Source of the DNA: Candidatus Methanoperedenaceae archaeon | GTDB lineage: Archaea; Halobacteriota; Methanosarcinia; Methanosarcinales; Methanoperedenaceae | Reading direction: 5' to 3' | DNA: 64,000 bases | Assembly (NCBI GenBank): GCA_963753595.1 | Contig: CAVWCX010000036.1 | Coordinates: 150,349-214,348 of the forward strand | Shown: positions 1 to 64,000 of the stretch, one piece after another | Position numbering within the stretch: position 1 is the first letter of the stretch | Layout of the letters: each line of letters starts with the position of its first letter | Position numbers and translations under genes: made by a program | The notes under the pieces: model-generated | The model's input: only the letters and a program-made list of their open reading frames with translations | Told to the model about the DNA's origin: nothing | The model's database searches: none

Positions 1-25
1 TCAGCTCCGCAGAGCGAAATCTGGC
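1..25. repeat. Dispersed bulged-hairpin element, copy A (cut by window edge)
   Basis: TC-A-GCTC-CGCA-GAGC-GAAATCTGGC; same pattern as copies at 2345, 27033, 30193, 35910 and 44242. Confidence 0.85.
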
Positions 26-58
26 GCCAGCCTGATGCTCTCACCGAGGCACTGCACG

Positions 59-97
59 AAGAGTGTAGAGAAAATATTTGATAATGTTGAGAAGTGC
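59..97 (+). pseudogene. Short tyrosine-recombinase remnant (KSVEKIFDNV)
   Basis: DNA nearly identical to the start of the longer integrase remnant at 2404. Confidence 0.5.
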
Positions 98-521
98 TAC
101 GATTTGTTTTAAATATGTTAAAATCCAATCGATAACGCATATGAAAAAAGTGGTAACAAAAGGTGAGACTATGGTTGGGGAAACGTTTGAAGGATCCTTG
201 TGGTTCAATTCAAGCAAAGATACCATGAGACATAAGTTGGAAGAATCTGATCAGAACTCTGGGGTTGGAATAAGTTTTGGAAAAAATTTGCATTTATTTT
301 CTTATAGCAAAGCGTATGTGGATTTGCTCTTTGACGATGATTCCAAAGGACAAGCCTTAGTGAAGAAAGATAGTTTGAAAAATTGTCCTCATTTAATTGA
401 AGAATGCATTGGAAATTGGGCACGTAAGAATGGCCTCTGGATATTGAAATTATCACAACGAAATGTACCTGTAAAATTAAAAGTAGTCCAAGACTATGAG
501 ATTTTTTATGTGTCAAAATAA
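78..521 (+). CDS. Hypothetical protein, probable cassette gene (true start likely 141 or 171)
   Basis: ORF track; stop is followed immediately by an attC-like site. Confidence 0.55.
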   Translation: MIMLRSATICFKYVKIQSITHMKKVVTKGETMVGETFEGSLWFNSSKDTMRHKLEESDQNSGVGISFGKNLHLFSYSKAYVDLLFDDDSKGQALVKKDSLKNCPHLIEECIGNWARKNGLWILKLSQRNVPVKLKVVQDYEIFYVSK

Positions 522-618
522 GTCATATCGACCAGTGAGTAAAGAACTCTTCGCTTATTTCGTTCGCTCGCCTAACTGCCGAATATACGTTCGGGCTGAT
601 ATTCAGCCGTTATATGAC
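522..618 (+). other. attC-like recombination site
   Basis: GTCATAT (522) ... GTTATATGAC (609-618) outer inverted repeat with internal hairpins; next ATG at 642. Confidence 0.55.
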
Positions 619-641
619 ATATTGCTGGAAGAGTTGCCTCG

Positions 642-1472
642 ATGAGAGTGCTATTTGTAACGGACTTGCATGGAAGCAAGTGGAAATATGAGCGGCTATT
701 CAAAGTAGCAAAAGACTTTCGGGCAAATGTGGTCATCAATGGTGGTGACATGCTTCCCAAGGAATGTGAACCATTCAATCAGGGTGATTTCATTACGAAC
801 TACCTTGACGATTATTTTGCACGATTCAACTCTGCCGGAATTTATTATCTGTGTTATCCGGGAAATGATGATCTCAGGATTTTCGATGAACTGTTCGAGG
901 AAATCTGCAATAAATATCCATTCATCGTCTACCTGGCACAACGTAAATTCGAAATAGAGGGTTACGATTTTGTAGGTATGAACTGGGTTGTTGATTATCC
1001 ATTCAGGCTCAAGGACAGATGCAGGATGGACACAGAGGACTATATTTTCCAGGAGCAATTCGGAACAGGACTGTTATCCAAACCTGATGGATGGCAGGAA
1101 ATTGATGACTGGTTTACCCATGCAAAAAAACTCCCAACGATAGAAGAGGAACTGGATCGTTTGGTTCGTCCCAGGGATATGGAAAATAGTGTGTATGTAA
1201 TACACATGCCTCCGTCCAGGCTGGGATTGGATAAATGTTATTACGGGGAAGAAGTAGGGTCAAAAGCGATTTACAACTTCTTGGAGAAATATCAGCCAAA
1301 GCTCTCTTTCCATGGTCATATACATGAATCTCCAGAAGTTACAGGAAAATGGAATGCAAAACTAGGCAGAACGATATGCATTCAACCCGGTCAACTTGAT
1401 GAGTTCACTTATGTCACAATTGACATGTCAACGATGAAGTTTGACAGGATCAAGGAGCAATACGTCACATAA
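642..1472 (+). CDS. Calcineurin-like metallophosphoesterase
   Basis: Motifs DLHG, GGD, GNDD, H, HGHIHE. Confidence 0.9.
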   Translation: MRVLFVTDLHGSKWKYERLFKVAKDFRANVVINGGDMLPKECEPFNQGDFITNYLDDYFARFNSAGIYYLCYPGNDDLRIFDELFEEICNKYPFIVYLAQRKFEIEGYDFVGMNWVVDYPFRLKDRCRMDTEDYIFQEQFGTGLLSKPDGWQEIDDWFTHAKKLPTIEEELDRLVRPRDMENSVYVIHMPPSRLGLDKCYYGEEVGSKAIYNFLEKYQPKLSFHGHIHESPEVTGKWNAKLGRTICIQPGQLDEFTYVTIDMSTMKFDRIKEQYVT

Positions 1473-1572
1473 CAGCATGTATGGAGTTTGCCTAGATCAC
1501 CATAATGCTCGGCTTTGACTCTCACTTCGCCTAACCCTGATTCCGTCTTACAGTGGCAAAGCCTTATTAGGT
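1464..1572 (+). other. attC-like site with degenerate right end
   Basis: GTCACATAAC overlaps the stop codon and is complementary (9/10) to GTTATATGAC at 609; inner TTTGCC/GGCAAA arms. Confidence 0.5.
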
Positions 1573-1594
1573 AAGAAAGTAAGAAAGTAATACC

Positions 1595-1858
1595 ATGGCA
1601 ACAGAAGTCGAGTTCACAAGAATGTCTACAAAAGGTCAAATAGTGATTCCTAAGAAACTCCGAGCAGGATTTGAAGACGGAACGCCATTTGCAGTAATCC
1701 GGGACAGAGATACGATTCTTCTCAAACAAATAAAACTTCCTGGTATTAAAGAATTTGAATTTCTTGCAGATAAAGGAGAAACGATAGCAAGAGAACGGGG
1801 GATAAAAGAAACAGACATTGATGATATCGTCCATAAACACCGCAAAGTACAGGATTAA
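1595..1858 (+). CDS. AbrB/MazE/SpoVT-family antitoxin
   Basis: MSTKGQIVIPKKLR signature; directly upstream of a PIN gene. Confidence 0.85.
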   Translation: MATEVEFTRMSTKGQIVIPKKLRAGFEDGTPFAVIRDRDTILLKQIKLPGIKEFEFLADKGETIARERGIKETDIDDIVHKHRKVQD

Positions 1859-1861
1859 AAT

Positions 1862-2272
1862 ATGGTAAAGGTAGTTGCTGATACCAATATTTACATTTCA
1901 GCTTTGTTCTGGCGCGGGAATCCATACAAGTTCATACATCTATGCTTTGAAGGAAAAGCCAAATTGGTTATCTCAAGGCAAATCATCGATGAACTCGAAA
2001 GGATACTTTTAACTGACGGGAAATTTGAAATGCCCCGAGAAGATGTGGCTTTATATTCAGAAATAATCTTAAGCCATGCTGAATTTGTCTCTCCTGCCTT
2101 CACTTTGAATGTCATTGTTAAGGATCCTGCAGATGACAGGATATTGGAGTGCGCTGTTGAAGGTGAGGTGGATTATCTGGTTTCAGGCAACAAACATCTT
2201 CTTGATGTTAAGGAATTCCGGGGGATAAAAATCGTGACTGCAAAGCAGATACTTGAAATCCTTGGAGTTTGA
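1862..2272 (+). CDS. PIN-domain (VapC-like) toxin
   Basis: VVADTNIYISA ... DPADDRILECA ... LVSGNKHLL. Confidence 0.9.
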   Translation: MVKVVADTNIYISALFWRGNPYKFIHLCFEGKAKLVISRQIIDELERILLTDGKFEMPREDVALYSEIILSHAEFVSPAFTLNVIVKDPADDRILECAVEGEVDYLVSGNKHLLDVKEFRGIKIVTAKQILEILGV

Positions 2273-2344
2273 TATAATAACTTCAGCTATGCACTTCCTG
2301 ACTCCGGAAAATCCAGCTTATATGGGATTCAATTGCACGAACCC

Positions 2345-2377
2345 GCCTGATTTCAGCACCGCATTGCGAAATCTGGC
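2345..2377. repeat. Dispersed bulged-hairpin element, copy B
   Basis: GCCTGATTTC-A-GCAC-CGCA-TTGC-GAAATCTGGC. Confidence 0.9.
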
Positions 2378-2403
2378 ACCTGATTATACCATTGGGGCAC
2401 CAT

Positions 2404-2623
2404 AGAAGTGTATAGAAAATATTTGATAATGCTGTGAGAAGTGATGGGGTAACAACAGACGTTTACATTCACAGTCTCATACATGGTTTTGCCACACATC
2501 TGTTAGAAAGTGGGGTGGATTTAAGGTTATACAGGAGCTATTGGAACCGTCAACAACAAAGATTTGAGTCGTATACAGACCACACTTGATCTAATCATGA
2601 AAAAGGAAGTAAGAAATGATTGA
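2404..2623 (+). pseudogene. Degenerate C-terminal part of an XerD/IntI-like tyrosine recombinase
   Basis: Manual translation RSV*KIFDNAVRSDGVTTDVYIHSLIHGFATHLLESGVDLR, frameshift, IQELL ... LDLIMKKEV; matches the HxLRHxFATHLLE..G.DLR.IQELLGH box. Confidence 0.8.
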
Positions 2624-2644
2624 GACTGTTCAGACAAATGATGT

Positions 2645-2724
2645 TATAGACGAACAAGAATTCGGATATTATGCTAGAATGGAAGGATATGCGAATTTGA
2701 GTTTGGATATGAAGAAGTTATGTG
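2645..2724 (+). other. attI-like site
   Basis: Two 25-bp imperfect palindromes in tandem (2645-2669, 2686-2710; ATATnCGAA-N7-TTYGGATAT) followed by GTTATGT at 2717, just after the integrase remnant. Confidence 0.45.
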
Positions 2725-2832
2725 AAATTAAAAAATCTACCTCAAGAAAGCAGGTTGTAAATATATGAGGTTATATGCTATAGCTATGCACGCTAAGCAC
2801 GGTATAATATATATTGGGGGTTTAGAGTAGTA

Positions 2833-3861
2833 ATGAAGAAAACGTCCACATTTGAAGAACGACTTTACGTCAAGTTGAGAGAGCAGATTAAAGGGAAAAA
2901 AGTTGGTTTCCTCCTTGGTGCAGGAGCCTCCTTTCTGAGCGGTAACGGGTATCCGCTTGCGAATGGGCTTTGGGAAGCAATCAGAACCCATATGCCGGAA
3001 GAAGAACAACGTTTAATCGACAATGAAATTATGCGAGATTCCACCACATTGGAACAAGCACTGGATAGGTTAGACGGGGGAAGAAACGAATATTCGACCC
3101 TCCGTCACTACATCACGAATGCGGTAGCCGCTTCGTTCATTAATCATACACCTCCTCTCGATTACCACAGAGAATTTGTTATCCGTCTGGGAACGCGGTC
3201 TGAGAAACGAATTCCCGTGTTTACACTGAATTACGACTCGCTTATTGAAATTGCTACTGACATAGAGAAACGGCCTCTTATAGACGGTTTCTTAGGTACG
3301 GTGGAGTGCTACTTCCAACCGTCTTGTTTTACAGATTATCGAGGAATATTAGAGTCACGACGAGGGCGGTCTGTTCCTGTACACACGAGTGGAATAATCA
3401 ACCTTTACAAGCTTCACGGATCTCTTGGCTGGTTTAAAGATACCGAATCCAGACTGAAACGCATTCGACCAGACATGCCATGCCCTCCAGGCTGCATCCA
3501 TCTTATGGTACCGCCTCAGAACCGCAAAGCTGCTGACACAGGAATAACACCCTACGCGACTATTTGGTCGGAGTTCCGTGCTCACCTCGCTAATGACTCC
3601 TCACGTCTGCTCAATAGGCTGGTATGCGTCGGTTATGGATTGGGTGATGGTCACGTTAATGCAGTTATTGAGTCTGCCTTAGCCCGTAATCATTTTACAC
3701 TTGTTGTTTTGGCGAAAGACCTTTGTGATGACACATTTAAACGTTGGCAGAAATCCCCAAAAACTATCATTGTCACCGAAGAACGATCTTCTCTCTATGG
3801 AGAGGAGGGGCCAGGTATGCATGATGCGTGGGCATTTGAGTGGCTAGCAAAGGAGGTATAA
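2833..3861 (+). CDS. SIR2-family NADase of a Sir2-HerA antiviral system
   Basis: GFLLGAGAS, FTLNYD, LYKLHGS, GYGLGDGHVN; translationally coupled to HerA. Confidence 0.9.
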   Translation: MKKTSTFEERLYVKLREQIKGKKVGFLLGAGASFLSGNGYPLANGLWEAIRTHMPEEEQRLIDNEIMRDSTTLEQALDRLDGGRNEYSTLRHYITNAVAASFINHTPPLDYHREFVIRLGTRSEKRIPVFTLNYDSLIEIATDIEKRPLIDGFLGTVECYFQPSCFTDYRGILESRRGRSVPVHTSGIINLYKLHGSLGWFKDTESRLKRIRPDMPCPPGCIHLMVPPQNRKAADTGITPYATIWSEFRAHLANDSSRLLNRLVCVGYGLGDGHVNAVIESALARNHFTLVVLAKDLCDDTFKRWQKSPKTIIVTEERSSLYGEEGPGMHDAWAFEWLAKEV

Positions 3862-5528
3862 TTATGTCGAATGGAAATTCGAGTTTGGTCGGTCATATAC
3901 TGGATGTACAAAGTTCGATGTTCACAGCAGACCTAATCCAAAAGGAGGAAGGTGTTTCACCTACTATCACACTTGGAGACGAGGATATCTCTGTAGGGCG
4001 ACTTGGGTCGTATATGAGAATCACACAAGGTGCTATCATCGTTATAGCGATGGTCAGCCGTATGACTGAGAAGGAAATTCTTTCTCCTTTCCCTTCCGAT
4101 GGCACGGACGTAGCACCAACAGCGGAGGCATTTGCACAGCGAACCATTCAATTGGTGCCAATTGGGTGCGTTGGCAGCGATGGTACTTTTGAACGGGGAA
4201 TATCAGTTTATCCGACGACTGGCGCAGAGGTGCATGCGATTGCGAGTTCCGAATTGGACAAGTTGTTCTTGAAGTTCCGGGACAAGCATTACGATGTGGG
4301 TGCCGTCTCATCTAATCCGACAACCCGAGTCTACCTTGACCCCTCGCCGCTGTTCGGGCGTCATTGCGCGATTCTGGGCCAGACTGGTTCAGGAAAGTCT
4401 TGGACGATAGCATCGCTCCTTCAGAAGGCAGTCTCACTAATGCCGCGAGCACATATTGTTCTTCTGGACTTACATGGGGAATATAAAAAAGCATTTGCCC
4501 CTGAGCACGCAAAGGTCATTGATGCAACGAAACTAGAGATGCCCTACTGGCTTATGACCTACTCAGAACTTACAGACCTACTCATCGACCGTACTGAACT
4601 GAGTGCACACAATCAAACGGCTTTTTTCCGCGATACCATCAACACATTAAAGCAAGAAGAAGGTGCCCGTCTTAAGTTGCCTCGAACAACAATTGATACA
4701 CCGGTGTTCTTTTCATTGGAAACCCTAAAGGAAAGGATAAAGTCAAAGAACGAAGAAATGGTACAGGGCGCCACAAAGCTTATAAAAGGTCCGATGCACG
4801 GTGACTTTGACCGTTTCCTAATGCGATTGGATAGCCGTCTCAATGATGTACGCTATGACTTCCTCCTGAAACCAACGCTTCGGAACAACTCAAGCTCTCT
4901 TGAATCTCTATTGAGGGACTTCATTGGCCTAGGGTCATCTAAGGTACCAATAACAATTATCGATCTTAGCCCAGTACCCTTCGATGTTCGTCCAACCATT
5001 ACTGCACAAATTGGACGACTAACTTTCGAATTCAACTTCTGGAATCCGAAGTACGAAGAGTTCCCGATACTACTCGTTTGTGAAGAGGCGCATGCATATG
5101 TCACGCGGGAGTCCAATTCCCAATTCGAAGGTGCACGGAAGTCGATGGAACGGATAGCCAAGGAAGGACGCAAATACGGCGTGGGCTTAGCAGTTGTCAG
5201 TCAGCGTCCACACGAAGTGTCAGAGACGGTTCTATCGCAATGCGGCACTTTTGTATGTTTAAGAATTACCAACCCGGATGACCAAGAATATATCCGGAAA
5301 CTGGTTCCCGAAGCTGAACGCGATTTGGTGAACATCCTGGCAGGAATGCGACGAGGGGAAGCGCTTGTCTTGGGAGAAGCTGTACCGATGCCTACACGCA
5401 TACAGATGGACATGCCCAGCCCGACTCCTCGGAGCAATGACATCGACTTTTATAAGTACTGGACCGAGGGACCGATAGATCTTGATGTTGCCACTATCGT
5501 TGACAGATGGAGGCGTCAAGCAAGGTAA
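3840..5528 (+). CDS. HerA/FtsK-family ATPase of Sir2-HerA (start probably 3864)
   Basis: HAS-barrel-like N-terminus, HCAILGQTGSGKS, EEAH, EGRKYG, SQRP. Confidence 0.9.
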   Translation: MASKGGIIMSNGNSSLVGHILDVQSSMFTADLIQKEEGVSPTITLGDEDISVGRLGSYMRITQGAIIVIAMVSRMTEKEILSPFPSDGTDVAPTAEAFAQRTIQLVPIGCVGSDGTFERGISVYPTTGAEVHAIASSELDKLFLKFRDKHYDVGAVSSNPTTRVYLDPSPLFGRHCAILGQTGSGKSWTIASLLQKAVSLMPRAHIVLLDLHGEYKKAFAPEHAKVIDATKLEMPYWLMTYSELTDLLIDRTELSAHNQTAFFRDTINTLKQEEGARLKLPRTTIDTPVFFSLETLKERIKSKNEEMVQGATKLIKGPMHGDFDRFLMRLDSRLNDVRYDFLLKPTLRNNSSSLESLLRDFIGLGSSKVPITIIDLSPVPFDVRPTITAQIGRLTFEFNFWNPKYEEFPILLVCEEAHAYVTRESNSQFEGARKSMERIAKEGRKYGVGLAVVSQRPHEVSETVLSQCGTFVCLRITNPDDQEYIRKLVPEAERDLVNILAGMRRGEALVLGEAVPMPTRIQMDMPSPTPRSNDIDFYKYWTEGPIDLDVATIVDRWRRQAR

Positions 5529-5558
5529 CCATTGATATATTTCAAGGCAATGAGGGGG

Positions 5559-5752
5559 GCTATGGCAAATAACAACGGAATTTACGGCAGGTTTTCGAAC
5601 TCTACGGAAGCCTTCAGCTTCCTTGTCCCGTTGCACTCTCACTCCGCTTTGCTTCGTTCGGGGCACATAACAGACGGTCATGCGCTTCCGGACCTTGCTG
5701 GTCCTTCGCCGAAATTGTTCGCTTCGCTCACAACTCCCATCAGCCGCTTTGA
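5559..5752 (+). other. attC-like structured region after Sir2-HerA
   Basis: GCTATGGCAAATAAC (5559-5573) is 13/15 complementary to GTTATATGCTATAGC (2770-2784); second box CACATAAC at 5664; GC-rich hairpins. Confidence 0.5.
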
Positions 5753-5903
5753 ATGATTACATCTAATGGGAACAGATAGATTCGTCAACGTCTCAGCAAT
5801 AGAATTGCGGAGCATGGAGGTTTTGTGTAAGAAGAAGAAAAAACTCCAGACTTTATACATAGACCTCCGACTTTATACACAGGAGGAACTATTTACACAA
5901 AGC

Positions 5904-6625
5904 CTATATGTCAGGAAAAATACGACTATAAGCAATCTCGATACTCGCTCTAATTTTCATCAAGGAAGTTTCTGTTTTAAAAGGATTCTGCTGGTCTGCC
6001 AACAGACTCCAAAAAGAATTTTCATGATTCCAGCTGCTTTTTAGGTCTTTGTTTTCATCTACGATTAAAACAAATATATCCAAGTGGAAGATGACACGCA
6101 TCTCGTAAAACTGAGATTAATCTAAAAGCCGGTTTTATGAATTCATTTATTTTTGTTTCACCAATGTCGCTGTCAAATATATGAACCAACGTAGCAATAT
6201 CTAAACCCCACTTTAAATATTCAACTAATTGTCCGATCCACGTATGATATTTTGTATTATTTAAGTTCGAAGCATAAAAATATTTCGCTTCAACTCCCGC
6301 AAAGATTCTCGTGGGGGATTCTTCACAAAAAGGGGGGAGGCATGCCTGATTAAGATATCCCACGTAAGGAAATATAATCGACTTCAAAGGCTTTGACATA
6401 GTTCCTAATTTCAGTCTCATTCAACCCTATAGGGTCTAAGTAACTTTTACAATATGGGATAATCTGTTTACATAGACCCACGTGTTTCAACCATTTGCCA
6501 TTTAACGAGGGTTCCAATCCCACGTTTAAAAAACCCGATTTAGCTAACCACTCAACTGCCTCTAGCTCGCCATTTGGAAAAACTTTTTTCCCTTCAATAT
6601 TATCTGATAGATTTTTCATAGACAT
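5904..6625 (-). pseudogene. Frameshifted gene in three overlapping ORFs, possibly HD-hydrolase-like
   Basis: ORFs 6350-6625, 6055-6420 and 5904-6101 overlap in different frames; C-terminal LLADQ..SL..R weakly resembles HD domains. Confidence 0.3.
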
Positions 6626-6763
6626 CGTATCTACTTTTTAGTAGCTAGCTTATATAGTTTCTCCGCGCAGAAATGCCCCGATTTAGAAATTAGAGCATTT
6701 TAAGAGCTCCTATAAATTTCAGTATTAGCAGAAACAAGTACAATTTTATTATATTTTATATTT

Positions 6764-6880
6764 TTGTCATGATCGCATTTTCTGCACCTTCCATGTTCTT
6801 CATCCCATAGTGCCTTCTCATGTTGCCGCTCGTGCGCTATGCGAAGGTTCGCACGGGTTGCCAGCAAGTGCAGGGAGCTA
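6764..6880 (-). pseudogene. Remnant homologous to the small Cys-rich gene at 25377-25589
   Basis: Translates LATRANLRIAHERQHEKALWDEEHGRCRKCDHD vs TATHANLRIAHESQQEKALCKEEYGSCRTCDYD. Confidence 0.8.
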
Positions 6881-7283
6881 GGAGACGAAGGCGAGGTATT
6901 ACAATAGGTGAGGTATGAGGAAGCCCAAGAATCTTTTGCAAAACATCATCCTGCCTTTTTAGAAATGTGGTAAAGGAGCATATTCATAGTTCCATGAACC
7001 TCCAATTTTAGAAGTCTTATTTGTACAAAAACTCAATGTGTTTCTTTTAAGAGTGCATACATCTGGCATACAAAATTGAATTCTATTATGGTCCAAAGTT
7101 TAAACATCGTGGGAGGATATCAAAATCATAAGTTTTTCATCTTTCTTGATAACCCCAATATATCATTAATGATAAAAGATCGAAAAATTCTCCAATTTCA
7201 TAAGATGCAGAACCTGTTTTATTGGATCATGAAAGCAGTTTACCCATTAAAATATAATCAAATAATTGCAATTCTCACTTTTG

Positions 7284-8093
7284 TCACATGGGTTCAAGTT
7301 TTTCTTTTTTCAATTTTTCCCATAAACCTGCAAACCACGTCTGAAAATAGCTTATCAAAGCTGGATCATCGATATAAAAAGCTTTGTATGTTTCAAGAGA
7401 ACCAGTTGGTAGAGAGGGGTGCAGCCATACTCTTAATGACTTCCCAGCTTTTGATATTACAACAGTAAATGGAATCAAAGATCTCTCACTACCGCCCCAC
7501 GATGCTATCCTAAAAAGGTTTTCACAGTCAATATTTATTCCGTCCTCTTTTAATTCATTCTCCTTCTTTTTTTTATACATCTCAAAGTGTCGTGCATCTA
7601 CACCGCTAACGATAAAACGACGAGTACATCCTTTTTTAATTGACTCTTTTATTGCTTCATCGAATGTTTCAATATCTCTCAAAGGATTAAAAGCGTGAAT
7701 AACCTGACTCTCATTGATAAGTTTAGACACATCTTCAAAAGTAATAATTCCTTTATCGCGGTAAATATGGTTGTCGAGTTTACGTAATGAATCTTCAAAT
7801 TTATTGTCGAGTTTATATAATGAATCTTCAAATTTATTAATTGATGTTTCAAATCTATTCCCAGATGCGTCAAATCTATTAATTGATGTATCAATTTCTC
7901 GGACATTGTTTTTAAGTATATCGATATTCAAAAAATATGTAAATAAATGCGAAAATACAATAACCATTGTTAAAAAAATTAATACAACAATTGTTTGAAA
8001 CCTTGTTAATTCAACAATATATGCTGCTGCAATTGCTCCTACAATTAGCAGAGCATTTGCAAGAATGTCTTTCACTATATTTATAATAACCAC
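7284..8093 (-). CDS. 2-TM protein with coiled-coil repeats and a C-terminal PLD/TrmB-like domain lacking HKD
   Basis: Two hydrophobic helices; tandem NKFEDSL..LD repeats (33-bp units from 7771); ends DDPALISYFQTWFAGLWE. Confidence 0.6.
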   Translation of the reverse strand: MVIINIVKDILANALLIVGAIAAAYIVELTRFQTIVVLIFLTMVIVFSHLFTYFLNIDILKNNVREIDTSINRFDASGNRFETSINKFEDSLYKLDNKFEDSLRKLDNHIYRDKGIITFEDVSKLINESQVIHAFNPLRDIETFDEAIKESIKKGCTRRFIVSGVDARHFEMYKKKKENELKEDGINIDCENLFRIASWGGSERSLIPFTVVISKAGKSLRVWLHPSLPTGSLETYKAFYIDDPALISYFQTWFAGLWEKLKKEKLEPM

Positions 8094-8278
8094 CTTTGAT
8101 TAAATTAATATATGGAATATTCTCTATTGACTAAGACTAAATAAACATATCTCAAAATTGTTTTGAATAAAAATCGATATCTTATAAATTAAATTATTTC
8201 AAAATCTCCATAGCATCAAACTGGTGGTCTCAAATAATAAGATAAAGCTAAATAATAAAAAGTGATTATCAAAATAAA

Positions 8279-9265
8279 ATGAAATCATTTTCGGAGTTAA
8301 AAGATTGTTCATTTGGTATTAAGCCAAAAGAAATTAAAGCTTTAGTGAAGATAGAAGGGGCAATTTTAAATTCAGCTCGAAATTATCTCTTTGAAGATGG
8401 TTTTACTGAAGTAATTGTTCCACATATAACTAAAGCAACTGGAGCATGCGAAAATCCTAACACTTTATTTGAAGTGATTTATTTTAATGAGAAATTAAAA
8501 CCATATCTTTCTCAAACTGGGCAATTATATTTAGAAATCGTTGTACCATTTTTGGAAAAAGTATGGTGTTATGGACCAAGTTTTCGGAAAGAAAATAAGG
8601 TTGATTATAGGCACTTAACTGAATTTACTTTATTGGAAATTGAGTTTTGTGGTAATTTTAACCAGTTGCTTTCTAAAATAGAGGGATTGATAAAAGCAAT
8701 GATAGAAGGGGCAATTCTTCAAAGAGAATATCTTGAAATATTAGGAGTTGATTATCAAAGGCTTAAGAATATTAAAACACCCTTTAGGAGAATAACGTAT
8801 GATGAAGCCATTGGCATACTAAATCTAGATTGGGGAGAAGATTTAAATAGTACAAATGAAAAATTTTTGATTGAAAAGTTCGGGAATAGCCCCCTTTTTA
8901 TCACATATTTTCCAGAACATATAAAATTTTTTAATATGAAAAGAAACTCGGATAATCCAAAAGTAGTTAATAGTGCTGATTTATTGCTTCCTTTTAGTGG
9001 AGAAGCCGTTGGGGCAGCTGAGAGAGAGATCCTATATGAAATAGTTGAAGAAAAACTCCAAAAATCATCAATGTTTAAACAATTGTTAGATGTGGGACGA
9101 AATATTAATGATTTTGATTGGTACTTAAATTCCATAAAAGAAAATAAGAACTGTCCTCATGCAGGTTGTGGAATTGGTGTGGAAAGAGTATTGCAGTTTA
9201 TATTAGCAAGGAGTGACATAAGGCAATCAACACTTTTTCCTTTAAATAAGATTAATCTATTTTAG
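8279..9265 (+). CDS. Catalytic-domain-only Asn/Asp-tRNA synthetase paralogue (archaeal asparagine synthetase A-like)
   Basis: Class IIb motifs GFTEVIVPHIT, YLSQTGQLYLE, FRKE..RHLTEF, HAGCGIGVERVL; no anticodon-binding OB domain (328 aa). Confidence 0.85.
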   Translation: MKSFSELKDCSFGIKPKEIKALVKIEGAILNSARNYLFEDGFTEVIVPHITKATGACENPNTLFEVIYFNEKLKPYLSQTGQLYLEIVVPFLEKVWCYGPSFRKENKVDYRHLTEFTLLEIEFCGNFNQLLSKIEGLIKAMIEGAILQREYLEILGVDYQRLKNIKTPFRRITYDEAIGILNLDWGEDLNSTNEKFLIEKFGNSPLFITYFPEHIKFFNMKRNSDNPKVVNSADLLLPFSGEAVGAAEREILYEIVEEKLQKSSMFKQLLDVGRNINDFDWYLNSIKENKNCPHAGCGIGVERVLQFILARSDIRQSTLFPLNKINLF

Positions 9266-9324
9266 ATAAATATAGTGGAATGTTCTTATGAGTTTGAATT
9301 AAACCAATTTAATCAGCTATTTTT

Positions 9325-10644
9325 CTATTTTATTTTATAAATTTGTTGATCTTTTAATAGCTTCTCCATTTCTTCGATTAATTTTTCAACATATTTATTA
9401 TTAGCAGTTATAATCGCTTTCATGGGCCCATGAGTAACATCATAGTTTTCATACATTTTCAATGTTTTTCCAATGTTATCAAGTTTTGGTGTATTAGTTC
9501 CCATAGCTTCCGGCGCTGGGATGGGTATTATTGCATATTTATGCTTTTTAGAAAGTGTAAATCCAAATATTAATTCAGACAATTTTTCATATTTAATTAA
9601 ACTACTTGCCGGAATGCTAAAAAATGTATTTGATTTATGCAATTTCTTCAAATCAAAAAAAATATCATCTTTTGGCATCAATCCTTTAGATAAAGATTCA
9701 TTATAAACCATTACCCTAGTTTGGTTAATTTGTCCATCATATTTATCTGCATTAATCTTAAGATAATTAATATATGTATTTTTCCGAGGCTGAGTCCAGA
9801 AACCGCTAGCCCTATCGTTTCTAGATATTACATAGACTGAATCGCTGGGATCGTAATTCAATTGAATGAGTACCTCTAGAACATTATGCCAGGAAACGAA
9901 ACTCTTTGTATCATTTAATGCTCTCATGGAATCAAATGTTTTCGATATTACATCGTCTAATTCAAAATCAAGGCCATGATCCATGAAATATTTAAGTATT
10001 GAACTCTTGACAAGAGGAAAATAATTATACTTCTTGTAATGGTGAGAAGGGGAATGTGGACTGTAAAAAATGCCTTTTTCACTTTCTGGGGGGTCGTAAG
10101 TAAATGTCTTCAATTCCACATTGTGTTTTGTTATCAAGGGTTCGTTTTCAAAAAAAGGATAGTCTTTCTCTAATGTCACTTTTCTTAAGTAGTCATGGAG
10201 TGATTTATTAATAATAAGTTCTCGGGGCTCACAAAAATTAATAATTCGTGTCGCAGCGCCGATTGTACCTCCGATTTGTATGTATTTTCCTTGAATCCCT
10301 TTTAACCCCTCTATTATAAGGACACGATCCTTCTCAGAATAATTGACGGCTGTCCTGATAATCAGGCCTTTCTTAAGGACGTTTAATGCAAAATCTATTA
10401 CAAAATCTAAAAATAATTTAGTTGTTTGCTTATCTAACTTGCAATTTCTGCCCACTGACACAATTGCACCATCGCCAGTAGAGAAAGTGTCTGGTTTAAA
10501 ATCTTGTAAGTCATTAAGTCTATTATTAAGATATTCGATGAATGATTTCACCAATATCGCTTGAGTCTCAGGATTTTCATTTGAAAAGCCTTCAATTTCA
10601 AAGATTGCAACCAAAGATTTGTCGATTTCTTCTATTTGATTCAT
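9325..10644 (-). CDS. Class III nucleotide-cyclase-like domain fused to an unknown C-terminal domain
   Basis: IFEIEGFS, STGDG, IRTAVNY, GGTIGAATRII..C.P follow the AC/GC fold pattern; first metal-binding Asp is Glu. Confidence 0.65.
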   Translation of the reverse strand: MNQIEEIDKSLVAIFEIEGFSNENPETQAILVKSFIEYLNNRLNDLQDFKPDTFSTGDGAIVSVGRNCKLDKQTTKLFLDFVIDFALNVLKKGLIIRTAVNYSEKDRVLIIEGLKGIQGKYIQIGGTIGAATRIINFCEPRELIINKSLHDYLRKVTLEKDYPFFENEPLITKHNVELKTFTYDPPESEKGIFYSPHSPSHHYKKYNYFPLVKSSILKYFMDHGLDFELDDVISKTFDSMRALNDTKSFVSWHNVLEVLIQLNYDPSDSVYVISRNDRASGFWTQPRKNTYINYLKINADKYDGQINQTRVMVYNESLSKGLMPKDDIFFDLKKLHKSNTFFSIPASSLIKYEKLSELIFGFTLSKKHKYAIIPIPAPEAMGTNTPKLDNIGKTLKMYENYDVTHGPMKAIITANNKYVEKLIEEMEKLLKDQQIYKIK

Positions 10645-10955
10645 GATTATTACCTTTCAATGCAAGAACTTCTCACTTTTTGTACATTTGCTTTTGAATG
10701 CGAATGTTTTGGATACATGCAATTTCGTATTTAAATTTCAATCATTACTATATCTGTATTGCGTATTATAATTGCCTTGGATTCGAATTATTATTTTTAA
10801 TAATTTATATATATATATATATTTCTAGGCAAGTTAACGAGTCTCATTTGTAGGCAACACAACCACTTTGGAAAATTTAAGCTAACCGGTTTTTTATATC
10901 CAAAAGTTCCTAACGATAATGAAAACTAAGAAAAAAAACGAATGGGGCTTAAGTC

Positions 10956-13900
10956 TTAATCCCCACAATACAATCTAAATCCACACTCTCCACAGACCTT
11001 CTCATCTTTCGTCCTCTCAAACCCGTGTTCGTAATCATGTGCAATCTTCTTCACGATCTCGATCATATCCTCAATAGCATTCCCATCGAGCCCTTCCATC
11101 CGTGAACTACCCGAACTTTCAAACTTCCCATCGATCAGCTCAAATGTCCTGGGATTGGGAAGACCAAGCTGTTCGAGTGTGAGTCTTTTCACTTTATATT
11201 GGGGATAAATATGTTCAATACCCCTTGCATAAAGGAGAAGTTGTCTTGACCTGTCATCAGGTCCGGGTTCAGATTTTCCGGTCTTATAATCGATGATCTC
11301 AATTTCATTCTTTGTGCCAGGCATCAGATCCACTCGGTCGATAAATCCTTTAAACGTAAACCCTCCAAGCGGTACAGCGAATCTTTGCTCAACCATCAGG
11401 TTGTTCGCAATTCTATTTTTGTTCCGCTCCCAGAATACATCAAGCGCCGCTGTTGCTATTTCAATATCAACACCCTTGAAATCAGGTTCTTTTGCAACCA
11501 TGTCCCTGATCTCATACAGCCTCTCTTTTTTGGTTATTTTCTCACTCACCGCTATCTCAAGCACCTTATGAACAAAATTTCCCCTATTCATGGCTCCTGT
11601 AGAATCCTCAGAATCGCGTGTAGGCATCCTGAGAAGCTCTGCAAGTTCATACTGCCTGGGGCAGTTCTCATAGGAACTTATAGAGGAATAGCTGAAAGTC
11701 ATGCTTGCGGGATTGAATTTCAACCCGTTCTTATTCTCTTTGATTTTATCCAGAATATTTTCAGCGTCATGCGCAGGGTCTATTTTTTCCCAGTTGGAAT
11801 TGAAAAGTTCCTTGAAATCCGGCGCCTTCCCAACCTTCAAAGCCTGATACAGCAGCGTATTTTTCATGATCTCAGCAAAATTCCCTGAATCAAGCAACTC
11901 GATGAGTAGCCTTTTTCGGACAGCCTTTTCCCGTTCAAGCGCGCTGTCCTTTATCATTTCCCTGACTTTCGTATCAGTATCCCGGAAATAGATGAGATCA
12001 CCAACTATGATATTCTCACCGGCTCTCCAGTTATCGTATCCGATATCCAAAAGGAACTCAGACGGCTCTCTTTCATCGTCAGCGTATTTGATTGCCAGCG
12101 TCAGGAAAAGATGTTCTTTTGCCCTGGTAAATGCCACATACGCAAGCCGTCTCTCTTCTTCCTTTTTGATCTCTTTCTTGCGTTCCCTGACTGCTTTTTC
12201 AGTATCTTTGATGGATTCGTCCTCAAAAATGTCCCTGTACTGTTCCATCAATTCTGGCGGGATGAGAGGTTCTGTGCCTCCCCGATACAGAGGGAATTTA
12301 TCTTTTGCAAGGTTCGTGAGAAATACAACCTTAAACTCCAGTCCTTTTGCCGAATGTATGGTCATGAGGTTTATGGCATCCTCATCCGCTATTCTTGCCG
12401 GCGCCGGATTCCCATCCATCTCGTCAAGTATCTCAAGATAATCGATGAACAAACTCAGGTCTTTTCCGTGGAACTCTTCAAAATTACGGGCTAATTCATG
12501 AAGCTGTCTCAGATTCAAAAGCGCTTCCCTGCTGCGCTTTGTGTCAGTATGGGCGAATTGCCTTGAGAGCCCCGATTGATCATATACCTCAAGGATAAGG
12601 TCTGATACATCCAGATTCGTCTTCGAACAAAGTAAATCGATTCTCTTTTTTACATTGTTTATGGTCTCAAGTCCGCTCTTTGAAAATCCGAGTTCTCCAA
12701 TATGATGATAGATGGCTTCCTGGAACGAGACCCACTTTTTCTTAAGATATTCTCCTATCCTGATAGAATCTTCCTGGCTCAGGGCATTATTGTAATGGAA
12801 TATCCTCCACCATGCCTCTGTACCGCGGGCTGTGGGATGAGAGACATTGTTGATAATATACAGGTAAGCGAGAGCGGTCTTTATTTCGGGCTGTTTCAGG
12901 AAATCGGTATCGTCCTTGACCCGGAAGGGCAGACCTCTGTTTTCAAGAGCCAGTCTAACCTTTCTTCCCTGGGCATGTGTCCTGTATAATACTGCAATTT
13001 CTTTTGGAGGGATACCCTGTGCAAGATAGTCTTCGATCTTTTCAACTATGGCTCTTGCTTCTTCGTTATCATCTTCTGTTTCAATGATGCTGACGTTCTC
13101 CCCTTCAGTATCTTTGTGATTTTTGAGGAGCAGACATTCTTGCCTTTTCTCCGTTCCATAGTTCTTTTTGATTAGGGTATGAGCCACTCTGAGAATCTTA
13201 TTGGTTGACCTGAAACTGACATCCAGTGACACGATGTCTTTATCTGAAAGAGAGAATTGCTTCTTGAACTCCTCGATATTATTGGTGTACGCTCCCCGGA
13301 ATGCGTAAATGGTCTGGTTCGGATCTGCCACCACTGTTATGTTCTTATTCGCTGCTGTGAGCTTTTTTATCAGCTCGAACTGGACATAATTCGTATCCTG
13401 GAATTCATCAATGATTATGTAGCGGAATGTGTTGTTTAATCCTTGAGTGCCATACACGTCGAGATACCAGAGGGCGATCTTATTCAGGTCGCCGTAATCC
13501 AGTGCACCTATAGCTGATTTCTTCTCTTCGTATTTCTCCCAGGCTGATATGAAGTTTGAATATTTCTGGTATTCTTCATAGAGGTCTATGAATTCGGAGT
13601 ATCTTTTCTTCTCTGCCTGTTTTGCCTTCTTATCTTCTTTGTCTTTGAATTCCTGAAGATGAAAGGTATTGAGTTTGAATTTAGATTCGCGATACAGTTC
13701 CTTCCATGTGCTTTCATCTTTTTCGATCATCTGAACTTGTTTTTTAAGGGTTTCCAGAAATTCTTTGAATTTATCTGTTGAGATATTCAGGTCTTTGGCT
13801 TTTCCGATCGTGTTTGCATAAAGGCTGGCGGTCCTTGCATTGATCCTGAGTTCCCGGAATATGAAAATGGCTGAATCCATCTCCTCGAATATCTTGAAGT

Positions 13901-14231
13901 CGCCGGGAACTTTGCATCTTTCAGCATGATCCTTGATAAGCTCGGCGCAGAATGAGTGAAAAGTCTTAACGATCACTTCCTTTCCCTGAAGGAGTTTCTC
14001 GACTTTTTCGCGCATGTTCCTTGCAGCTTCTTTGGAGAAGGTGAGAGCGAGGATCTGGGAGGGGTCGATACCTTCCTTTTCGACCATGTATGCAATCTTT
14101 GCAGTTATGGTCGTTGTCTTGCCTGTGCCTGCACCTGCAAGGATCAGTTGGGGGGCTTGGGTGTGTTTTATGGCTTCAAGCTGGCGAGGTTTTAGGGATG
14201 AGAGGAGGGAGTTTAAGAAAATATATACCAC
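10956..14231 (-). CDS. UvrD/PcrA helicase fused to a PD-(D/E)XK Fe-S nuclease (AdnB/AddB-like)
   Basis: AGAGTGKT, DEFQD, QTIYAFRGA, TIHSAKGLEF, EERRLAYVAFTRA; SYSSI..Y..CP, GFIDRVD, IIDYKTG, CxxC..C. Confidence 0.9.
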   Translation of the reverse strand: MVYIFLNSLLSSLKPRQLEAIKHTQAPQLILAGAGTGKTTTITAKIAYMVEKEGIDPSQILALTFSKEAARNMREKVEKLLQGKEVIVKTFHSFCAELIKDHAERCKVPGDFKIFEEMDSAIFIFRELRINARTASLYANTIGKAKDLNISTDKFKEFLETLKKQVQMIEKDESTWKELYRESKFKLNTFHLQEFKDKEDKKAKQAEKKRYSEFIDLYEEYQKYSNFISAWEKYEEKKSAIGALDYGDLNKIALWYLDVYGTQGLNNTFRYIIIDEFQDTNYVQFELIKKLTAANKNITVVADPNQTIYAFRGAYTNNIEEFKKQFSLSDKDIVSLDVSFRSTNKILRVAHTLIKKNYGTEKRQECLLLKNHKDTEGENVSIIETEDDNEEARAIVEKIEDYLAQGIPPKEIAVLYRTHAQGRKVRLALENRGLPFRVKDDTDFLKQPEIKTALAYLYIINNVSHPTARGTEAWWRIFHYNNALSQEDSIRIGEYLKKKWVSFQEAIYHHIGELGFSKSGLETINNVKKRIDLLCSKTNLDVSDLILEVYDQSGLSRQFAHTDTKRSREALLNLRQLHELARNFEEFHGKDLSLFIDYLEILDEMDGNPAPARIADEDAINLMTIHSAKGLEFKVVFLTNLAKDKFPLYRGGTEPLIPPELMEQYRDIFEDESIKDTEKAVRERKKEIKKEEERRLAYVAFTRAKEHLFLTLAIKYADDEREPSEFLLDIGYDNWRAGENIIVGDLIYFRDTDTKVREMIKDSALEREKAVRKRLLIELLDSGNFAEIMKNTLLYQALKVGKAPDFKELFNSNWEKIDPAHDAENILDKIKENKNGLKFNPASMTFSYSSISSYENCPRQYELAELLRMPTRDSEDSTGAMNRGNFVHKVLEIAVSEKITKKERLYEIRDMVAKEPDFKGVDIEIATAALDVFWERNKNRIANNLMVEQRFAVPLGGFTFKGFIDRVDLMPGTKNEIEIIDYKTGKSEPGPDDRSRQLLLYARGIEHIYPQYKVKRLTLEQLGLPNPRTFELIDGKFESSGSSRMEGLDGNAIEDMIEIVKKIAHDYEHGFERTKDEKVCGECGFRLYCGD

Positions 14232-14470
14232 CGTTTTAAGTTGGTTAAAGGAATACCTCTGGAATAATAATACTTTGCAAGAAGCACCATGATTTCAGCA
14301 TCATGGTCTTTATAAAAATGATTTTTTTTAATGCAATGTATTTTTTGATTGAATACATGGAAAGTCGGGACAATTACCTCTGCGGTGCTGTTCTTGGGCT
14401 GGTGGTGGGGATGAGGATGACGGTCACCTGGATGAAATCTATAACTATCTGAAATATTTGAAATAATTGT

Positions 14471-14719
14471 CTACTTGTTAGAAAGTGATTTATTAAGATG
14501 GATAAGTTCTTTCTCTTGCTCAACCAAAATAGATAGGAAAACAGCATGCATTGGGTCAAGAGTCGGTACAACAGTGCAAGATGACGCATGTGCTCTCGCT
14601 TGGTTCATTAGGGTATCAAATGCAATTCTGTCCTCTCCCCTCAGTGCCCTTCGAAAATCCGATAACTCTTCAATTATCCCTTCTAGCAGGATTCGAAAGC
14701 TAGGAACAGTCCGGCCCAT
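14471..14719 (-). CDS. Small conserved archaeal protein (MGRTVPSFR type)
   Basis: ORF track; GGAGG RBS upstream; recognisable N-terminus. Confidence 0.65.
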   Translation of the reverse strand: MGRTVPSFRILLEGIIEELSDFRRALRGEDRIAFDTLMNQARAHASSCTVVPTLDPMHAVFLSILVEQEKELIHLNKSLSNK

Positions 14720-15155
14720 TGTTACCCTCCATATTCAGATAGCTTCGTTTGCCCAAATGGAATTATTCTTTTAGATCTGCAGGTCTCGTTTAGACTAACC
14801 ACGCTTTTTGAAATAATTACAACTCGTCCAGATTTCGCCCATTTTTCAATACACTTCGATAGTTGAAAAGGCATATGTCATTCACCTCTTTCCAAGTTGA
14901 TTTGAGTCCTTAAAAAGCAAATGGTATCCATGGAGTGAAAGTAATAAATATATGAATAGTCGAGATATAACATACGATGCCTATCACATTCACCGACGAA
15001 GACCTGATGCAAAAAGTCCCTAATTTTTTAATGATGTAAATACAATATAGATATAAATTATTAATTCATATACGACTTCTAGAATTAAACATATGCATTT
15101 ATAAAAATAGATGATAGGAGAATATTTATATTTTTGAAAATAATTTTGTTAATTC

Positions 15156-16175
15156 ATGAAGATAAATAGTGAAAATGTTCCTCAAGCCGATAATTTAGAA
15201 GACGTTATTGAATGTGTGATTGCAGTTTCAGAAGGAGAAGGAACCTATCAAGAAATTGCCAATAGGATTGGGAAAGTAGAAAGGCAAGGTAGATACTATA
15301 GAAAAGCTGCTGAAATCTTGGGGTTAATAATTAATCAAAATAATGAATCTCATCTAACAGATCTTGGACGTCAATTTTCACAAAATCCTACTTTAGGGAA
15401 TCCTATTTTATTGCAGGCTGTTTTAAATGCTCGAATATTTCAACGATTAATACCTTTTTTTGAAATTCATTCACAAGGAATTACTAAAGTGGAGTTAATA
15501 GAATATTTAACTCAAAATATAGAAGAAGTTGGGGATACAATGTTACCAAGAAGAGCCAGCACTTTATTATCTTGGTTACAATCATTAAATATTGTTATAG
15601 AAAATAATGATGTTTTTAACTTAACCAATTCTCTTACACAAATCGTCCCCATATTAAAGTTTACTGATTTGGATGAACCCATTCTTCCTCATTCAAGCGA
15701 TTTGAGTGAATACCAAATAGTAGAACAAAGAGCATCAAGAGCAAAAGAATCAATTAGTTTTTCTAGAGATGAAATTAAATTTGAAAGAGCTGAAAACGCT
15801 CATCTTAGCCTTGTTAACATAACAGCTTTAAAAATAAGACAAAGAGGATTTTTACCCAGATCTAATCAAATAATTGATTTAGCTGCAAGATATGAAAACA
15901 TAGATTACATATTTGAGATGAAATCAATTACTGAAAGCAACTACAGATCACAAATACGAAAGGGAATTAGTCAACTTTATGAGTATAGATATCTACAAAA
16001 TCTGCCAAATGCCAAACTTGTACTCGTAATTGAAACCTATCTGCCTTCAAATGCTTCCTGGATGCATGATTATCTTGAATCCGATAGGGAAATAATGTTA
16101 GTTTGGGATGGAAACGATGATTTATTCTCTAGTGATAATACTAAGCATGATTTGCATTTCTTATTTGACTTATAA
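15156..16175 (+). CDS. Winged-helix + PD-(D/E)XK nuclease, putative type IV-like restriction enzyme
   Basis: N-terminal PQAD...RQGRYY..AA..LG; C-terminal IDL...FEMKS...QLYEY. Confidence 0.65.
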   Translation: MKINSENVPQADNLEDVIECVIAVSEGEGTYQEIANRIGKVERQGRYYRKAAEILGLIINQNNESHLTDLGRQFSQNPTLGNPILLQAVLNARIFQRLIPFFEIHSQGITKVELIEYLTQNIEEVGDTMLPRRASTLLSWLQSLNIVIENNDVFNLTNSLTQIVPILKFTDLDEPILPHSSDLSEYQIVEQRASRAKESISFSRDEIKFERAENAHLSLVNITALKIRQRGFLPRSNQIIDLAARYENIDYIFEMKSITESNYRSQIRKGISQLYEYRYLQNLPNAKLVLVIETYLPSNASWMHDYLESDREIMLVWDGNDDLFSSDNTKHDLHFLFDL

Positions 16176-16442
16176 AAATAGATAGTGAAGTTCAGTGCAT
16201 GTTCGACATATTTCATATATTTCACGAGTTAAAGATCCAGACATTTAAATTAACTTTACACCATTCTCTCACTTGAATACAAAATATTCTTATATATACT
16301 ATGGAGCAATTAAGAGTTGCATATATTTAGAAAAAGACATGAAAAAATCACATGGAAAAAGATTAAAGGGTCTCAGGATTTCTAAACTACTAAAGAATGA
16401 CGATCGTTTGATTATGATAGGTAATCCGAAAAAGGACATATT

Positions 16443-18308
16443 ATGAAAAAAGCTCAGCCATTCTTAAAGTGGGCAGGTGGCAAGACACAGTTATTGCCCG
16501 AATTGCTTAACCATGTTCCAAATACCTATGGGCGATATATTGAGCCATTCGTAGGTGCCGGGGCGCTATTCTTCCATTTGCAGCCAAAAAGGGCATTATT
16601 GGCTGACCTGAATGGTGATTTGATCAATTGTTATGAGGTCGTAAGAGATCAAATCCAATCTTTAATCGATGAGTTGCAGAAATACGTAAATGATGAAAAG
16701 TTATATTACAAGGTGCGTAATCGCAATCCAAACAGACTGAATCCTGTACAACAAGCAGCTCGCACCATTTATTTGAATAAAACCTGTTATAACGGGCTTT
16801 ATAGGGTGAATAAGGATGGCAAGTTTAATGTTCCGTTTGGGAAACGGGTGAATCCAACGATTTGTGATGAATCAAAGCTTATGGCAGCTCACTTAGCACT
16901 AAAAGATGTGGATTTAGTTTGTGGAGATTATAAGGAAGTGCTTCAAAAATACGCTGAACCTGGAGATTTTGTGTATCTAGATCCGCCGTATTATCCGGTT
17001 GGGGGGCACGCAGATTTTAAACGATACACCAAAGAATTTTTCTATGAAGAGGACCACGGCGAGCTAAGGGATGAGTTTTGTCGATTGGTGAAAATAGGAT
17101 GTCGTACACTCTTAACTAACTCTAATACAGACTTTGTTAGAAGACTATATGATGGGTTCGATTATAAGGTTGTTGACACAAAGAGAAACATCAGCAGTAA
17201 GACGATAACACGTAGGGGACAAGATCTAATTGTCATCGCTACTCAATCACCCCAGAGAACTCCATCCCGGTTGAGTCTGAGTGGGAGCAAGTTGTTAGAA
17301 CATTTTCCTGGAACTCGATATATGGGTAGCAAATATCGTGTGTTACCTTTTATATGGCAATGTGTAGAAGATTTGCCATTTAAATCAGTACTAGATGCGT
17401 TCTCTGGGAGTGGATGTGTATCATACATGTTTAAACAGCGTGGATTCCGAGTGATCAGTAACGACTTTATGCACTTTACACATCACTTAGCTGTAGCGAC
17501 AATTGAAAATTCTAGTATACAACTGAATGATAAAGATGTTGAGATGTTAATGAAACAAAATCCTAATGCAAGAACATTTATCGCGGATACATTTAAAGAT
17601 TTATATTTTAGCGATGAAGAAAATACTTTTTTGGATTCATTACGTGCTAATGTTGAATTGCTAGAAAATCGGTACAAAAAATCTTTGGCTTTAGCTGCGA
17701 TATCGAGGGCTTGTATGAAGAGACGGGCTCGTGGAATTTTTACGTTTATTGGGGATCGTTATGATGATGGTCGTAGAGATATGCAGATCACTCTTCAGCA
17801 GCATTTCTTGGAAAATGTTCATGCATTTAATGTTGCTGTCTTTGATAATAAACAAGAGAATCTATCTTTAAATCAGGATGTATTCGATTTGGATGTGCAT
17901 GCAGATTTGGTATATCTGGATCCTCCATATTACACTCCAAACTCAGATAATGACTATACAAGACGGTATCACTTTGTAGAGGGTTTAGTGCGGCAGTGGC
18001 AAGGAGTAGAAATACAAGCTCATACAATTACGAAAAAATTCAAACGCTATGAAACACCATTTATTTCAAAGGATACTGTATATGATGCATTTGATCGCCT
18101 CTTCAAAAAGTTCCAAGAAAGTATCATTGTCGTTTCCTATTCTTCTAATTCTATTCCAGAAAAGGGAGATTTGGTTGACCTTCTCAAGAAATACAAAAGT
18201 CAAGTAAGAGTGCATCAAATTGAGCATTTGTACTCATTCGGAACGCATGGACATAAAGTAGGGGATAATGCTAACAGAGCTATGGAATTTGTTTTTGTTG
18301 CGTATTAA
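16443..18308 (+). CDS. Fused double Dam/D12-class N6-adenine methyltransferase (M.AlwI/M.FokI architecture)
   Basis: Two MTase units: KWAGGK/EPFVGAG/DPPY and RYMGSK/DAFSGSG/DPPY. Confidence 0.92.
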   Translation: MKKAQPFLKWAGGKTQLLPELLNHVPNTYGRYIEPFVGAGALFFHLQPKRALLADLNGDLINCYEVVRDQIQSLIDELQKYVNDEKLYYKVRNRNPNRLNPVQQAARTIYLNKTCYNGLYRVNKDGKFNVPFGKRVNPTICDESKLMAAHLALKDVDLVCGDYKEVLQKYAEPGDFVYLDPPYYPVGGHADFKRYTKEFFYEEDHGELRDEFCRLVKIGCRTLLTNSNTDFVRRLYDGFDYKVVDTKRNISSKTITRRGQDLIVIATQSPQRTPSRLSLSGSKLLEHFPGTRYMGSKYRVLPFIWQCVEDLPFKSVLDAFSGSGCVSYMFKQRGFRVISNDFMHFTHHLAVATIENSSIQLNDKDVEMLMKQNPNARTFIADTFKDLYFSDEENTFLDSLRANVELLENRYKKSLALAAISRACMKRRARGIFTFIGDRYDDGRRDMQITLQQHFLENVHAFNVAVFDNKQENLSLNQDVFDLDVHADLVYLDPPYYTPNSDNDYTRRYHFVEGLVRQWQGVEIQAHTITKKFKRYETPFISKDTVYDAFDRLFKKFQESIIVVSYSSNSIPEKGDLVDLLKKYKSQVRVHQIEHLYSFGTHGHKVGDNANRAMEFVFVAY

Positions 18309-18322
18309 TATGAAGGTTTAAC

Positions 18323-20062
18323 ATGCCTAATGTATGGAATCTAGGAAATACAACCATTCGAAACCCAAATCGCATTGAGTTAGGATTACGACTTTTTTCT
18401 GAAGAGTTTCAAGGTAACGTACATGGAGCGGAGGCAGAGGAGCGATTTGCTAAGAGATTAGCCGAGGAAGAAATTGTCGAATCAGAGGGAAGTTATGGTG
18501 ATTTGTTTGGTCGTAAATGGCGTTCTGTTTTAGTGAAACTAGGATTTGCTACTGATATTAAATATATAATTGGGAAAAGAAGTTTTAAGGTAGTAGATCT
18601 GGCAAAACAGCGACCAGAATTGGGACTAAAAGGGCTTGAATATGAATTGACACCAGCCGGTAAACATCTATTAGAAGCAGATACAACTGGTGCGATACAG
18701 GATGTCTTTTTGAGGCAGTTGGTACGTCATGAGCTCCCCTCACCGATTGAAAGTGGATTTCCACGTGGTCAAATTAAACCTTTTATTTATGTACTTCAGG
18801 TTTTAAAAAAGTTATTAGAACGAAATGAGCAGGGACTCAGCAAATTTGAAATGGCTGCATTTTTGCAACTGTTCATTGATCACACGGATAATGCGATTGA
18901 GCAAACAGTGGAACGCGTGTTAGAATATCGTAAACAGCGCGATACATGTGATGATCAGGCAGCGAAACGGAAATTTGACGAAACTCAAATACAGGCGTCG
19001 GCTTTGGCAGGTAATGTAAAGAGCGACACATTGGTAGATTATGCAGATACAACTTTCCGGTATACCCAGATGACTGGAATAGTAGCTCAGCAAGGATCAC
19101 GATTGATATTGCGCGAGAATAAAATGCCGATTATCGAAGCACTGCTAATAAAAGAGCCTGCGTTTTTAGCTAGAGAAGATCCGTTTGGTTATTTAGCTGA
19201 CTTCTACACAGGAACATCCTTACCCACGGATAATATTACTTTTGCAAATAGTGAGATTAAGCGCTTGGTTGATGAAATAAGGAAATATGGTAAAGAGCCT
19301 GCTTTAGATATGGCAAATCTCTCAGTTACTATGAAAATTCAAGAAATAGAAAGATTGCGATATAATCTACTTGAACAATTAAGTTGGGCTCGCGAAGATC
19401 AGTTTGCCGCCGATCAAGTGAAAGACGAGTCCATCCAAGATATACTGAAATATATAGATGCATTAGAAACGCTTGCTAAGAGCAAGAAAATGGGTATTTT
19501 AGATCGTCCAGCTTACCTGGAATGGGTAGTTTGGCGCGGTTTTCTTGCAATTGATCGTATCATCATACCTTTTCACCAAACAAGGCGTTTTCCTGTCAAT
19601 GAGGATTTACATCCACGGCATCCGGCACCTGGCGGTGGCTCAGATATGATATTCGAATTTGAAGATTACGTTTTAGTAGTGGAAGTGACATTGACTGGCT
19701 CTTCACGCCAAATAGCAGCTGAAGGAGAACCTGTACGTCGGCATGTAGCTGATATAAAAGAGAAATATGCAAACAAAGAAGTGTACGGGATTTTTATTGC
19801 ACCATCGATAGATAACAATACCGCAGAAACCTTTCGGATAGGAATTTGGTACCGAGGGGACCTAGAGGAATTTATGAACATTGTTCCTTTTACGTTAAAC
19901 CAATTCAGGCAGATGATTGAGACTTTGCTTAAACAACGATATTCACCAAAGAATATTCAACAACTGATGGATCGGTGCTTAACATATAGAAATACAAAAG
20001 CTCCTGAATGGAAGCGAATGATTGATGTAGAGAAGAATCGATGGATAGCACGCCTCGATTAA
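18323..20062 (+). CDS. AlwI-family type IIS restriction endonuclease
   Basis: WNLGNTTIRNP N-terminus; PGGGSD..VVEVT..Q..AEGEPVRRH; follows a double MTase. Confidence 0.85.
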   Translation: MPNVWNLGNTTIRNPNRIELGLRLFSEEFQGNVHGAEAEERFAKRLAEEEIVESEGSYGDLFGRKWRSVLVKLGFATDIKYIIGKRSFKVVDLAKQRPELGLKGLEYELTPAGKHLLEADTTGAIQDVFLRQLVRHELPSPIESGFPRGQIKPFIYVLQVLKKLLERNEQGLSKFEMAAFLQLFIDHTDNAIEQTVERVLEYRKQRDTCDDQAAKRKFDETQIQASALAGNVKSDTLVDYADTTFRYTQMTGIVAQQGSRLILRENKMPIIEALLIKEPAFLAREDPFGYLADFYTGTSLPTDNITFANSEIKRLVDEIRKYGKEPALDMANLSVTMKIQEIERLRYNLLEQLSWAREDQFAADQVKDESIQDILKYIDALETLAKSKKMGILDRPAYLEWVVWRGFLAIDRIIIPFHQTRRFPVNEDLHPRHPAPGGGSDMIFEFEDYVLVVEVTLTGSSRQIAAEGEPVRRHVADIKEKYANKEVYGIFIAPSIDNNTAETFRIGIWYRGDLEEFMNIVPFTLNQFRQMIETLLKQRYSPKNIQQLMDRCLTYRNTKAPEWKRMIDVEKNRWIARLD

Positions 20063-20201
20063 TGTTGCATCACGATAATGCAAGTGGCAGCAGAACCTAA
20101 AATGCAAGTCAAGAAAAGGCATTAAGAGAAGATATAAGAGGATTTTGAAACATCCATAATCCACAGTCACCCGAATATGCCTTAGCTTAAAAAAATAAAG
20201 T

Positions 20202-21029
20202 TTAATAGTACCTGGGTAAAAGGGCAAACCATTTACAGTCTTCGCCTGAAAAATTTTTATATTTATAATTATCTTTCCAAATTATAGGCATTGTGCTATT
20301 CGGAACAGAATAATAAAATGAAATTAAAAGTCCCCTATCAAAATCAAAACGGCTCTCATTTTTTAATAAATTATTAATTGTTTTTAAATTGGATTTTTCT
20401 TTATCATTAAAAATTTTACAAGAATTACTATAAAATTGACTTGAATTTTCTTGAAGTGTAATACCGCATAAAATTTCAAAATTGGTATTCTGTCTTAATC
20501 TATTTATTCCCTCTGGTGTAGCACATAGGCATAACAAATATGGTTTGTGGCTGGGATTTAACATTCCATTTAATTTATTATTAATATATTCTAAAGACTG
20601 ATTGCCGGTGCCAATTAAATCATCAACAAATATAATTACACTTTCTTGAGGTAAACCTGGTATATCCCAAGGTTTGATGATTTTAAAATTTGAATTTTTC
20701 ATAGAATGTTTTACATCATATAAAATAATGTCGCCACTTTTTGCCGGTTCCCCAAAACTTGTTATGTAACAATTTTCCTGATTAAAAAGAATATTATTCT
20801 GTTCTATAATTTCTTTAATAATAGTTCTAATCTGAATAGCATCAAAAATTTTAATGTTTTTCAATAATTTTATTGTAGTTTTCCAATCTAAATTTGTATT
20901 TTTTTTCCATTTTAATATTGAATTTGCTTTATATCCTTGATATCTTAGCAGTCTTTTTTCTATCTCAGAGCAATTATACCAATAATATATTAGTTTATCT
21001 AAGACATATACCATCTCTAACCCATTCAA
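20202..21029 (-). CDS. Phosphoribosyltransferase-like conflict protein (PRTase-CE type)
   Basis: PAKSG loop, IIFVDDLIGTGNQ PRPP-binding motif, PNSTMPIIW, WFALLPR. Confidence 0.75.
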   Translation of the reverse strand: MNGLEMVYVLDKLIYYWYNCSEIEKRLLRYQGYKANSILKWKKNTNLDWKTTIKLLKNIKIFDAIQIRTIIKEIIEQNNILFNQENCYITSFGEPAKSGDIILYDVKHSMKNSNFKIIKPWDIPGLPQESVIIFVDDLIGTGNQSLEYINNKLNGMLNPSHKPYLLCLCATPEGINRLRQNTNFEILCGITLQENSSQFYSNSCKIFNDKEKSNLKTINNLLKNESRFDFDRGLLISFYYSVPNSTMPIIWKDNYKYKNFSGEDCKWFALLPRYY

Positions 21030-21961
21030 TCAATTTTACTGATAACTTCATTTAAAACATTTTTTAGATTCGAAAGTTGATCTACAAAATAATAATCACT
21101 TATTAAATCGGAGTCTAAATCTTTCAAATTTGCACTAAGAAATCCGATATATTTCAAAATGTTTTTTCTAGCAGTATCGTTTTCAATGTCTGGAGAAGCA
21201 AAAAGTTCAATATTTGCCGATGGACTTGAAATAAATAAATTAATTTTGGATATAAATTCATTAAAATTATTTGATTTTTCATAGTAGGCCATTGCTTTTC
21301 TTATCTCTCTAAATTCTTTGACATCTGTCATTGAAGTACCACTCAAGAACTTTTCAATCATACCATCAACTAATCTTTTTACACCATTTGGATAATCAAA
21401 ACCTTGATGATTACTTAATTTAGCAGCAATTGGATACAATTCGATAAAAAAATCTGTTGAAATTTTATTTCCTTTTTCCATTAATATATTTCTGTAAACT
21501 TCTGGATACCATAAAAGCTGTTTACATCTCCTTATTGTTGATCGATTAACCCCAGTAAATTCAGTTATAACTGATTCTTGATCTGTTCCTAATTGCTTTA
21601 TTACTACGTCAAGCTTTAATGCTGTTGGAAATAGAGCCCATTCTTTACGATAATGGTGAATATTAAACATGAATAAAATATTCTGTGTCACATCTTTCGG
21701 TTCATCAATAACATTTGCAGGAACTACCATTAAACCTAATTCTTTTGCACATCTCCATCTTCTTTCTCCATCAAGCAAAATATAAGGTGTCTTAGGATTA
21801 TCTTTAGTATTTGTATAAACTGTTAATGGAACTAAAATTCCCACTTTAGAGATAGATTTTTTTAATTCCAATAAATCATCGTCCTCAAAAGTTAACCTTG
21901 GATTAAAAGGATTTGGTGAAATATCATTTACCGGAATATCAAATAGTGTTTTTGCTGCCAT
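21026..21961 (-). CDS. ParB/Srx-domain protein
   Basis: NPFNPR, GILVPL, LLDGERRWR; overlaps the PRTase start by 4 bp. Confidence 0.85.
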   Translation of the reverse strand: MAAKTLFDIPVNDISPNPFNPRLTFEDDDLLELKKSISKVGILVPLTVYTNTKDNPKTPYILLDGERRWRCAKELGLMVVPANVIDEPKDVTQNILFMFNIHHYRKEWALFPTALKLDVVIKQLGTDQESVITEFTGVNRSTIRRCKQLLWYPEVYRNILMEKGNKISTDFFIELYPIAAKLSNHQGFDYPNGVKRLVDGMIEKFLSGTSMTDVKEFREIRKAMAYYEKSNNFNEFISKINLFISSPSANIELFASPDIENDTARKNILKYIGFLSANLKDLDSDLISDYYFVDQLSNLKNVLNEVISKID

Positions 21962-22226
21962 TTCAATAACCTTTTATCTAAATTAATTTCAAATTTTCAA
22001 ATCGATATCTCATTTGATTTTATCAAGAGATTGTTCTTACTTTGATTGTTAATGTATTAAATCCTCTGGAATAACCCCTCATATTGCATTTATGGAAGCT
22101 TTTATACACGATGTATGAGCGAAGGCTTTCTCCTCGTCCTTACTAGAAAAACTCGTCTCCTCAGCGGACCTTTTCTATTTCACTAAACTTAAATATTAAT
22201 AGTGATTATTAACCTGAGGTAGACTG

Positions 22227-23126
22227 ATGGCCAAATTTAAATTAGTACCTTTTATAGTTCGTGTGAAACAAAAACATACAAACGAATTTGTTCATTTGAA
22301 TAACGTAGATGAACAAGGCACAGATTTTTTAGGACTTTTAAATCAATGTTTTCAAGTAACACAAAACGTTCGAGTTATGGAGAACAATCAAAAAACCATT
22401 TCAATAGAGCAAGTAAATTCTTCTGGAAGAGATATATATGGTATCGCAAAAAGTGGGGAATATGGCATTGACGCTGACTTTTTTGATATAGAAACCTCTG
22501 AAGTAATACCCCACGCAAGAAGAAGTGAACACTCAGAGACCTTTCCTTTCTTTTTTTATTTTCATCTTCCTATTGGAATGGAACGAGGAATTCTAATTAT
22601 ACAAACATATAAGGTTTATGGAATAAAAACTATTATAGAGAGGACAATCAATGAATATTTTGATGATCTTGGACTTGTCATGGAACTGAACCGGTTGATT
22701 TCGCAGACAATATTAGAGCAGCTTGAACAGAGCCGTTTAGTTGAATTACAATTAATTCGTTATGACGTCCCTCGCGATGTGGCGGATAAAGTCCATGATG
22801 GAAGCCCAGAAGAAATATTCGAAAAGCGAAGCTTTCATGTTCAATATAAAAAAGAAATTAATCTAACAAACCGGATTAGGAATCTTATTTCAGATCGAGA
22901 AACGGTATATTATGAAATTTTAGGTGCCCAGTATGATGAAATTAAAGCAATAATTGAAAAAGATGGGAGAAAAATTACTCTCACATTTGGAGAAAAAGAT
23001 ATATACAGAGAATCCATGCCATTAGATGGAGATATTCCTCTTGAAAGGGGATTTCCAACATATAATTATCTTTTAAGGATGGCTATAGAGTATATGGAGC
23101 TCTTAAGGAGCAGCCTTGGAGAGTAA
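22227..23126 (+). CDS. Hypothetical soluble protein of a two-gene soluble + 4TM module
   Basis: 299-aa ORF, SGEYG and PFFFYF motifs, 5 bp from the TM gene. Confidence 0.6.
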   Translation: MAKFKLVPFIVRVKQKHTNEFVHLNNVDEQGTDFLGLLNQCFQVTQNVRVMENNQKTISIEQVNSSGRDIYGIAKSGEYGIDADFFDIETSEVIPHARRSEHSETFPFFFYFHLPIGMERGILIIQTYKVYGIKTIIERTINEYFDDLGLVMELNRLISQTILEQLEQSRLVELQLIRYDVPRDVADKVHDGSPEEIFEKRSFHVQYKKEINLTNRIRNLISDRETVYYEILGAQYDEIKAIIEKDGRKITLTFGEKDIYRESMPLDGDIPLERGFPTYNYLLRMAIEYMELLRSSLGE

Positions 23127-23131
23127 CTGTA

Positions 23132-23638
23132 ATGTTTGCTTTAATTAATGTTTCATGTATTATAAAAAAACATTTCGATACCCTTAAAGAAGATGCAAAG
23201 TTCGGTTTCATTTTTATCATTTTTGTTTTAATCCCAGTTGTTTTATCGTTCCTATTGGTGTGGATAAATAAACTTTTAACAGAAAATACCGTAAATACTC
23301 TGGTTACGGCATTTTCTATTTTTACGGGTCTTCTTCTCAATGTTATTTTCATCCTTTTTGATATATTGGGTAAATTAGGAAAATATCCTTCTTATGCAAA
23401 AGTAAGGAAGTTACTAATAGAACATTTATACGCAAACTCATTATATGCCCTTCTTATTTCAACAATTCTTTTAATTATAATAATATTGGCTACAATTATC
23501 GAAATTTGGAATAGCGATAATCTGGTATTAACAATCTTTTCTTTTGTAGTTTATTTTAGCGTTGGACATTTCTTAATGACTTTGATAATGATTATTAAAC
23601 GCCTTTTCATATTACTTTCCACACAATTGGAGGAATAG
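23132..23638 (+). CDS. Four-TM membrane protein
   Basis: Four long hydrophobic segments. Confidence 0.7.
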   Translation: MFALINVSCIIKKHFDTLKEDAKFGFIFIIFVLIPVVLSFLLVWINKLLTENTVNTLVTAFSIFTGLLLNVIFILFDILGKLGKYPSYAKVRKLLIEHLYANSLYALLISTILLIIIILATIIEIWNSDNLVLTIFSFVVYFSVGHFLMTLIMIIKRLFILLSTQLEE

Positions 23639-23776
23639 AGAAAAACAATTAATTATATGGTAATATTGTAATATTTCTCATGTTTTCCCTGGGTATTGTA
23701 GTATTCTATAGGAAGATCCGCCGAGATCATCCGGTGAGAGTTCACTAGGAAAAAACTCCATGCCTATTCCTTCGTT

Positions 23777-24790
23777 TTATAATGTCGATACTAAGTTATC
23801 TATTGCATCTTTATACCGGCTAAATGGTTCCGGATTTACCTGAACTTTAAGGTCATGCACTTGATGAGGACCCATCTTTAATTTAGATAGTGATACCCCT
23901 TCATGCGAACAGACAACCGCCACAGTATGAGCATCTGGAACATCTAAAAATCTATTTTCTTTTTTGGAGGAAAATTCAACTCCTTCAGCTTCGAGAGCGT
24001 TTACTCTTTTTATAATTTCATCGAACATTGCTGAAAAAGCTTTTGAAGCTTTCTTGTCAAACTGTGTACTCCTATTGAGAGTAACAACGTATATCGATGG
24101 TAAAGGAAGATTATTCCTTTCAGCTTTATTTGAAAAATTTGCTTCCCCATATATTTTAGAGATTTTCTTTCCATACAATAATCTACCGATATTATCTATT
24201 CCTCTCGCAGAAGAACCGTCTGCTGTGCACGGCACAATTAATCTATCTGCCGCAATAACTGCTAATTCTGTGTAAGCTGAAAAACTTGGATTACAATCGA
24301 TAAAAAATACGGCTTCGGATAATTTTGTTTGTATTGCATCTATGAGATCCTTTAACCAACGATGAACATTAGCCCAAGTGTCTAATGGAAGTGTTTGAGC
24401 ACTAATCTGATTTATCGCTTGTGCTTGAATTTCAAGAGATGGGTCTCCAGCAACAAGATATAAATTATCAGGGAGATTTGCATTATAGGTTTTTGTTAAA
24501 TCAGATAATAGATAACTTGTTTCATTTCCAGTCTTGAATTTCGGACTATTTATTCTTTCATCGAAGTATCCACCAATTGTTCTTCTTTTAGTTTCATTTA
24601 GTAGTTTTGACAGATTGTCTGCTCCTTTTCCATTTCCTCCAAGAATAATTTCGCTTACATTCGCTTGAGGGCATAAATCCATTATAACTACTTTTTTTTT
24701 GGGGTTTTTTACTGCATACTCACAAGCGACCACAAAGCTTAGAAATGTTTTTCCTACTCCGCCTTTATTATTCCAGATTGCATATCTCAT
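23777..24790 (-). CDS. ParA/Soj-family ATPase
   Basis: NNKGGVGKT, DLCPQAN, IDCNPS. Confidence 0.85.
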   Translation of the reverse strand: MRYAIWNNKGGVGKTFLSFVVACEYAVKNPKKKVVIMDLCPQANVSEIILGGNGKGADNLSKLLNETKRRTIGGYFDERINSPKFKTGNETSYLLSDLTKTYNANLPDNLYLVAGDPSLEIQAQAINQISAQTLPLDTWANVHRWLKDLIDAIQTKLSEAVFFIDCNPSFSAYTELAVIAADRLIVPCTADGSSARGIDNIGRLLYGKKISKIYGEANFSNKAERNNLPLPSIYVVTLNRSTQFDKKASKAFSAMFDEIIKRVNALEAEGVEFSSKKENRFLDVPDAHTVAVVCSHEGVSLSKLKMGPHQVHDLKVQVNPEPFSRYKDAIDNLVSTL

Positions 24791-25048
24791 GATACTATAG
24801 ATAGTATAATGCTAATTAAATCTTTTTAGTAAAAGATGAAGTTCTTCTATTCGATGAAGGAAGAGACCATCAAACTCGTAGTTACTGAATAGAAACTTAG
24901 TTAAACGCAGCCGGATGAGAGATTGCCGTCATGCTAGGTCTCCGCGCCAGGTAACAGGTCTTCATTGCGATCTGTTTTTGCCATGGGTACAGATGGGATT
25001 ATGGTCGCTGATGTGCGTATTGCCAGACTGCGAATAGATTATTAGATA

Positions 25049-25432
25049 TTATTTAATAATCAGAGCATTTAACCAAGTTATTGTCATTCCCATTCCTGCG
25101 ACAAGCCCAAGAACAGCACCGCAAAGATAATTGTCCCGCTTTTCCAGGTATTCAATCAAAAAATACAAGGCAGTAAAAAAAATCACTTTTATTAAGACCA
25201 TGATGCTGAAATCATATCTTGTGATTATCCTGACAAGACCGCTTTCAAGCATTCCATTACTTAAGGCGATGTAAGTGGTCGCCAAGTCCCCGATGAAATA
25301 AAAGATGAACCCGAAGATGAAGAGGGCTTTATTGTTTTTGTTCATTTGATGATACATCCTTGACAGTTGATGAGTTCTAACCTTTCTTTTGTCTTCTCTG
25401 ATAATAACTGAACCTTCCGCTGCCATTGACAC
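25049..25432 (-). CDS. Small membrane protein (DUF5658-like; start probably MNKNN)
   Basis: GDLATTYIAL..G..E motif, three TM segments. Confidence 0.55.
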   Translation of the reverse strand: MSMAAEGSVIIREDKRKVRTHQLSRMYHQMNKNNKALFIFGFIFYFIGDLATTYIALSNGMLESGLVRIITRYDFSIMVLIKVIFFTALYFLIEYLEKRDNYLCGAVLGLVAGMGMTITWLNALIIK

Positions 25433-25589
25433 AGTTATTACACCGGGTCAGTGGGTTTGGAATATTGTCATAGTCACATGTTCTGCAACTACCATACTCT
25501 TCCTTACAAAGCGCCTTCTCCTGTTGGCTCTCATGTGCTATGCGAAGATTCGCATGGGTTGCCGTCAGATGCCGGGCACTAATTACCAA
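25377..25589 (-). CDS. Small Cys-rich (CxxC..CxxC) protein
   Basis: ORF track; homologous remnant at 6764-6880. Confidence 0.5.
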   Translation of the reverse strand: MVISARHLTATHANLRIAHESQQEKALCKEEYGSCRTCDYDNIPNPLTRCNNCVNGSGRFSYYQRRQKKG

Positions 25590-25616
25590 GCACCGCTCTT
25601 GGTATAGGTATCGCTT

Positions 25617-26360
25617 CTATACCTCATCCCCCTGAGAATCGAAGAGAACGGTGGCTACCCTCCTTGCCATCTCCCTACTGGCAAACTCCAGCTCAAACTT
25701 CCCATTCTTGTAGAGTCTTGAACTTACGAGGATGGGGTCGGTGATCAGGAGCTTATCCCACGGATACTTTAGATGTTTGTACAAGTTTGCTATTAAGTCG
25801 CCATGAACAACTCTTGGATCTGCATTCTGCAATTGTATTCGGATCAGTTTTTCAAGGGAAGTCACGCGTCTCCCAAAGTCCCATATCCCGTCAGGTGATC
25901 CATCGTACTTGCTCTCTGTGACTGGATGTCTTAACACGAGTGATTTACCCTTAACCAAGTCGTCTGGTGATTTTATCCTCCGATATGGCGACAATAGGTC
26001 AGCTTCTCGGGAGAACTGGGCTTTTAATTCTTCCTGCGCTGTATCGTACTTGGAACTGAATATTGCCATCACTCTATCCACGGTGAAGTAGTAAGGGGCT
26101 TGTGTATCAAGCACTTTGCTTATCTCATCCACGTTTATTTCAACATTTGAGCTCTCGAACTGTGGCCTGAGCACTGCCCATATAGCTTTATTCCGAGCGC
26201 TTTTAACTAGGTCGCCAAGTGGCTCATCAGTCGTTAATGCACTGAACTGTCCTGACTCCGACAGAAGAGCGTTTATATTCTCTACCAATCTCATTGCCTC
26301 TGACCTGCAGGCTAAGAGCTTGTTATATTCTTCCTCTAACTTCCTTTGATCTAATTCCAC
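25617..26360 (-). CDS. Hypothetical protein
   Basis: 247-aa ORF with GAGGTGA RBS. Confidence 0.65.
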   Translation of the reverse strand: MELDQRKLEEEYNKLLACRSEAMRLVENINALLSESGQFSALTTDEPLGDLVKSARNKAIWAVLRPQFESSNVEINVDEISKVLDTQAPYYFTVDRVMAIFSSKYDTAQEELKAQFSREADLLSPYRRIKSPDDLVKGKSLVLRHPVTESKYDGSPDGIWDFGRRVTSLEKLIRIQLQNADPRVVHGDLIANLYKHLKYPWDKLLITDPILVSSRLYKNGKFELEFASREMARRVATVLFDSQGDEV

Positions 26361-26392
26361 ATTATATCACCTCATTGCCACGGCGACACATC

Positions 26393-26602
26393 CTAGAGTA
26401 TGTCTTTTGTGTACTGCTCAACATCCACATTCTCTTCATCAGGTGCGTAGTCCTTGTACTCCTCCAAGACACCATCCTTTTCAGTTTCACTGGACTTTAT
26501 GGCATCGATGTCTATTATTCGGTACAATATTCCTGACCCTTTTGTGGCTGCATTGGTGACAACACCACCTTCTATCGTTATTATTACCTCTGGTTCTTCC
26601 AT
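26393..26602 (-). CDS. Small acidic hypothetical protein
   Basis: ORF in co-oriented cluster. Confidence 0.6.
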   Translation of the reverse strand: MEEPEVIITIEGGVVTNAATKGSGILYRIIDIDAIKSSETEKDGVLEEYKDYAPDEENVDVEQYTKDIL

Positions 26603-26612
26603 GACTGGCCTC

Positions 26613-26978
26613 TCATATGTTCATAGTGGGATACCCCAGGCTTACTGACAGTTGTGCTTCATTACCCATCGTTGATATTGCCTTGACTGTTTCCACAAGG
26701 CGGCTGGCCTTTGCGGCGTTCCTGTCTTCCAAGAATAGCATATGTCTTATGTCGTAGTTGATCATCTCGAAAAGGTCTCTCTTAAAGCAGGCATCACACC
26801 TCTCGCACCAGTCAACGGTTTCCCCACGAAGGGCCTTTTCTATAAGGACTTCTGCATGTTTTGGCGTATGATATCCGATACTGCCCTCAACCATTGCCGC
26901 TACCAGCCAGTCCTTTCCTTTCTCCACTATCAGTTTCTGCAGTTCCGCTGCATCGTTTATTCTCTTTGGTTCTTCCAT
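26613..26978 (-). CDS. Hypothetical protein
   Basis: ORF; TATATAAT box about 25 nt upstream on the minus strand. Confidence 0.65.
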   Translation of the reverse strand: MEEPKRINDAAELQKLIVEKGKDWLVAAMVEGSIGYHTPKHAEVLIEKALRGETVDWCERCDACFKRDLFEMINYDIRHMLFLEDRNAAKASRLVETVKAISTMGNEAQLSVSLGYPTMNI

Positions 26979-27032
26979 AACTTTATCCTCGTTTGTGTTC
27001 TATTATATATGCTCTCGTTTTTTCCTGAACCT

Positions 27033-27064
27033 GCCCGATTTCAGCGCCGCGCGCGAAATCTGGC
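27033..27064. repeat. Dispersed bulged-hairpin element, copy C
   Basis: GCCCGATTTC-A-GCGC-CGC-GCGC-GAAATCTGGC. Confidence 0.9.
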
Positions 27065-27358
27065 TCCAAGATAACCCCTCTCCCCCCGCTTCTCCTCCAT
27101 TGGGTAAAACTCAACCTCGACCGGATTTATGCTTCTGGCCGGGATATTATGGATTCTGAGAAAGGTTACGAACGAGATCCTCCGTGTGTGCTCATTATAT
27201 TCCTCAGCCATGCGATTAACAACACTCTCCGGAGCATTAATATCGGCAAGGAAGTGTGAACTCCTGCCGCCTGTATCCCACCAAAAATCGTAAATCATAT
27301 CAAGCTTGGTCTGCTTCCGTTCTCTTGATTGCATTCTCAATGGCTTCTTCCCAGACAA
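27041..27358 (-). CDS. Hypothetical protein (start probably MIYDF near 27298); stop lies inside hairpin C
   Basis: ORF track. Confidence 0.5.
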   Translation of the reverse strand: MSGKKPLRMQSRERKQTKLDMIYDFWWDTGGRSSHFLADINAPESVVNRMAEEYNEHTRRISFVTFLRIHNIPARSINPVEVEFYPMEEKRGERGYLGARFRARR

Positions 27359-27659
27359 AGTCGAAAGCCGCGTCGATCCCCTTCTTTGTCACACGGGCAA
27401 TTTCATCAAAGTCTTTGCCAGCCAGTGAAAGTCCCTTCTCTTTCGCTACCGCTTTTATGGTTTCCTCGGTCAGGTTCCATAAAGCCCATACTCTCTCTTT
27501 ATCTTCTGTGGGTTCAAGGACTAACTTACATTTTGCCAGTGCCTCCAGCATGTCAGTGTGGTCCTCGTCATCTGGAACCTCGAAACCCAGCTTTATGAGG
27601 TCGGTGTGTATTACCTCGCATACATCTGTACAACCAGGTGTGCTCATTGTTACCCCCAT
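27300..27659 (-). CDS. Hypothetical protein
   Basis: ORF in tightly packed cluster. Confidence 0.6.
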   Translation of the reverse strand: MGVTMSTPGCTDVCEVIHTDLIKLGFEVPDDEDHTDMLEALAKCKLVLEPTEDKERVWALWNLTEETIKAVAKEKGLSLAGKDFDEIARVTKKGIDAAFDFVWEEAIENAIKRTEADQA

Positions 27660-27895
27660 GCGAAGTCTATCTCGCCTGTTTTTTCCATCTCTTCAAGTAT
27701 GACTTCTATAATGCCTGCATCATCGGGACTCTTTACTGCAAAGTCCTTCATTCTCTGCACTCGATTATCATCATCCCGGCTTAGATACAATCTTGTTGGA
27801 GTGCTGTCTATAACGAGAGTATCCAGGAAATCTGCCATCTCGCAACTGATGCTGCCTATGGTGTCATATGTCACTTTACTCAATGTTATTGACAT
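27650..27895 (-). CDS. Hypothetical protein
   Basis: ORF in tightly packed cluster. Confidence 0.6.
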   Translation of the reverse strand: MSITLSKVTYDTIGSISCEMADFLDTLVIDSTPTRLYLSRDDDNRVQRMKDFAVKSPDDAGIIEVILEEMEKTGEIDFAWG

Positions 27896-27918
27896 TGGCT
27901 ACCCCCCGGAACATTTAC

Positions 27919-28311
27919 CTAGGATATATTGAGTTCCTTTGCAGCATGTTCAGAGATTTGAACACCAGAACTATCAGATGGTAGGCGCTTCTGGGCAATC
28001 TCAAACCCTGACACGAAAAGATACTTTGGCAGATATGTAAAAGGAAGATCCCACAGAGTCTTGCGCTTTTTAAAGAAATCTGAGGTCTCAAGGGAGGTTG
28101 TAAGGCCGTTGATCCATGTTGAGTATCTCTTTGCATCGAGAACGATCTCGGTCTTACTGAATAACTTCTTTACAGCCTCATCAAGAGTCTCATCCGTTGT
28201 GTCAAGTTCCCTGCCTATCAAGTCCTTCAAGTTATAGAAATCCGGATTTGTAGTGATGGCCCTCAATGTTTCATTTGCGATCCCTTGCGCTTCATCTTTA
28301 GTCATTACCAT
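27919..28311 (-). CDS. Hypothetical protein
   Basis: ORF with AGGAGG RBS. Confidence 0.6.
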   Translation of the reverse strand: MVMTKDEAQGIANETLRAITTNPDFYNLKDLIGRELDTTDETLDEAVKKLFSKTEIVLDAKRYSTWINGLTTSLETSDFFKKRKTLWDLPFTYLPKYLFVSGFEIAQKRLPSDSSGVQISEHAAKELNIS

Positions 28312-28313
28312 TG

Positions 28314-29039
28314 TTATCCTCCTTTGTTCTGAAGCATCATTCTTAGTGTACCTGCCGCGGGCCCTCTTGGGCTCATCTCACTTGATCCAAATATTTCTTC
28401 CAGCGTCTTCCCATTCAGGATGTTTCCGACTATGAAGAAGAAGTCCTCAGCGAAGTCCTTTGTATCAAGGTCTGTATCGAACAATGCTGTGTACATCTTC
28501 TGTATTATTTCGAGAGGCGCGCTTACCTCTGATATCTGAAGATGATCATGATTGCCCCAAACACTTGGTGGGAGCGTATATGCAAGGTATTCTCCGTCAT
28601 TGGCTAAGTCACCTTGTCCAGGATAACACGGGCTGCAGAGCATTACCCTCGATACCCACTTCGAACGGGTTATCTGAGTTGTATTCTCATTCCCGTTCAC
28701 AATGGCGCTAAACTCTGCATCCAGATCGGGAACGAAATCCCCTTTTAGATCCTTCTTGTACCCAAGGAGATAACTCATTGAAGGACCGTTTTCATAGCAT
28801 TCATCATGGAACTCTCTTTTGCATTCTTTACAGTGCTCTTCAAAATCAACATCGATCGCATGCAAGTCTATTTCTTCTAATAGGAATTCTGGCGCCGTTG
28901 TATCTATGACACCAGCGATGGGAACTTCTGAGGAAACCTCTATCCCATAATGTATTGTTGTTTTCATGCTTTCGCCCCCGCACATTCGAGGATGGTGATT
29001 GTCCTTGGAACCATGATGGTCTTCTCGACCGCCTTGCAT
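28314..29039 (-). CDS. Hypothetical protein (start probably MKTTIH, 28967)
   Basis: ORF; CSPCYPGQGD motif. Confidence 0.6.
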   Translation of the reverse strand: MQGGREDHHGSKDNHHPRMCGGESMKTTIHYGIEVSSEVPIAGVIDTTAPEFLLEEIDLHAIDVDFEEHCKECKREFHDECYENGPSMSYLLGYKKDLKGDFVPDLDAEFSAIVNGNENTTQITRSKWVSRVMLCSPCYPGQGDLANDGEYLAYTLPPSVWGNHDHLQISEVSAPLEIIQKMYTALFDTDLDTKDFAEDFFFIVGNILNGKTLEEIFGSSEMSPRGPAAGTLRMMLQNKGG

Positions 29040-29791
29040 GAATCACACAGGGCTTTGAATACCGATATGGATTCATCCACCGTTGCATCGAACTCTTTAA
29101 TGAGCTTATACCTGGCATTGAGGGAGTAATCCTCCCATTCCTCGAAATCAGCATCCATATCTATGCCTATGCCGGGTTGTGTGAACACCTGCAAGTGTGG
29201 AGTTGAATAATTGACCCTTTCTGGTGCATTGCAACTACCACAGATATTATCTGAAATATACTCAACATTCTTTAAGTCCTTCCTGGTTTGCTGGACTATC
29301 CTCAGTATCTCTTTATTCATTAGTCCGAGTTTTGTAAGTTCTTCCTGTGTTAGATACACTTCTTCTGCCCACCCACTATGAGCGCGGACAAAGTTCTGAA
29401 CAATCTCTTGCGGTGTTGATGCCATAGGAAGAACCTTCTTATAATTTCGTTGCCCGCAGGCTATGCAATGTGACTGATAACCACTTGGTTTCTGTCCACC
29501 CAGGATGAGTACAACATAACCGCCCGAACGGCCATTGAAAGCCATCTGGAACTCGTATTTATGAGCTGTTTCAAAATCTCTCATGAGTTCGTTAATTTCA
29601 TCAAAAGCGCCCTTGGCATATATTATCTCATATGCACGATCCCTCTGTTCATGAGTCAGGTCAAGGTTGCGTATCTTGATATTCCTCGCATAACTGGTGG
29701 CGTTATTCCACGAGTTCATCGTATGATATCGGAAATGATCGCGCAAGAATGCTATCATCTCCTTGCGTGTTGGAGTTTCTTGTTCAGCCAT
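28964..29791 (-). CDS. Mobile-element hypothetical protein with Cys pairs
   Basis: HFRYHTMNSWN..SYA.NIK, FNGRSGGY, two CxxC. Confidence 0.7.
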   Translation of the reverse strand: MAEQETPTRKEMIAFLRDHFRYHTMNSWNNATSYARNIKIRNLDLTHEQRDRAYEIIYAKGAFDEINELMRDFETAHKYEFQMAFNGRSGGYVVLILGGQKPSGYQSHCIACGQRNYKKVLPMASTPQEIVQNFVRAHSGWAEEVYLTQEELTKLGLMNKEILRIVQQTRKDLKNVEYISDNICGSCNAPERVNYSTPHLQVFTQPGIGIDMDADFEEWEDYSLNARYKLIKEFDATVDESISVFKALCDSCKAVEKTIMVPRTITILECAGAKA

Positions 29792-30135
29792 TATTTTTCA
29801 TCCCCCAAAATTGCCTCAAGAACCTCCTCATCAGGATTCAAAGTCGAGACAATATCAACAAGCTCTTCGCGTCCCTTGAGAAAACGCTGAACAACTTCAT
29901 CGCTTCCCGGCATCGTCTGAACCTTACCCATATCCTTGAACCCTGCCGCTATCAAGAAGCTACCAAGTTCATTCAAAACTGTATCTAAGGTAGGCTTACC
30001 GGATACCGGGTATATGGTCAAATTTGTAGCAGCTCCGATCGACTCCGCAGCTTGCCGAGCCTGCGAAATAGCATCCTCTGGGTGCATGTCATCCGGGAAT
30101 GCTAAAATACACGTTATTCTTAACTCTTGTACCAT
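29791..30135 (-). CDS. Hypothetical protein
   Basis: ORF with GAGGAG RBS, downstream of hairpin D. Confidence 0.6.
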   Translation of the reverse strand: MVQELRITCILAFPDDMHPEDAISQARQAAESIGAATNLTIYPVSGKPTLDTVLNELGSFLIAAGFKDMGKVQTMPGSDEVVQRFLKGREELVDIVSTLNPDEEVLEAILGDEK

Positions 30136-30192
30136 TGTTATTCTCCTCTGGACTCAGCCAGATCTTACAAGCGCCGCCATTTGTCTGAATCC

Positions 30193-30225
30193 GTCTGATT
30201 TCAGCACCGCAGTGCGAAATCAGGC
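30193..30225. repeat. Dispersed bulged-hairpin element, copy D
   Basis: GTCTGATTTC-A-GCAC-CGCA-GTGC-GAAATCAGGC. Confidence 0.9.
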
Positions 30226-30308
30226 ATTAAGAATAATTTAAGTAATACAATAGTATTGAAATAGTAATACTACATCAGAATTATGTATGTAATAAGGCGA
30301 AAAAAAGA

Positions 30309-30941
30309 CTAACAACGGTTAATAATAGTACAGGGTCTTGCTGCATCCTTCTTTACATTTAGACTGCCCGGCAGCCTGATAAGTCTCACAATATCGGTTG
30401 TGATCGGGATATCTATCCCTACCCAATTTGGATTAATGATTTTCCTGCCATATTTTGGTCTTATTATGTAGTGACCAAAAAAATCAGCAATCTCTCTGCG
30501 TTCCGGGGTATCCAGTTTTTGTACGCATTTGTCATATACGTGGATGTGATACCCGCGGCTGCCTGAATCCACATAAAGGATGTCCTTGAACCCAAGCCGC
30601 TCTTCCAGTATCATCAATAACTTCTCACTCTGTTTCTTCGCTTCTCTGAGTGTCGGCTTTTCCAGATGGTCAAAATCAATATCGAAAATCAGATCTGCGC
30701 CTTCCCATCCCTTCTTCTTATCTTCCATTGGATAGGCGGCGGGGTCTTTATACTTCGAGGACGAAAAGTAAACGTGATCCGGCGCTGTCTCAATGAGATA
30801 AGTCCTGAGTTTCTGTACTGATGAGAACGCCCTGTGTCTCACCATCTTTTCCCCATTTTTCCTGAACCCAAACTCCCTGCTTGTAAAGTCCGGCGGCTCA
30901 TAGAGAGGAGCATGCCAATAATAATCAGAAATGCTGCTCAA
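30309..30941 (-). CDS. priS: Archaeo-eukaryotic primase catalytic subunit, compact form
   Basis: REFGF, PDHVYFS, DLIFDID, SGSRGYH, IDIPITTD..RLIRLPGS. Confidence 0.88.
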   Translation of the reverse strand: MSSISDYYWHAPLYEPPDFTSREFGFRKNGEKMVRHRAFSSVQKLRTYLIETAPDHVYFSSSKYKDPAAYPMEDKKKGWEGADLIFDIDFDHLEKPTLREAKKQSEKLLMILEERLGFKDILYVDSGSRGYHIHVYDKCVQKLDTPERREIADFFGHYIIRPKYGRKIINPNWVGIDIPITTDIVRLIRLPGSLNVKKDAARPCTIINRC

Positions 30942-31996
30942 GATATCACCTTTTTAGTTTGCTTCTTGTTTTCCAACCACACCTTTCGCCTGTAGTATAC
31001 CAGCGGGTGCACTATCTTCTTACACGATGCCTTTCCTGGACAATTACCATTAGTCGTCATAGTCGCGCAGGTCGGACAGGTATAAGCCGTTCCCGATGCG
31101 CCTGCGATGTGATTTATCTGATAATTGGTATCCTGTTCTTTGAAATCAGGCGATGCCCTGAATATCTCTGTTATCTTCTCAGGCTTCATCCCTATATTCA
31201 ACAGGAAGGTTGTCATTGCAAAGCGCATCGAGTGAGATAGATTAACATTTGCCTGGGCATCGGCTATTGCCGAGCTTATACACGGCGGGAAGCAACCTGA
31301 GCTCACTTCGCTGAATCCCTCTTTACTGAATCCCTGCTTATTTGTACGGATGCTGGCTGCTTCCTGCACCTCATTGATATACTGTTTCAGCGCTTCTTTT
31401 ATTTCTTTCGGCACTTCATGAGGCAGTCCTAACTCCACCTTCTTCCGTACAACCTCCTCCATCAGGCGCGCAAAGTCGCCTTTTGATATTGTCAGCATGC
31501 CCTCCTTTACTGTGCGGTTTGAAAGTTTCCACTTTGGCTCATGCAACACATGGGCATGGTGAATGTAATCTGTGAAGTGTATGGTAGCGCTCATGGTTCT
31601 GGCGTCTACTGTTGCGCTTATGCCAAAATCCGCTGCCAGTTCTCTCAGGTTATCAGCCCTGAAATCCATAATGTGTTCGTATGACAATTTGGCCACTGCG
31701 AGGGCATATCTTTTGGTGAGATATGTATTGTTGATACTTGAAACGATTATCCTGGCGACTGGATAAGCCAGTAATTCCTTATTCGCAGCAAGTTTGTTAT
31801 ATCTTCGATATTTTAGTGTGCCGTTCTGCAGTGCTTCAAGGACACGCCCCTTAGCTGCCGATCGGACGCTTTCATAGGCCAGATCCGTACATACATCAGC
31901 CGAACCAACCCAAGATTCCTTCATATATTCCAGGGCGCCTGTGGTACAGGGGATATTAGCAAAATCTATTATGTCCATTAGCCTCTCATATTTCAA
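30938..31996 (-). CDS. priL: Primase large subunit with Fe-S domain
   Basis: CFPPCI, LSHSMRF, YQINHIAG, YTCPTCATM...C. Confidence 0.88.
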   Translation of the reverse strand: MKYERLMDIIDFANIPCTTGALEYMKESWVGSADVCTDLAYESVRSAAKGRVLEALQNGTLKYRRYNKLAANKELLAYPVARIIVSSINNTYLTKRYALAVAKLSYEHIMDFRADNLRELAADFGISATVDARTMSATIHFTDYIHHAHVLHEPKWKLSNRTVKEGMLTISKGDFARLMEEVVRKKVELGLPHEVPKEIKEALKQYINEVQEAASIRTNKQGFSKEGFSEVSSGCFPPCISSAIADAQANVNLSHSMRFAMTTFLLNIGMKPEKITEIFRASPDFKEQDTNYQINHIAGASGTAYTCPTCATMTTNGNCPGKASCKKIVHPLVYYRRKVWLENKKQTKKVIS

Positions 31997-32032
31997 CCAG
32001 AATCTACTTATCTTATTATAATATAAGTATTA

Positions 32033-32266
32033 CTACTGTAATACAACACCTCTTATCTTCCTTGGCACGATTCCCAGTTCTCTTGCCAGGTCTGCCGTCT
32101 CTGGATCGCTCACGCGCTCCCATGTCAGATTTACAGCTAACTTCAACTTACCCTGTGGTATCAATAACTTCTTTCCATGGTACTCTATTATCTCATAGGG
32201 GAAGGCACTTTTTTCTGATGCTTTCGCCAGCGCATGTAATTTTTTCTCGTTCTCAGGTAACATCAA
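32033..32266 (-). CDS. Hypothetical protein
   Basis: ORF coupled to the upstream gene. Confidence 0.55.
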   Translation of the reverse strand: MMLPENEKKLHALAKASEKSAFPYEIIEYHGKKLLIPQGKLKLAVNLTWERVSDPETADLARELGIVPRKIRGVVLQ

Positions 32267-32543
32267 TCCTCCTTCAAGAGCATGATCGTAAGAATAGGTT
32301 CTGTATTATCCCCAGGACCGCAGATAGCCTTGAGATACACAGTTTCCATCTTTGGATTCCCCGCTTTCGAAGGCATCTGGAAAATAGTCTTGAAATATAG
32401 TGTTTGCGCCGTATCCTTCTGCGACTCTGCAACGTCTATATTTAACTTTTTCATTGCCCTGGCGCTGAAGGAAAACATCGTAAGAACATCCCATAATCTG
32501 CCCTGCACGTCCTGGAAGCCTTTGAGGCTCTCCGGCGGCTCGA

Positions 32544-34561
32544 GTGTGCCTCGAAGCACAAGAAAGAAAGTATATAACAGGACATTTGAAGAGAATGTTA
32601 CAGCGTGAGCAATAACATTTGGTGTCCGCGGGTTAAAATCCCTCCATTTGGGTCTGCTCCCGAATGAAGAGAAAGGGTAGTGCGATATCGCAAGATATGG
32701 TGCGGAGTACCCAAGTATCGTCAACCACAGCCCTAAACAACATGTGAACCGAAAGTGGCCTTAGCGCGATGCGACATCCCTCGAGTAGATGGAAGCTTGA
32801 GCAGTAAGTGAACGCTGGGGTGGTTACGGTAGGGATGGTTGAGAATGCTCTCTTGTGTGACCGGGGGAGGTCTCATAACGTCCTCCTTGAAATTGGATAC
32901 AAACCCTACACGTTTCTGGGTAACTGGATTCCATCGAAAGGAAACAGGTAGCATAGGTATAACCTTATGGGAAAGCCGAAGCAATGCGTTATGAGAAGTC
33001 CGACGAACCCATAGTAGCAATGAAGGTCAGGCCGAGGACATACAGAACCTGCGCCGCAGGGTACAGGAGGCGACTGTACGAGGACAAAACCAGACCCAGC
33101 AAAGGGGTTCTAGATTTGGAAAGAGTTGAGGTGAACAGCACGATAACATCAATCGGATTCAAAGAAAACACCAGAAAAGTAAGCACAGTCAAAATGGCAA
33201 TAAAGCGCTATCTGGTAAATGTATATGAAGATAATGGAATAACTGCTGGAAACCAAAACCGATGGAGACAAAGATGAAAAAGTGGAATCAGCAATACCAT
33301 GACAAATTCAAGGAATTTGCTCTGATACATAAGGTATGGAGCGAGAAGAACCTTGTTCAGGCATGGAAAAGCGTGAAGGCAAATAAAGGAAGTGCTGGAG
33401 TAGATGGAATAACCATTGAACAATTTGAACAAAATCTGCAACAAAACCTAAATGAAATACACAGACTACTCAAAGAAAAACGCTATGAACCCAGGCCGGT
33501 CTTAAGGGTATTAATACCAAAAGACAACGGCAAGATGAGAAAACTTGGGATACCCACAGTCAGGGACAGAGTAGTTCAACAGGCATTAAAGAACGTACTT
33601 GAACCAATCTTTGAAGAAATATTCCTGCCACAAAGCCATGGATACAGACCTAACACTAACGCTCATGCGGCAGTCAGGAAGGGTGAAGTATTCATTAGAA
33701 GAGGCTACCACTGGGTAGTGGATGCCGACATTGAGGGATTCTTCGACCACGTTGACCATCAAATAATGATGGATCTTGTATGCGAAAAAGTCGCAGATGG
33801 CAGAGTTCTTTCTCTCATAGAATCTTTCCTTAAAAGTGGAATAATGAATGATGGTGTATTTGAGGAGAGTATGGAAGGTACTCCCCAGGGAGGAAATATC
33901 AGTCCACTGCTGTCGAATATTTACTTAAATCACTTCGACAGAAGAATGGGGGACTTTGGATATTTGCTCCTCCGATACGCTGATGACATCGTTATTTTCT
34001 GCAAGTTTGTATCAGATGCACAGGATGCACTCAAACGAGCAAAGGAAATTCTGGAAGGAGAATTAAAGTTAAAACTCAGTCCAGAAAAGACCAAAATCGC
34101 TCCTGCAAGAAGTAAGGGAGTTGAATTTCTCGGCTTCCGTTTCAATGGACGTTATAGAAGCCCAAGGGATAAGGCAAAGAAGAAGTTCAAGGAAGAGATA
34201 AAACGACGGACAAGGCGTCAGCAGCCTGTGAACCTTGAAACTGTAATACGTTTCCTCAATCCTGTAATTCGAGGTTGGGGGAATTATTTCAAGGAAGGTA
34301 CAGTAAAGACATTGTTCAGTGAATTGGATGGTTATATAAGGGGACGCTTGAGGAGCTTTGAGGCTAAAAAGCGTAACTGGAACACCATTTTATTCACGCT
34401 TCCTGAGTCTGAACTGAGAAAAATGGGGTTGGCTTCACTTACTTCGTTGCTGAATGAACCTATCTCCTGCAAAGGGAAAAGCCAAACGAAAGCTGCATAC
34501 GGGAAATCCGTTCGTGCAGTTTGATGAGGAGTAGATGGCGAAAGCCATCCGCTTACTCTAG
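32544..34561 (+). mobile_element. Group II intron
   Basis: 5' GTGTG; domain V AAGCTGCATACGGGAAATCCGTTCGTGCAGTTT (34490-34522); domain VI hairpin; internal RT ORF; clean host-gene reconstitution. Confidence 0.9.
33262..34524 (+). CDS. ltrA: Group II intron reverse transcriptase/maturase without endonuclease domain
   Basis: GSAGVDG, RKLGIPTVRDRVVQ, GTPQGG.ISPLLSNIYL, RYADD, FLGF, RGWGNYF. Confidence 0.95.
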   Translation: METKMKKWNQQYHDKFKEFALIHKVWSEKNLVQAWKSVKANKGSAGVDGITIEQFEQNLQQNLNEIHRLLKEKRYEPRPVLRVLIPKDNGKMRKLGIPTVRDRVVQQALKNVLEPIFEEIFLPQSHGYRPNTNAHAAVRKGEVFIRRGYHWVVDADIEGFFDHVDHQIMMDLVCEKVADGRVLSLIESFLKSGIMNDGVFEESMEGTPQGGNISPLLSNIYLNHFDRRMGDFGYLLLRYADDIVIFCKFVSDAQDALKRAKEILEGELKLKLSPEKTKIAPARSKGVEFLGFRFNGRYRSPRDKAKKKFKEEIKRRTRRQQPVNLETVIRFLNPVIRGWGNYFKEGTVKTLFSELDGYIRGRLRSFEAKKRNWNTILFTLPESELRKMGLASLTSLLNEPISCKGKSQTKAAYGKSVRAV

Positions 34562-35362
34562 TGTAACCATTCCATAATGCCTGTGTGACCGCTGTTGGAT
34601 ATACTATACCGGCTTCTTTTGCAGTTTCAGTGACGTCCACAAGCACCCCATCTTCGATTGCTTGGGCGCGGGTGTAGACATCAATCACTTCTCCGAATAC
34701 ACTTTTTATCGATTGATCCCCTGTTTCAGCTTCAATATCCACGAAGGATGGCAGTTCATTTTTAGGTGCATCTATGGGTGACTCGATCTTTGGCTTTATT
34801 AGCGGCTCAAATGGCTTCGAGTAATCCCCGGATACTATCCAATCGACATATGCAGCCAGATTCTCCTTCCGAATGAAAGACTCGCCGAACCCCGGTTTGT
34901 TCATATTTGTGAACATATGCTCATTATAGAGAACAATAGGGTCATCCGCACCGCAGGTATCCGTTACTATATCGAACCCTGGGACTTTACCGGTAGCACT
35001 TATCTCGCACAGCTTCTGAAGGTTATCCGGTCCGACTTCATACCTTCTTGCCCAGACATCCATTGAATGTGTAATGCCGCGGGCGTAGAGAGAAACGATC
35101 TCCCACCCGGGACAGCCTTTCTTATGGTTATGATCCTCTAATAGTAGGTACTGGCCACCATTCGATGTGCCCAGTATGTAGTGATACTTATCAGAGGGAT
35201 CCTCACAGAACGGTTCCAAGTCCACGATCTTGCCTGCATAATAAGCCGCAAGAACTTTCTTGCAATGTGGACACATATATGCGGATACGCACTGGAAGTC
35301 CACGGAGATTATGTCCCGCTTGTTCATATTATAAAAGTATATTCTATGGTTCTTTACTTCGA

Positions 35363-35644
35363 TCATTCCCTCGCTCCTTTAATCATCATTTCAACTCTTG
35401 CTGGCTCTGGAACGAGTGTCATGTCCATTTCTTCTATCTCTTCCTGGCATTCCGGGCAGAAGTATCGTGGAGCCCCGTTGTTATCCGAGTTAAGATCGTA
35501 TTCAATCTCCCTGCCTATGTTCATAACACCATGTCGCTCTTCTACCACTTCAACATGGCTAATCTGAGCGAAGCAGTGCGGACAGTGGATGCTGGGCTTC
35601 TCACATGACCCTTTGAGAATTGGTGGAATGTCTTTCTTAACCAT
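35363..35644 (-). CDS. Small zinc-ribbon protein
   Basis: CPHC...CPEC. Confidence 0.6.
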   Translation of the reverse strand: MVKKDIPPILKGSCEKPSIHCPHCFAQISHVEVVEERHGVMNIGREIEYDLNSDNNGAPRYFCPECQEEIEEMDMTLVPEPARVEMMIKGARE

Positions 35645-35924
35645 GGAGGACGCTCCTTTTCCCTATGCCCAAGACTTCGCGTACTTTCTGTGCTTCAATT
35701 ATTATTTCATCCATACTGCTGTTGACCTGGGAGCGGAACTCTTCCAGATTCTCCGCGGATTCCAAAGCATCCAGTACATCCGACTTTATCATCTGTGCAT
35801 AGTGCTTCAGTTCGTCTATCTGCATCTGGATGGTTTCCGGTAATTCTACATATTTCATAGTGTTCTCCATTCGGTTTCGTAATTTTACTACTCCTTGTTT
35901 CCTGAACACGTCAGATTTCAGCAC
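35637..35924 (-). CDS. Small helical hypothetical protein (true start probably about 35870)
   Basis: ORF; the annotated 5' end runs into hairpin E. Confidence 0.55.
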   Translation of the reverse strand: MLKSDVFRKQGVVKLRNRMENTMKYVELPETIQMQIDELKHYAQMIKSDVLDALESAENLEEFRSQVNSSMDEIIIEAQKVREVLGIGKRSVLHG

Positions 35925-35942
35925 CGCAGTGCGAAATATGGC
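35910..35942. repeat. Dispersed bulged-hairpin element, copy E
   Basis: GTCAGATTTC-A-GCAC-CGCA-GTGC-GAAATATGGC. Confidence 0.9.
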
Positions 35943-36047
35943 ATCATCGAAATATCATTGATACCTTTTGCCGTGTTTCAAGGAGGAGAAAAAAAAGCAT
36001 TCGCAGCCATCCCTGCCTTATCACCCTATTAATCATGATTTCTAGTG

Positions 36048-36079
36048 AAGCTCCCAATCGCAGCAGAGCTGCGGGGTAT
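36048..36079. mobile_element. Isolated IS200/IS605-type end hairpin
   Basis: AAGCTCCC..CGCAGCAGAGCTGCGGGGTAT resembles subterminal palindromes of this family. Confidence 0.4.
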
Positions 36080-36397
36080 AGCGATTAAGATCAACCTTCC
36101 ACTTAGTAACCAACCGCCGTTCTGAAGAACGAGGCATCGGCGCAGGTGCATGAAGTTTTCATTGCATTTGCTACTGTGTGTATATCAACTAAAGGGGGCA
36201 TGAAATTACTGTATTCTAATAATGTGTTGGATATAATATTGCAAATGCTTATGAAAATCAGCAAGTTATTTGGCTTTTGTGTTCATGCATCAGCCTACAA
36301 CTATGAATTCAAATATAATTAATAGCTTTTAGATGCAGTTATAAGCAATTTCATTTAGACAATCGCTGTCCAATATCATTAAAAAATACTAGGTGGG

Positions 36398-37129
36398 TTA
36401 TAAATTCTGCCAATATTCATAGAGACTACGCTCAATATTATTTAGAGGGATATCTTGACTATACTCTCCACCATTAATACCTTTATAATCTACATGAATC
36501 TTACTTTTTGATACGGCATCAGAATATTCATTTTTAAAGAAAATTAATATATGCCAGCCATCATCTTTTTGTAAAACCTGAATGGGAATATGGCCTTCCG
36601 TTCCCATCGTATTTATAAAATATTCCCCCATAAAATTGATATAGATATCAGTAGCAATGGTATTTGTAATATTTTGGCAAAAGATATAAAGGCGTTCATT
36701 GTGTATATTACGCATCATTATTTTGAATATTAGAAATGGTCTTTCTCGTTTTTCTACATCTCCAACATGTCTTTGGACTTGAATCACTTCCATTTTCCAA
36801 CTACGGAGAAGCTCTTCATGACTATTCTTCCATTCCAATAATAATTCTTTTGTATATCTTTTTGGGTCTTTGTCGACCATATCACTACAATTATGACATA
36901 GTAAGATAGCATTCTTATTACTTCCACGCTCTTTTTTTGTTTGGCTTGGGTCATAACGTGAGCCACCTTCACTTGCGGCACTTATATGAGCAACAATTCC
37001 ATCTGATAATGACTTATCTTCATCAGAATGAGGCCCAATTGTTAGATCATGACAATCTGGATTGTTACATATATAACAAGACCTTTCTGCAACTTTTCTT
37101 CTAATGTTCAGTGTAAATTCGTCTCTCAT
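36398..37129 (-). CDS. HNH-nuclease-domain protein
   Basis: CNNPDC ... AHISAASEGGSRYD ... NAILLCHNC..MVD. Confidence 0.8.
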   Translation of the reverse strand: MRDEFTLNIRRKVAERSCYICNNPDCHDLTIGPHSDEDKSLSDGIVAHISAASEGGSRYDPSQTKKERGSNKNAILLCHNCSDMVDKDPKRYTKELLLEWKNSHEELLRSWKMEVIQVQRHVGDVEKRERPFLIFKIMMRNIHNERLYIFCQNITNTIATDIYINFMGEYFINTMGTEGHIPIQVLQKDDGWHILIFFKNEYSDAVSKSKIHVDYKGINGGEYSQDIPLNNIERSLYEYWQNL

Positions 37130-37446
37130 CGAATGACCTCGTTAAAGACAGGCGATTTATTTATAGCCCCATAGCCTTCTTTATCGCTTCAACAGCATAA
37201 AAACTCCTTGTTTTATAGGTATTTCTACACATAGAAGTCATTATAAATAATACGATGAACAAATTCCTTTTCCATGAATGCCTATTCTTTGCAGTTTTAT
37301 CCATGCCCATTTTTAGTGCCATAATTTTTACACTGGTTCAAGATATCCTGAGGTGCACCCAACCCCCATCGTCTTCAGCCACCTATACCCCTTATTAAAG
37401 ATTGAATTTCAATGGGGATAAACCTTATTAATCTACTGCTTTTATT

Positions 37447-38028
37447 TTACAACTTGTAGATCATATAAAATCCAGATTCGTCTATATCATAACCACCTCT
37501 GAATTCGCTACTAACAGAGAACAAATTGGGATGGGGTCTTAAATTACCGGTTTCAGCCTCATCTTTATAATAATAAAGCACCAAACAAAACAGCCCTGCA
37601 ATAGAATTTAAAGTGTTCTGGAGATTAGCATTCTGAAAATCTTTATCTCTCTGATGCTTAACACCGTTATAGGCATTCCACCAGATAGGAGTTTTATTTT
37701 CGTTCCAATTTAACCACGGAGTTAGGGTTAACCCATAGCGTGGAATTTGTATCGTCATAACTCTAATTTTTGGAAAAATCGGATTCAGAATATTTCGATA
37801 GTGTTCAATATTTTCAGCTTTTATACCAGGCTTTTCTTTGGTACATAGGAGTTTGGCGACCACATCAACTTCTGAAGCTGCTGATAAAAGTAGGCGTACC
37901 AATTCTATCGAATAAGTCGTATAATTTTTTTCCGTAAACTCTATATATCTCGATAATTTTTCAGCATCCGAATCAAAGGTTAATAAATAATTCCATTGAA
38001 CAAGCTTGGGATTTTCTTCAATACCCAT
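37447..38028 (-). CDS. Conserved hypothetical protein of accessory islands
   Basis: YSIEL..LL..A.SEVD, P.WW.AYN.VKH.R motifs; low GC. Confidence 0.65.
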   Translation of the reverse strand: MGIEENPKLVQWNYLLTFDSDAEKLSRYIEFTEKNYTTYSIELVRLLLSAASEVDVVAKLLCTKEKPGIKAENIEHYRNILNPIFPKIRVMTIQIPRYGLTLTPWLNWNENKTPIWWNAYNGVKHQRDKDFQNANLQNTLNSIAGLFCLVLYYYKDEAETGNLRPHPNLFSVSSEFRGGYDIDESGFYMIYKL

Positions 38029-38435
38029 GAATATACCTCCTTTGCCTCCTTAATATAAATCCATAGTACGTATGAAGATATGTGTCTATGGATATGTTTC
38101 AATTCGTGTTGGTGTTATTCCAATGTGCAACACATCTCAATTGATTGACCTAAAAATTATCTATATTTCGCATGGTAGGGATTCATAAGGGTATTAAACC
38201 GATAGAACCCATAAATTAAAATAAATGTTCGTTATACAAATAAAATAGCTTTACATTGGCGTATTACTGTATCAAATAAGTTCTCAGGTTGGTATATACA
38301 AGCAAGAAGTATTTTATTTAATTTGAAATATATTACAAAAATATCGTAGATTTGTTTATAAATCATTCAAAAGAGTTTTAGATATATATAAGTCATCACA
38401 ATATATATTTATGTTAAACTATTTGAGTAATTATC

Positions 38436-39749
38436 ATGAGTTATAAAAAATGTATGGTTAAAACTGAAAGATTCTGGGGGTTTGGAGTATGCGAAAGACA
38501 AATAATTAGAGATGAAAAGTGTATATTTCATTTGGCAGACAAGACAGAAGAAGAAGCCCAACAATTCAAAATAGAATTTATGAAAGAATTTGAAAATAAT
38601 GAAGGGGAGCTACATTTTGAAAAAGTTATATTCCCCGATTCAATAGGATTTTTATTAAAAAAAATTGAAAAACCTATTTTTTTTAACGGAGCTCATTTCT
38701 GTAAAGAAGCACTTTTCAATGGGGCTAAATTTAAAGAAAAAGCGGATTTCTCTGGGGCTAAATTCAGTGGTCAGACAGATTTCTGTGAAGCTGAATTTAG
38801 TGGGGAAGGGATTTTCTCGGAGGCTAAATTTAAAAAGAAAGCAGATTTTTCTGAGGCTAAATTCAGTGATGAGACAAATTTCTTTAAAGCCGAATTCAGT
38901 GGGGAAGCAATTTTCTTACGAGCTAAATTCAATAATATAGTATATTTTGATAATGCTATTTTTTGCGGTGAAGTGGATTTCGGATGGGCTAAATTCGATA
39001 AAGCAGCATATTTTCCCGACACTCAGTTCGATAAAAAAGCAGATTTTTATGAGTCTACATTTGAGAGTGAAGGTCTTTTCACAAGGATGATATTTAATAA
39101 TGAATCATTTATTAAATTTAGATATAGCCAATTTCTTAAACCAAAGTATGTACGATTTTATGACGTAAATTTAAGTTTTTTTTCCTTTTTATGCACAGAT
39201 ATAACCGAAGTAGAATTTTTAAAAGAAAAATGGGCAAAAAAGAATGGTAGATGTATTGTCAGGGATGAATCGGAAATTTTGAAAGAGCTCGATACAACAT
39301 ATGATGCAGTAGCTCAATTGTATCGCAGGCTCAGACGGAATTATGAAGATAATTACAGGTTCGCTGAAGCTGGCGATTTCTTCATGGGCGAGATGGAGAT
39401 GCGGAGACTTGATGTAACCCCACGATTTAGGAATAAAAACATAAAAAAGATAGAATTGTTGTTTAAGAGGAACTTTTCTCTATTAGGCATATACAAACAT
39501 CTAAGTCTTTATGGGGAAAGTTATTTTCGTCCTGCAATTTGTGCTTCAATTGTTATAATATTTTATCCATTGATAATTCATTGGCTATTAAATTTGCGTC
39601 TACCTGATGATTCTCTTACTTATTTGAGAACAAGCGCTTCTTCTTTTTTCCAAATGGATAACAAATATGTTGGGGAACGGCTATTAGGCATTCTAATACT
39701 TGGCTTGTTTTTCATTTCTTTAAAGAGAAAATTTGAAAGAAAAAGATGA
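38436..39749 (+). CDS. Pentapeptide-repeat protein with C-terminal membrane segment
   Basis: Repeated A.F...ADFS.AKF units; YGES + TM helices. Confidence 0.85.
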   Translation: MSYKKCMVKTERFWGFGVCERQIIRDEKCIFHLADKTEEEAQQFKIEFMKEFENNEGELHFEKVIFPDSIGFLLKKIEKPIFFNGAHFCKEALFNGAKFKEKADFSGAKFSGQTDFCEAEFSGEGIFSEAKFKKKADFSEAKFSDETNFFKAEFSGEAIFLRAKFNNIVYFDNAIFCGEVDFGWAKFDKAAYFPDTQFDKKADFYESTFESEGLFTRMIFNNESFIKFRYSQFLKPKYVRFYDVNLSFFSFLCTDITEVEFLKEKWAKKNGRCIVRDESEILKELDTTYDAVAQLYRRLRRNYEDNYRFAEAGDFFMGEMEMRRLDVTPRFRNKNIKKIELLFKRNFSLLGIYKHLSLYGESYFRPAICASIVIIFYPLIIHWLLNLRLPDDSLTYLRTSASSFFQMDNKYVGERLLGILILGLFFISLKRKFERKR

Positions 39750-39870
39750 AAAAAAACAATTTCAGATGTTATGTGTTTCTTAAGATATCCATTCATTTTT
39801 TTTCATAGTTCAGCACTCTTCGAGTTCGACGAGTAGACCGAGCATAAGCACGGATAATGAACGAAGATTA

Positions 39871-40296
39871 CCCCGTAAGCTGTGCCTTCGCAGGCTTCGA
39901 ACCTCACCCCAAACCCCTTAGGGGCTTCTACCCAACAATTCAAAGGGCTTTCTACCCCAACCCCATACTTGAAAGTACAGGGCGTGATAGCGTTTTTGCT
40001 TATAAAATTCTCTCACAGTTTTGAGAAGAAATGCACTTCTCCACTACTTCCCAGCCCTGCCCGACAGAGCCGTGGTAGCAGCCGGGAGCCCAGAGATGAC
40101 CTTCACACCAATCTCTGATATGTGGGAATTCCTGTCTCAATATCCTGCTTGATTTTCTTTTGATTTTCTTGGCAATAAAACTAATGACATATTTCGGCGG
40201 GTATTGGAAAAATATGTGGACATGGTTCATATTCACGGCAATATCTATAATTTTTATGCCCATTTCCACGCATGTTCCCTGATAATACCCTCCCCA
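39871..40296 (-). mobile_element. tnpA: Truncated IS200/IS605 element: tnpA fragment plus end palindromes
   Basis: HVHIF HUH motif, LWAPGCY..SVG; catalytic Tyr position reads Cys; N-terminus missing; CCCCTTAGGGG palindrome. Confidence 0.8.
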
Positions 40297-40297
40297 T

Positions 40298-43200
40298 TTA
40301 ATCCATATCATACCCTTCTTCTTTCAGCATCTTTAACGTGAAATCCCGGTAGCTCAGCCACTTTGCAGGGTCGAATTCCGATGCATCCTGGTAGTCGATT
40401 CCTTCATCTATCGCCTCTGACTTCGCATCCATCAACTGCTGCATGTATTCGTCTATCGAACCCTTCGCCCTGAGCAGATATATTCTCGGTTTCCTGGTCT
40501 GCTGAGGTCTCAGGATCCTGCTGTATGCCTGGATCTGTTTACTTGGCGTCCAGGACGTATCTGCTATGATGACCACATTAGCCTGGGGAATGTTGAGTCC
40601 CGTTTCGCCGCAAGTCGTAGTAGCGAGTAGAACGTGTGTACCATTATTCTTGAAATCATTGAGAACTACGTTTCTATTCTTGATTCCCTGCGAACCGATG
40701 AATACATGAGACTTAATTCCCCTGGTCTTGAGTTCCTGCTGCATGAGCTTCTGGAAATCAGGTCGCTCCGAGAAGACAATGATCTTCTCTTGTTTAGAGA
40801 GCGCCTCTTCTATCAGGTCGAGAGTTCGTTGTTGCTTTGTGGTGATGCCCCCCGGCCACTGTATATGCTCATTGTTCGTCTTCTTCGATTGGGGAATAGT
40901 GCTGGCGAACTGCAGTTGTGTCAGGTGTGCCAGTACAACCATCTGGTCAATCTTATGACCTTCAGGGCTTTCCTTTTCCAGCCGCAATTGTTCCTTGAAC
41001 CATGCAGCGAACTCGTCCAGCCAGTGCTTGTAATGCTTCACCTGTTCAGGTGACATCTTGATGAGTTCTGTGGATATCTCAGGCTTCGGTATCGTCACAA
41101 AGGCTGCCACCTCTGGCTCTTCCCTCTGCCGTCTGATAATCTTCGGCGACATCATCGCCCACCACTTTGCCGTATCCTTTATCTTAGGCATCTCCCTGGA
41201 CTTCATGCCTTTGTCCAGTGTCTGCTCGAACTGCGGCGTCACCCATTCGATGGAAATGAAATCTTCTTTGAACTGCCTGGTGCCTGTGGTGTAGCCGCTT
41301 TTGTACCCGCGCTCCGAGATTTGCTCGATTGGATTATGGTAACCGTAAGGATTGAGCTCCGTGCCGTCGCCCCAGCCAAAGACAAGAAGGCTGAAGATGT
41401 TGCGCGGATAATTGGCTATCGGCGTGCCGGTGCTGAGAAGCTTGTATCTGGCTTTCAGCATCCTGACAGCCTTTGCCTGTTCACTATCCTTTGCTTTTAT
41501 TTTATGGGCTTCATCCACAGCAATGAACTGGAACCTGCGCCGCATTGCCTTCGCGAAGGTCTTCCTGGTATGCTCGTTCAAAGGTTTCCAGAGTTTGTTG
41601 TATGCGATAAGATTGAACTTCTTCAGTTGTTTCAGGTCCTTCTCTGATTCAATAACCTGATAGTCCGTTATGCCCAGTTCCCTGAACTCTTTTATGAACT
41701 CTTCTTTCAATTTTGGTTCGACGATAATCAGGTTATGCTTTGTTCCATAGAGAAAAGCCAGTGCTGTTATACCTCTCGTTTTTCCCAGTCCCATGGACCA
41801 GCAAAGAAGATTGGTATTCTTCAGGCTCATCCTGATAACATCATCCTTCTGGAAGTCCCAGAGCCAGTCGATACCCAGCGCCTTAAGCTGCTTCTCTCTG
41901 GCTTTGTAGAGATCGGGATACATCGACCTGATACCGTTGTGCTCATTCAGGCAGATCCAATCGCCATCCTTCCTGATATACTGCTCAAACGGCGTAAGCT
42001 GCCTCTCCAGCCAGCGCTTCTTCTTCACGATCCATGTTGTCACCTGGGAATCAAGTGATACATCCAGGTTCGCAACAGACAAGTCGCTTATCATGTTCGG
42101 TATGAATCCTGAATTGTTAAGAATGTGCTTTCTTCTAAACCTGACGTCCGATTCCTGCGTATACGCCTTGAGTCCATCATTCCACTGCTGCCCCATTCCA
42201 TCCAGATACTGTCGGACCTTGAGCGCTTCAAGCAGATTCGAAGATCTGATGACCAGGTTGGAAGAGTCCGGAGCGAGCGCCACCTTGACTCCAACGCGCC
42301 CACTATCGGGCAATGGAAGGTCCGGTTCGGTGACTGTTACCTGTTGCTCTTTCCATGTCTGTGGCATCGTGTGCTCCTGGAAAGCGTTGTCAATAAGGCT
42401 CAGGTCTTCTAATGCTTCATTATAATGCTGTGTTCGTTTCCACTCTTCCAGGACGACATCCAGATCACTAAGTTTCGCAATTGTACGAACAAAAGCACTC
42501 TTGCGATCGTAATGGTGAAACCTGGTGTGATTTATGACGATACTGCATGGCCATGCTGTGCCTGCATCTTTCCATACTTCTGCTGGCATATCCACTCTCA
42601 ATACCAGCTCAGCGTGCTCATTTACCCACTTCTCGAAGGTGTAGGTATTCTCATTTGTGAAGTAACCCATTGGCAGCACGGCAGCCACATACTTTGATGC
42701 ATTCTTGATGGCGATTTCAAGCGCTGCGATGTGCGACTGGATGCTTGAGTTGGGACCAAGACCCCCCCAGCTGGCATTTTCAAGCGGGATATTCTTCTGT
42801 TCTAATTGCATCGAGAATGGCGGGTTGATCAAGAAATAATCCCCCTGGATCGTCGGATGGTTGATCAGCGAATCCCGGACTATATGCGCATCAGGCCAGA
42901 GCCTTGCAGCCATGTGATACGCCTGCTCTTCTAACTCTATTCCTGTTTTCAGGCATGATGGCGAAAGATATCGAAACATCCCACCGATACCGCAGCTATT
43001 GTCAACGACTAATGCCTTTTTCTTTGTCTTATCAAGGCCAAGTGCTGCTGTGACGAACTGCACGATCTCTTTTAGGGTAAAGAATTGTGCATAATTCGCT
43101 TCCCTGCGTCTTGCCATATCTGCAAGTCCGCGGTCGCCTTCTATCTTTACTGTTTGGCCGAGGGTCTTGTAATTATGCAAGATGAAATCCCTGATAGTGA

Positions 43201-43543
43201 ATATATCATTTGCTGGAGTTTCCAGGATGCTCTTCCATAAAGATCCGTTTGGATTTCCCACGATATCAAACGGGATATCCGGTAATTTGAATACCTCCGG
43301 CTGTTCTGTGATATAATAGCGGGTTGACCCAAAGCCGGGAAACTCCTCAAACCCTGACACATCGGGAAGCGAGTACTCAACAGTCACAAGCTTCTCGATA
43401 GGGTTTGTAGCCTCCGGAACGATAGTTGGGGTTACAGGGGTAACCAGCGCAAGAACCTGTTGGGTCGCCGCTATTGTAATTGTATCACTATCGTTATTCT
43501 CTACAAAAGTCGAGAAAGCATCCCAGGTTAATTGTACTGCCAT
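40298..43543 (-). CDS. N6-adenine methyltransferase fused to SNF2 helicase (DarB-like architecture)
   Basis: QFFT, DNSCGIG, NPPF; MGLGKT, DEAH, TGTP, GLNIP, Q..SRI.R. Confidence 0.88.
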   Translation of the reverse strand: MAVQLTWDAFSTFVENNDSDTITIAATQQVLALVTPVTPTIVPEATNPIEKLVTVEYSLPDVSGFEEFPGFGSTRYYITEQPEVFKLPDIPFDIVGNPNGSLWKSILETPANDIFTIRDFILHNYKTLGQTVKIEGDRGLADMARRREANYAQFFTLKEIVQFVTAALGLDKTKKKALVVDNSCGIGGMFRYLSPSCLKTGIELEEQAYHMAARLWPDAHIVRDSLINHPTIQGDYFLINPPFSMQLEQKNIPLENASWGGLGPNSSIQSHIAALEIAIKNASKYVAAVLPMGYFTNENTYTFEKWVNEHAELVLRVDMPAEVWKDAGTAWPCSIVINHTRFHHYDRKSAFVRTIAKLSDLDVVLEEWKRTQHYNEALEDLSLIDNAFQEHTMPQTWKEQQVTVTEPDLPLPDSGRVGVKVALAPDSSNLVIRSSNLLEALKVRQYLDGMGQQWNDGLKAYTQESDVRFRRKHILNNSGFIPNMISDLSVANLDVSLDSQVTTWIVKKKRWLERQLTPFEQYIRKDGDWICLNEHNGIRSMYPDLYKAREKQLKALGIDWLWDFQKDDVIRMSLKNTNLLCWSMGLGKTRGITALAFLYGTKHNLIIVEPKLKEEFIKEFRELGITDYQVIESEKDLKQLKKFNLIAYNKLWKPLNEHTRKTFAKAMRRRFQFIAVDEAHKIKAKDSEQAKAVRMLKARYKLLSTGTPIANYPRNIFSLLVFGWGDGTELNPYGYHNPIEQISERGYKSGYTTGTRQFKEDFISIEWVTPQFEQTLDKGMKSREMPKIKDTAKWWAMMSPKIIRRQREEPEVAAFVTIPKPEISTELIKMSPEQVKHYKHWLDEFAAWFKEQLRLEKESPEGHKIDQMVVLAHLTQLQFASTIPQSKKTNNEHIQWPGGITTKQQRTLDLIEEALSKQEKIIVFSERPDFQKLMQQELKTRGIKSHVFIGSQGIKNRNVVLNDFKNNGTHVLLATTTCGETGLNIPQANVVIIADTSWTPSKQIQAYSRILRPQQTRKPRIYLLRAKGSIDEYMQQLMDAKSEAIDEGIDYQDASEFDPAKWLSYRDFTLKMLKEEGYDMD

Positions 43544-43561
43544 AAAAACTCCTAAAAAAAC

Positions 43562-44131
43562 CTACAAATCTTGAGTAATACCCTTCGTGCTATCCCAGAA
43601 TCTTTCGCCGCTCATTACCAGCGCATATACGTGTTTACACGGCATCTTCGAGCTTATCCCGCGGTTTATGAAATCCTCACAATTGCATCTACCCATGCCA
43701 GCACTTTTATCCACATCTACACCGAACTTTCTTCCATTATGGGCTGTGCATATCCAGCCATCACCATCGGGGTAGAGTTCGAACGACATCTCTTCGGATG
43801 TGGCTCGCATGATCCTGTCGCTGCGCTGTTTACTGTTTGTGGCATCAAAGATCAGTTCAACCATTCGTGAGTCCGGTTTCTGGCATGTCGCTATCTGTTG
43901 CCGATGAGATTTTCCAGTGTCCTCGATTGTGATTATTTCACCATGTTCTATTGTTTCCAGGAAATCTTCGACAGCCTGTTCTGCCAGACCAGTTGCCCGC
44001 TTCTGAGCTTCGGAATAATCCCCATCGACTCCCGCTACCCTGAATCCGAACTCAGCGGTGTGAACCACTTTACCCACAGGCACTTGAATCCCCCTTCTTG
44101 CCTCAACGGCATCAATAAACATCTGGCTCAC
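43562..44131 (-). CDS. SWIM zinc-finger protein
   Basis: CNCEDF...PCKH. Confidence 0.8.
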   Translation of the reverse strand: MSQMFIDAVEARRGIQVPVGKVVHTAEFGFRVAGVDGDYSEAQKRATGLAEQAVEDFLETIEHGEIITIEDTGKSHRQQIATCQKPDSRMVELIFDATNSKQRSDRIMRATSEEMSFELYPDGDGWICTAHNGRKFGVDVDKSAGMGRCNCEDFINRGISSKMPCKHVYALVMSGERFWDSTKGITQDL

Positions 44132-44241
44132 CGCTTTCTTCCTTCATTCGACTTCCTTGGCGACAAACTCTCTCAAGATCCATTTTCTTCTCCTTCTGGC
44201 TCATGCCAGAGTTAATGAATCTGTTCAGTTTGCCTGAACAC

Positions 44242-44275
44242 GACAGATTTCAGCACTCGCAGTGCGAAATCTGGC
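44242..44275. repeat. Dispersed bulged-hairpin element, copy F
   Basis: GACAGATTTC-A-GCAC-TCGCA-GTGC-GAAATCTGGC. Confidence 0.9.
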
Positions 44276-44286
44276 ATCAATAAATG

Positions 44287-44691
44287 TCATACTTCTTTCA
44301 AGACCTCCAGTGGAATAGAAGCCTCATCTGCATAATAAAAAGAGTCGATCCGAAGCAGCCAGATAATGCCGGTTACTTTCGACTTAATTACTCTGAAGAG
44401 TTGGTCAGGTTTCGCATAATCCTGTGGCAATGAGATGACATCCGGATGTTTCGCGGCAGTTCTGATTTTCCGGTGCCGCGGATCTTCCGGGTGACTTGCG
44501 ACCAAATACGGTTTTGCAGGTGTGAGCTTTAGATTCATACCAACCCTCTCTACCAGGTAATACTCGCCTGATTGCACCATCCCTTTCTTGAAGGATATCT
44601 GTACTTCCCTGCCATCGTATGCATAGGTTCTCTTGAGTGTCTCATAAGGCGACTCACTCTTAAGAAGAGCCTCTACATCCAGTTTCACCAT
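44287..44691 (-). CDS. Hypothetical protein
   Basis: ORF abutting the terminase stop. Confidence 0.6.
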   Translation of the reverse strand: MVKLDVEALLKSESPYETLKRTYAYDGREVQISFKKGMVQSGEYYLVERVGMNLKLTPAKPYLVASHPEDPRHRKIRTAAKHPDVISLPQDYAKPDQLFRVIKSKVTGIIWLLRIDSFYYADEASIPLEVLKEV

Positions 44692-46308
44692 TTAATACCC
44701 CATAGGTAACATTGTTTGCTTTCTCCTTCGTTTGCAAAAAGGCAGCAGTGCATAGCATGATGCCGCAAAACTATGAGCCCTCGTTATCGAATACCTTCGT
44801 TTGACAGTCTCCCTGGACTCCACTTCAACAATATCTGCCATGTTGAGTTCCAGAAGGTACTCGTCTATCGACTGGCTCTGGTCGATATCGATAATATGGT
44901 ATGTTTTGTTCGTGATGTGTGTTTCCAGGATCTCGCACATTGCCGAGTGGTCTACATCGCAGAAGTACTCCCACTGTTCTTTGGGCAGCAGTTGCCTGGA
45001 ATCCGAGTCTTTGTTCTTCACTGTCCAGGATGGGAACGACTCTTTTCTATCACCTGTTGTAACTGCCCAGACTTTCTTCGGGAACATTGACATGAGCTCT
45101 TGCGGCATCTTCTTTGAGTAACCCGCATCGCACATCACATAATCCGGTTTCTCGAAGTTGATCAGGTTTATTGCATCGCTCAGGTGCTTCCTGATGCGTC
45201 TCTCATTTGCTTCCAGCTCTCGCTCGATCGCTGATGTAGCCGAGGACTTCGCTCTTCGTCCTTCGAACTCTGATACTTCATTAGGATCACCCCAACTGCC
45301 TGTCCTGATAAGCACCGGTTCATTTGTTGCTGTCATTCCGCAAACGATCCAGCGGGTTACATTGCCCCAGTCTATGCCAATTGACTTTGTGACTATGCTA
45401 TTCAGTAGTCGCCGTGTCTCGTTTATATCAGTGACTATAAGGCCCTTCGTGGTTTCATACGGAGCGGGTTTCAGACCAGCGCCATTGAAGAATGCACACT
45501 CTACTTCAGTTAGATATAGGGTCTTTGGATAGCTCTTCTTCTTCTCTGCTAAAGATGCTTGTGTTTCGAACGGACTCCATTCCTGAGATAAATGATAACC
45601 ACTATACCCCTGGGTTGCATTCTTATTAGTTGGAGCCCACTTCTTGCCATTCCATTCTTTCTTATCTGACTTCTCCCATAGATCATGCCAGAGCGTACCC
45701 TGGGGCCCGCCTGTACCCATTGCGATTATCTGCCTTCCCGGAAGGTTGACAACTTCAAGCAGCACATACCATGCGGTTCTCGTCATATCCTGCATTTCAT
45801 CCACGACGCCATAATGCCTGTGTGGGCCGCGTATCGCTTTGCCGGTCGCCCAGGCACCTTTCGCGGTCCACTTGCTACCGTTCGCAAGGTCTATTTCCCC
45901 AACCTGGTCTGAGCCATCGGCAGCCTCTATAAGTTTATTAAGTGCTCGATGCTGGCTATCTATTATATTTGGTCTGAATATCTCCTTTGTCAATCTCCAT
46001 GCCTGATTGTCTGTTGGTGCAGTGGCTATCGCACTCTTTCCTTTGCCCTTCAGAGTCACCAACTTATGAGTTATCTTATTCGTTGCTATCGTTGACTTCG
46101 TTAAAGACCTCGCAAGGAAAAGAATAATAAACTCGGACTCATCCTTGTAAATATCCTTAGCGTAAGGAAGTTTATCTAAAGAGTATTGCTCTCCGTTCAC
46201 GGTAAAGAACTTCTCTGCGAAGTAGGCTGAGTCATTCTGGATACGGGTATATTCCGCGATTTGATCTTTGGTCAGGTTGTTGGGGTCTATTTGCTGTTGC
46301 TGCTGCAC
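44692..46308 (-). CDS. Terminase large subunit-like ATPase-nuclease
   Basis: Atypical Walker A ARSLTKST, APT..QA, IRG....VVDE, GYHLSQ, RNase H-like IGIDWG and CDAGY. Confidence 0.8.
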   Translation of the reverse strand: MQQQQQIDPNNLTKDQIAEYTRIQNDSAYFAEKFFTVNGEQYSLDKLPYAKDIYKDESEFIILFLARSLTKSTIATNKITHKLVTLKGKGKSAIATAPTDNQAWRLTKEIFRPNIIDSQHRALNKLIEAADGSDQVGEIDLANGSKWTAKGAWATGKAIRGPHRHYGVVDEMQDMTRTAWYVLLEVVNLPGRQIIAMGTGGPQGTLWHDLWEKSDKKEWNGKKWAPTNKNATQGYSGYHLSQEWSPFETQASLAEKKKSYPKTLYLTEVECAFFNGAGLKPAPYETTKGLIVTDINETRRLLNSIVTKSIGIDWGNVTRWIVCGMTATNEPVLIRTGSWGDPNEVSEFEGRRAKSSATSAIERELEANERRIRKHLSDAINLINFEKPDYVMCDAGYSKKMPQELMSMFPKKVWAVTTGDRKESFPSWTVKNKDSDSRQLLPKEQWEYFCDVDHSAMCEILETHITNKTYHIIDIDQSQSIDEYLLELNMADIVEVESRETVKRRYSITRAHSFAASCYALLPFCKRRRKQTMLPMGY

Positions 46309-46326
46309 TCCTAACTCATCTCCATT

Positions 46327-47400
46327 CTAAGTCTCTTCCTCTGTCTCTTCATCATCTTGCGAACTCTGTGAATTATCATGTTTGACAATTCTTGCCGTGA
46401 CGTCTATCGAATTTACTCTCTTCAATGGAGTCCACAAAAGTGATAGTTCACCAGGAATCGATTGTGTATCTTCTGTCCTTGATGGCGGTACCAGTAATCC
46501 GAAGTCCTTGAGTTTCTGCTGGATCCTCGCATCAAAAGTAGTGATGTTGGACAACAGGTAGTGTGCCTTGAAAGCTACGATCTGGCCTGTTTCCGGGTCG
46601 TGTACTGAGCTCTTGAAATCTGCGGATATTACTTTGTTAGTCATAAGATCCCTGGATACTATCTGGACTGCGATGTAGCGAAGTTCGTTCATTAAATTGT
46701 TCGACTCATCCCACCCCAGTTTTATCCTGAACGACTCCGCGAGATCCTTGACAAACTGTGCTATCTCCGGCTTATTCTGGCTCCAGAAATACATTGCATC
46801 CGAAGGAAGACAACCTGCGCCTGTAGTCACACTTGTCACGGTCAATGTTGTGAGTCCTGGCTTCCTTCCTTCATTGGGTGAATAATGTTTGATACACTTT
46901 GTCTTATCCGGCATCGCGGCATTGAAGCACAGGGGACCATTAGCTAACTTCCTGTTGCAGATCAATGTTGAGAAACAGTATGTCTTCCCTTTCGACTCTC
47001 TTGCGGTCACTTCGCGTAAGACATCTCCCTCCTTATCTGTGATGATCACACCGCTCAGTTCAGGGCGAAGTTCGAGCTGAATCATTTTATCGTCCCTTGT
47101 CACGATCATCAACAACATATCCGACGACTTCTCAATATCGGCTTCCATTATCCAGGACGCTCCAAGAAGAGTAGTGAGACGTCCTAAAAACGGGGCGTCA
47201 TTATTTCCTGGCATCTCATTCCAGATAAACCATAACAGTGGGTGTGTTTGCATGCCATCCGAAAGTTCCCATGGTTTTTTCTTTGGAGCATGTTGTTCCT
47301 CTTTGAAATCCTGCATTTCTTTCATATACTGTGATATGTCTTCATTCTCGCCCGGTCGTTCGGTTGCTTCTTCATTTTCTTTATCTTCTTCAGTTTTCAT
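46327..47400 (-). CDS. Putative terminase small subunit-like protein
   Basis: Position upstream of TerL; C..K...G..C...A......C..H zinc motif. Confidence 0.4.
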   Translation of the reverse strand: MKTEEDKENEEATERPGENEDISQYMKEMQDFKEEQHAPKKKPWELSDGMQTHPLLWFIWNEMPGNNDAPFLGRLTTLLGASWIMEADIEKSSDMLLMIVTRDDKMIQLELRPELSGVIITDKEGDVLREVTARESKGKTYCFSTLICNRKLANGPLCFNAAMPDKTKCIKHYSPNEGRKPGLTTLTVTSVTTGAGCLPSDAMYFWSQNKPEIAQFVKDLAESFRIKLGWDESNNLMNELRYIAVQIVSRDLMTNKVISADFKSSVHDPETGQIVAFKAHYLLSNITTFDARIQQKLKDFGLLVPPSRTEDTQSIPGELSLLWTPLKRVNSIDVTARIVKHDNSQSSQDDEETEEET

Positions 47401-47454
47401 TATGTCCTCGTTTGTGAATATGATCGCATATCAAAATGTTTACAATTTTCCGGG

Positions 47455-49539
47455 CTACACCACCCGGAAACGATTATTGCTCACTTCGATAAGGTCGCCT
47501 GCGGTTTTGAGTTTCGCTATTGCATCCAAAATATATTCCTTCTTGAGTCCTTCCTTTTCTAAGGTTTGTGTGAGCAGATCTTCTGGAACACTATTCCCAT
47601 TCCCACCCTGCAGAGACCTCACTGCTTCCAGAATTATCCTTAAACGGTCGCGCTGGCTTTTACCCATCCCGGTATTTATGAGGTCTGAGTCCAGATTCCC
47701 GGTTTGCGGATCCCTGATCACCTGGTTTAGGCTAACTGTTACTATCCTGATCACCCGTCTTGCGTCCTCTATGGTTGTTTGGCTGCTCAATCTCGTTCTG
47801 GCGCTTGCCTGTGCGCAGCGGATCAGTGCCTCAAGTTGACGGGCTGTTACTGGAAGCGGGGTATCGGGGTCTTCGCCAAGTTTTCGCAGGCTCAAGTAAA
47901 AGTCATTAAGCATCTTCCTTGCCTCTGGCTGAATGAGTGGATATGAAGTCCTTCTGGCATATGCTATGTACTTCCTCAGGAACTCAACATCGAATACAGG
48001 TTTGATCGTACTCATCGCTTCTGTAACCTGTTCTTCGGTTATACCCGAATTTTTCACATACTTGCGTCGAAGAGCCAGCTCTCCCGCAATATGCGTCTTA
48101 AATATATGGGCGGATACCGCTGTGTCCTGAATTGTATTTGGCTCATCCCTGATAATGAATATCAGATCAAACCTCGACAATAATGTCGGTGGCAAATTTA
48201 TCTGTTTTCCGATAGGTTCGTCCTTATCAAACCTGCCGTATTTTGGATTAGCAGCACCCAAAACAGAGCATCTTGCCCTCAGGGTGGTGTTTATTCCGGC
48301 CTTGTTTATCGTGACCGTCTGCTGCTCCATGGCTTCGTGCATTGCACTCCTGTCCCCTACTTCCATCTTATCCAGTTCGTCCACACAGGCAAGTCCCATG
48401 TCTGCAAGCACGAGTGCCCCTGCTTCAAGTGTCCATCTGCCTCCCCCGAACTCATTATCTTTTACAGCAGTTGCGGTCAGTCCTGCTGCGGATGAACCTT
48501 TACCGCTTGTGAAAACACCGCGCGGCGATAGTCTCCTTGAATAACGCAGGCATTGCGACTTTGCCACACCAGGGTCGCCTACCAGCAACACATGAATATC
48601 TCCGCGGATCTTCAAGCCATCAGGATTTGCCACTGGCAGCCCCCCGAACAATTGCAGCGTCATCGCTTCCTTTACTTCGCTATACCCGTATATTGAGGGG
48701 GCAACTGACCCCATTAGTTTCGAGTATATGTCCGGATCTGTGCTTAGTTCCTTTATTTTTTGCTCGTCTTCTTTTGTTACCTCGATCTCTTCAAAACCTT
48801 TCTCCTCAGCCTCAATCGAAACGGTTTCCAATATCAGGTCAAAGGCTGTGCTCTTTCCCTGCTGAGTTACTCTTTGATATGAACGCAGGATGCCCACAAT
48901 GACCACGCGGTCTCCTGGAGAAACCTGTCCTGTGATATCCTCGACTACAGAAGCGTCGAGTGTTTGAGGTTGTTCACCCGGGCGAACTTCGTCTGGCGAA
49001 TCCTGGATCCGTATCTTCTGGAAGTCTATAAAGTCCGATTCCCCCGGCACCAACTTAAATGGTCCCCTCCTGCCGCATGCATCATTACCGCATTCAAACG
49101 GTTCATCAAAAACATACTCCTCCTGCTTCAGATAGGTGATATCGCCGCATCTTGCACACTTGAATGCGGCATTAGTAACCTTTGGTCTGACCTCTGTTGC
49201 TTTTCTGACTAAACCGGTCACAGCGATCAGTTTATTAATGTTCGTACTGCGAATATCCCTGATCGGTGTTAGTTCCGGCAGGTGTTCAACACGTACATGA
49301 GCCTCTGTTATCTCTGTATCTGCAGGAAGGTCAAGTCCTCTTAAGGACTCTGTAGCATGCCTTATGACCCCATCAGGGAAATCCAGAAGTTCCCGTGCCA
49401 ACTCCATATCAAATCTTTCAAGGTTGCCAAACTCAATCCACAGGCTCTTAGTGTCGGGATACTGATTTGCCAGCCCAAGTATTTGCTCCCAATAATATCT
49501 CTTATAGAACTCATCCCAGACCTCTTTACAAGACTCCAT
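47455..49539 (-). CDS. mcm: MCM replicative helicase (element-encoded)
   Basis: Zn finger, GDPGVAKSQ, VDELDKM, LLSRFD, TARQLE, C-terminal wHTH. Confidence 0.95.
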   Translation of the reverse strand: MESCKEVWDEFYKRYYWEQILGLANQYPDTKSLWIEFGNLERFDMELARELLDFPDGVIRHATESLRGLDLPADTEITEAHVRVEHLPELTPIRDIRSTNINKLIAVTGLVRKATEVRPKVTNAAFKCARCGDITYLKQEEYVFDEPFECGNDACGRRGPFKLVPGESDFIDFQKIRIQDSPDEVRPGEQPQTLDASVVEDITGQVSPGDRVVIVGILRSYQRVTQQGKSTAFDLILETVSIEAEEKGFEEIEVTKEDEQKIKELSTDPDIYSKLMGSVAPSIYGYSEVKEAMTLQLFGGLPVANPDGLKIRGDIHVLLVGDPGVAKSQCLRYSRRLSPRGVFTSGKGSSAAGLTATAVKDNEFGGGRWTLEAGALVLADMGLACVDELDKMEVGDRSAMHEAMEQQTVTINKAGINTTLRARCSVLGAANPKYGRFDKDEPIGKQINLPPTLLSRFDLIFIIRDEPNTIQDTAVSAHIFKTHIAGELALRRKYVKNSGITEEQVTEAMSTIKPVFDVEFLRKYIAYARRTSYPLIQPEARKMLNDFYLSLRKLGEDPDTPLPVTARQLEALIRCAQASARTRLSSQTTIEDARRVIRIVTVSLNQVIRDPQTGNLDSDLINTGMGKSQRDRLRIILEAVRSLQGGNGNSVPEDLLTQTLEKEGLKKEYILDAIAKLKTAGDLIEVSNNRFRVV

Positions 49540-49541
49540 GG

Positions 49542-50321
49542 TTAACCCACCGCTTCCACCACACTGGGTATTACCGTCGAATTATCCGGCGCCTTGAATT
49601 CCTGCATTATCCAAAAGTCCACCTCTTTCGGCGTCGGAAGGTTCAGCCACATCATTAGCAGTGCATAGAAAGGTTCTTTGATCTTGTCCTGCGCTTTTAG
49701 AAATTGGAGGTTGGGAAGATTTGGGAAATCGTGATATCGAGCCTTACCCAGGTGTTCAAGCGATATACGCTCAGGTTTTAGTCCGTATAACCACTCCAGT
49801 ACTTCATCTGGTTCTATCTTCATCTTCTGAACAATACGAATCTCATCTGCAGCAGATAACTTACCTGTTGCTGCATGTTGCATCACCAATGCTAACTTGC
49901 TCTCTCTTTCCCATTCGCCCGGTGTCTTGATTCTGTGTGCTTTGCGGGTCTTTTCATGCAAAAGCAGTCCTTTATCTTTGTTCTCCTGACCGCTCACATC
50001 AGACTTCCCTCGCTCCTTCAATATTACAGTCTTGATACGTTCATCGAGTCCAACGATGTCAATATCGAGTTTTATCTTTCTGTCCTCCAGTGTTCGTACC
50101 CTATCCCCCAGTATCTGTATCTCTTTTCTCGAAAGTGTTAACTGATCTTCTATATCCTTTCTTTGAGCTTCCCGTGTTGATTTAGCATTGATGAGTGTTA
50201 CTTTCTCATTTGCATTGTTCACTATGGAATCACGAACAATCTTACCAAGGCCGCCGAGTAAATCCACACTCTCCCATTGTGCCAGTGATAGTCTCAGAAG
50301 TCTCGCCTTATTAGTTACCAT
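49542..50321 (-). CDS. Coiled-coil protein upstream of MCM, possible replication accessory
   Basis: Operonic with mcm; heptad-rich N-terminal half. Confidence 0.55.
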   Translation of the reverse strand: MVTNKARLLRLSLAQWESVDLLGGLGKIVRDSIVNNANEKVTLINAKSTREAQRKDIEDQLTLSRKEIQILGDRVRTLEDRKIKLDIDIVGLDERIKTVILKERGKSDVSGQENKDKGLLLHEKTRKAHRIKTPGEWERESKLALVMQHAATGKLSAADEIRIVQKMKIEPDEVLEWLYGLKPERISLEHLGKARYHDFPNLPNLQFLKAQDKIKEPFYALLMMWLNLPTPKEVDFWIMQEFKAPDNSTVIPSVVEAVG

Positions 50322-50325
50322 AGAG

Positions 50326-50727
50326 TCACCTGGCCTTTGTTGCTGGGTTTGTGGTGCTCAGGAGTCTTTCGACTGCGTCCCTCGCAAACTCACTTCTGCT
50401 GTGAAACTTTCTCTCTTCTACTGCGGAATCCATCAAATCCAACTGTGTTTCCGTGAAGCGAATGTATGTGGGTTTGCCGTCATGGATAAATTCCTGATCT
50501 TTACCTGGCAAGATCATACCCCCCGTACCCCTTATGAAAAGCCTTACTGCTTCCCTTACAAACTCACTTGCGTTTAAGTATCCCCACTTTTTTGCCGCGT
50601 TGTCTATATCTTTCAGCATACTCTCCGTAAAACGTATGTATGTTGGTATACTGCCGATAGGTGGCTTTTTCCTCCGTCCTCCTTTCTTTACCATAATCCT
50701 CTCGATAATACTATAGTAATACTTCAT
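50326..50727 (-). CDS. Tandem double ribbon-helix-helix regulator (start probably MVKKGG)
   Basis: Duplicated PTYIRFTE ... SEF.R.AV units. Confidence 0.75.
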   Translation of the reverse strand: MKYYYSIIERIMVKKGGRRKKPPIGSIPTYIRFTESMLKDIDNAAKKWGYLNASEFVREAVRLFIRGTGGMILPGKDQEFIHDGKPTYIRFTETQLDLMDSAVEERKFHSRSEFARDAVERLLSTTNPATKAR

Positions 50728-50840
50728 TAGTGTTTTAATGGTTAATAAATATTACTCTGGTAATGCTTAAGCTATATAATGTCGGATTGAGGGAAGTCTT
50801 TATATATTTACCTGCACCTGTAATACAATAGGTAGTTAAT

Positions 50841-51092
50841 ATGAAGAAACAGACAACAGAAGAAAATCCTGATGCAATAGAGGGGAAGCAGTTACGCAAT
50901 AAAGCCACCATCTGTGCCACCGTGAGTCCGTGGCTGAAGAGAAAGCTTGAAGCACTGGTCAACGAAGGAGACGATTTCGCCTCCGTAAGTGACATTGTTA
51001 GTCTGGCATGCCATGAGTTCCTGATCAGGCACTTTCCTGACGAAGCATCAGAGAAGCCGACGGCTGCAGAGAAGAATACTAAATCAAAGTAA
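50841..51092 (+). CDS. RHH/CopG-like regulator
   Basis: L..LV.EG..FASVSDIV..A..EFL. Confidence 0.7.
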   Translation: MKKQTTEENPDAIEGKQLRNKATICATVSPWLKRKLEALVNEGDDFASVSDIVSLACHEFLIRHFPDEASEKPTAAEKNTKSK

Positions 51093-51347
51093 AGTGCGGG
51101 CAGAGGGGATGGGGATCAAGTCCCATCGTATTATGCCTTACTGATGAACACTTTTTTTATCTCGTTCTTTTTAAATATAACCTTATCACTCATTTTTTCT
51201 TCAAGCTCCTTCGCTACGTTGAAGTGCCTGTAAACACAGTTTGTTATCCCAATCATCCGAAGTCATATTTAATTTATAATCAGGTACCCTGAATGTAAAA
51301 ATACCATAAAAGGCAAAACACTTTCACCCCGCTCACCAAGGATTAAT

Positions 51348-51599
51348 ATGCCTTGTAGTGATAGGGGTAGTTGGGTAATTATAAAAACGAACGGTACGGA
51401 AGGAGAGATAATTTTGAGTAAAAAGGGACAAAATAGTAACAACAAAAACCTTGTTGTGGAATTAGAGAAAAAGCTTATTGAACGGATAGAGTATCTGGTC
51501 AAAGAGGCAAAACAGTTCAAGTCGCGGGACGACTTCATAGAACTTGCGTGCCATGAGTTTTTGGTGCGAAGTAACCCGGCGGGTGAACTGCATAGTTAA
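51348..51599 (+). CDS. RHH/CopG-like regulator, paralogue of 50841 (start probably later)
   Basis: Shares LACHEFL.R with the upstream gene. Confidence 0.65.
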   Translation: MPCSDRGSWVIIKTNGTEGEIILSKKGQNSNNKNLVVELEKKLIERIEYLVKEAKQFKSRDDFIELACHEFLVRSNPAGELHS

Positions 51600-51602
51600 G
51601 GC

Positions 51603-51627
51603 AGGGCGGGTCGCCCTCTTTTTTTTT
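51603..51627 (+). terminator. Hairpin + T-tract
   Basis: AGGGCG-GGT-CGCCCT followed by a T run. Confidence 0.55.
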
Positions 51628-51659
51628 AGTGATACAATAGTAAAACTTAAATATTCTAT

Positions 51660-51684
51660 ATTACAATAGTCATGCTATTGTAAT
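51660..51684. promoter_or_regulatory. Perfect inverted-repeat operator candidate
   Basis: ATTACAATAG-TCATG-CTATTGTAAT immediately before ATG 51686. Confidence 0.6.
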
Positions 51685-51685
51685 T

Positions 51686-51838
51686 ATGACGACGAAACAA
51701 GAACTTGCAAACGACCCAGATATAATAGCACTCTCTGCAATGAATGATGTGACATTTCGGCTATTGTCCCCTCTTTTGCAAAGTGTGGTTGAGATATCAC
51801 GAAAGCTTGTTGCCGAGTATCCTGCCAACAAACAATAG
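51686..51838 (+). CDS. 50-aa hypothetical protein (below the ORF track cutoff)
   Basis: MTTKQELANDPDII...YPANKQ*, followed by a T-tract. Confidence 0.45.
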   Translation: MTTKQELANDPDIIALSAMNDVTFRLLSPLLQSVVEISRKLVAEYPANKQ

Positions 51839-51957
51839 GTTTTTTATTTTATTACCATGGGCGAGTGACATATCCATACTAAGCCAGCAAGGTTCTGATA
51901 GGAAGGTGACTGTGCGAACTGTAGCATCTATCATCCCGGCACAGGTGTATGAAACTT

Positions 51958-52686
51958 CTACATTTTTAAGATTCTAATTTCAGATATATCATTTTCTTTT
52001 ATTGATATTTTATATTTTTTCCTTATTTCATCTATATCTTGATCAGAGAATTCAACTTCTATTGGGAAACATAAGTTAGGCATATTCCTAAACTTAATTG
52101 ATCGATCTAATTCAATAATAGATACTCTGCAATTATGATTTAACGTTTCAGAATATTCATTAAATAAGATTTCCCAATCTTTTTTATTAATATAATTTGG
52201 TCTATGAACTTTTGCATAGTCATTAGCGAATTGTTCAATTTTTAAATATCGTGACAACGATAACTCCAAAATCTCTTTATCCAGAGTTCCATACAATCTG
52301 TTACTGCCATGAAGCATTCGCCAATAAGAATCATTTTTATGACCTATTTCATGGAAAAATAGATACTCGGTAACAATACTTGAGATGACCTTTGTTATCT
52401 TTCCCATTTTACGCACTTGAGCCAGATTTAGGACTACAATATCATCTTCAAAATCATATTCACATTCTTCGTTTTCTTCGTCTACAAATTTAATTAATTG
52501 ATTGTGTTTGGGATCTTTTTGCGGTACATTCAAAAGATTTACATTTATTCTGTTTATCAACATAATCGAATCAGACATCAATATTTTCTCCACAGTCATC
52601 AAACCCGTGATAAATCTGGGCGCTGATGCGTCCATACGCGGGGTGTTGGACGCCGCACTTCGTGCGCCGCCTCGAACATTAACCAA
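51958..52686 (-). CDS. HExxH metallopeptidase-like protein (start probably about 52563-52600)
   Basis: FHEIGH plus downstream E..AN.YA; next to the integrase; low GC. Confidence 0.55.
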   Translation of the reverse strand: MVNVRGGARSAASNTPRMDASAPRFITGLMTVEKILMSDSIMLINRINVNLLNVPQKDPKHNQLIKFVDEENEECEYDFEDDIVVLNLAQVRKMGKITKVISSIVTEYLFFHEIGHKNDSYWRMLHGSNRLYGTLDKEILELSLSRYLKIEQFANDYAKVHRPNYINKKDWEILFNEYSETLNHNCRVSIIELDRSIKFRNMPNLCFPIEVEFSDQDIDEIRKKYKISIKENDISEIRILKM

Positions 52687-52749
52687 CGTTCAATGAACAC
52701 GAGCCAAGCGCTAGGCTCTGGAACAAGCAAAATTATATCATGGTTTTGA

Positions 52750-53958
52750 TCACTTATTCATCATCTCCTTGAGGAGTGCCCTCACTTCCGGGCTATCCAT
52801 CATCTTTAGGAGCGCTTTCTGGGCATGATCTTCCCCGACCTTTAGCTCTTTGTCGAGACCCGCATCCAATACGAGAGCGCATTGATGGCACATTCGCGCC
52901 TCTGGAACAAGGACTGTGTGGCAACGCGGACACTGCTTCAGTGTTACCGGCTTATCGTCTTCAGATCTAAGACCATGCTTAGCGTATATCGACTTGACCA
53001 TGTCCCCATCTCTGAAATTGCCATAAATCCTGAGCATCCTGTCGCTGTCCGGAGCCCAACCCGCCTGAAATTTTATCTGCTGATCATTGAACCCTTTTAA
53101 GATCATGTCCGTGACACCCTGATGCCTGAAGAGATGGAAAAAGACTCTTTTCTTTAGCCCTGCGCTTTCTGCGATACGAGCAAGGGTCATTCTCAATGTG
53201 TTATATGCCATCGCTTTATGTTTATCCTTACCCGTGAGGTTCACCCAAAGTGGCGCTTCCGGATCATCTTTACAAGGGTGTACGCTGATCCACTGATTAA
53301 GAAAACCCGTGCTCCATGTTAACGGGACCGGCTTAGGCTTTGTGGTCTTCAAGTTCTGACTCGTGGGGCTCATATATAGCAGAGCGCCATGTTGGTTGAA
53401 CTCTATCCCTTTTATCCTGAGTGTTCCAAGCGCACCTATCCGCATCGTGCTGTCAAGAGCTACTGCTACTAGAGCCTTATCTCTCGGTTGAATGCAAGCA
53501 TCAAGTAACTTATCAAGTTGCACCTTAGTAAACAAGTCACTAGGCTGAACTGGCGTCTCCTTATGCGGCAAGTGAATCTCCCTAACCCATTTTGGTGAAT
53601 CGTTATTTGTAACCAATTTGAAGAGCTTCTTCGTGACTTTACGGTAGTTGTAGTCAACCATCCCCTTTGCTTCCAGGTTATCTATCAACCTATCGTAATC
53701 GTTCTCTGTGATAGTATCCAAGTCTTTGTTATAGAAGAGCGCCATCCTGAGCACGATATTCAAATCGTTCATATATGTGCTCTTCTTGTTCCCATTCTTC
53801 TTGCTGCTCTTGACGAAACTTGTTATTAACTCTCTGTTCCTTTCCGAGATGTTGGCTTCGTTCAGTCTTCTAACCGCAGCTTCATACCCCTTATCAAAAC
53901 CATGAATATCATCTGGATTGCTCATACACCATATATTTTCGCGGGGGATTATATACAT
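52750..53958 (-). CDS. Tyrosine integrase with C-terminal zinc ribbon (start probably 53925)
   Basis: TMRIGAL, HLFRH, AGW...S..ML..Y, CPRC..CHQC; adjacent to tRNA 3' end. Confidence 0.92.
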   Translation of the reverse strand: MYIIPRENIWCMSNPDDIHGFDKGYEAAVRRLNEANISERNRELITSFVKSSKKNGNKKSTYMNDLNIVLRMALFYNKDLDTITENDYDRLIDNLEAKGMVDYNYRKVTKKLFKLVTNNDSPKWVREIHLPHKETPVQPSDLFTKVQLDKLLDACIQPRDKALVAVALDSTMRIGALGTLRIKGIEFNQHGALLYMSPTSQNLKTTKPKPVPLTWSTGFLNQWISVHPCKDDPEAPLWVNLTGKDKHKAMAYNTLRMTLARIAESAGLKKRVFFHLFRHQGVTDMILKGFNDQQIKFQAGWAPDSDRMLRIYGNFRDGDMVKSIYAKHGLRSEDDKPVTLKQCPRCHTVLVPEARMCHQCALVLDAGLDKELKVGEDHAQKALLKMMDSPEVRALLKEMMNK

Positions 53959-53966
53959 GATGTGTA

Positions 53967-54039
53967 TAGTCCCGGGCGGATTCGAACCGTCGTCTCCGGC
54001 TCCAAAGGCCAGAAGGATTGACCACTACCCTACGGGACT
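53967..54039 (-). tRNA. tRNA-Gln (TTG)
   Basis: AGTCCCG acceptor stem, anticodon loop CT-TTG-GA, GGTTCGAATCC T-arm. Confidence 0.95.
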
Positions 54040-54082
54040 GAACCCTAAATCGTAACTAAACTACTTATTCTTTATGGGAACT

Positions 54083-54562
54083 TTATAAGTACGCCCTTCT
54101 GAGCCTGTCCTTATGTTCTTTATATTTCCTTCTAAAAGATGCATCCTCACTCATAATATCAACCTGCTGCCTGAGTTTTTGCTCAAGCTGTGCCTGTTTA
54201 CTTGAGAGATGTTCCTTACACAAAAGGTTGGATGAATCGGATGAAAAATTCTGCATCCCTGCCATAATTACTGATATTTTCCTGTCAATGGGAGTAACAG
54301 TGCCGAAAGGCACAGGAGATCCATTTTTCATTATTTTTTCAAGATCTTCATCGAACTTTGACACTTTCATTCCAACCGCAACAGATTCTCCAGGGCTTAC
54401 TTCTTCGGATTTTATCTGCCATAGCTTTTTTTCGCCGGCAATGAATGTGTCATTATATTCCCGGTTAATACCGCTTAATACGCGCCATCCCGATTTATTT
54501 TTGCTCTTATCGTAGGTTTCTTTCATCTTCCCCATCAGGGAACTTACGCTTTTTATCGCCAT
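54083..54562 (-). CDS. Hypothetical archaeal protein
   Basis: ORF coupled to the AAA ATPase. Confidence 0.7.
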   Translation of the reverse strand: MAIKSVSSLMGKMKETYDKSKNKSGWRVLSGINREYNDTFIAGEKKLWQIKSEEVSPGESVAVGMKVSKFDEDLEKIMKNGSPVPFGTVTPIDRKISVIMAGMQNFSSDSSNLLCKEHLSSKQAQLEQKLRQQVDIMSEDASFRRKYKEHKDRLRRAYL

Positions 54563-55671
54563 TATGCGAACATACCTCTTGGCGGCTCTGATCTCTTGCA
54601 GAGCGATTCGGAAAGTGCTGCCTCAAAATGTGCCATCTTTACTTTGCCGCCTTTTAGTATGGCTTTATGCAATGCGTTCTTTAACAACTTTTCGACAAGG
54701 TCTCTTCCTGAAAAACCCGGCGTGAGTTTTGCAAGGGCTTCGAGATCCACATCCCTTGCCAGTTTCTTCGGGAATGTCCCTGTATAAAACTTCAATATTT
54801 CAACCCTTTCCTCAATTGTTGGCAGGGAGAATTCAATTTCCTCTTCAAACCGGCTGCGTATCGCGGAATCAAGCGTATGGAGCATGTTTGTCGCCGCAAT
54901 AGTGCATATCCCTTCATGTTCATCTATCCCATCCAATTCGGTGAGGAGGGAATTGACTATTTCTGATACATCACCGCGTATCTCCTGGTAATTCCTGTTG
55001 AGGGCGATAGCATCAAATTCATCGATGAATATAATGCAGGGGGACATTTCGTCCGCTTTTTCATATAACTGGTGAATTTGCCGTGCCCCGTCGCCAACGT
55101 ATTCCCCTATGAGTTTTGTGGCGCGCACAGGCAGGAAAGTGACATCGGTGGCAGTTGCTAATGCTTTTGCCATCATGGTTTTTCCTGTTCCTGCAGGTCC
55201 GTGGAACAAAATATTCCTGGGCACCCATGTCCCGAATTTCTCAGGATTTTTAAGAAAACTTTCAATAAGCTTGCATTTCTGTTTTGCTTTCTCCTGCCCG
55301 ATGATATTCTTGAAAGTGACTTCTTTTTTCATTTCAGGAACGAAGAAATCGATCTCATAATCTTCAACTGTGAATTTCGTATTTTCCCCGATCTCAGAAT
55401 TATCAGGTTCAACTTCAATTACCTTAAAAGCAAAATCAGGGAACATTCTCCTGTCAAACAGGAAGTCTCCTTTTTTTATTATGAATCCATTCCACTGCTC
55501 TCTTGCATAGAACTCAAATACATCAAGCTCCGAGGTTTCAGGATATTCATGGAACATTCCTTTCAAGGGGTAACCGGCAGGTTTTACTGTTACCGTTTTT
55601 GCTCCCGTGCATTTAATGCCGGGCTCGTATTTGGCGCCTTTTTTATTATTTACCCGTTGTTTTGCTCGCAT
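54562..55671 (-). CDS. AAA+ ATPase (archaeal single-domain family)
   Basis: GPAGTGKT, IFIDEFD, AIRSRF. Confidence 0.9.
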   Translation of the reverse strand: MRAKQRVNNKKGAKYEPGIKCTGAKTVTVKPAGYPLKGMFHEYPETSELDVFEFYAREQWNGFIIKKGDFLFDRRMFPDFAFKVIEVEPDNSEIGENTKFTVEDYEIDFFVPEMKKEVTFKNIIGQEKAKQKCKLIESFLKNPEKFGTWVPRNILFHGPAGTGKTMMAKALATATDVTFLPVRATKLIGEYVGDGARQIHQLYEKADEMSPCIIFIDEFDAIALNRNYQEIRGDVSEIVNSLLTELDGIDEHEGICTIAATNMLHTLDSAIRSRFEEEIEFSLPTIEERVEILKFYTGTFPKKLARDVDLEALAKLTPGFSGRDLVEKLLKNALHKAILKGGKVKMAHFEAALSESLCKRSEPPRGMFA

Positions 55672-55712
55672 AATTCAATTATTGTCACGCATCTATTAAA
55701 CCATTACCCTGA

Positions 55713-56735
55713 TTATTGATTCTTCTGGAATTCTTTTATACCAATACATGTGTTTTTCAAAAGGTTGGATGCTAATTCCTGGGATGGCCATGAACCAAGT
55801 CCGCAGTCAGGACCTGCATATTTGATCCTGTCGCCAAATATCGAAAATGCCTTCTGGAGCCTATTTGCGATCATATGGGGAGTTTCCATCTGTGTTGTAA
55901 TTTCGTCTAACTTTGCAGGTTCTTTCCAGACATTCGTGTTATATTTTTCATTAAGTACTGCGGCCATTCCGAAAATATCAGTACGCGAAACCCCTATCCT
56001 TAAAAATTTATCATAATCCTCAAGGTCTTTTTTATCTATAAGGTCAAGATATGATGGATTGGCAGCGGATTCAACGCCGATTATCCCGATTGACGGGACC
56101 CTGCATACGAGTTTATAATGAAGCGGGGAATGAAGATGTATCTCAGTATCAATTTTATTTGAACCGGATGTTCTTGTGGCAAGTGTAAGTGCTTCTATCA
56201 TATCGCTATCATTGAACATGATCTGCGGGTTTATCCCGATACTTGGTTCATCTATCGAGATAACCGCGATCCGGAAGTTTTTTGCATTATCGATGGAATT
56301 ACTGATAAACCGGTCAATGCTTGTCGCAAATGCATTCAGGACATCTTTATAGGCAGTCCCTCCGAATTGCTTTAAATATAATTCTACAGGCCCTGTAACG
56401 CAAAGCCTTATATTTAATTTCTTTCCGGTTTTTTTTAAATATTGGACGCCTGTATCTTCTATTGCCGAAAGTTCCATTATCCTTGCCCTGTCCTTACGGA
56501 CAATGAGCGGCTCTTCCTGTGCAGATTCATCATTTATAATTTCAAGGAACATCTGGTTCATGTCCCGGAACTGGGGATATGTAGGAACATCAACGCCCGC
56601 ATCTATTTTCTGCTGCATTGCAGCTTTAAGGATATCTGGTAATTTCGGGTCATTGTTCTTCTGTGCCTGCTCTACCCATTCCCTGTTTATGCCCTTTGGC
56701 AGCGGGAAGCTTCCAATATCATCAAAAAGTATCAT
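55713..56735 (-). CDS. Core (MetE C-terminal-like) methionine synthase
   Basis: DDIGSFPLP, IDEPS, EIHLH, GPDCGL. Confidence 0.85.
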   Translation of the reverse strand: MILFDDIGSFPLPKGINREWVEQAQKNNDPKLPDILKAAMQQKIDAGVDVPTYPQFRDMNQMFLEIINDESAQEEPLIVRKDRARIMELSAIEDTGVQYLKKTGKKLNIRLCVTGPVELYLKQFGGTAYKDVLNAFATSIDRFISNSIDNAKNFRIAVISIDEPSIGINPQIMFNDSDMIEALTLATRTSGSNKIDTEIHLHSPLHYKLVCRVPSIGIIGVESAANPSYLDLIDKKDLEDYDKFLRIGVSRTDIFGMAAVLNEKYNTNVWKEPAKLDEITTQMETPHMIANRLQKAFSIFGDRIKYAGPDCGLGSWPSQELASNLLKNTCIGIKEFQKNQ

Positions 56736-56979
56736 ATTCCCAATGATTTCTTTCTACCAGTTTATAGTTATTGAATCCACAGGGTGTTTTGGCAGAAAGA
56801 GAAAACTGATTACATGTTCTCGTGAAAATACCTGATCCAAAATACCTGAAATTGTATTATATAAATAATATAATATCATTGGACGAAATGCTTATATAGA
56901 ATTACAAACAACGAGAATCTCTCGTACAATCACTTAAATTTGTACAGATTATCAGGTAAAATTTTAACGGAGGCTTATT

Positions 56980-58635
56980 ATGGCAGGACAATTAGGAGGA
57001 CAGCCGATCTTTATTTTAAGAGAAGGCAGTCAGAGAACAAAAGGAAGAGAAGCACAGAGTAATAACATCATGGCAGCTAAGGCCGTAGCAGCAGCAGTAA
57101 GGACCACCCTCGGACCAAAGGGAATGGACAAAATGCTTGTTGACTCGATGGGAGATATCGTAATCACCAACGACGGTGCAACCATTCTTAAGGAAATGGA
57201 TATCGAGCATCCCGCAGCCAAGATGATCGTTGAAGTCTCAAAGACCCAGGATGACGAGGTCGGAGACGGCACGACCACGGCAGCAGTTCTTGCAGGCGAA
57301 TTCTTAAAGAATGCAGAAGAACTTCTGGAACAGGGAGTACACCCTACAGTTATCGCAAGCGGATACAGGCTTGCATCTATAAAAGCAAAAGAGATCTTAA
57401 AGACCCTTGCAAGAAAAGTAACATCGGATGATAAAGAATTATTATACAATATCGCATCAACAGCAATAACCGGAAAGGCAGCTGAAGCATCCAGGGACGT
57501 TTTTTCAAATCTAGCGGTAAATGCTATCCTTTCAGTAGTTGATATTGAAAATGGCAAAAAAGTTGTGGATGTCGATGACATAAAAGTCGAGAAGAAAGTC
57601 GGCGGAAGCGTTGAAGATTCACAGTTGATCGAGGGCATGGTAATTGATAAGGAAAGGGTCCATACCAACATGCCAAAGAAAGTAACCAATGCAAGAATAT
57701 TACTTCTTAACGAAGCGCTTGAGATCAAGAAGACTGAAGTTGATGCAGAGATCTCAATAAAATCACCGGATCAGCTCCAGCTATTCCTTGACCAGGAAGA
57801 ACAGATGATCCACAACATGGTCACAAAAGTAATAGATTGCGGCGCTAATGTCGTATTTGTGCAAAAAGGCATTGACGATATTGCCCAGCATTATCTCGCA
57901 AAAGCCCAAATATATGCTGCAAGAAGAGTAAAGAAGAGCGATATGGAAAAACTCGCACGCGCAACAGGCGCCAAGATACTGACAAGCCTCAAAGAGATAA
58001 ATGATTCCGACCTTGGAAAAGCAGGCCTTGTCGAAGAAAAGAAGATCGGCGACGAAGCAATGACATACATAACAGAATGCCATAATCCAAAAGCAGTCTC
58101 AATAATCCTTCGCGGCGGAACAGAACACGTAGCTGATGAAGCAGAACGCGCATTACATGATGCACTTCGCGTTGTGGGCGTTGCAATAGAAGATGAGACA
58201 CTTGTAGCGGGCGGCGGCTCACCTGAAATTGAACTTGCATTGCGCCTTCGTGAATACGCAAGCACCTTAAAAGGAAGAGAACAATTAGCAGTTGCAAAGT
58301 TTGCAGATGCGCTTGAAGTTATCCCGAGAACACTTGCAGAGAATGCAGGCCTTGACCCCATAAACATGCTCGTTGAAATGAGAAGCCAGCATGAGAAAGG
58401 AAACAAGACAGCAGGTCTTAATGTGTTTACAGGTAAAGTCGTGGATATGTGGAAAGAAGGAGTTGTAGAGCCTCTCAGAGTAAAGACACAGGCCATCAGC
58501 TCTGGCACTGAAGCAGCCACAATGATACTTCGCATAGACGATGTCCTGTCCAGTAAATCCGCACCTGGCGGCGGCATGCCACCCGGCGGAATGGGTGGAA
58601 TGGGCGATATGGGTGGCATGGGCGGAATGGATTAA
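56980..58635 (+). CDS. thsA: Thermosome subunit (group II chaperonin)
   Basis: [19 protein letters not shown]-rich tail. Confidence 0.97.
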
Positions 58636-58664
58636 AAGCGGGTATTTCCCGCTTTCTTTTTTTT
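58636..58664 (+). terminator. Hairpin + T-tract after thermosome
   Basis: AAAGCGGG-TATTT-CCCGCTTT followed by a T run. Confidence 0.6.
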
Positions 58665-58675
58665 AGTGATCTCTA

Positions 58676-59821
58676 ATGGATATTCTTGATACTTCTGCAC
58701 ATTCCAAAGAAGAATCTGTAAGGATTCTTTCAAAAGAACTTGATAACAATCCTATTTTAATGCTTACCGGTCCACAGGGGGGAGGAAAGACCACTCTTGC
58801 GATCAAACTCCTTTCAGAAAATGTCGGCGCATATCTTGAAGGGAGAGGCAGAGCTGCCCAGCCTGTTGTCCTGATCCGGAAAGATCTTGTTGAAAAAATG
58901 AAAGTAGAGCTTTACGAAAAAAGAAAGCTTCCTATTTATGAAGGCGATGAGCAGGTTTGTGTTGATGTTTCCGTTTATGACCAGATAAAATTATTAGTTG
59001 AAAATATTTTTGATGTAATGGAACTTGGGGAGCCGGAACTTATCAAGCAGATCACCCTGCTGACCGAAAAAATGGGTGTTGTTCCAAAGGCCATCGAACT
59101 TGTGGCAAGCGATGAGGAACTCGTAAAAAGAAGACTTGCAAGGCATCTTGATGCAAAGGAACGTCTTACGATGCTGGTCGAAAAAGAGAAAAAGTATGGC
59201 ATCGAGTCAAACCTCTGGGGGATCCAGGGAGCAAAGATCACTGACATAATAAATCGTGATGGTGTGACGGATTATGATGAAGACCAGATATCAAGGACCA
59301 TCAGGGATTTTGACAGGGTCATCCCAACAAAAGATATGACACTTGAGGATTGCCTCCGGACGATGATAGAAATATCAAATGATGAAAATAAAGAGAGCGG
59401 TTTTCTTGTCGAGCACTCGGATGAGGGCGAAAGGATAATAAGCGATATTATTGTGGGAAAAGGTGCGAATTCCATAATTGGCGTAACGCTTCTTGAAATA
59501 TATGTGGGTTTTCGCCAGAACAGGTCTCTTTATCGTGCTTATAAACATGCAAAAGAAGGAAAACTTGAGGTCATTCATTCATACACACCAATGCTTCAGG
59601 AATTTGAGTATAATGCAAATCCCTGGAATCCTCCTATCTCTATTGAAATTCCAGTATTGTCTTCGGCTGATATCGCAGCTTCGGAAAGGTTTGACATAAT
59701 TGTTTCTGTGATCAGGCCGGATGGTATTGTGGAATCCTCCAATAAGAAAAGGAAGAAGGAGTTAGAAGAGATCATTGATGGAATTTTTGGGGAAGAGGAT
59801 TTAGATTCAGTTACCGAATAA
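58676..59821 (+). CDS. P-loop protein with possible degenerate JAB/MPN C-terminal domain
   Basis: GPQGGGKTT; ESGF ... IHSY ... LSSAD. Confidence 0.55.
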   Translation: MDILDTSAHSKEESVRILSKELDNNPILMLTGPQGGGKTTLAIKLLSENVGAYLEGRGRAAQPVVLIRKDLVEKMKVELYEKRKLPIYEGDEQVCVDVSVYDQIKLLVENIFDVMELGEPELIKQITLLTEKMGVVPKAIELVASDEELVKRRLARHLDAKERLTMLVEKEKKYGIESNLWGIQGAKITDIINRDGVTDYDEDQISRTIRDFDRVIPTKDMTLEDCLRTMIEISNDENKESGFLVEHSDEGERIISDIIVGKGANSIIGVTLLEIYVGFRQNRSLYRAYKHAKEGKLEVIHSYTPMLQEFEYNANPWNPPISIEIPVLSSADIAASERFDIIVSVIRPDGIVESSNKKRKKELEEIIDGIFGEEDLDSVTE

Positions 59822-60213
59822 TATTTAACACTTTTTACATCAGCATTACGGCGCCGGGGTGATACCCCGGACCCCAATGGATGCGCCGCCTCTGGCGGAG
59901 TATAGCCTTAGATGACCAGTTGATCCGGTTGCATGTATGACCTCTCCTTTTAGCAGTAACACTGGCACAGGTTACGCGCCTTGACCGCGCCCGGGATTCC
60001 CGCCATTGAAGCCGCAGGGTGAGGGGGCTGGAGATAGAATACGAATTTAGAGGCAGGAAAAATAACAACTTTGTAAATTACCGTAGTTCCGGCGCTTCAC
60101 TCCCAAACAAACAAAAAGCGCCCAGAAATCCAAATATTCACAATCATCTTACATTTGCGCCAAAAATGTCTCCTCTCATATACTGGAGCTTAGGACTAAC
60201 ACTATTTAGAAGA

Positions 60214-60286
60214 TAGCCCGGCAAGGATTCGAACCTTGGTCGCAGGATCCAGAGTCCCGCATGATTGACCGCTACACTACCGGGCT
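60214..60286 (-). tRNA. tRNA-Gln (CTG)
   Basis: AGCCCGG acceptor stem, anticodon loop CT-CTG-GA, GGTTCGAATCC T-arm. Confidence 0.95.
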
Positions 60287-60347
60287 TCGAACAGCGGCCT
60301 AAATAATAGCTTTTTACGTATTAATCTATCGATGACTTCATTCATCT

Positions 60348-61379
60348 CTAAAGATCCCAAAATTTCCGATGGATTTTCTTTACTTCATCCAATCGAGCCC
60401 TTACCTGTGAGCTTACCTCATATTGAATTCTATGCACTTCTTTTCCCATTAATACATCCAGAACAGCAACAACACAGCGCGAAAGAAGATCAAGGTCATA
60501 ACCCCCTTCCAGGACCATAGCGACTTTTCCCCCGCAGTTCTCCCTCGCAATTGATCTTACAATAGATGCAAGAACTGAGTAACCTTCTACGCTCATTCTC
60601 ATATCTGCGAGGCCATCCTTATTGCATGCATCAAACCCTGCTGAAACCAATACGATATCGGGACGAAACTTACGCGCTACCGGAACAAGTATCTCCTCAA
60701 ATGCAGCAATGAAACCTGAATCATCTGTTCCGGCAGGCAGAGGTACATTGATATTATATCCTTCACCGTCGCCTGTACCTGTTTCATCAAGCCACCCGGT
60801 ACCGGGATAATGCGGATACTCGTGGGTTGAAAAATACAATACCGACGGGTCATCATAAAATGCATCCTGGGTCCCGTTCCCATGATGCACATCCCAGTCC
60901 ACGATCAGCACACGCTTTTTACTTCTTTTCTGGGCATGGCGCGCTGCAATGGCGATATTGTTGAATATACAAAATCCCATTCCTCCTTTCGGGATTGCAT
61001 GATGCCCTGGCGGCCTCACGAGCGCAAATGAAGCATCAAGCGCATCGATCACAGAATCAACAGCGGTTATGGCGCCTCCTGCTGCAAGGAGTGCTACTTC
61101 GTATGAATCCAGGGATAAAACAGTATCAGGGTCAAGGGGCATCTCAAGTTCTGAATATCTCCTGGCTTTTTCGATATAATCTTTGTGATGTATATACTGG
61201 ATTTCTTCAATACTTGCAGGCTTTGGCTCGGCCAATTCCAGCTTTGGAAGTATACCTGTTTCTTTCAGGCGGGCTATTATCGAAAGCAGGCGCTCTTTTC
61301 TTTCAGGATGTGGTCCTGTGTCGTGTTTCAGGTAATCAGGATGGTAAATAATGCCCGTTCGGGTCGAAATGTTTGACAA
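60348..61379 (-). CDS. Histone deacetylase-family protein
   Basis: [35 protein letters not shown]. Confidence 0.95.
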
Positions 61380-61409
61380 TTTATTAAAAAGAAAATGGAA
61401 AAGATCTAT

Positions 61410-61808
61410 TTAAGCAATTTTCTTCCCTGCATTGGGGCCGTATGTTGCGTCGTATATCTCTTTCACATGGAATACGAATGCGGACTTTCCGGGCAATTTT
61501 TTGGAATCTGCCATCTCTTTGGCACTTGCAAACTTCTCCCCTTTGCTCTCTATATCTACTGTCCCTTTTATCTGGTAGGATTTTTTGGCATCACCATCAT
61601 AAGCGACGATTGCCATGTTGGGATTTGCTTCAATGTTCTTTCGCGTCTTGTTGAAGAAATTATCTACAAATAATATTGTTTCATCATCCAGTATTTTCCA
61701 CATTGTAACAAATACTACATTGGGTTTCCCACTCTTATCGGCTGTCGCTATAGGCAATGGTTTTTGCTTTGCGACAATATCCTTTACTTCAGGAGGCATT
61801 TTCACCAT
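61410..61808 (-). CDS. Pyridoxamine 5'-phosphate oxidase-like FMN-binding protein
   Basis: ATADKSGKPNV, KT..NI..NP, YQIKG. Confidence 0.85.
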   Translation of the reverse strand: MVKMPPEVKDIVAKQKPLPIATADKSGKPNVVFVTMWKILDDETILFVDNFFNKTRKNIEANPNMAIVAYDGDAKKSYQIKGTVDIESKGEKFASAKEMADSKKLPGKSAFVFHVKEIYDATYGPNAGKKIA

Positions 61809-61893
61809 AAATTATCACCTTTATACGGTAAGTTTGCATTTAATTTAAAGTTTTTGATTTCATGAGGTTTGTCAAAAACTTTAGTGTTGGTGC

Positions 61894-62214
61894 TTATTTT
61901 GAAGTATTTGTTGGTGTGGGGGCAGGCGTTGAAGTATTTGATGGTGTTGGAGTGGGCTTTGGATTCCTAATATCAATTTTATCTACATTATCCATCCAAT
62001 TTGTAAGCCTTTCTTCTTCACTACTTTGTTTAGTTACATTATCACTCGCTTTTATTGCATTATCCTTGAGGATTCCACCTGAATAAATAAACATTATTCC
62101 TACTAAACCAGCTATTAACGCAATGGCGATAAAAATAATAAATGTGCCTATGCCACCTTCACCTTTGTTTTCATCAAGGATCATCTTTTTTATTCTCATG
62201 CATAATATAATCAA
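61894..62214 (-). CDS. Small protein with archaellin-type class III signal peptide and Pro/Thr tail
   Basis: DENKG/EGGIGTFIIFIAIALIA; PTPTP tail. Confidence 0.65.
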   Translation of the reverse strand: MIILCMRIKKMILDENKGEGGIGTFIIFIAIALIAGLVGIMFIYSGGILKDNAIKASDNVTKQSSEEERLTNWMDNVDKIDIRNPKPTPTPSNTSTPAPTPTNTSK

Positions 62215-62302
62215 GGTTACACATATATTAATAAATGTGTGAGATTTGTGTGATGTTGAAAAACCACAAGTAATATAAATCCTGATAACAATCAGTCAGC
62301 CC

Positions 62303-63604
62303 ATGAAAATCTACAGGTCATACGAGGATTTACCAAAGATCAAACTGCCGCTGGGGCAGGAAGTCTTTATAAGCGACAGCACGATACGGGATGGCTCGCA
62401 GATGCCGGGAATAGTGATGAAAAAACGGCATAAGACTGAAATTTATGAATATCTTCATAAGATCGGCATCGAGAAGCTTGAGACATTTCTTTTTAATGAT
62501 CGTGACAGGGAAGCTGCTAAAGAAATGCTTGACAGGGGATATGAGTTCCCTGAAGTGACCGGATGGGCGCGCGCAAATCCAAAGGACATTGATTTTATCC
62601 TGAGCATGGACGGGATAAAGGAAACGGGTATCCTGATGTCGGTTTCAGATTCCCATGTCATTGACAAGATGGGACTTAAGAACAGGGAAGAAGCAGAGAA
62701 GAAATATACAGATGCATTGCAGTATGCAGTTGACCACGGCCTTAAGACCAGGGCGCATATCGAGGACATGACACGCGCCGATAATGAGGGTTTTGTTTTC
62801 CCGCTTATTGAAAAGCTTCTCCAGATCGATCCTGATTGCATAATCCGCCTTTGTGATACGGTTGGCTTCGGATTACCATTTCCGGGCGTCGATGAGCCCT
62901 ATGGCATCCCCCATATCACACAGCGCCTTCGCGAGATAGGGACTAAGAATATCGAGACACATATCCATGATGACTTTGGGATGTCAGTGGCATGTTCCAT
63001 AGCAGGATACTGGTACGGTGCGAACTGGTCAAGCCTTACTTTCCTTGGCATCGGCGAAAGGGCGGGGAACGCAGAGCTTGAAAAAGTGGCGCTATTCTTG
63101 ATCCAGAGAGTAGAAGGATTTGAAAAATACGACTTAAGATCCATAACCGAATTTGCCAGATTCATGGAAAGAGAGATAGGGATACGTGTCCCCCGAAATA
63201 AATCTGTAGTTGGAAAGAACATTTTTGCCCATGAAAGCGGCATTCATACCGCTGGCATCATCAAGAATCCGTTCACGTATGAACCATATCCACCTGAGCT
63301 CGTGGGCGGAAAAAGGGAACTTATGATCGGTGATTCTTCGGGGCTTGAGGTCATACGCTTCAAGGTAGAAGAAACGCTTAATGAATTGATGCATATTAAT
63401 ACCAAGATCGATAAGAGCGACCCGCGCATCAAGTCGATCCAGGCTGATATCCAGAGATTGTACAATGAGGAGCAGCGGGTTTCGGCAATTTCAGATGAAG
63501 AGCTCAAGAAATTCGTTGAGAAATATTTCATGCTTGAGTCTATCATTGATGAGCATAGCTCCAATGAAATGCATTCTGATAAAACGAGAAAGAATAAAAA
63601 TTAA
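62303..63604 (+). CDS. LeuA/homocitrate/Re-citrate synthase family (DRE-TIM) enzyme
   Basis: DSTIRDGSQ, HIHDDFG, GIGERAGNA, FAHESGIH. Confidence 0.9.
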   Translation: MKIYRSYEDLPKIKLPLGQEVFISDSTIRDGSQMPGIVMKKRHKTEIYEYLHKIGIEKLETFLFNDRDREAAKEMLDRGYEFPEVTGWARANPKDIDFILSMDGIKETGILMSVSDSHVIDKMGLKNREEAEKKYTDALQYAVDHGLKTRAHIEDMTRADNEGFVFPLIEKLLQIDPDCIIRLCDTVGFGLPFPGVDEPYGIPHITQRLREIGTKNIETHIHDDFGMSVACSIAGYWYGANWSSLTFLGIGERAGNAELEKVALFLIQRVEGFEKYDLRSITEFARFMEREIGIRVPRNKSVVGKNIFAHESGIHTAGIIKNPFTYEPYPPELVGGKRELMIGDSSGLEVIRFKVEETLNELMHINTKIDKSDPRIKSIQADIQRLYNEEQRVSAISDEELKKFVEKYFMLESIIDEHSSNEMHSDKTRKNKN

Positions 63605-63877
63605 TTAATTTTTTATCAATTTAATTTTTTTTTTATTTTGCTGTAACCTGACACTAACTCAGGGATCTCACCCATTGGCTATTGCCGTTGTCCGTCCCCG
63701 TTACCCTCGTGTCAGGTAATTTCGCGTGTACCGCATTGGGGTTGTCTGTACGGTCATCGATTTGGCGTTGCCGTTCTCCCGCAAGGACCTATCAACACGA
63801 TTTTCCAGATTTCGTAGGTCTGGAAGCTTATAATTGATTTTTAAGTATATAGGCTTATTGTCCACTTGAAACAGGGG

Positions 63878-64000
63878 TTACGCCCTTAACATCTTCATGA
63901 TGTCGTGTTTTGTAACAACACCTATTACCTTCCCTGTTTCAAGAACAAGGACGGCAGGATTTTTCTCAAGTATCCTTGAAACAGTATTGGCATCTGTTGT
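63878..64000 (-). CDS. C-terminus of a CBS-domain protein (partial)
   Basis: PAVLVLETGKVIGVVTKHDIMK*. Confidence 0.7.
   Translation of the reverse strand, partial: TTDANTVSRILEKNPAVLVLETGKVIGVVTKHDIMKMLRA

What the first reader, a model, noticed from the sequence alone, without database searches (positions are those of the whole stretch)
1..44275. Six co-oriented copies of a covarying bulged hairpin mark module boundaries across the island and the integrated element
Seen: copies at 1-25, 2345-2377, 27033-27064, 30193-30225, 35910-35942 and 44242-44275. The consensus is YGAAYMY-GHCHGATTTC-A-GCNC-(CGCA)-GNGC-GAAATCWGGC. The inner stem covaries (GCAC/GTGC, GCTC/GAGC, GCGC/GCGC), the outer stem covaries (CTG/CAG vs CAG/CTG), and the single unpaired A is invariant, so structure rather than sequence appears selected. 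On the minus strand the loop is usually c(UGCG)g, a UNCG tetraloop. In the element each copy sits at the head of a block of co-oriented genes. In the island both copies directly precede recombinase remnants that begin at the same codon. Inference, three hypotheses: (a) a folded-ssDNA recombination site with an extrahelical base, attC-like in logic but not in sequence, that shuffles multi-gene modules; (b) an ssDNA promoter or priming signal analogous to plasmid Frpo/ssi, noting that the element encodes its own primase; (c) a structured RNA or processing signal. I do not recognise it as a described family.
Basis: partly seen in the sequence, partly recalled or inferred. Interest (0 to 1): 0.88.

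Follow-up and report, generated by a model that had tools for sequence, protein, structure and literature searches.

The report
Promoter-linked hairpin cassettes in archaeal provirus
Six copies of a conserved 50-base bulged hairpin mark the heads of gene blocks in a large tailed provirus of a methane-oxidising archaeon, and they look like an archaeal version of the promoter/stem-loop cassettes that let T4-type phages regulate and shuffle gene modules.

Summary
All six copies are at the stated places, all on the + strand, and they are the only copies in the 2.89-Mb draft genome. The "island" and the "integrated element" are one roughly 108-kb head-tailed provirus at tRNA-Gln in Ca. Methanoperedens, with portal, TerL, MCM and PriSL.

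The same unit occurs 1-8 times in 16 of 49 genomes of the genus. It is co-oriented in every multi-copy contig listed.

Across 90 distinct copies the stem is 95% paired, and six pairs show compensatory changes. G·T outnumbers A·C 46 to 2, so the + strand, antisense to the core genes, is the strand that folds.

Each unit sits between two AT-rich TATA-like boxes at fixed distances. It usually lies 23-100 nt upstream of a minus-strand gene start. Homology between related proviruses breaks at its edges.

Best reading: an archaeal PeSL-like promoter/stem-loop cassette, as in T4-type phages and halovirus HGTV-1, that doubles as a recombination linker for defence cargo.

A dedicated attC-like ssDNA recombination site is not excluded. 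The priming-signal and IS200 readings gained no support.

No transcription start or circle data were obtainable. This is a new variant of a known kind.

The parts
1..28 (+). Hairpin unit 1 (3' part; the unit starts 21 nt upstream of the window). It lies about 30 nt upstream of the RadC gene, which runs leftwards outside the window.
2331..2380 (+). Hairpin unit 2. It is chimeric: its left 18 nt plus stem resemble the G057/G050 'hp3-like' units, and its right flank is the copy-1-type flank.
2404..2589 (+). Decayed 3' fragment of a Xer-like tyrosine recombinase gene abutting unit 2
27019..27067 (+). Hairpin unit 3, 41 nt upstream of the start of gene 26613-26978(-)
30179..30228 (+). Hairpin unit 4, between the PriS stop (84 nt) and the start of gene 29791-30135(-) (44 nt)
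35896..35945 (+). Hairpin unit 5, at the head of the 35637-DUF6573-PriL-PriS block, with variable cargo to its right
44228..44278 (+). Hairpin unit 6, 12 nt after the stop of gene 44287-44691(-) and upstream of SWIM-SNF2
642..2272 (+). Cargo between units 1 and 2: metallophosphoesterase (642-1472) and PIN_3 (1862-2272). The same cassette sits in other positions in other proviruses.
2833..5528 (+). Cargo right of unit 2: SIR2-like plus HerA-like (defence-type pair)
30309..31996 (-). PriS (30309-30941) and PriL (30938-31996), a conserved core block between units 5 and 4
35985..40199 (.). Variable cargo right of unit 5, not homologous to the G002 provirus, whose flanks align at 84% (left) and 95% (right). 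It includes a pentapeptide-repeat gene and a decayed IS200-type Y1 gene (40000-40311).
40298..44131 (-). SNF2/methylase-like helicase (40298-43543) and SWIM protein (43562-44131), the core block headed by unit 6
44692..46308 (-). Terminase large subunit
47455..49539 (-). MCM helicase
52750..54039 (-). Provirus integrase (52750-53958) and tRNA-Gln (53967-54039). This is the right end of the provirus. A 16-nt repeat of the tRNA 3' end lies at window -54446.

Best explanation
Each copy is the stem-loop core of a composite intergenic cassette of about 100 nt. The order is an AT-rich TATA-like box, TTNCCTGAA, a 14-bp hairpin with one bulged A, RYCA, and a second AT-rich box.

The cassette heads the transcription units of the early/replication half of a roughly 108-kb head-tailed provirus of Ca. 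Methanoperedens. It is an archaeal counterpart of two described elements. One is the PeSL (promoter-early stem-loop) cassettes of T4-type phages. The other is the 'TATA-like box + inverted repeat' motif of the haloarchaeal virus HGTV-1.

Proposed mechanism, in two parts:
1. The cassette acts in transcription control. The hairpin forms in the + strand and is read by a virus- or host-encoded protein through its invariant stem core, the bulged A and the CCTGAA box. The simplest version is that the left TATA-like box drives a rightward transcript that starts at the base of the hairpin, while the right box serves the leftward genes.
2. The same 50-100 nt recur in direct orientation. Recombination between copies therefore inserts, deletes and swaps the multi-gene cargo lying between them without breaking operons. 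That recombination could be homologous, or provoked by the palindrome, for example through the provirus's own SbcCD-like nuclease.

Shown: the repeat, its strand-specific pairing, its fixed spacing to AT-rich boxes, its place relative to genes, and the breakpoints. Inferred: promoter activity, the transcription start, the binding protein and the recombination route.
For: Distribution. The unit is confined to one provirus lineage. 16 of 49 genomes of the genus have R1 hits. 0 of 16 genomes of other genera in the order match the exact pattern. The 7 viral contigs pattern hits fail the CM. All nine genomes with a close TerL (84% identity or more) also carry hairpins. No copy lies in the structural half of the provirus. 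Every multi-copy contig listed is co-oriented.

Structure. 95.0% of 1260 cells are paired. Six pairs carry double changes. 0 of 500 shuffles reach the observed values.

Strand. Counts are WC 1151, G.T 46, A.C 2 and other 61. By flank cluster, there are 33 G.T events against 2 A.C events. The + strand has negative GC skew in the core, so mutation bias towards G is unlikely.

Promoter link. A/T content is 76-87% at six of eight positions between -21 and -14 from CCTGAA in 38 flank clusters. It is 69-85% at +8 to +13 after the hairpin in 48 clusters. The left neighbour is a minus-strand ORF in 24 of 32 units. In 21 of those 24, its start lies 23-101 nt from the unit. In 9 units the stop of the upstream gene is 2-17 nt away. 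The degenerate seventh copy keeps an AT-rich box about 28 nt before its stem base.

Recombination. Among 68 pairs with 100 nt or more of left homology, 8 lose it at +4 to +6 and 9 at +13 to +18 after the core. Among 55 pairs with right homology, 7 begin at -10 to -17. 44 of 299 HSP ends lie within 100 nt of a unit, against 2.9% of the sequence. The metallophos-PIN cassette lies between two units here, but beside a single unit in G007 and G024. Unit 2 is chimeric. G044 has a half-unit cut at the apex.

Precedent. PeSLs are composite promoter plus stem-loop motifs in hyperplastic regions. Recombination between them shuffles genes and makes mini-circles (PMC2839356, abstract and sections 13 and 16; PMC4122927, abstract). 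The HGTV-1 motif is described in a passage of PMC3950731. I also saw it directly as 21 co-oriented 68-nt copies with TATA-like boxes on both sides of an inverted repeat.
Against: - No transcription start, strand or end could be read. The only RNA data were contigs from relatives.
- In PeSLs the stem-loop is a terminator in the sense of the genes. Here the selected fold is on the antisense strand, and no T-run follows the hairpin on either strand.
- The left AT-rich box could equally serve leaderless leftward transcripts (units 3 and 5), so its polarity is unproven.
- Outside the 11 units where a core gene or a short ORF in the recombinase remnant abuts the right side, the right-hand neighbour is on the + strand in only 10 of about 20. 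A rightward transcript would therefore often be antisense.
- Copy number is 6-8 per provirus, far below the roughly 50 PeSLs per phage.
- The 5-fold breakpoint enrichment shrinks if only intergenic positions are the null. Roughly 1 in 10 intergenic gaps holds a unit.
- A truncated recombinase gene abuts one context type. A purely regulatory reading does not predict this.
Confidence: 0.5

Rival explanations
1. Dedicated recombination site. The + strand hairpin, with its extrahelical A and single-stranded CCTGAA box, is the substrate of a site-specific (tyrosine) recombinase acting on folded ssDNA. This is integron-attC-like in logic. It would capture and reshuffle multi-gene, mostly defence, cassettes inside the provirus.
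For: - Pairing is strand-specific, with one invariant bulged base.
- Direct orientation is strict.
- Cargo is defence-type (SIR2-HerA, PIN, metallophosphoesterase) and differs between proviruses that are otherwise 84-99% identical.
- Homology breaks at the unit edges, and unit 2 is chimeric.
- The same cassette occurs in different slots.
- A decayed Xer-like recombinase 3' fragment directly abuts the 3' side of the copy-1-type units. It is 76% identical to an intact 366-aa integrase elsewhere in the genus.
Against: - No intact recombinase is conserved next to the hairpins.
- tblastn with the 366-aa integrase found 12 fragment matches in 8 sequences. All are C-terminal (residue 266 onwards). 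Nearly all lie just right of a copy-1-type unit, so they trace to one ancestral event. No N-terminal halves were found.
- Breakpoints fall at the 5' edge, the 3' edge, the apex and up to 77 nt into the flanks, not at one point.
- There are no attC R/L boxes and no GTTRRRY core.
- The sequence is strongly conserved (central stem invariant), whereas attC sites conserve only structure.
- Conserved core operons, not only cargo, lie between copies.
- Fixed spacing to TATA-like boxes and closeness to gene starts are not expected of a pure recombination site.
Confidence: 0.2
2. Double-stranded operator. The inverted repeat, together with the overlapping CTGAA-N10-TTCAG dyad, is bound as duplex DNA by a provirus repressor or activator. 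Candidates include the RHH protein at 50326-50727. The site would control each early promoter, like mycobacteriophage stoperators or lambda operators. The hairpin would never form.
For: - Position next to TATA-like boxes and upstream of gene starts.
- The central stem sequence is invariant.
- The CCTGAA box is complementary to TTCAG, which includes the 'bulged' A, so the bulge could be a by-product of two overlapping dyads (direct reading of A1/A3).
- An RHH regulator is encoded.
Against: - A symmetric duplex site predicts equal tolerance of mirror-image transitions. Observed counts are G.T 46 against A.C 2, or 33 against 2 by cluster.
- Six pairs change on both sides while keeping pairing.
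- Loop length varies from 3 to 6 nt. That would rotate the half-sites of a dimer site.
Confidence: 0.12
3. Gene-sense RNA element. The hairpin forms in the leftward (minus-strand) mRNAs. It would act as an intercistronic processing or stability signal, an attenuator, or a 5'-UTR operator with a UNCG-type loop.
For: - It lies 2-17 nt after stop codons in 9 units and upstream of SD-led starts.
- The minus-strand loop is UGCG in about half of the copies: CGCA on the + strand in 23 of 44.
- An RNA contig from a relative covers the gene and its leader up to the stem base at 30195. Contigs carry no strand, and they break at repeats.
Against: - The wobble asymmetry is the wrong way round. The 46 G.T cells become C.A mismatches in minus-strand RNA.
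- Loop sequence and length are not conserved.
- No U-run follows on the minus strand.
Confidence: 0.1
4. Replication signal. The + strand hairpin is a single-strand initiation or priming signal, or a recombination-dependent replication entry point, used by the provirus's PriSL/MCM.
For: - The provirus encodes PriS, PriL, MCM, RPA-like OB-fold proteins and an SbcCD-like pair.
- The fold is strand-specific, and the copies sit on one strand only.
Against: - With core genes co-directional with a fork, the + strand would be the leading-strand template (inference).
- Nothing ties the copies to an origin.
- Six to eight sites, each placed next to a gene start and TATA-like boxes, are not what a priming signal needs.
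- No comparable archaeal case is known to me (recalled).
Confidence: 0.06

Closest known systems
PeSL (promoter-early stem-loop) cassettes of T4-type phages (Arbiol et al. 2010, PMC2839356; Comeau et al. 2014, PMC4122927)
   Same: - Short composite intergenic motif of a tailed virus, combining host-type promoter elements, AT-rich tracts and a stable stem-loop.
- Repeated within one genome and concentrated in the plastic, non-structural part.
- Lies between the stop of one gene and the SD/start of the next.
- Indels and replacements between close relatives end in the motif.
- A cassette flanked by two motifs in one genome corresponds to a single motif in another.
   Different: - Archaeal TATA-like boxes replace sigma-70 -35/-10 elements.
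- 6-8 copies per provirus against about 50 per phage.
- One fixed architecture, with a 14-bp bulged stem and a conserved CCTGAA box, rather than five subclasses of GC-rich stem-loops.
- The fold is selected on the strand antisense to the flanking core genes, so a sense terminator role is unlikely.
- Promoter and terminator activity and mini-circles were shown experimentally for PeSLs. None of these is shown here.
Conserved 'TATA box-like region + inverted repeat' motif of haloarchaeal myovirus HGTV-1 (Sencilo et al. 2013, seen only through a passage of PMC3950731; motif read directly in NC_021328)
   Same: - Archaeal head-tailed virus.
- Co-oriented intergenic repeat with an inverted repeat flanked by TATA-like boxes on both sides, preceding genes of the non-structural arm.
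- Already likened to PeSLs by its authors.
   Different: - No sequence similarity.
- The HGTV-1 stem is 7-8 bp without a bulge. It precedes almost every small ORF (21 copies in 16 kb).
- In the few variants I inspected by eye, wobble pairs fall on both strands.
- The Methanoperedens unit is rarer, longer and bulged, carries the CCTGAA box, and brackets multi-gene blocks.
Integron attC sites
   Same: Co-oriented, strand-specifically folded hairpins with an extrahelical base at cassette boundaries. Cargo is rich in defence and toxin-antitoxin genes.
   Different: - No IntI, attI or Pc.
- No R/L boxes.
- Sequence is conserved here rather than structure only.
- Blocks are multi-gene, include conserved core operons and have their own promoters.
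- Breakpoints are scattered.
IS200/IS605 subterminal hairpins and REP/RAYT elements
   Same: Co-oriented imperfect hairpins with an unpaired base and a conserved 5' flank. A Y1 (HUH) gene lies in the window.
   Different: - The Y1 gene is a decayed cargo remnant. It is N-terminally truncated, and by eye the expected catalytic Tyr position reads Cys.
- It has only a 28-residue trace in one of the 10 other contigs.
- The hairpins occur in proviruses without it.

Membership tests
PeSL-like promoter/stem-loop cassettes of tailed viruses | Repeated conserved composite motif in intergenic regions of a tailed-virus genome | tested here: met
   Provirus with TerL, portal and prohead-protease-like genes. 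There are 6 units here and 1-8 per genome in 16 of 49 genomes, all intergenic.
PeSL-like promoter/stem-loop cassettes of tailed viruses | Contains a host-type promoter | tested here: inconclusive
   AT-rich TATA-like boxes sit at fixed distance on both sides. They resemble the boxes upstream of the two host tRNA-Gln genes. There is no TSS or reporter evidence.
PeSL-like promoter/stem-loop cassettes of tailed viruses | Contains a stable stem-loop | tested here: met
PeSL-like promoter/stem-loop cassettes of tailed viruses | Stem-loop terminates or attenuates upstream sense transcription | tested here: not met
   Pairing is selected on the antisense strand. No T-run follows the stem on either strand in the sequences read. 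Function itself is not testable with these tools.
PeSL-like promoter/stem-loop cassettes of tailed viruses | Enriched in plastic regions, and indel/replacement endpoints fall in the motif | tested here: met
PeSL-like promoter/stem-loop cassettes of tailed viruses | Mini-circles formed by recombination between motifs | not testable with these tools
   Reads were laid on RNA contigs. No DNA reads were examined.
Integron (attC/IntI) | IntI-type integrase with adjacent attI and Pc | tested here: not met
   Only decayed C-terminal Xer-like fragments were found. The provirus integrase sits at the tRNA end, 8.5 kb from the nearest unit.
Integron (attC/IntI) | attC with R''/L''-L'/R' boxes and a GTTRRRY core | tested here: not met
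   The consensus from A3 holds no such boxes. The comparison with the attC consensus is from recall.
Integron (attC/IntI) | One-strand fold with extrahelical base(s) | tested here: met
   G.T 46 against A.C 2, and the bulged A in 89 of 90.
IS200/IS605 or REP/RAYT | Active Y1 HUH transposase associated with the hairpins | tested here: not met
   The Y1 ORF is 103 aa and matches profile positions 32-120. Only a 28-residue match turned up, in 1 of 10 other contigs.
Any Rfam family | Covariance-model match | tested here: not met
   Gathering scan of the window: only 2 tRNAs and a group II intron. E-value scan of five unit-bearing loci up to E=5: no hit at the units.
Solitary CRISPR repeat (RNA anti-CRISPR) | Similarity to a host CRISPR repeat | tested here: inconclusive
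   No array is assembled in G000. No genome of the genus shows array-like numbers of R1 or pattern hits. Arrays are often missing from MAGs.
N4-type template-strand hairpin promoter | Virus-encoded RNA polymerase that reads the hairpin | tested here: inconclusive
   The 2257-aa protein has no polymerase match in Pfam, PHROGs or PDB sequences. No fold search was done.

The most novel reading that the evidence does not exclude
The hairpin is read as folded single-stranded DNA of the + strand, not as RNA. It would be a virus-borne, integron-like recombination site, recognised through its flipped-out A and the CCTGAA box. Through it an archaeal tailed virus would capture, excise and re-insert whole multi-gene defence modules. 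The decayed Xer-like gene next to it would be the fossil of its recombinase.
Probability: 0.17. Interest if true: 0.85.

Novelty: new variant of a known kind. Interest (0 to 1): 0.55.

Why it matters
Methanoperedens is a key anaerobic methane oxidiser, and its viruses are barely described. This work defines a family of about 100-kb tailed proviruses that carry MCM, PriSL, two TBP genes and defence cargo. It also identifies the repeated cassette at which their modules are organised and exchanged.

If the PeSL analogy holds, the same solution recurs in bacterial T4-type phages, a halovirus and a methanotroph provirus. That solution is a small promoter/stem-loop unit that both regulates genes and serves as a portable recombination linker. 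This bears on how viruses acquire defence and counter-defence genes.

The antisense-strand fold, the invariant bulge and the conserved box are not explained by the PeSL model as published. They give a concrete handle for finding the binding factor: a 50-nt ligand with 98 natural variants, 90 of them distinct.

Tried and rejected
Readings tested and dropped:
- IS200/IS605 or RAYT substrate. The Y1 gene at 40000-40311 is truncated and, by eye, lacks the catalytic Tyr. Elsewhere it is all but absent. Dropped.
- SSV-type split integrase, with the hairpin as att inside int. Only C-terminal fragments exist and no N-terminal halves. The apparent frame through the hairpin is weak. Dropped.
- Solitary CRISPR repeat. 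No arrays were found to compare. Left open, at low probability.
- Mutation bias as the cause of the G.T excess. The + strand has negative GC skew in the core. Dropped.
- Virion RNA polymerase (N4-like). The 2257-aa protein has no polymerase signature by sequence. I did not fold it.

Searches and data that gave little:
- Viral contigs pattern hits (7) and most single hits in genome contigs and metagenome contigs are chance matches. A rough expectation is about 70 in 596 Gb. They fail the full model.
- RNA evidence. Two metatranscriptome runs hold only relatives' contigs at 90-99% identity. They give no strand and no ends. One contig stops at the stem base of unit 4, but contigs break at repeats. 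Parts without cover are not evidence.
- A related provirus lineage (G017:C20, TerL 38-43% identical) has no R1 hit. It carries two co-oriented copies of a different structured repeat of 86-130 nt. Its folding z-scores are weak (-0.6 to -2.0), and homology to this unit is unproven.
- One search used a fixed 5-nt loop, so it found only copy 6.
- mis-parsed the fuzzy matches and gave a false A.C count. One search, run on the CM alignment, replaces it.
- The 44-of-299 breakpoint count includes HSP ends caused by mere divergence. Its null is all sequence, not intergenic sequence only.
- Literature. No description of this hairpin appeared in searches, or in the 'find' on the Methanoperedens ECE preprint. 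Sencilo et al. 2013 is not held, so I saw nothing of it. Supplements were not consulted.

Full report
OBSERVATION. The conserved unit is about 50 nt: TTNCCTGAA, three variable bases, a 10-bp outer stem, one unpaired A, a 4-bp inner stem, a 3-6 nt loop, and then RYC(A) after the stem. Copy 1 begins 21 nt upstream of the window. A fuzzy scan of the genome (2.89 Mb, 37 contigs; the window is C36:150349-214348) gave 17 hits. Only these six have the hairpin. The covariance model R1 found 6 matches in this genome. As ssDNA all six fold into the predicted bulged hairpin, at -9.6 to -14 kcal/mol with z-scores of -2.7 to -4.9. Three details need correction. Copy 2 has a mismatch in its inner stem. The CWG 'covariation' of the outer stem is partial. 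The 'island' and the 'element' are one entity.

WHAT THE SURROUNDINGS ARE. Record titles of matching contigs name Ca. Methanoperedens. The window's right part holds a tyrosine integrase next to tRNA-Gln, MCM, a terminase large subunit, SNF2/SWIM, PriL/PriS and a group II intron. TerL matches PHROG 675 at E 2e-27 and is 25-28% identical to phage TerLs.

Left of the window, the same contig carries these genes:
- RadC (directly beside copy 1)
- two OB-fold SSB/RPA-like genes
- a KaiC-like ATPase
- two TBP genes
- ParA
- a portal protein
- a DUF2213 prohead-protease-like gene
- an SbcCD-like pair
- a 2257-aa protein
- a 770-aa protein with a discoidin domain

A 16-nt exact repeat of the tRNA 3' end lies at window -54446 (E 0.005). 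The element is therefore most likely a head-tailed provirus of about 108 kb. The window's first 26 kb (metallophosphoesterase, PIN, SIR2-HerA and more) are cargo inside it. In G007, G024 and G057 the same metallophos/PIN genes lie inside the homologous element.

DISTRIBUTION. The exact pattern occurs in 7 of 41 relatives, counting this genome. That is 6 of 24 other genomes of the genus and 0 of 16 from other genera of the order. R1 hits 16 of 49 genomes of the genus, 1-8 times each. In every contig with several copies they share one strand. All nine genomes with a close TerL (84% identity or more) have hairpins. A scan of 185,579 species genomes gave multi-copy hits only in Methanoperedens or unclassified Methanobacteriota MAGs. 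The many single bacterial hits are at about the number expected by chance and fail the full model, as do the 7 viral-contig hits. Metagenome contigs added roughly 55 more true copies. No copy lies in the structural half of the provirus. There is only a degenerate core at window -1715, with another outer stem and no box.

STRUCTURE AND STRAND. On 98 copies (90 distinct), 95.0% of 1260 cells pair. Six of 14 pairs show changes on both sides, in 23 cells. 0 of 500 column shuffles reach these values, and slid registers pair at 14-44%. Five of the 14 pairs never vary, and the bulged A is 89 of 90, so sequence is read as well as shape. Cell counts are Watson-Crick 1151, G.T 46, A.C 2 and other 61. 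Grouped by flank cluster (56 clusters) there are 33 G.T events against 2 A.C (the clusters are not fully independent). A duplex site bound symmetrically, or an RNA made from the minus strand, would not give this asymmetry. The + strand has negative GC skew in the provirus core, so a bias towards G is not the cause. The + strand, antisense to the core genes, is therefore the strand whose pairing is preserved. Whether it acts as RNA or as ssDNA cannot be told from sequence. The remaining unpaired cells sit at two outer-stem positions, mainly T.T at one and G.A at the other. The CTGAA of the box is complementary to TTCAG, formed by the left arm plus the 'bulged' A. An alternative 5-bp helix or a second dyad is therefore possible. 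Both parts are invariant, so this cannot be tested by covariation.

POSITION RELATIVE TO GENES AND PROMOTER-LIKE BOXES. In 24 of 32 units on the assembled contigs the left neighbour is a minus-strand ORF. In 21 of those 24 its start lies 23-101 nt from the unit, with a mode of 41-49 nt. In 9 units a core gene (PriS, PriL or the gene after TerL) ends 2-17 nt to the right. Anchored on the box, 38 flank clusters under 70% identity show an A/T peak of 76-87% at -21 to -14, against 45-60% around it. Anchored on the stem end, 48 clusters show a second peak of 69-85% at +8 to +13. The left boxes read TTWTAAAG(G) rightwards, and the right boxes read similarly leftwards. This resembles the boxes about 26 nt upstream of the two host tRNA-Gln genes (only two examples, and judged by eye). 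With the usual archaeal TATA-to-start distance of about 26 nt (established knowledge), the left box predicts a rightward start at the first bases of the stem. The right box predicts a leftward start near the loop. The first would put the whole hairpin at the 5' end of a + strand RNA. The second would leave leftward mRNAs without the full hairpin. Both fit the strand asymmetry. In units 3 and 5, however, the left box is also at the right distance for leaderless leftward transcripts, so its polarity is not settled.

RECOMBINATION. Conserved blocks are the same in all proviruses, and what lies between them varies. Read from right to left across the window, the direction in which the core genes are transcribed, the order is: Int...MCM-TerL-[unit]-SWIM-SNF2-cargo-[unit]-DUF6573-PriL-PriS-[unit]-cargo-[unit]-three small genes...cargo-[unit]-RadC. 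Against the G002 provirus, whose shared core proteins are 65-99% identical, cargo replacements begin about 40 nt from units 3 and 5 and 91 nt from unit 4. One boundary, at 40199, has no unit. In unit-centred comparisons, 8 of 68 pairs with long left homology lose it at +4 to +6 and 9 at +13 to +18. Of 55 pairs with long right homology, 7 gain it at -10 to -17. 44 of 299 HSP ends lie within 100 nt of a unit, against 2.9% of the sequence. This is a generous null. The metallophos-PIN cassette lies between units 1 and 2 here, but beside a single unit in G007 and G024. Unit 2 is a chimera of two unit types. In G044 the same cassette is followed by a half unit cut at the stem apex and joined to a truncated DUF6573 gene. 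This is the pattern described for PeSLs: two motifs flanking a cassette in one genome, and one motif in its relative. The scatter of breakpoints over both edges, the apex and the flanks argues for homologous or palindrome-provoked exchange rather than one fixed crossover.

THE RECOMBINASE REMNANT. Right of unit 2, frame 2 reads a decayed C-terminal tyrosine-recombinase motif (Pfam E 0.003). The homologous flank in G007 is nearly intact apart from two stops. It is 76% identical to the end of an intact 366-aa integrase in G064. tblastn with that integrase found only residues 266 onwards, nearly always just right of a copy-1-type unit, and never an N-terminal part. This is one ancestral truncation at the hairpin, inherited and once copied. 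It shows that a rearrangement ended at the hairpin. It does not show that a recombinase acts there.

REJECTED PARTNERS. The IS200-type Y1 ORF is a truncated remnant, and only a 28-residue trace occurs in one other contig. No Rfam family matches. No CRISPR array is available for comparison. The 2257-aa protein has no polymerase signature by sequence.

COMPARISON WITH WHAT IS KNOWN. Arbiol et al. 2010 (PMC2839356) describe PeSLs; I read the abstract and sections 13 and 16. PeSLs are about 100-bp composite motifs with a strong promoter, AT-rich tracts and a stem-loop, concentrated in hyperplastic regions. They sit between stop codons and the next SD/start. Recombination between them deletes, inserts and circularises the genes they flank. 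Comeau et al. 2014 (PMC4122927, abstract only) extend this to distant T4-likes. A passage of Sencilo and Roine 2014 (PMC3950731) reports that most ORFs of one arm of the halovirus HGTV-1 are preceded by a TATA-like region plus an inverted repeat, and likens it to PeSLs. I saw that motif directly in NC_021328. There are 21 co-oriented 68-nt copies with TATA-like boxes on both sides of a 7-8-bp inverted repeat. The Methanoperedens unit shares this architecture and genomic behaviour, but not the sequence. It differs in four ways: low copy number, a long bulged stem, the CCTGAA box and the antisense-strand fold. I found no description of it in the searches run. The primary HGTV-1 paper was not held.

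VERDICT. The finding is real and well delimited. The most likely reading (0.5) is a PeSL-like promoter/stem-loop cassette that organises the early half of a Methanoperedens tailed provirus and serves as the linker for exchanging multi-gene defence cargo. A dedicated ssDNA recombination site (0.2) stays open and would be the exciting outcome. The duplex-operator, sense-RNA and priming readings are less likely. No direct transcription or junction data could be obtained, so the mechanism is inferred.

Noticed in passing
window 32544-34561 (+): A group II intron with an RT/maturase ORF (33262-34524) interrupts the DUF6573 gene. It is precisely absent from the G002 provirus. RNA-library contigs carry the joined form 32543->34562, which could be spliced RNA or intron-less relatives.
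   Followed up: partly
G000:C36:95902-204408 (window -54446 to 54060): The integrated element appears to be a head-tailed provirus of about 108 kb at tRNA-Gln, bounded by a 16-nt repeat. It encodes two TBP paralogues, a KaiC-like ATPase, ParA, an SbcCD-like pair, RPA-like OB-fold proteins and a 2257-aa protein of unknown function.
   Followed up: partly
window 40000-40311 (-): IS200-type Y1 transposase remnant. It overlaps the SNF2 gene end. The HUH motif is kept, but by eye the expected catalytic Tyr position reads Cys. Its first 38 codons are homologous to non-transposase sequence in G002. Related copies lie on contigs C1, C9 and C7.
   Followed up: partly
L345:1489-1620 and 6549-6681 (G017:C20): A related provirus lineage (TerL 38-43% identical) lacks this hairpin. 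It has two co-oriented copies, 5 kb apart, of a different nested-hairpin repeat of 86-130 nt in its replication region.
   Followed up: partly
L188:14633-14653 (window -1715 to -1695); homologues at G057:C176:14037, G024:C33:16819, G050:C15: A degenerate seventh member has the same inner stem and loop, a G-C for A-T swap in the flanking pair in two relatives, a GGGGGG/CCCCCC outer stem and no CCTGAA box. In this genome the bulge is U.
   Followed up: partly
G044:C49, about 21375-21385 (contig coordinates; locus L061 9375-9385): A half hairpin unit (box, left arm, bulge and GCA) is fused to a truncated DUF6573 gene. This rearrangement broke at the stem apex.
   Followed up: yes
G048:C31 (reverse strand), locus L053/L052: A four-gene insertion, including a 712-aa ORF, separates PriL from PriS. 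A hairpin unit directly abuts the PriL stop.
   Followed up: no
window 27022-27055: One RNA-library contig matches only the hairpin of unit 3 and runs on into GC-rich sequence unlike this provirus. This may be a copy in another context or a chance match.
   Followed up: no
window 1-26000: Cargo inside the provirus is rich in defence-type genes, including SIR2-like plus HerA-like, PIN_3 and a metallophosphoesterase. Larger ORFs, among them one of 1091 aa at 10956-14231, were not annotated here.
   Followed up: no
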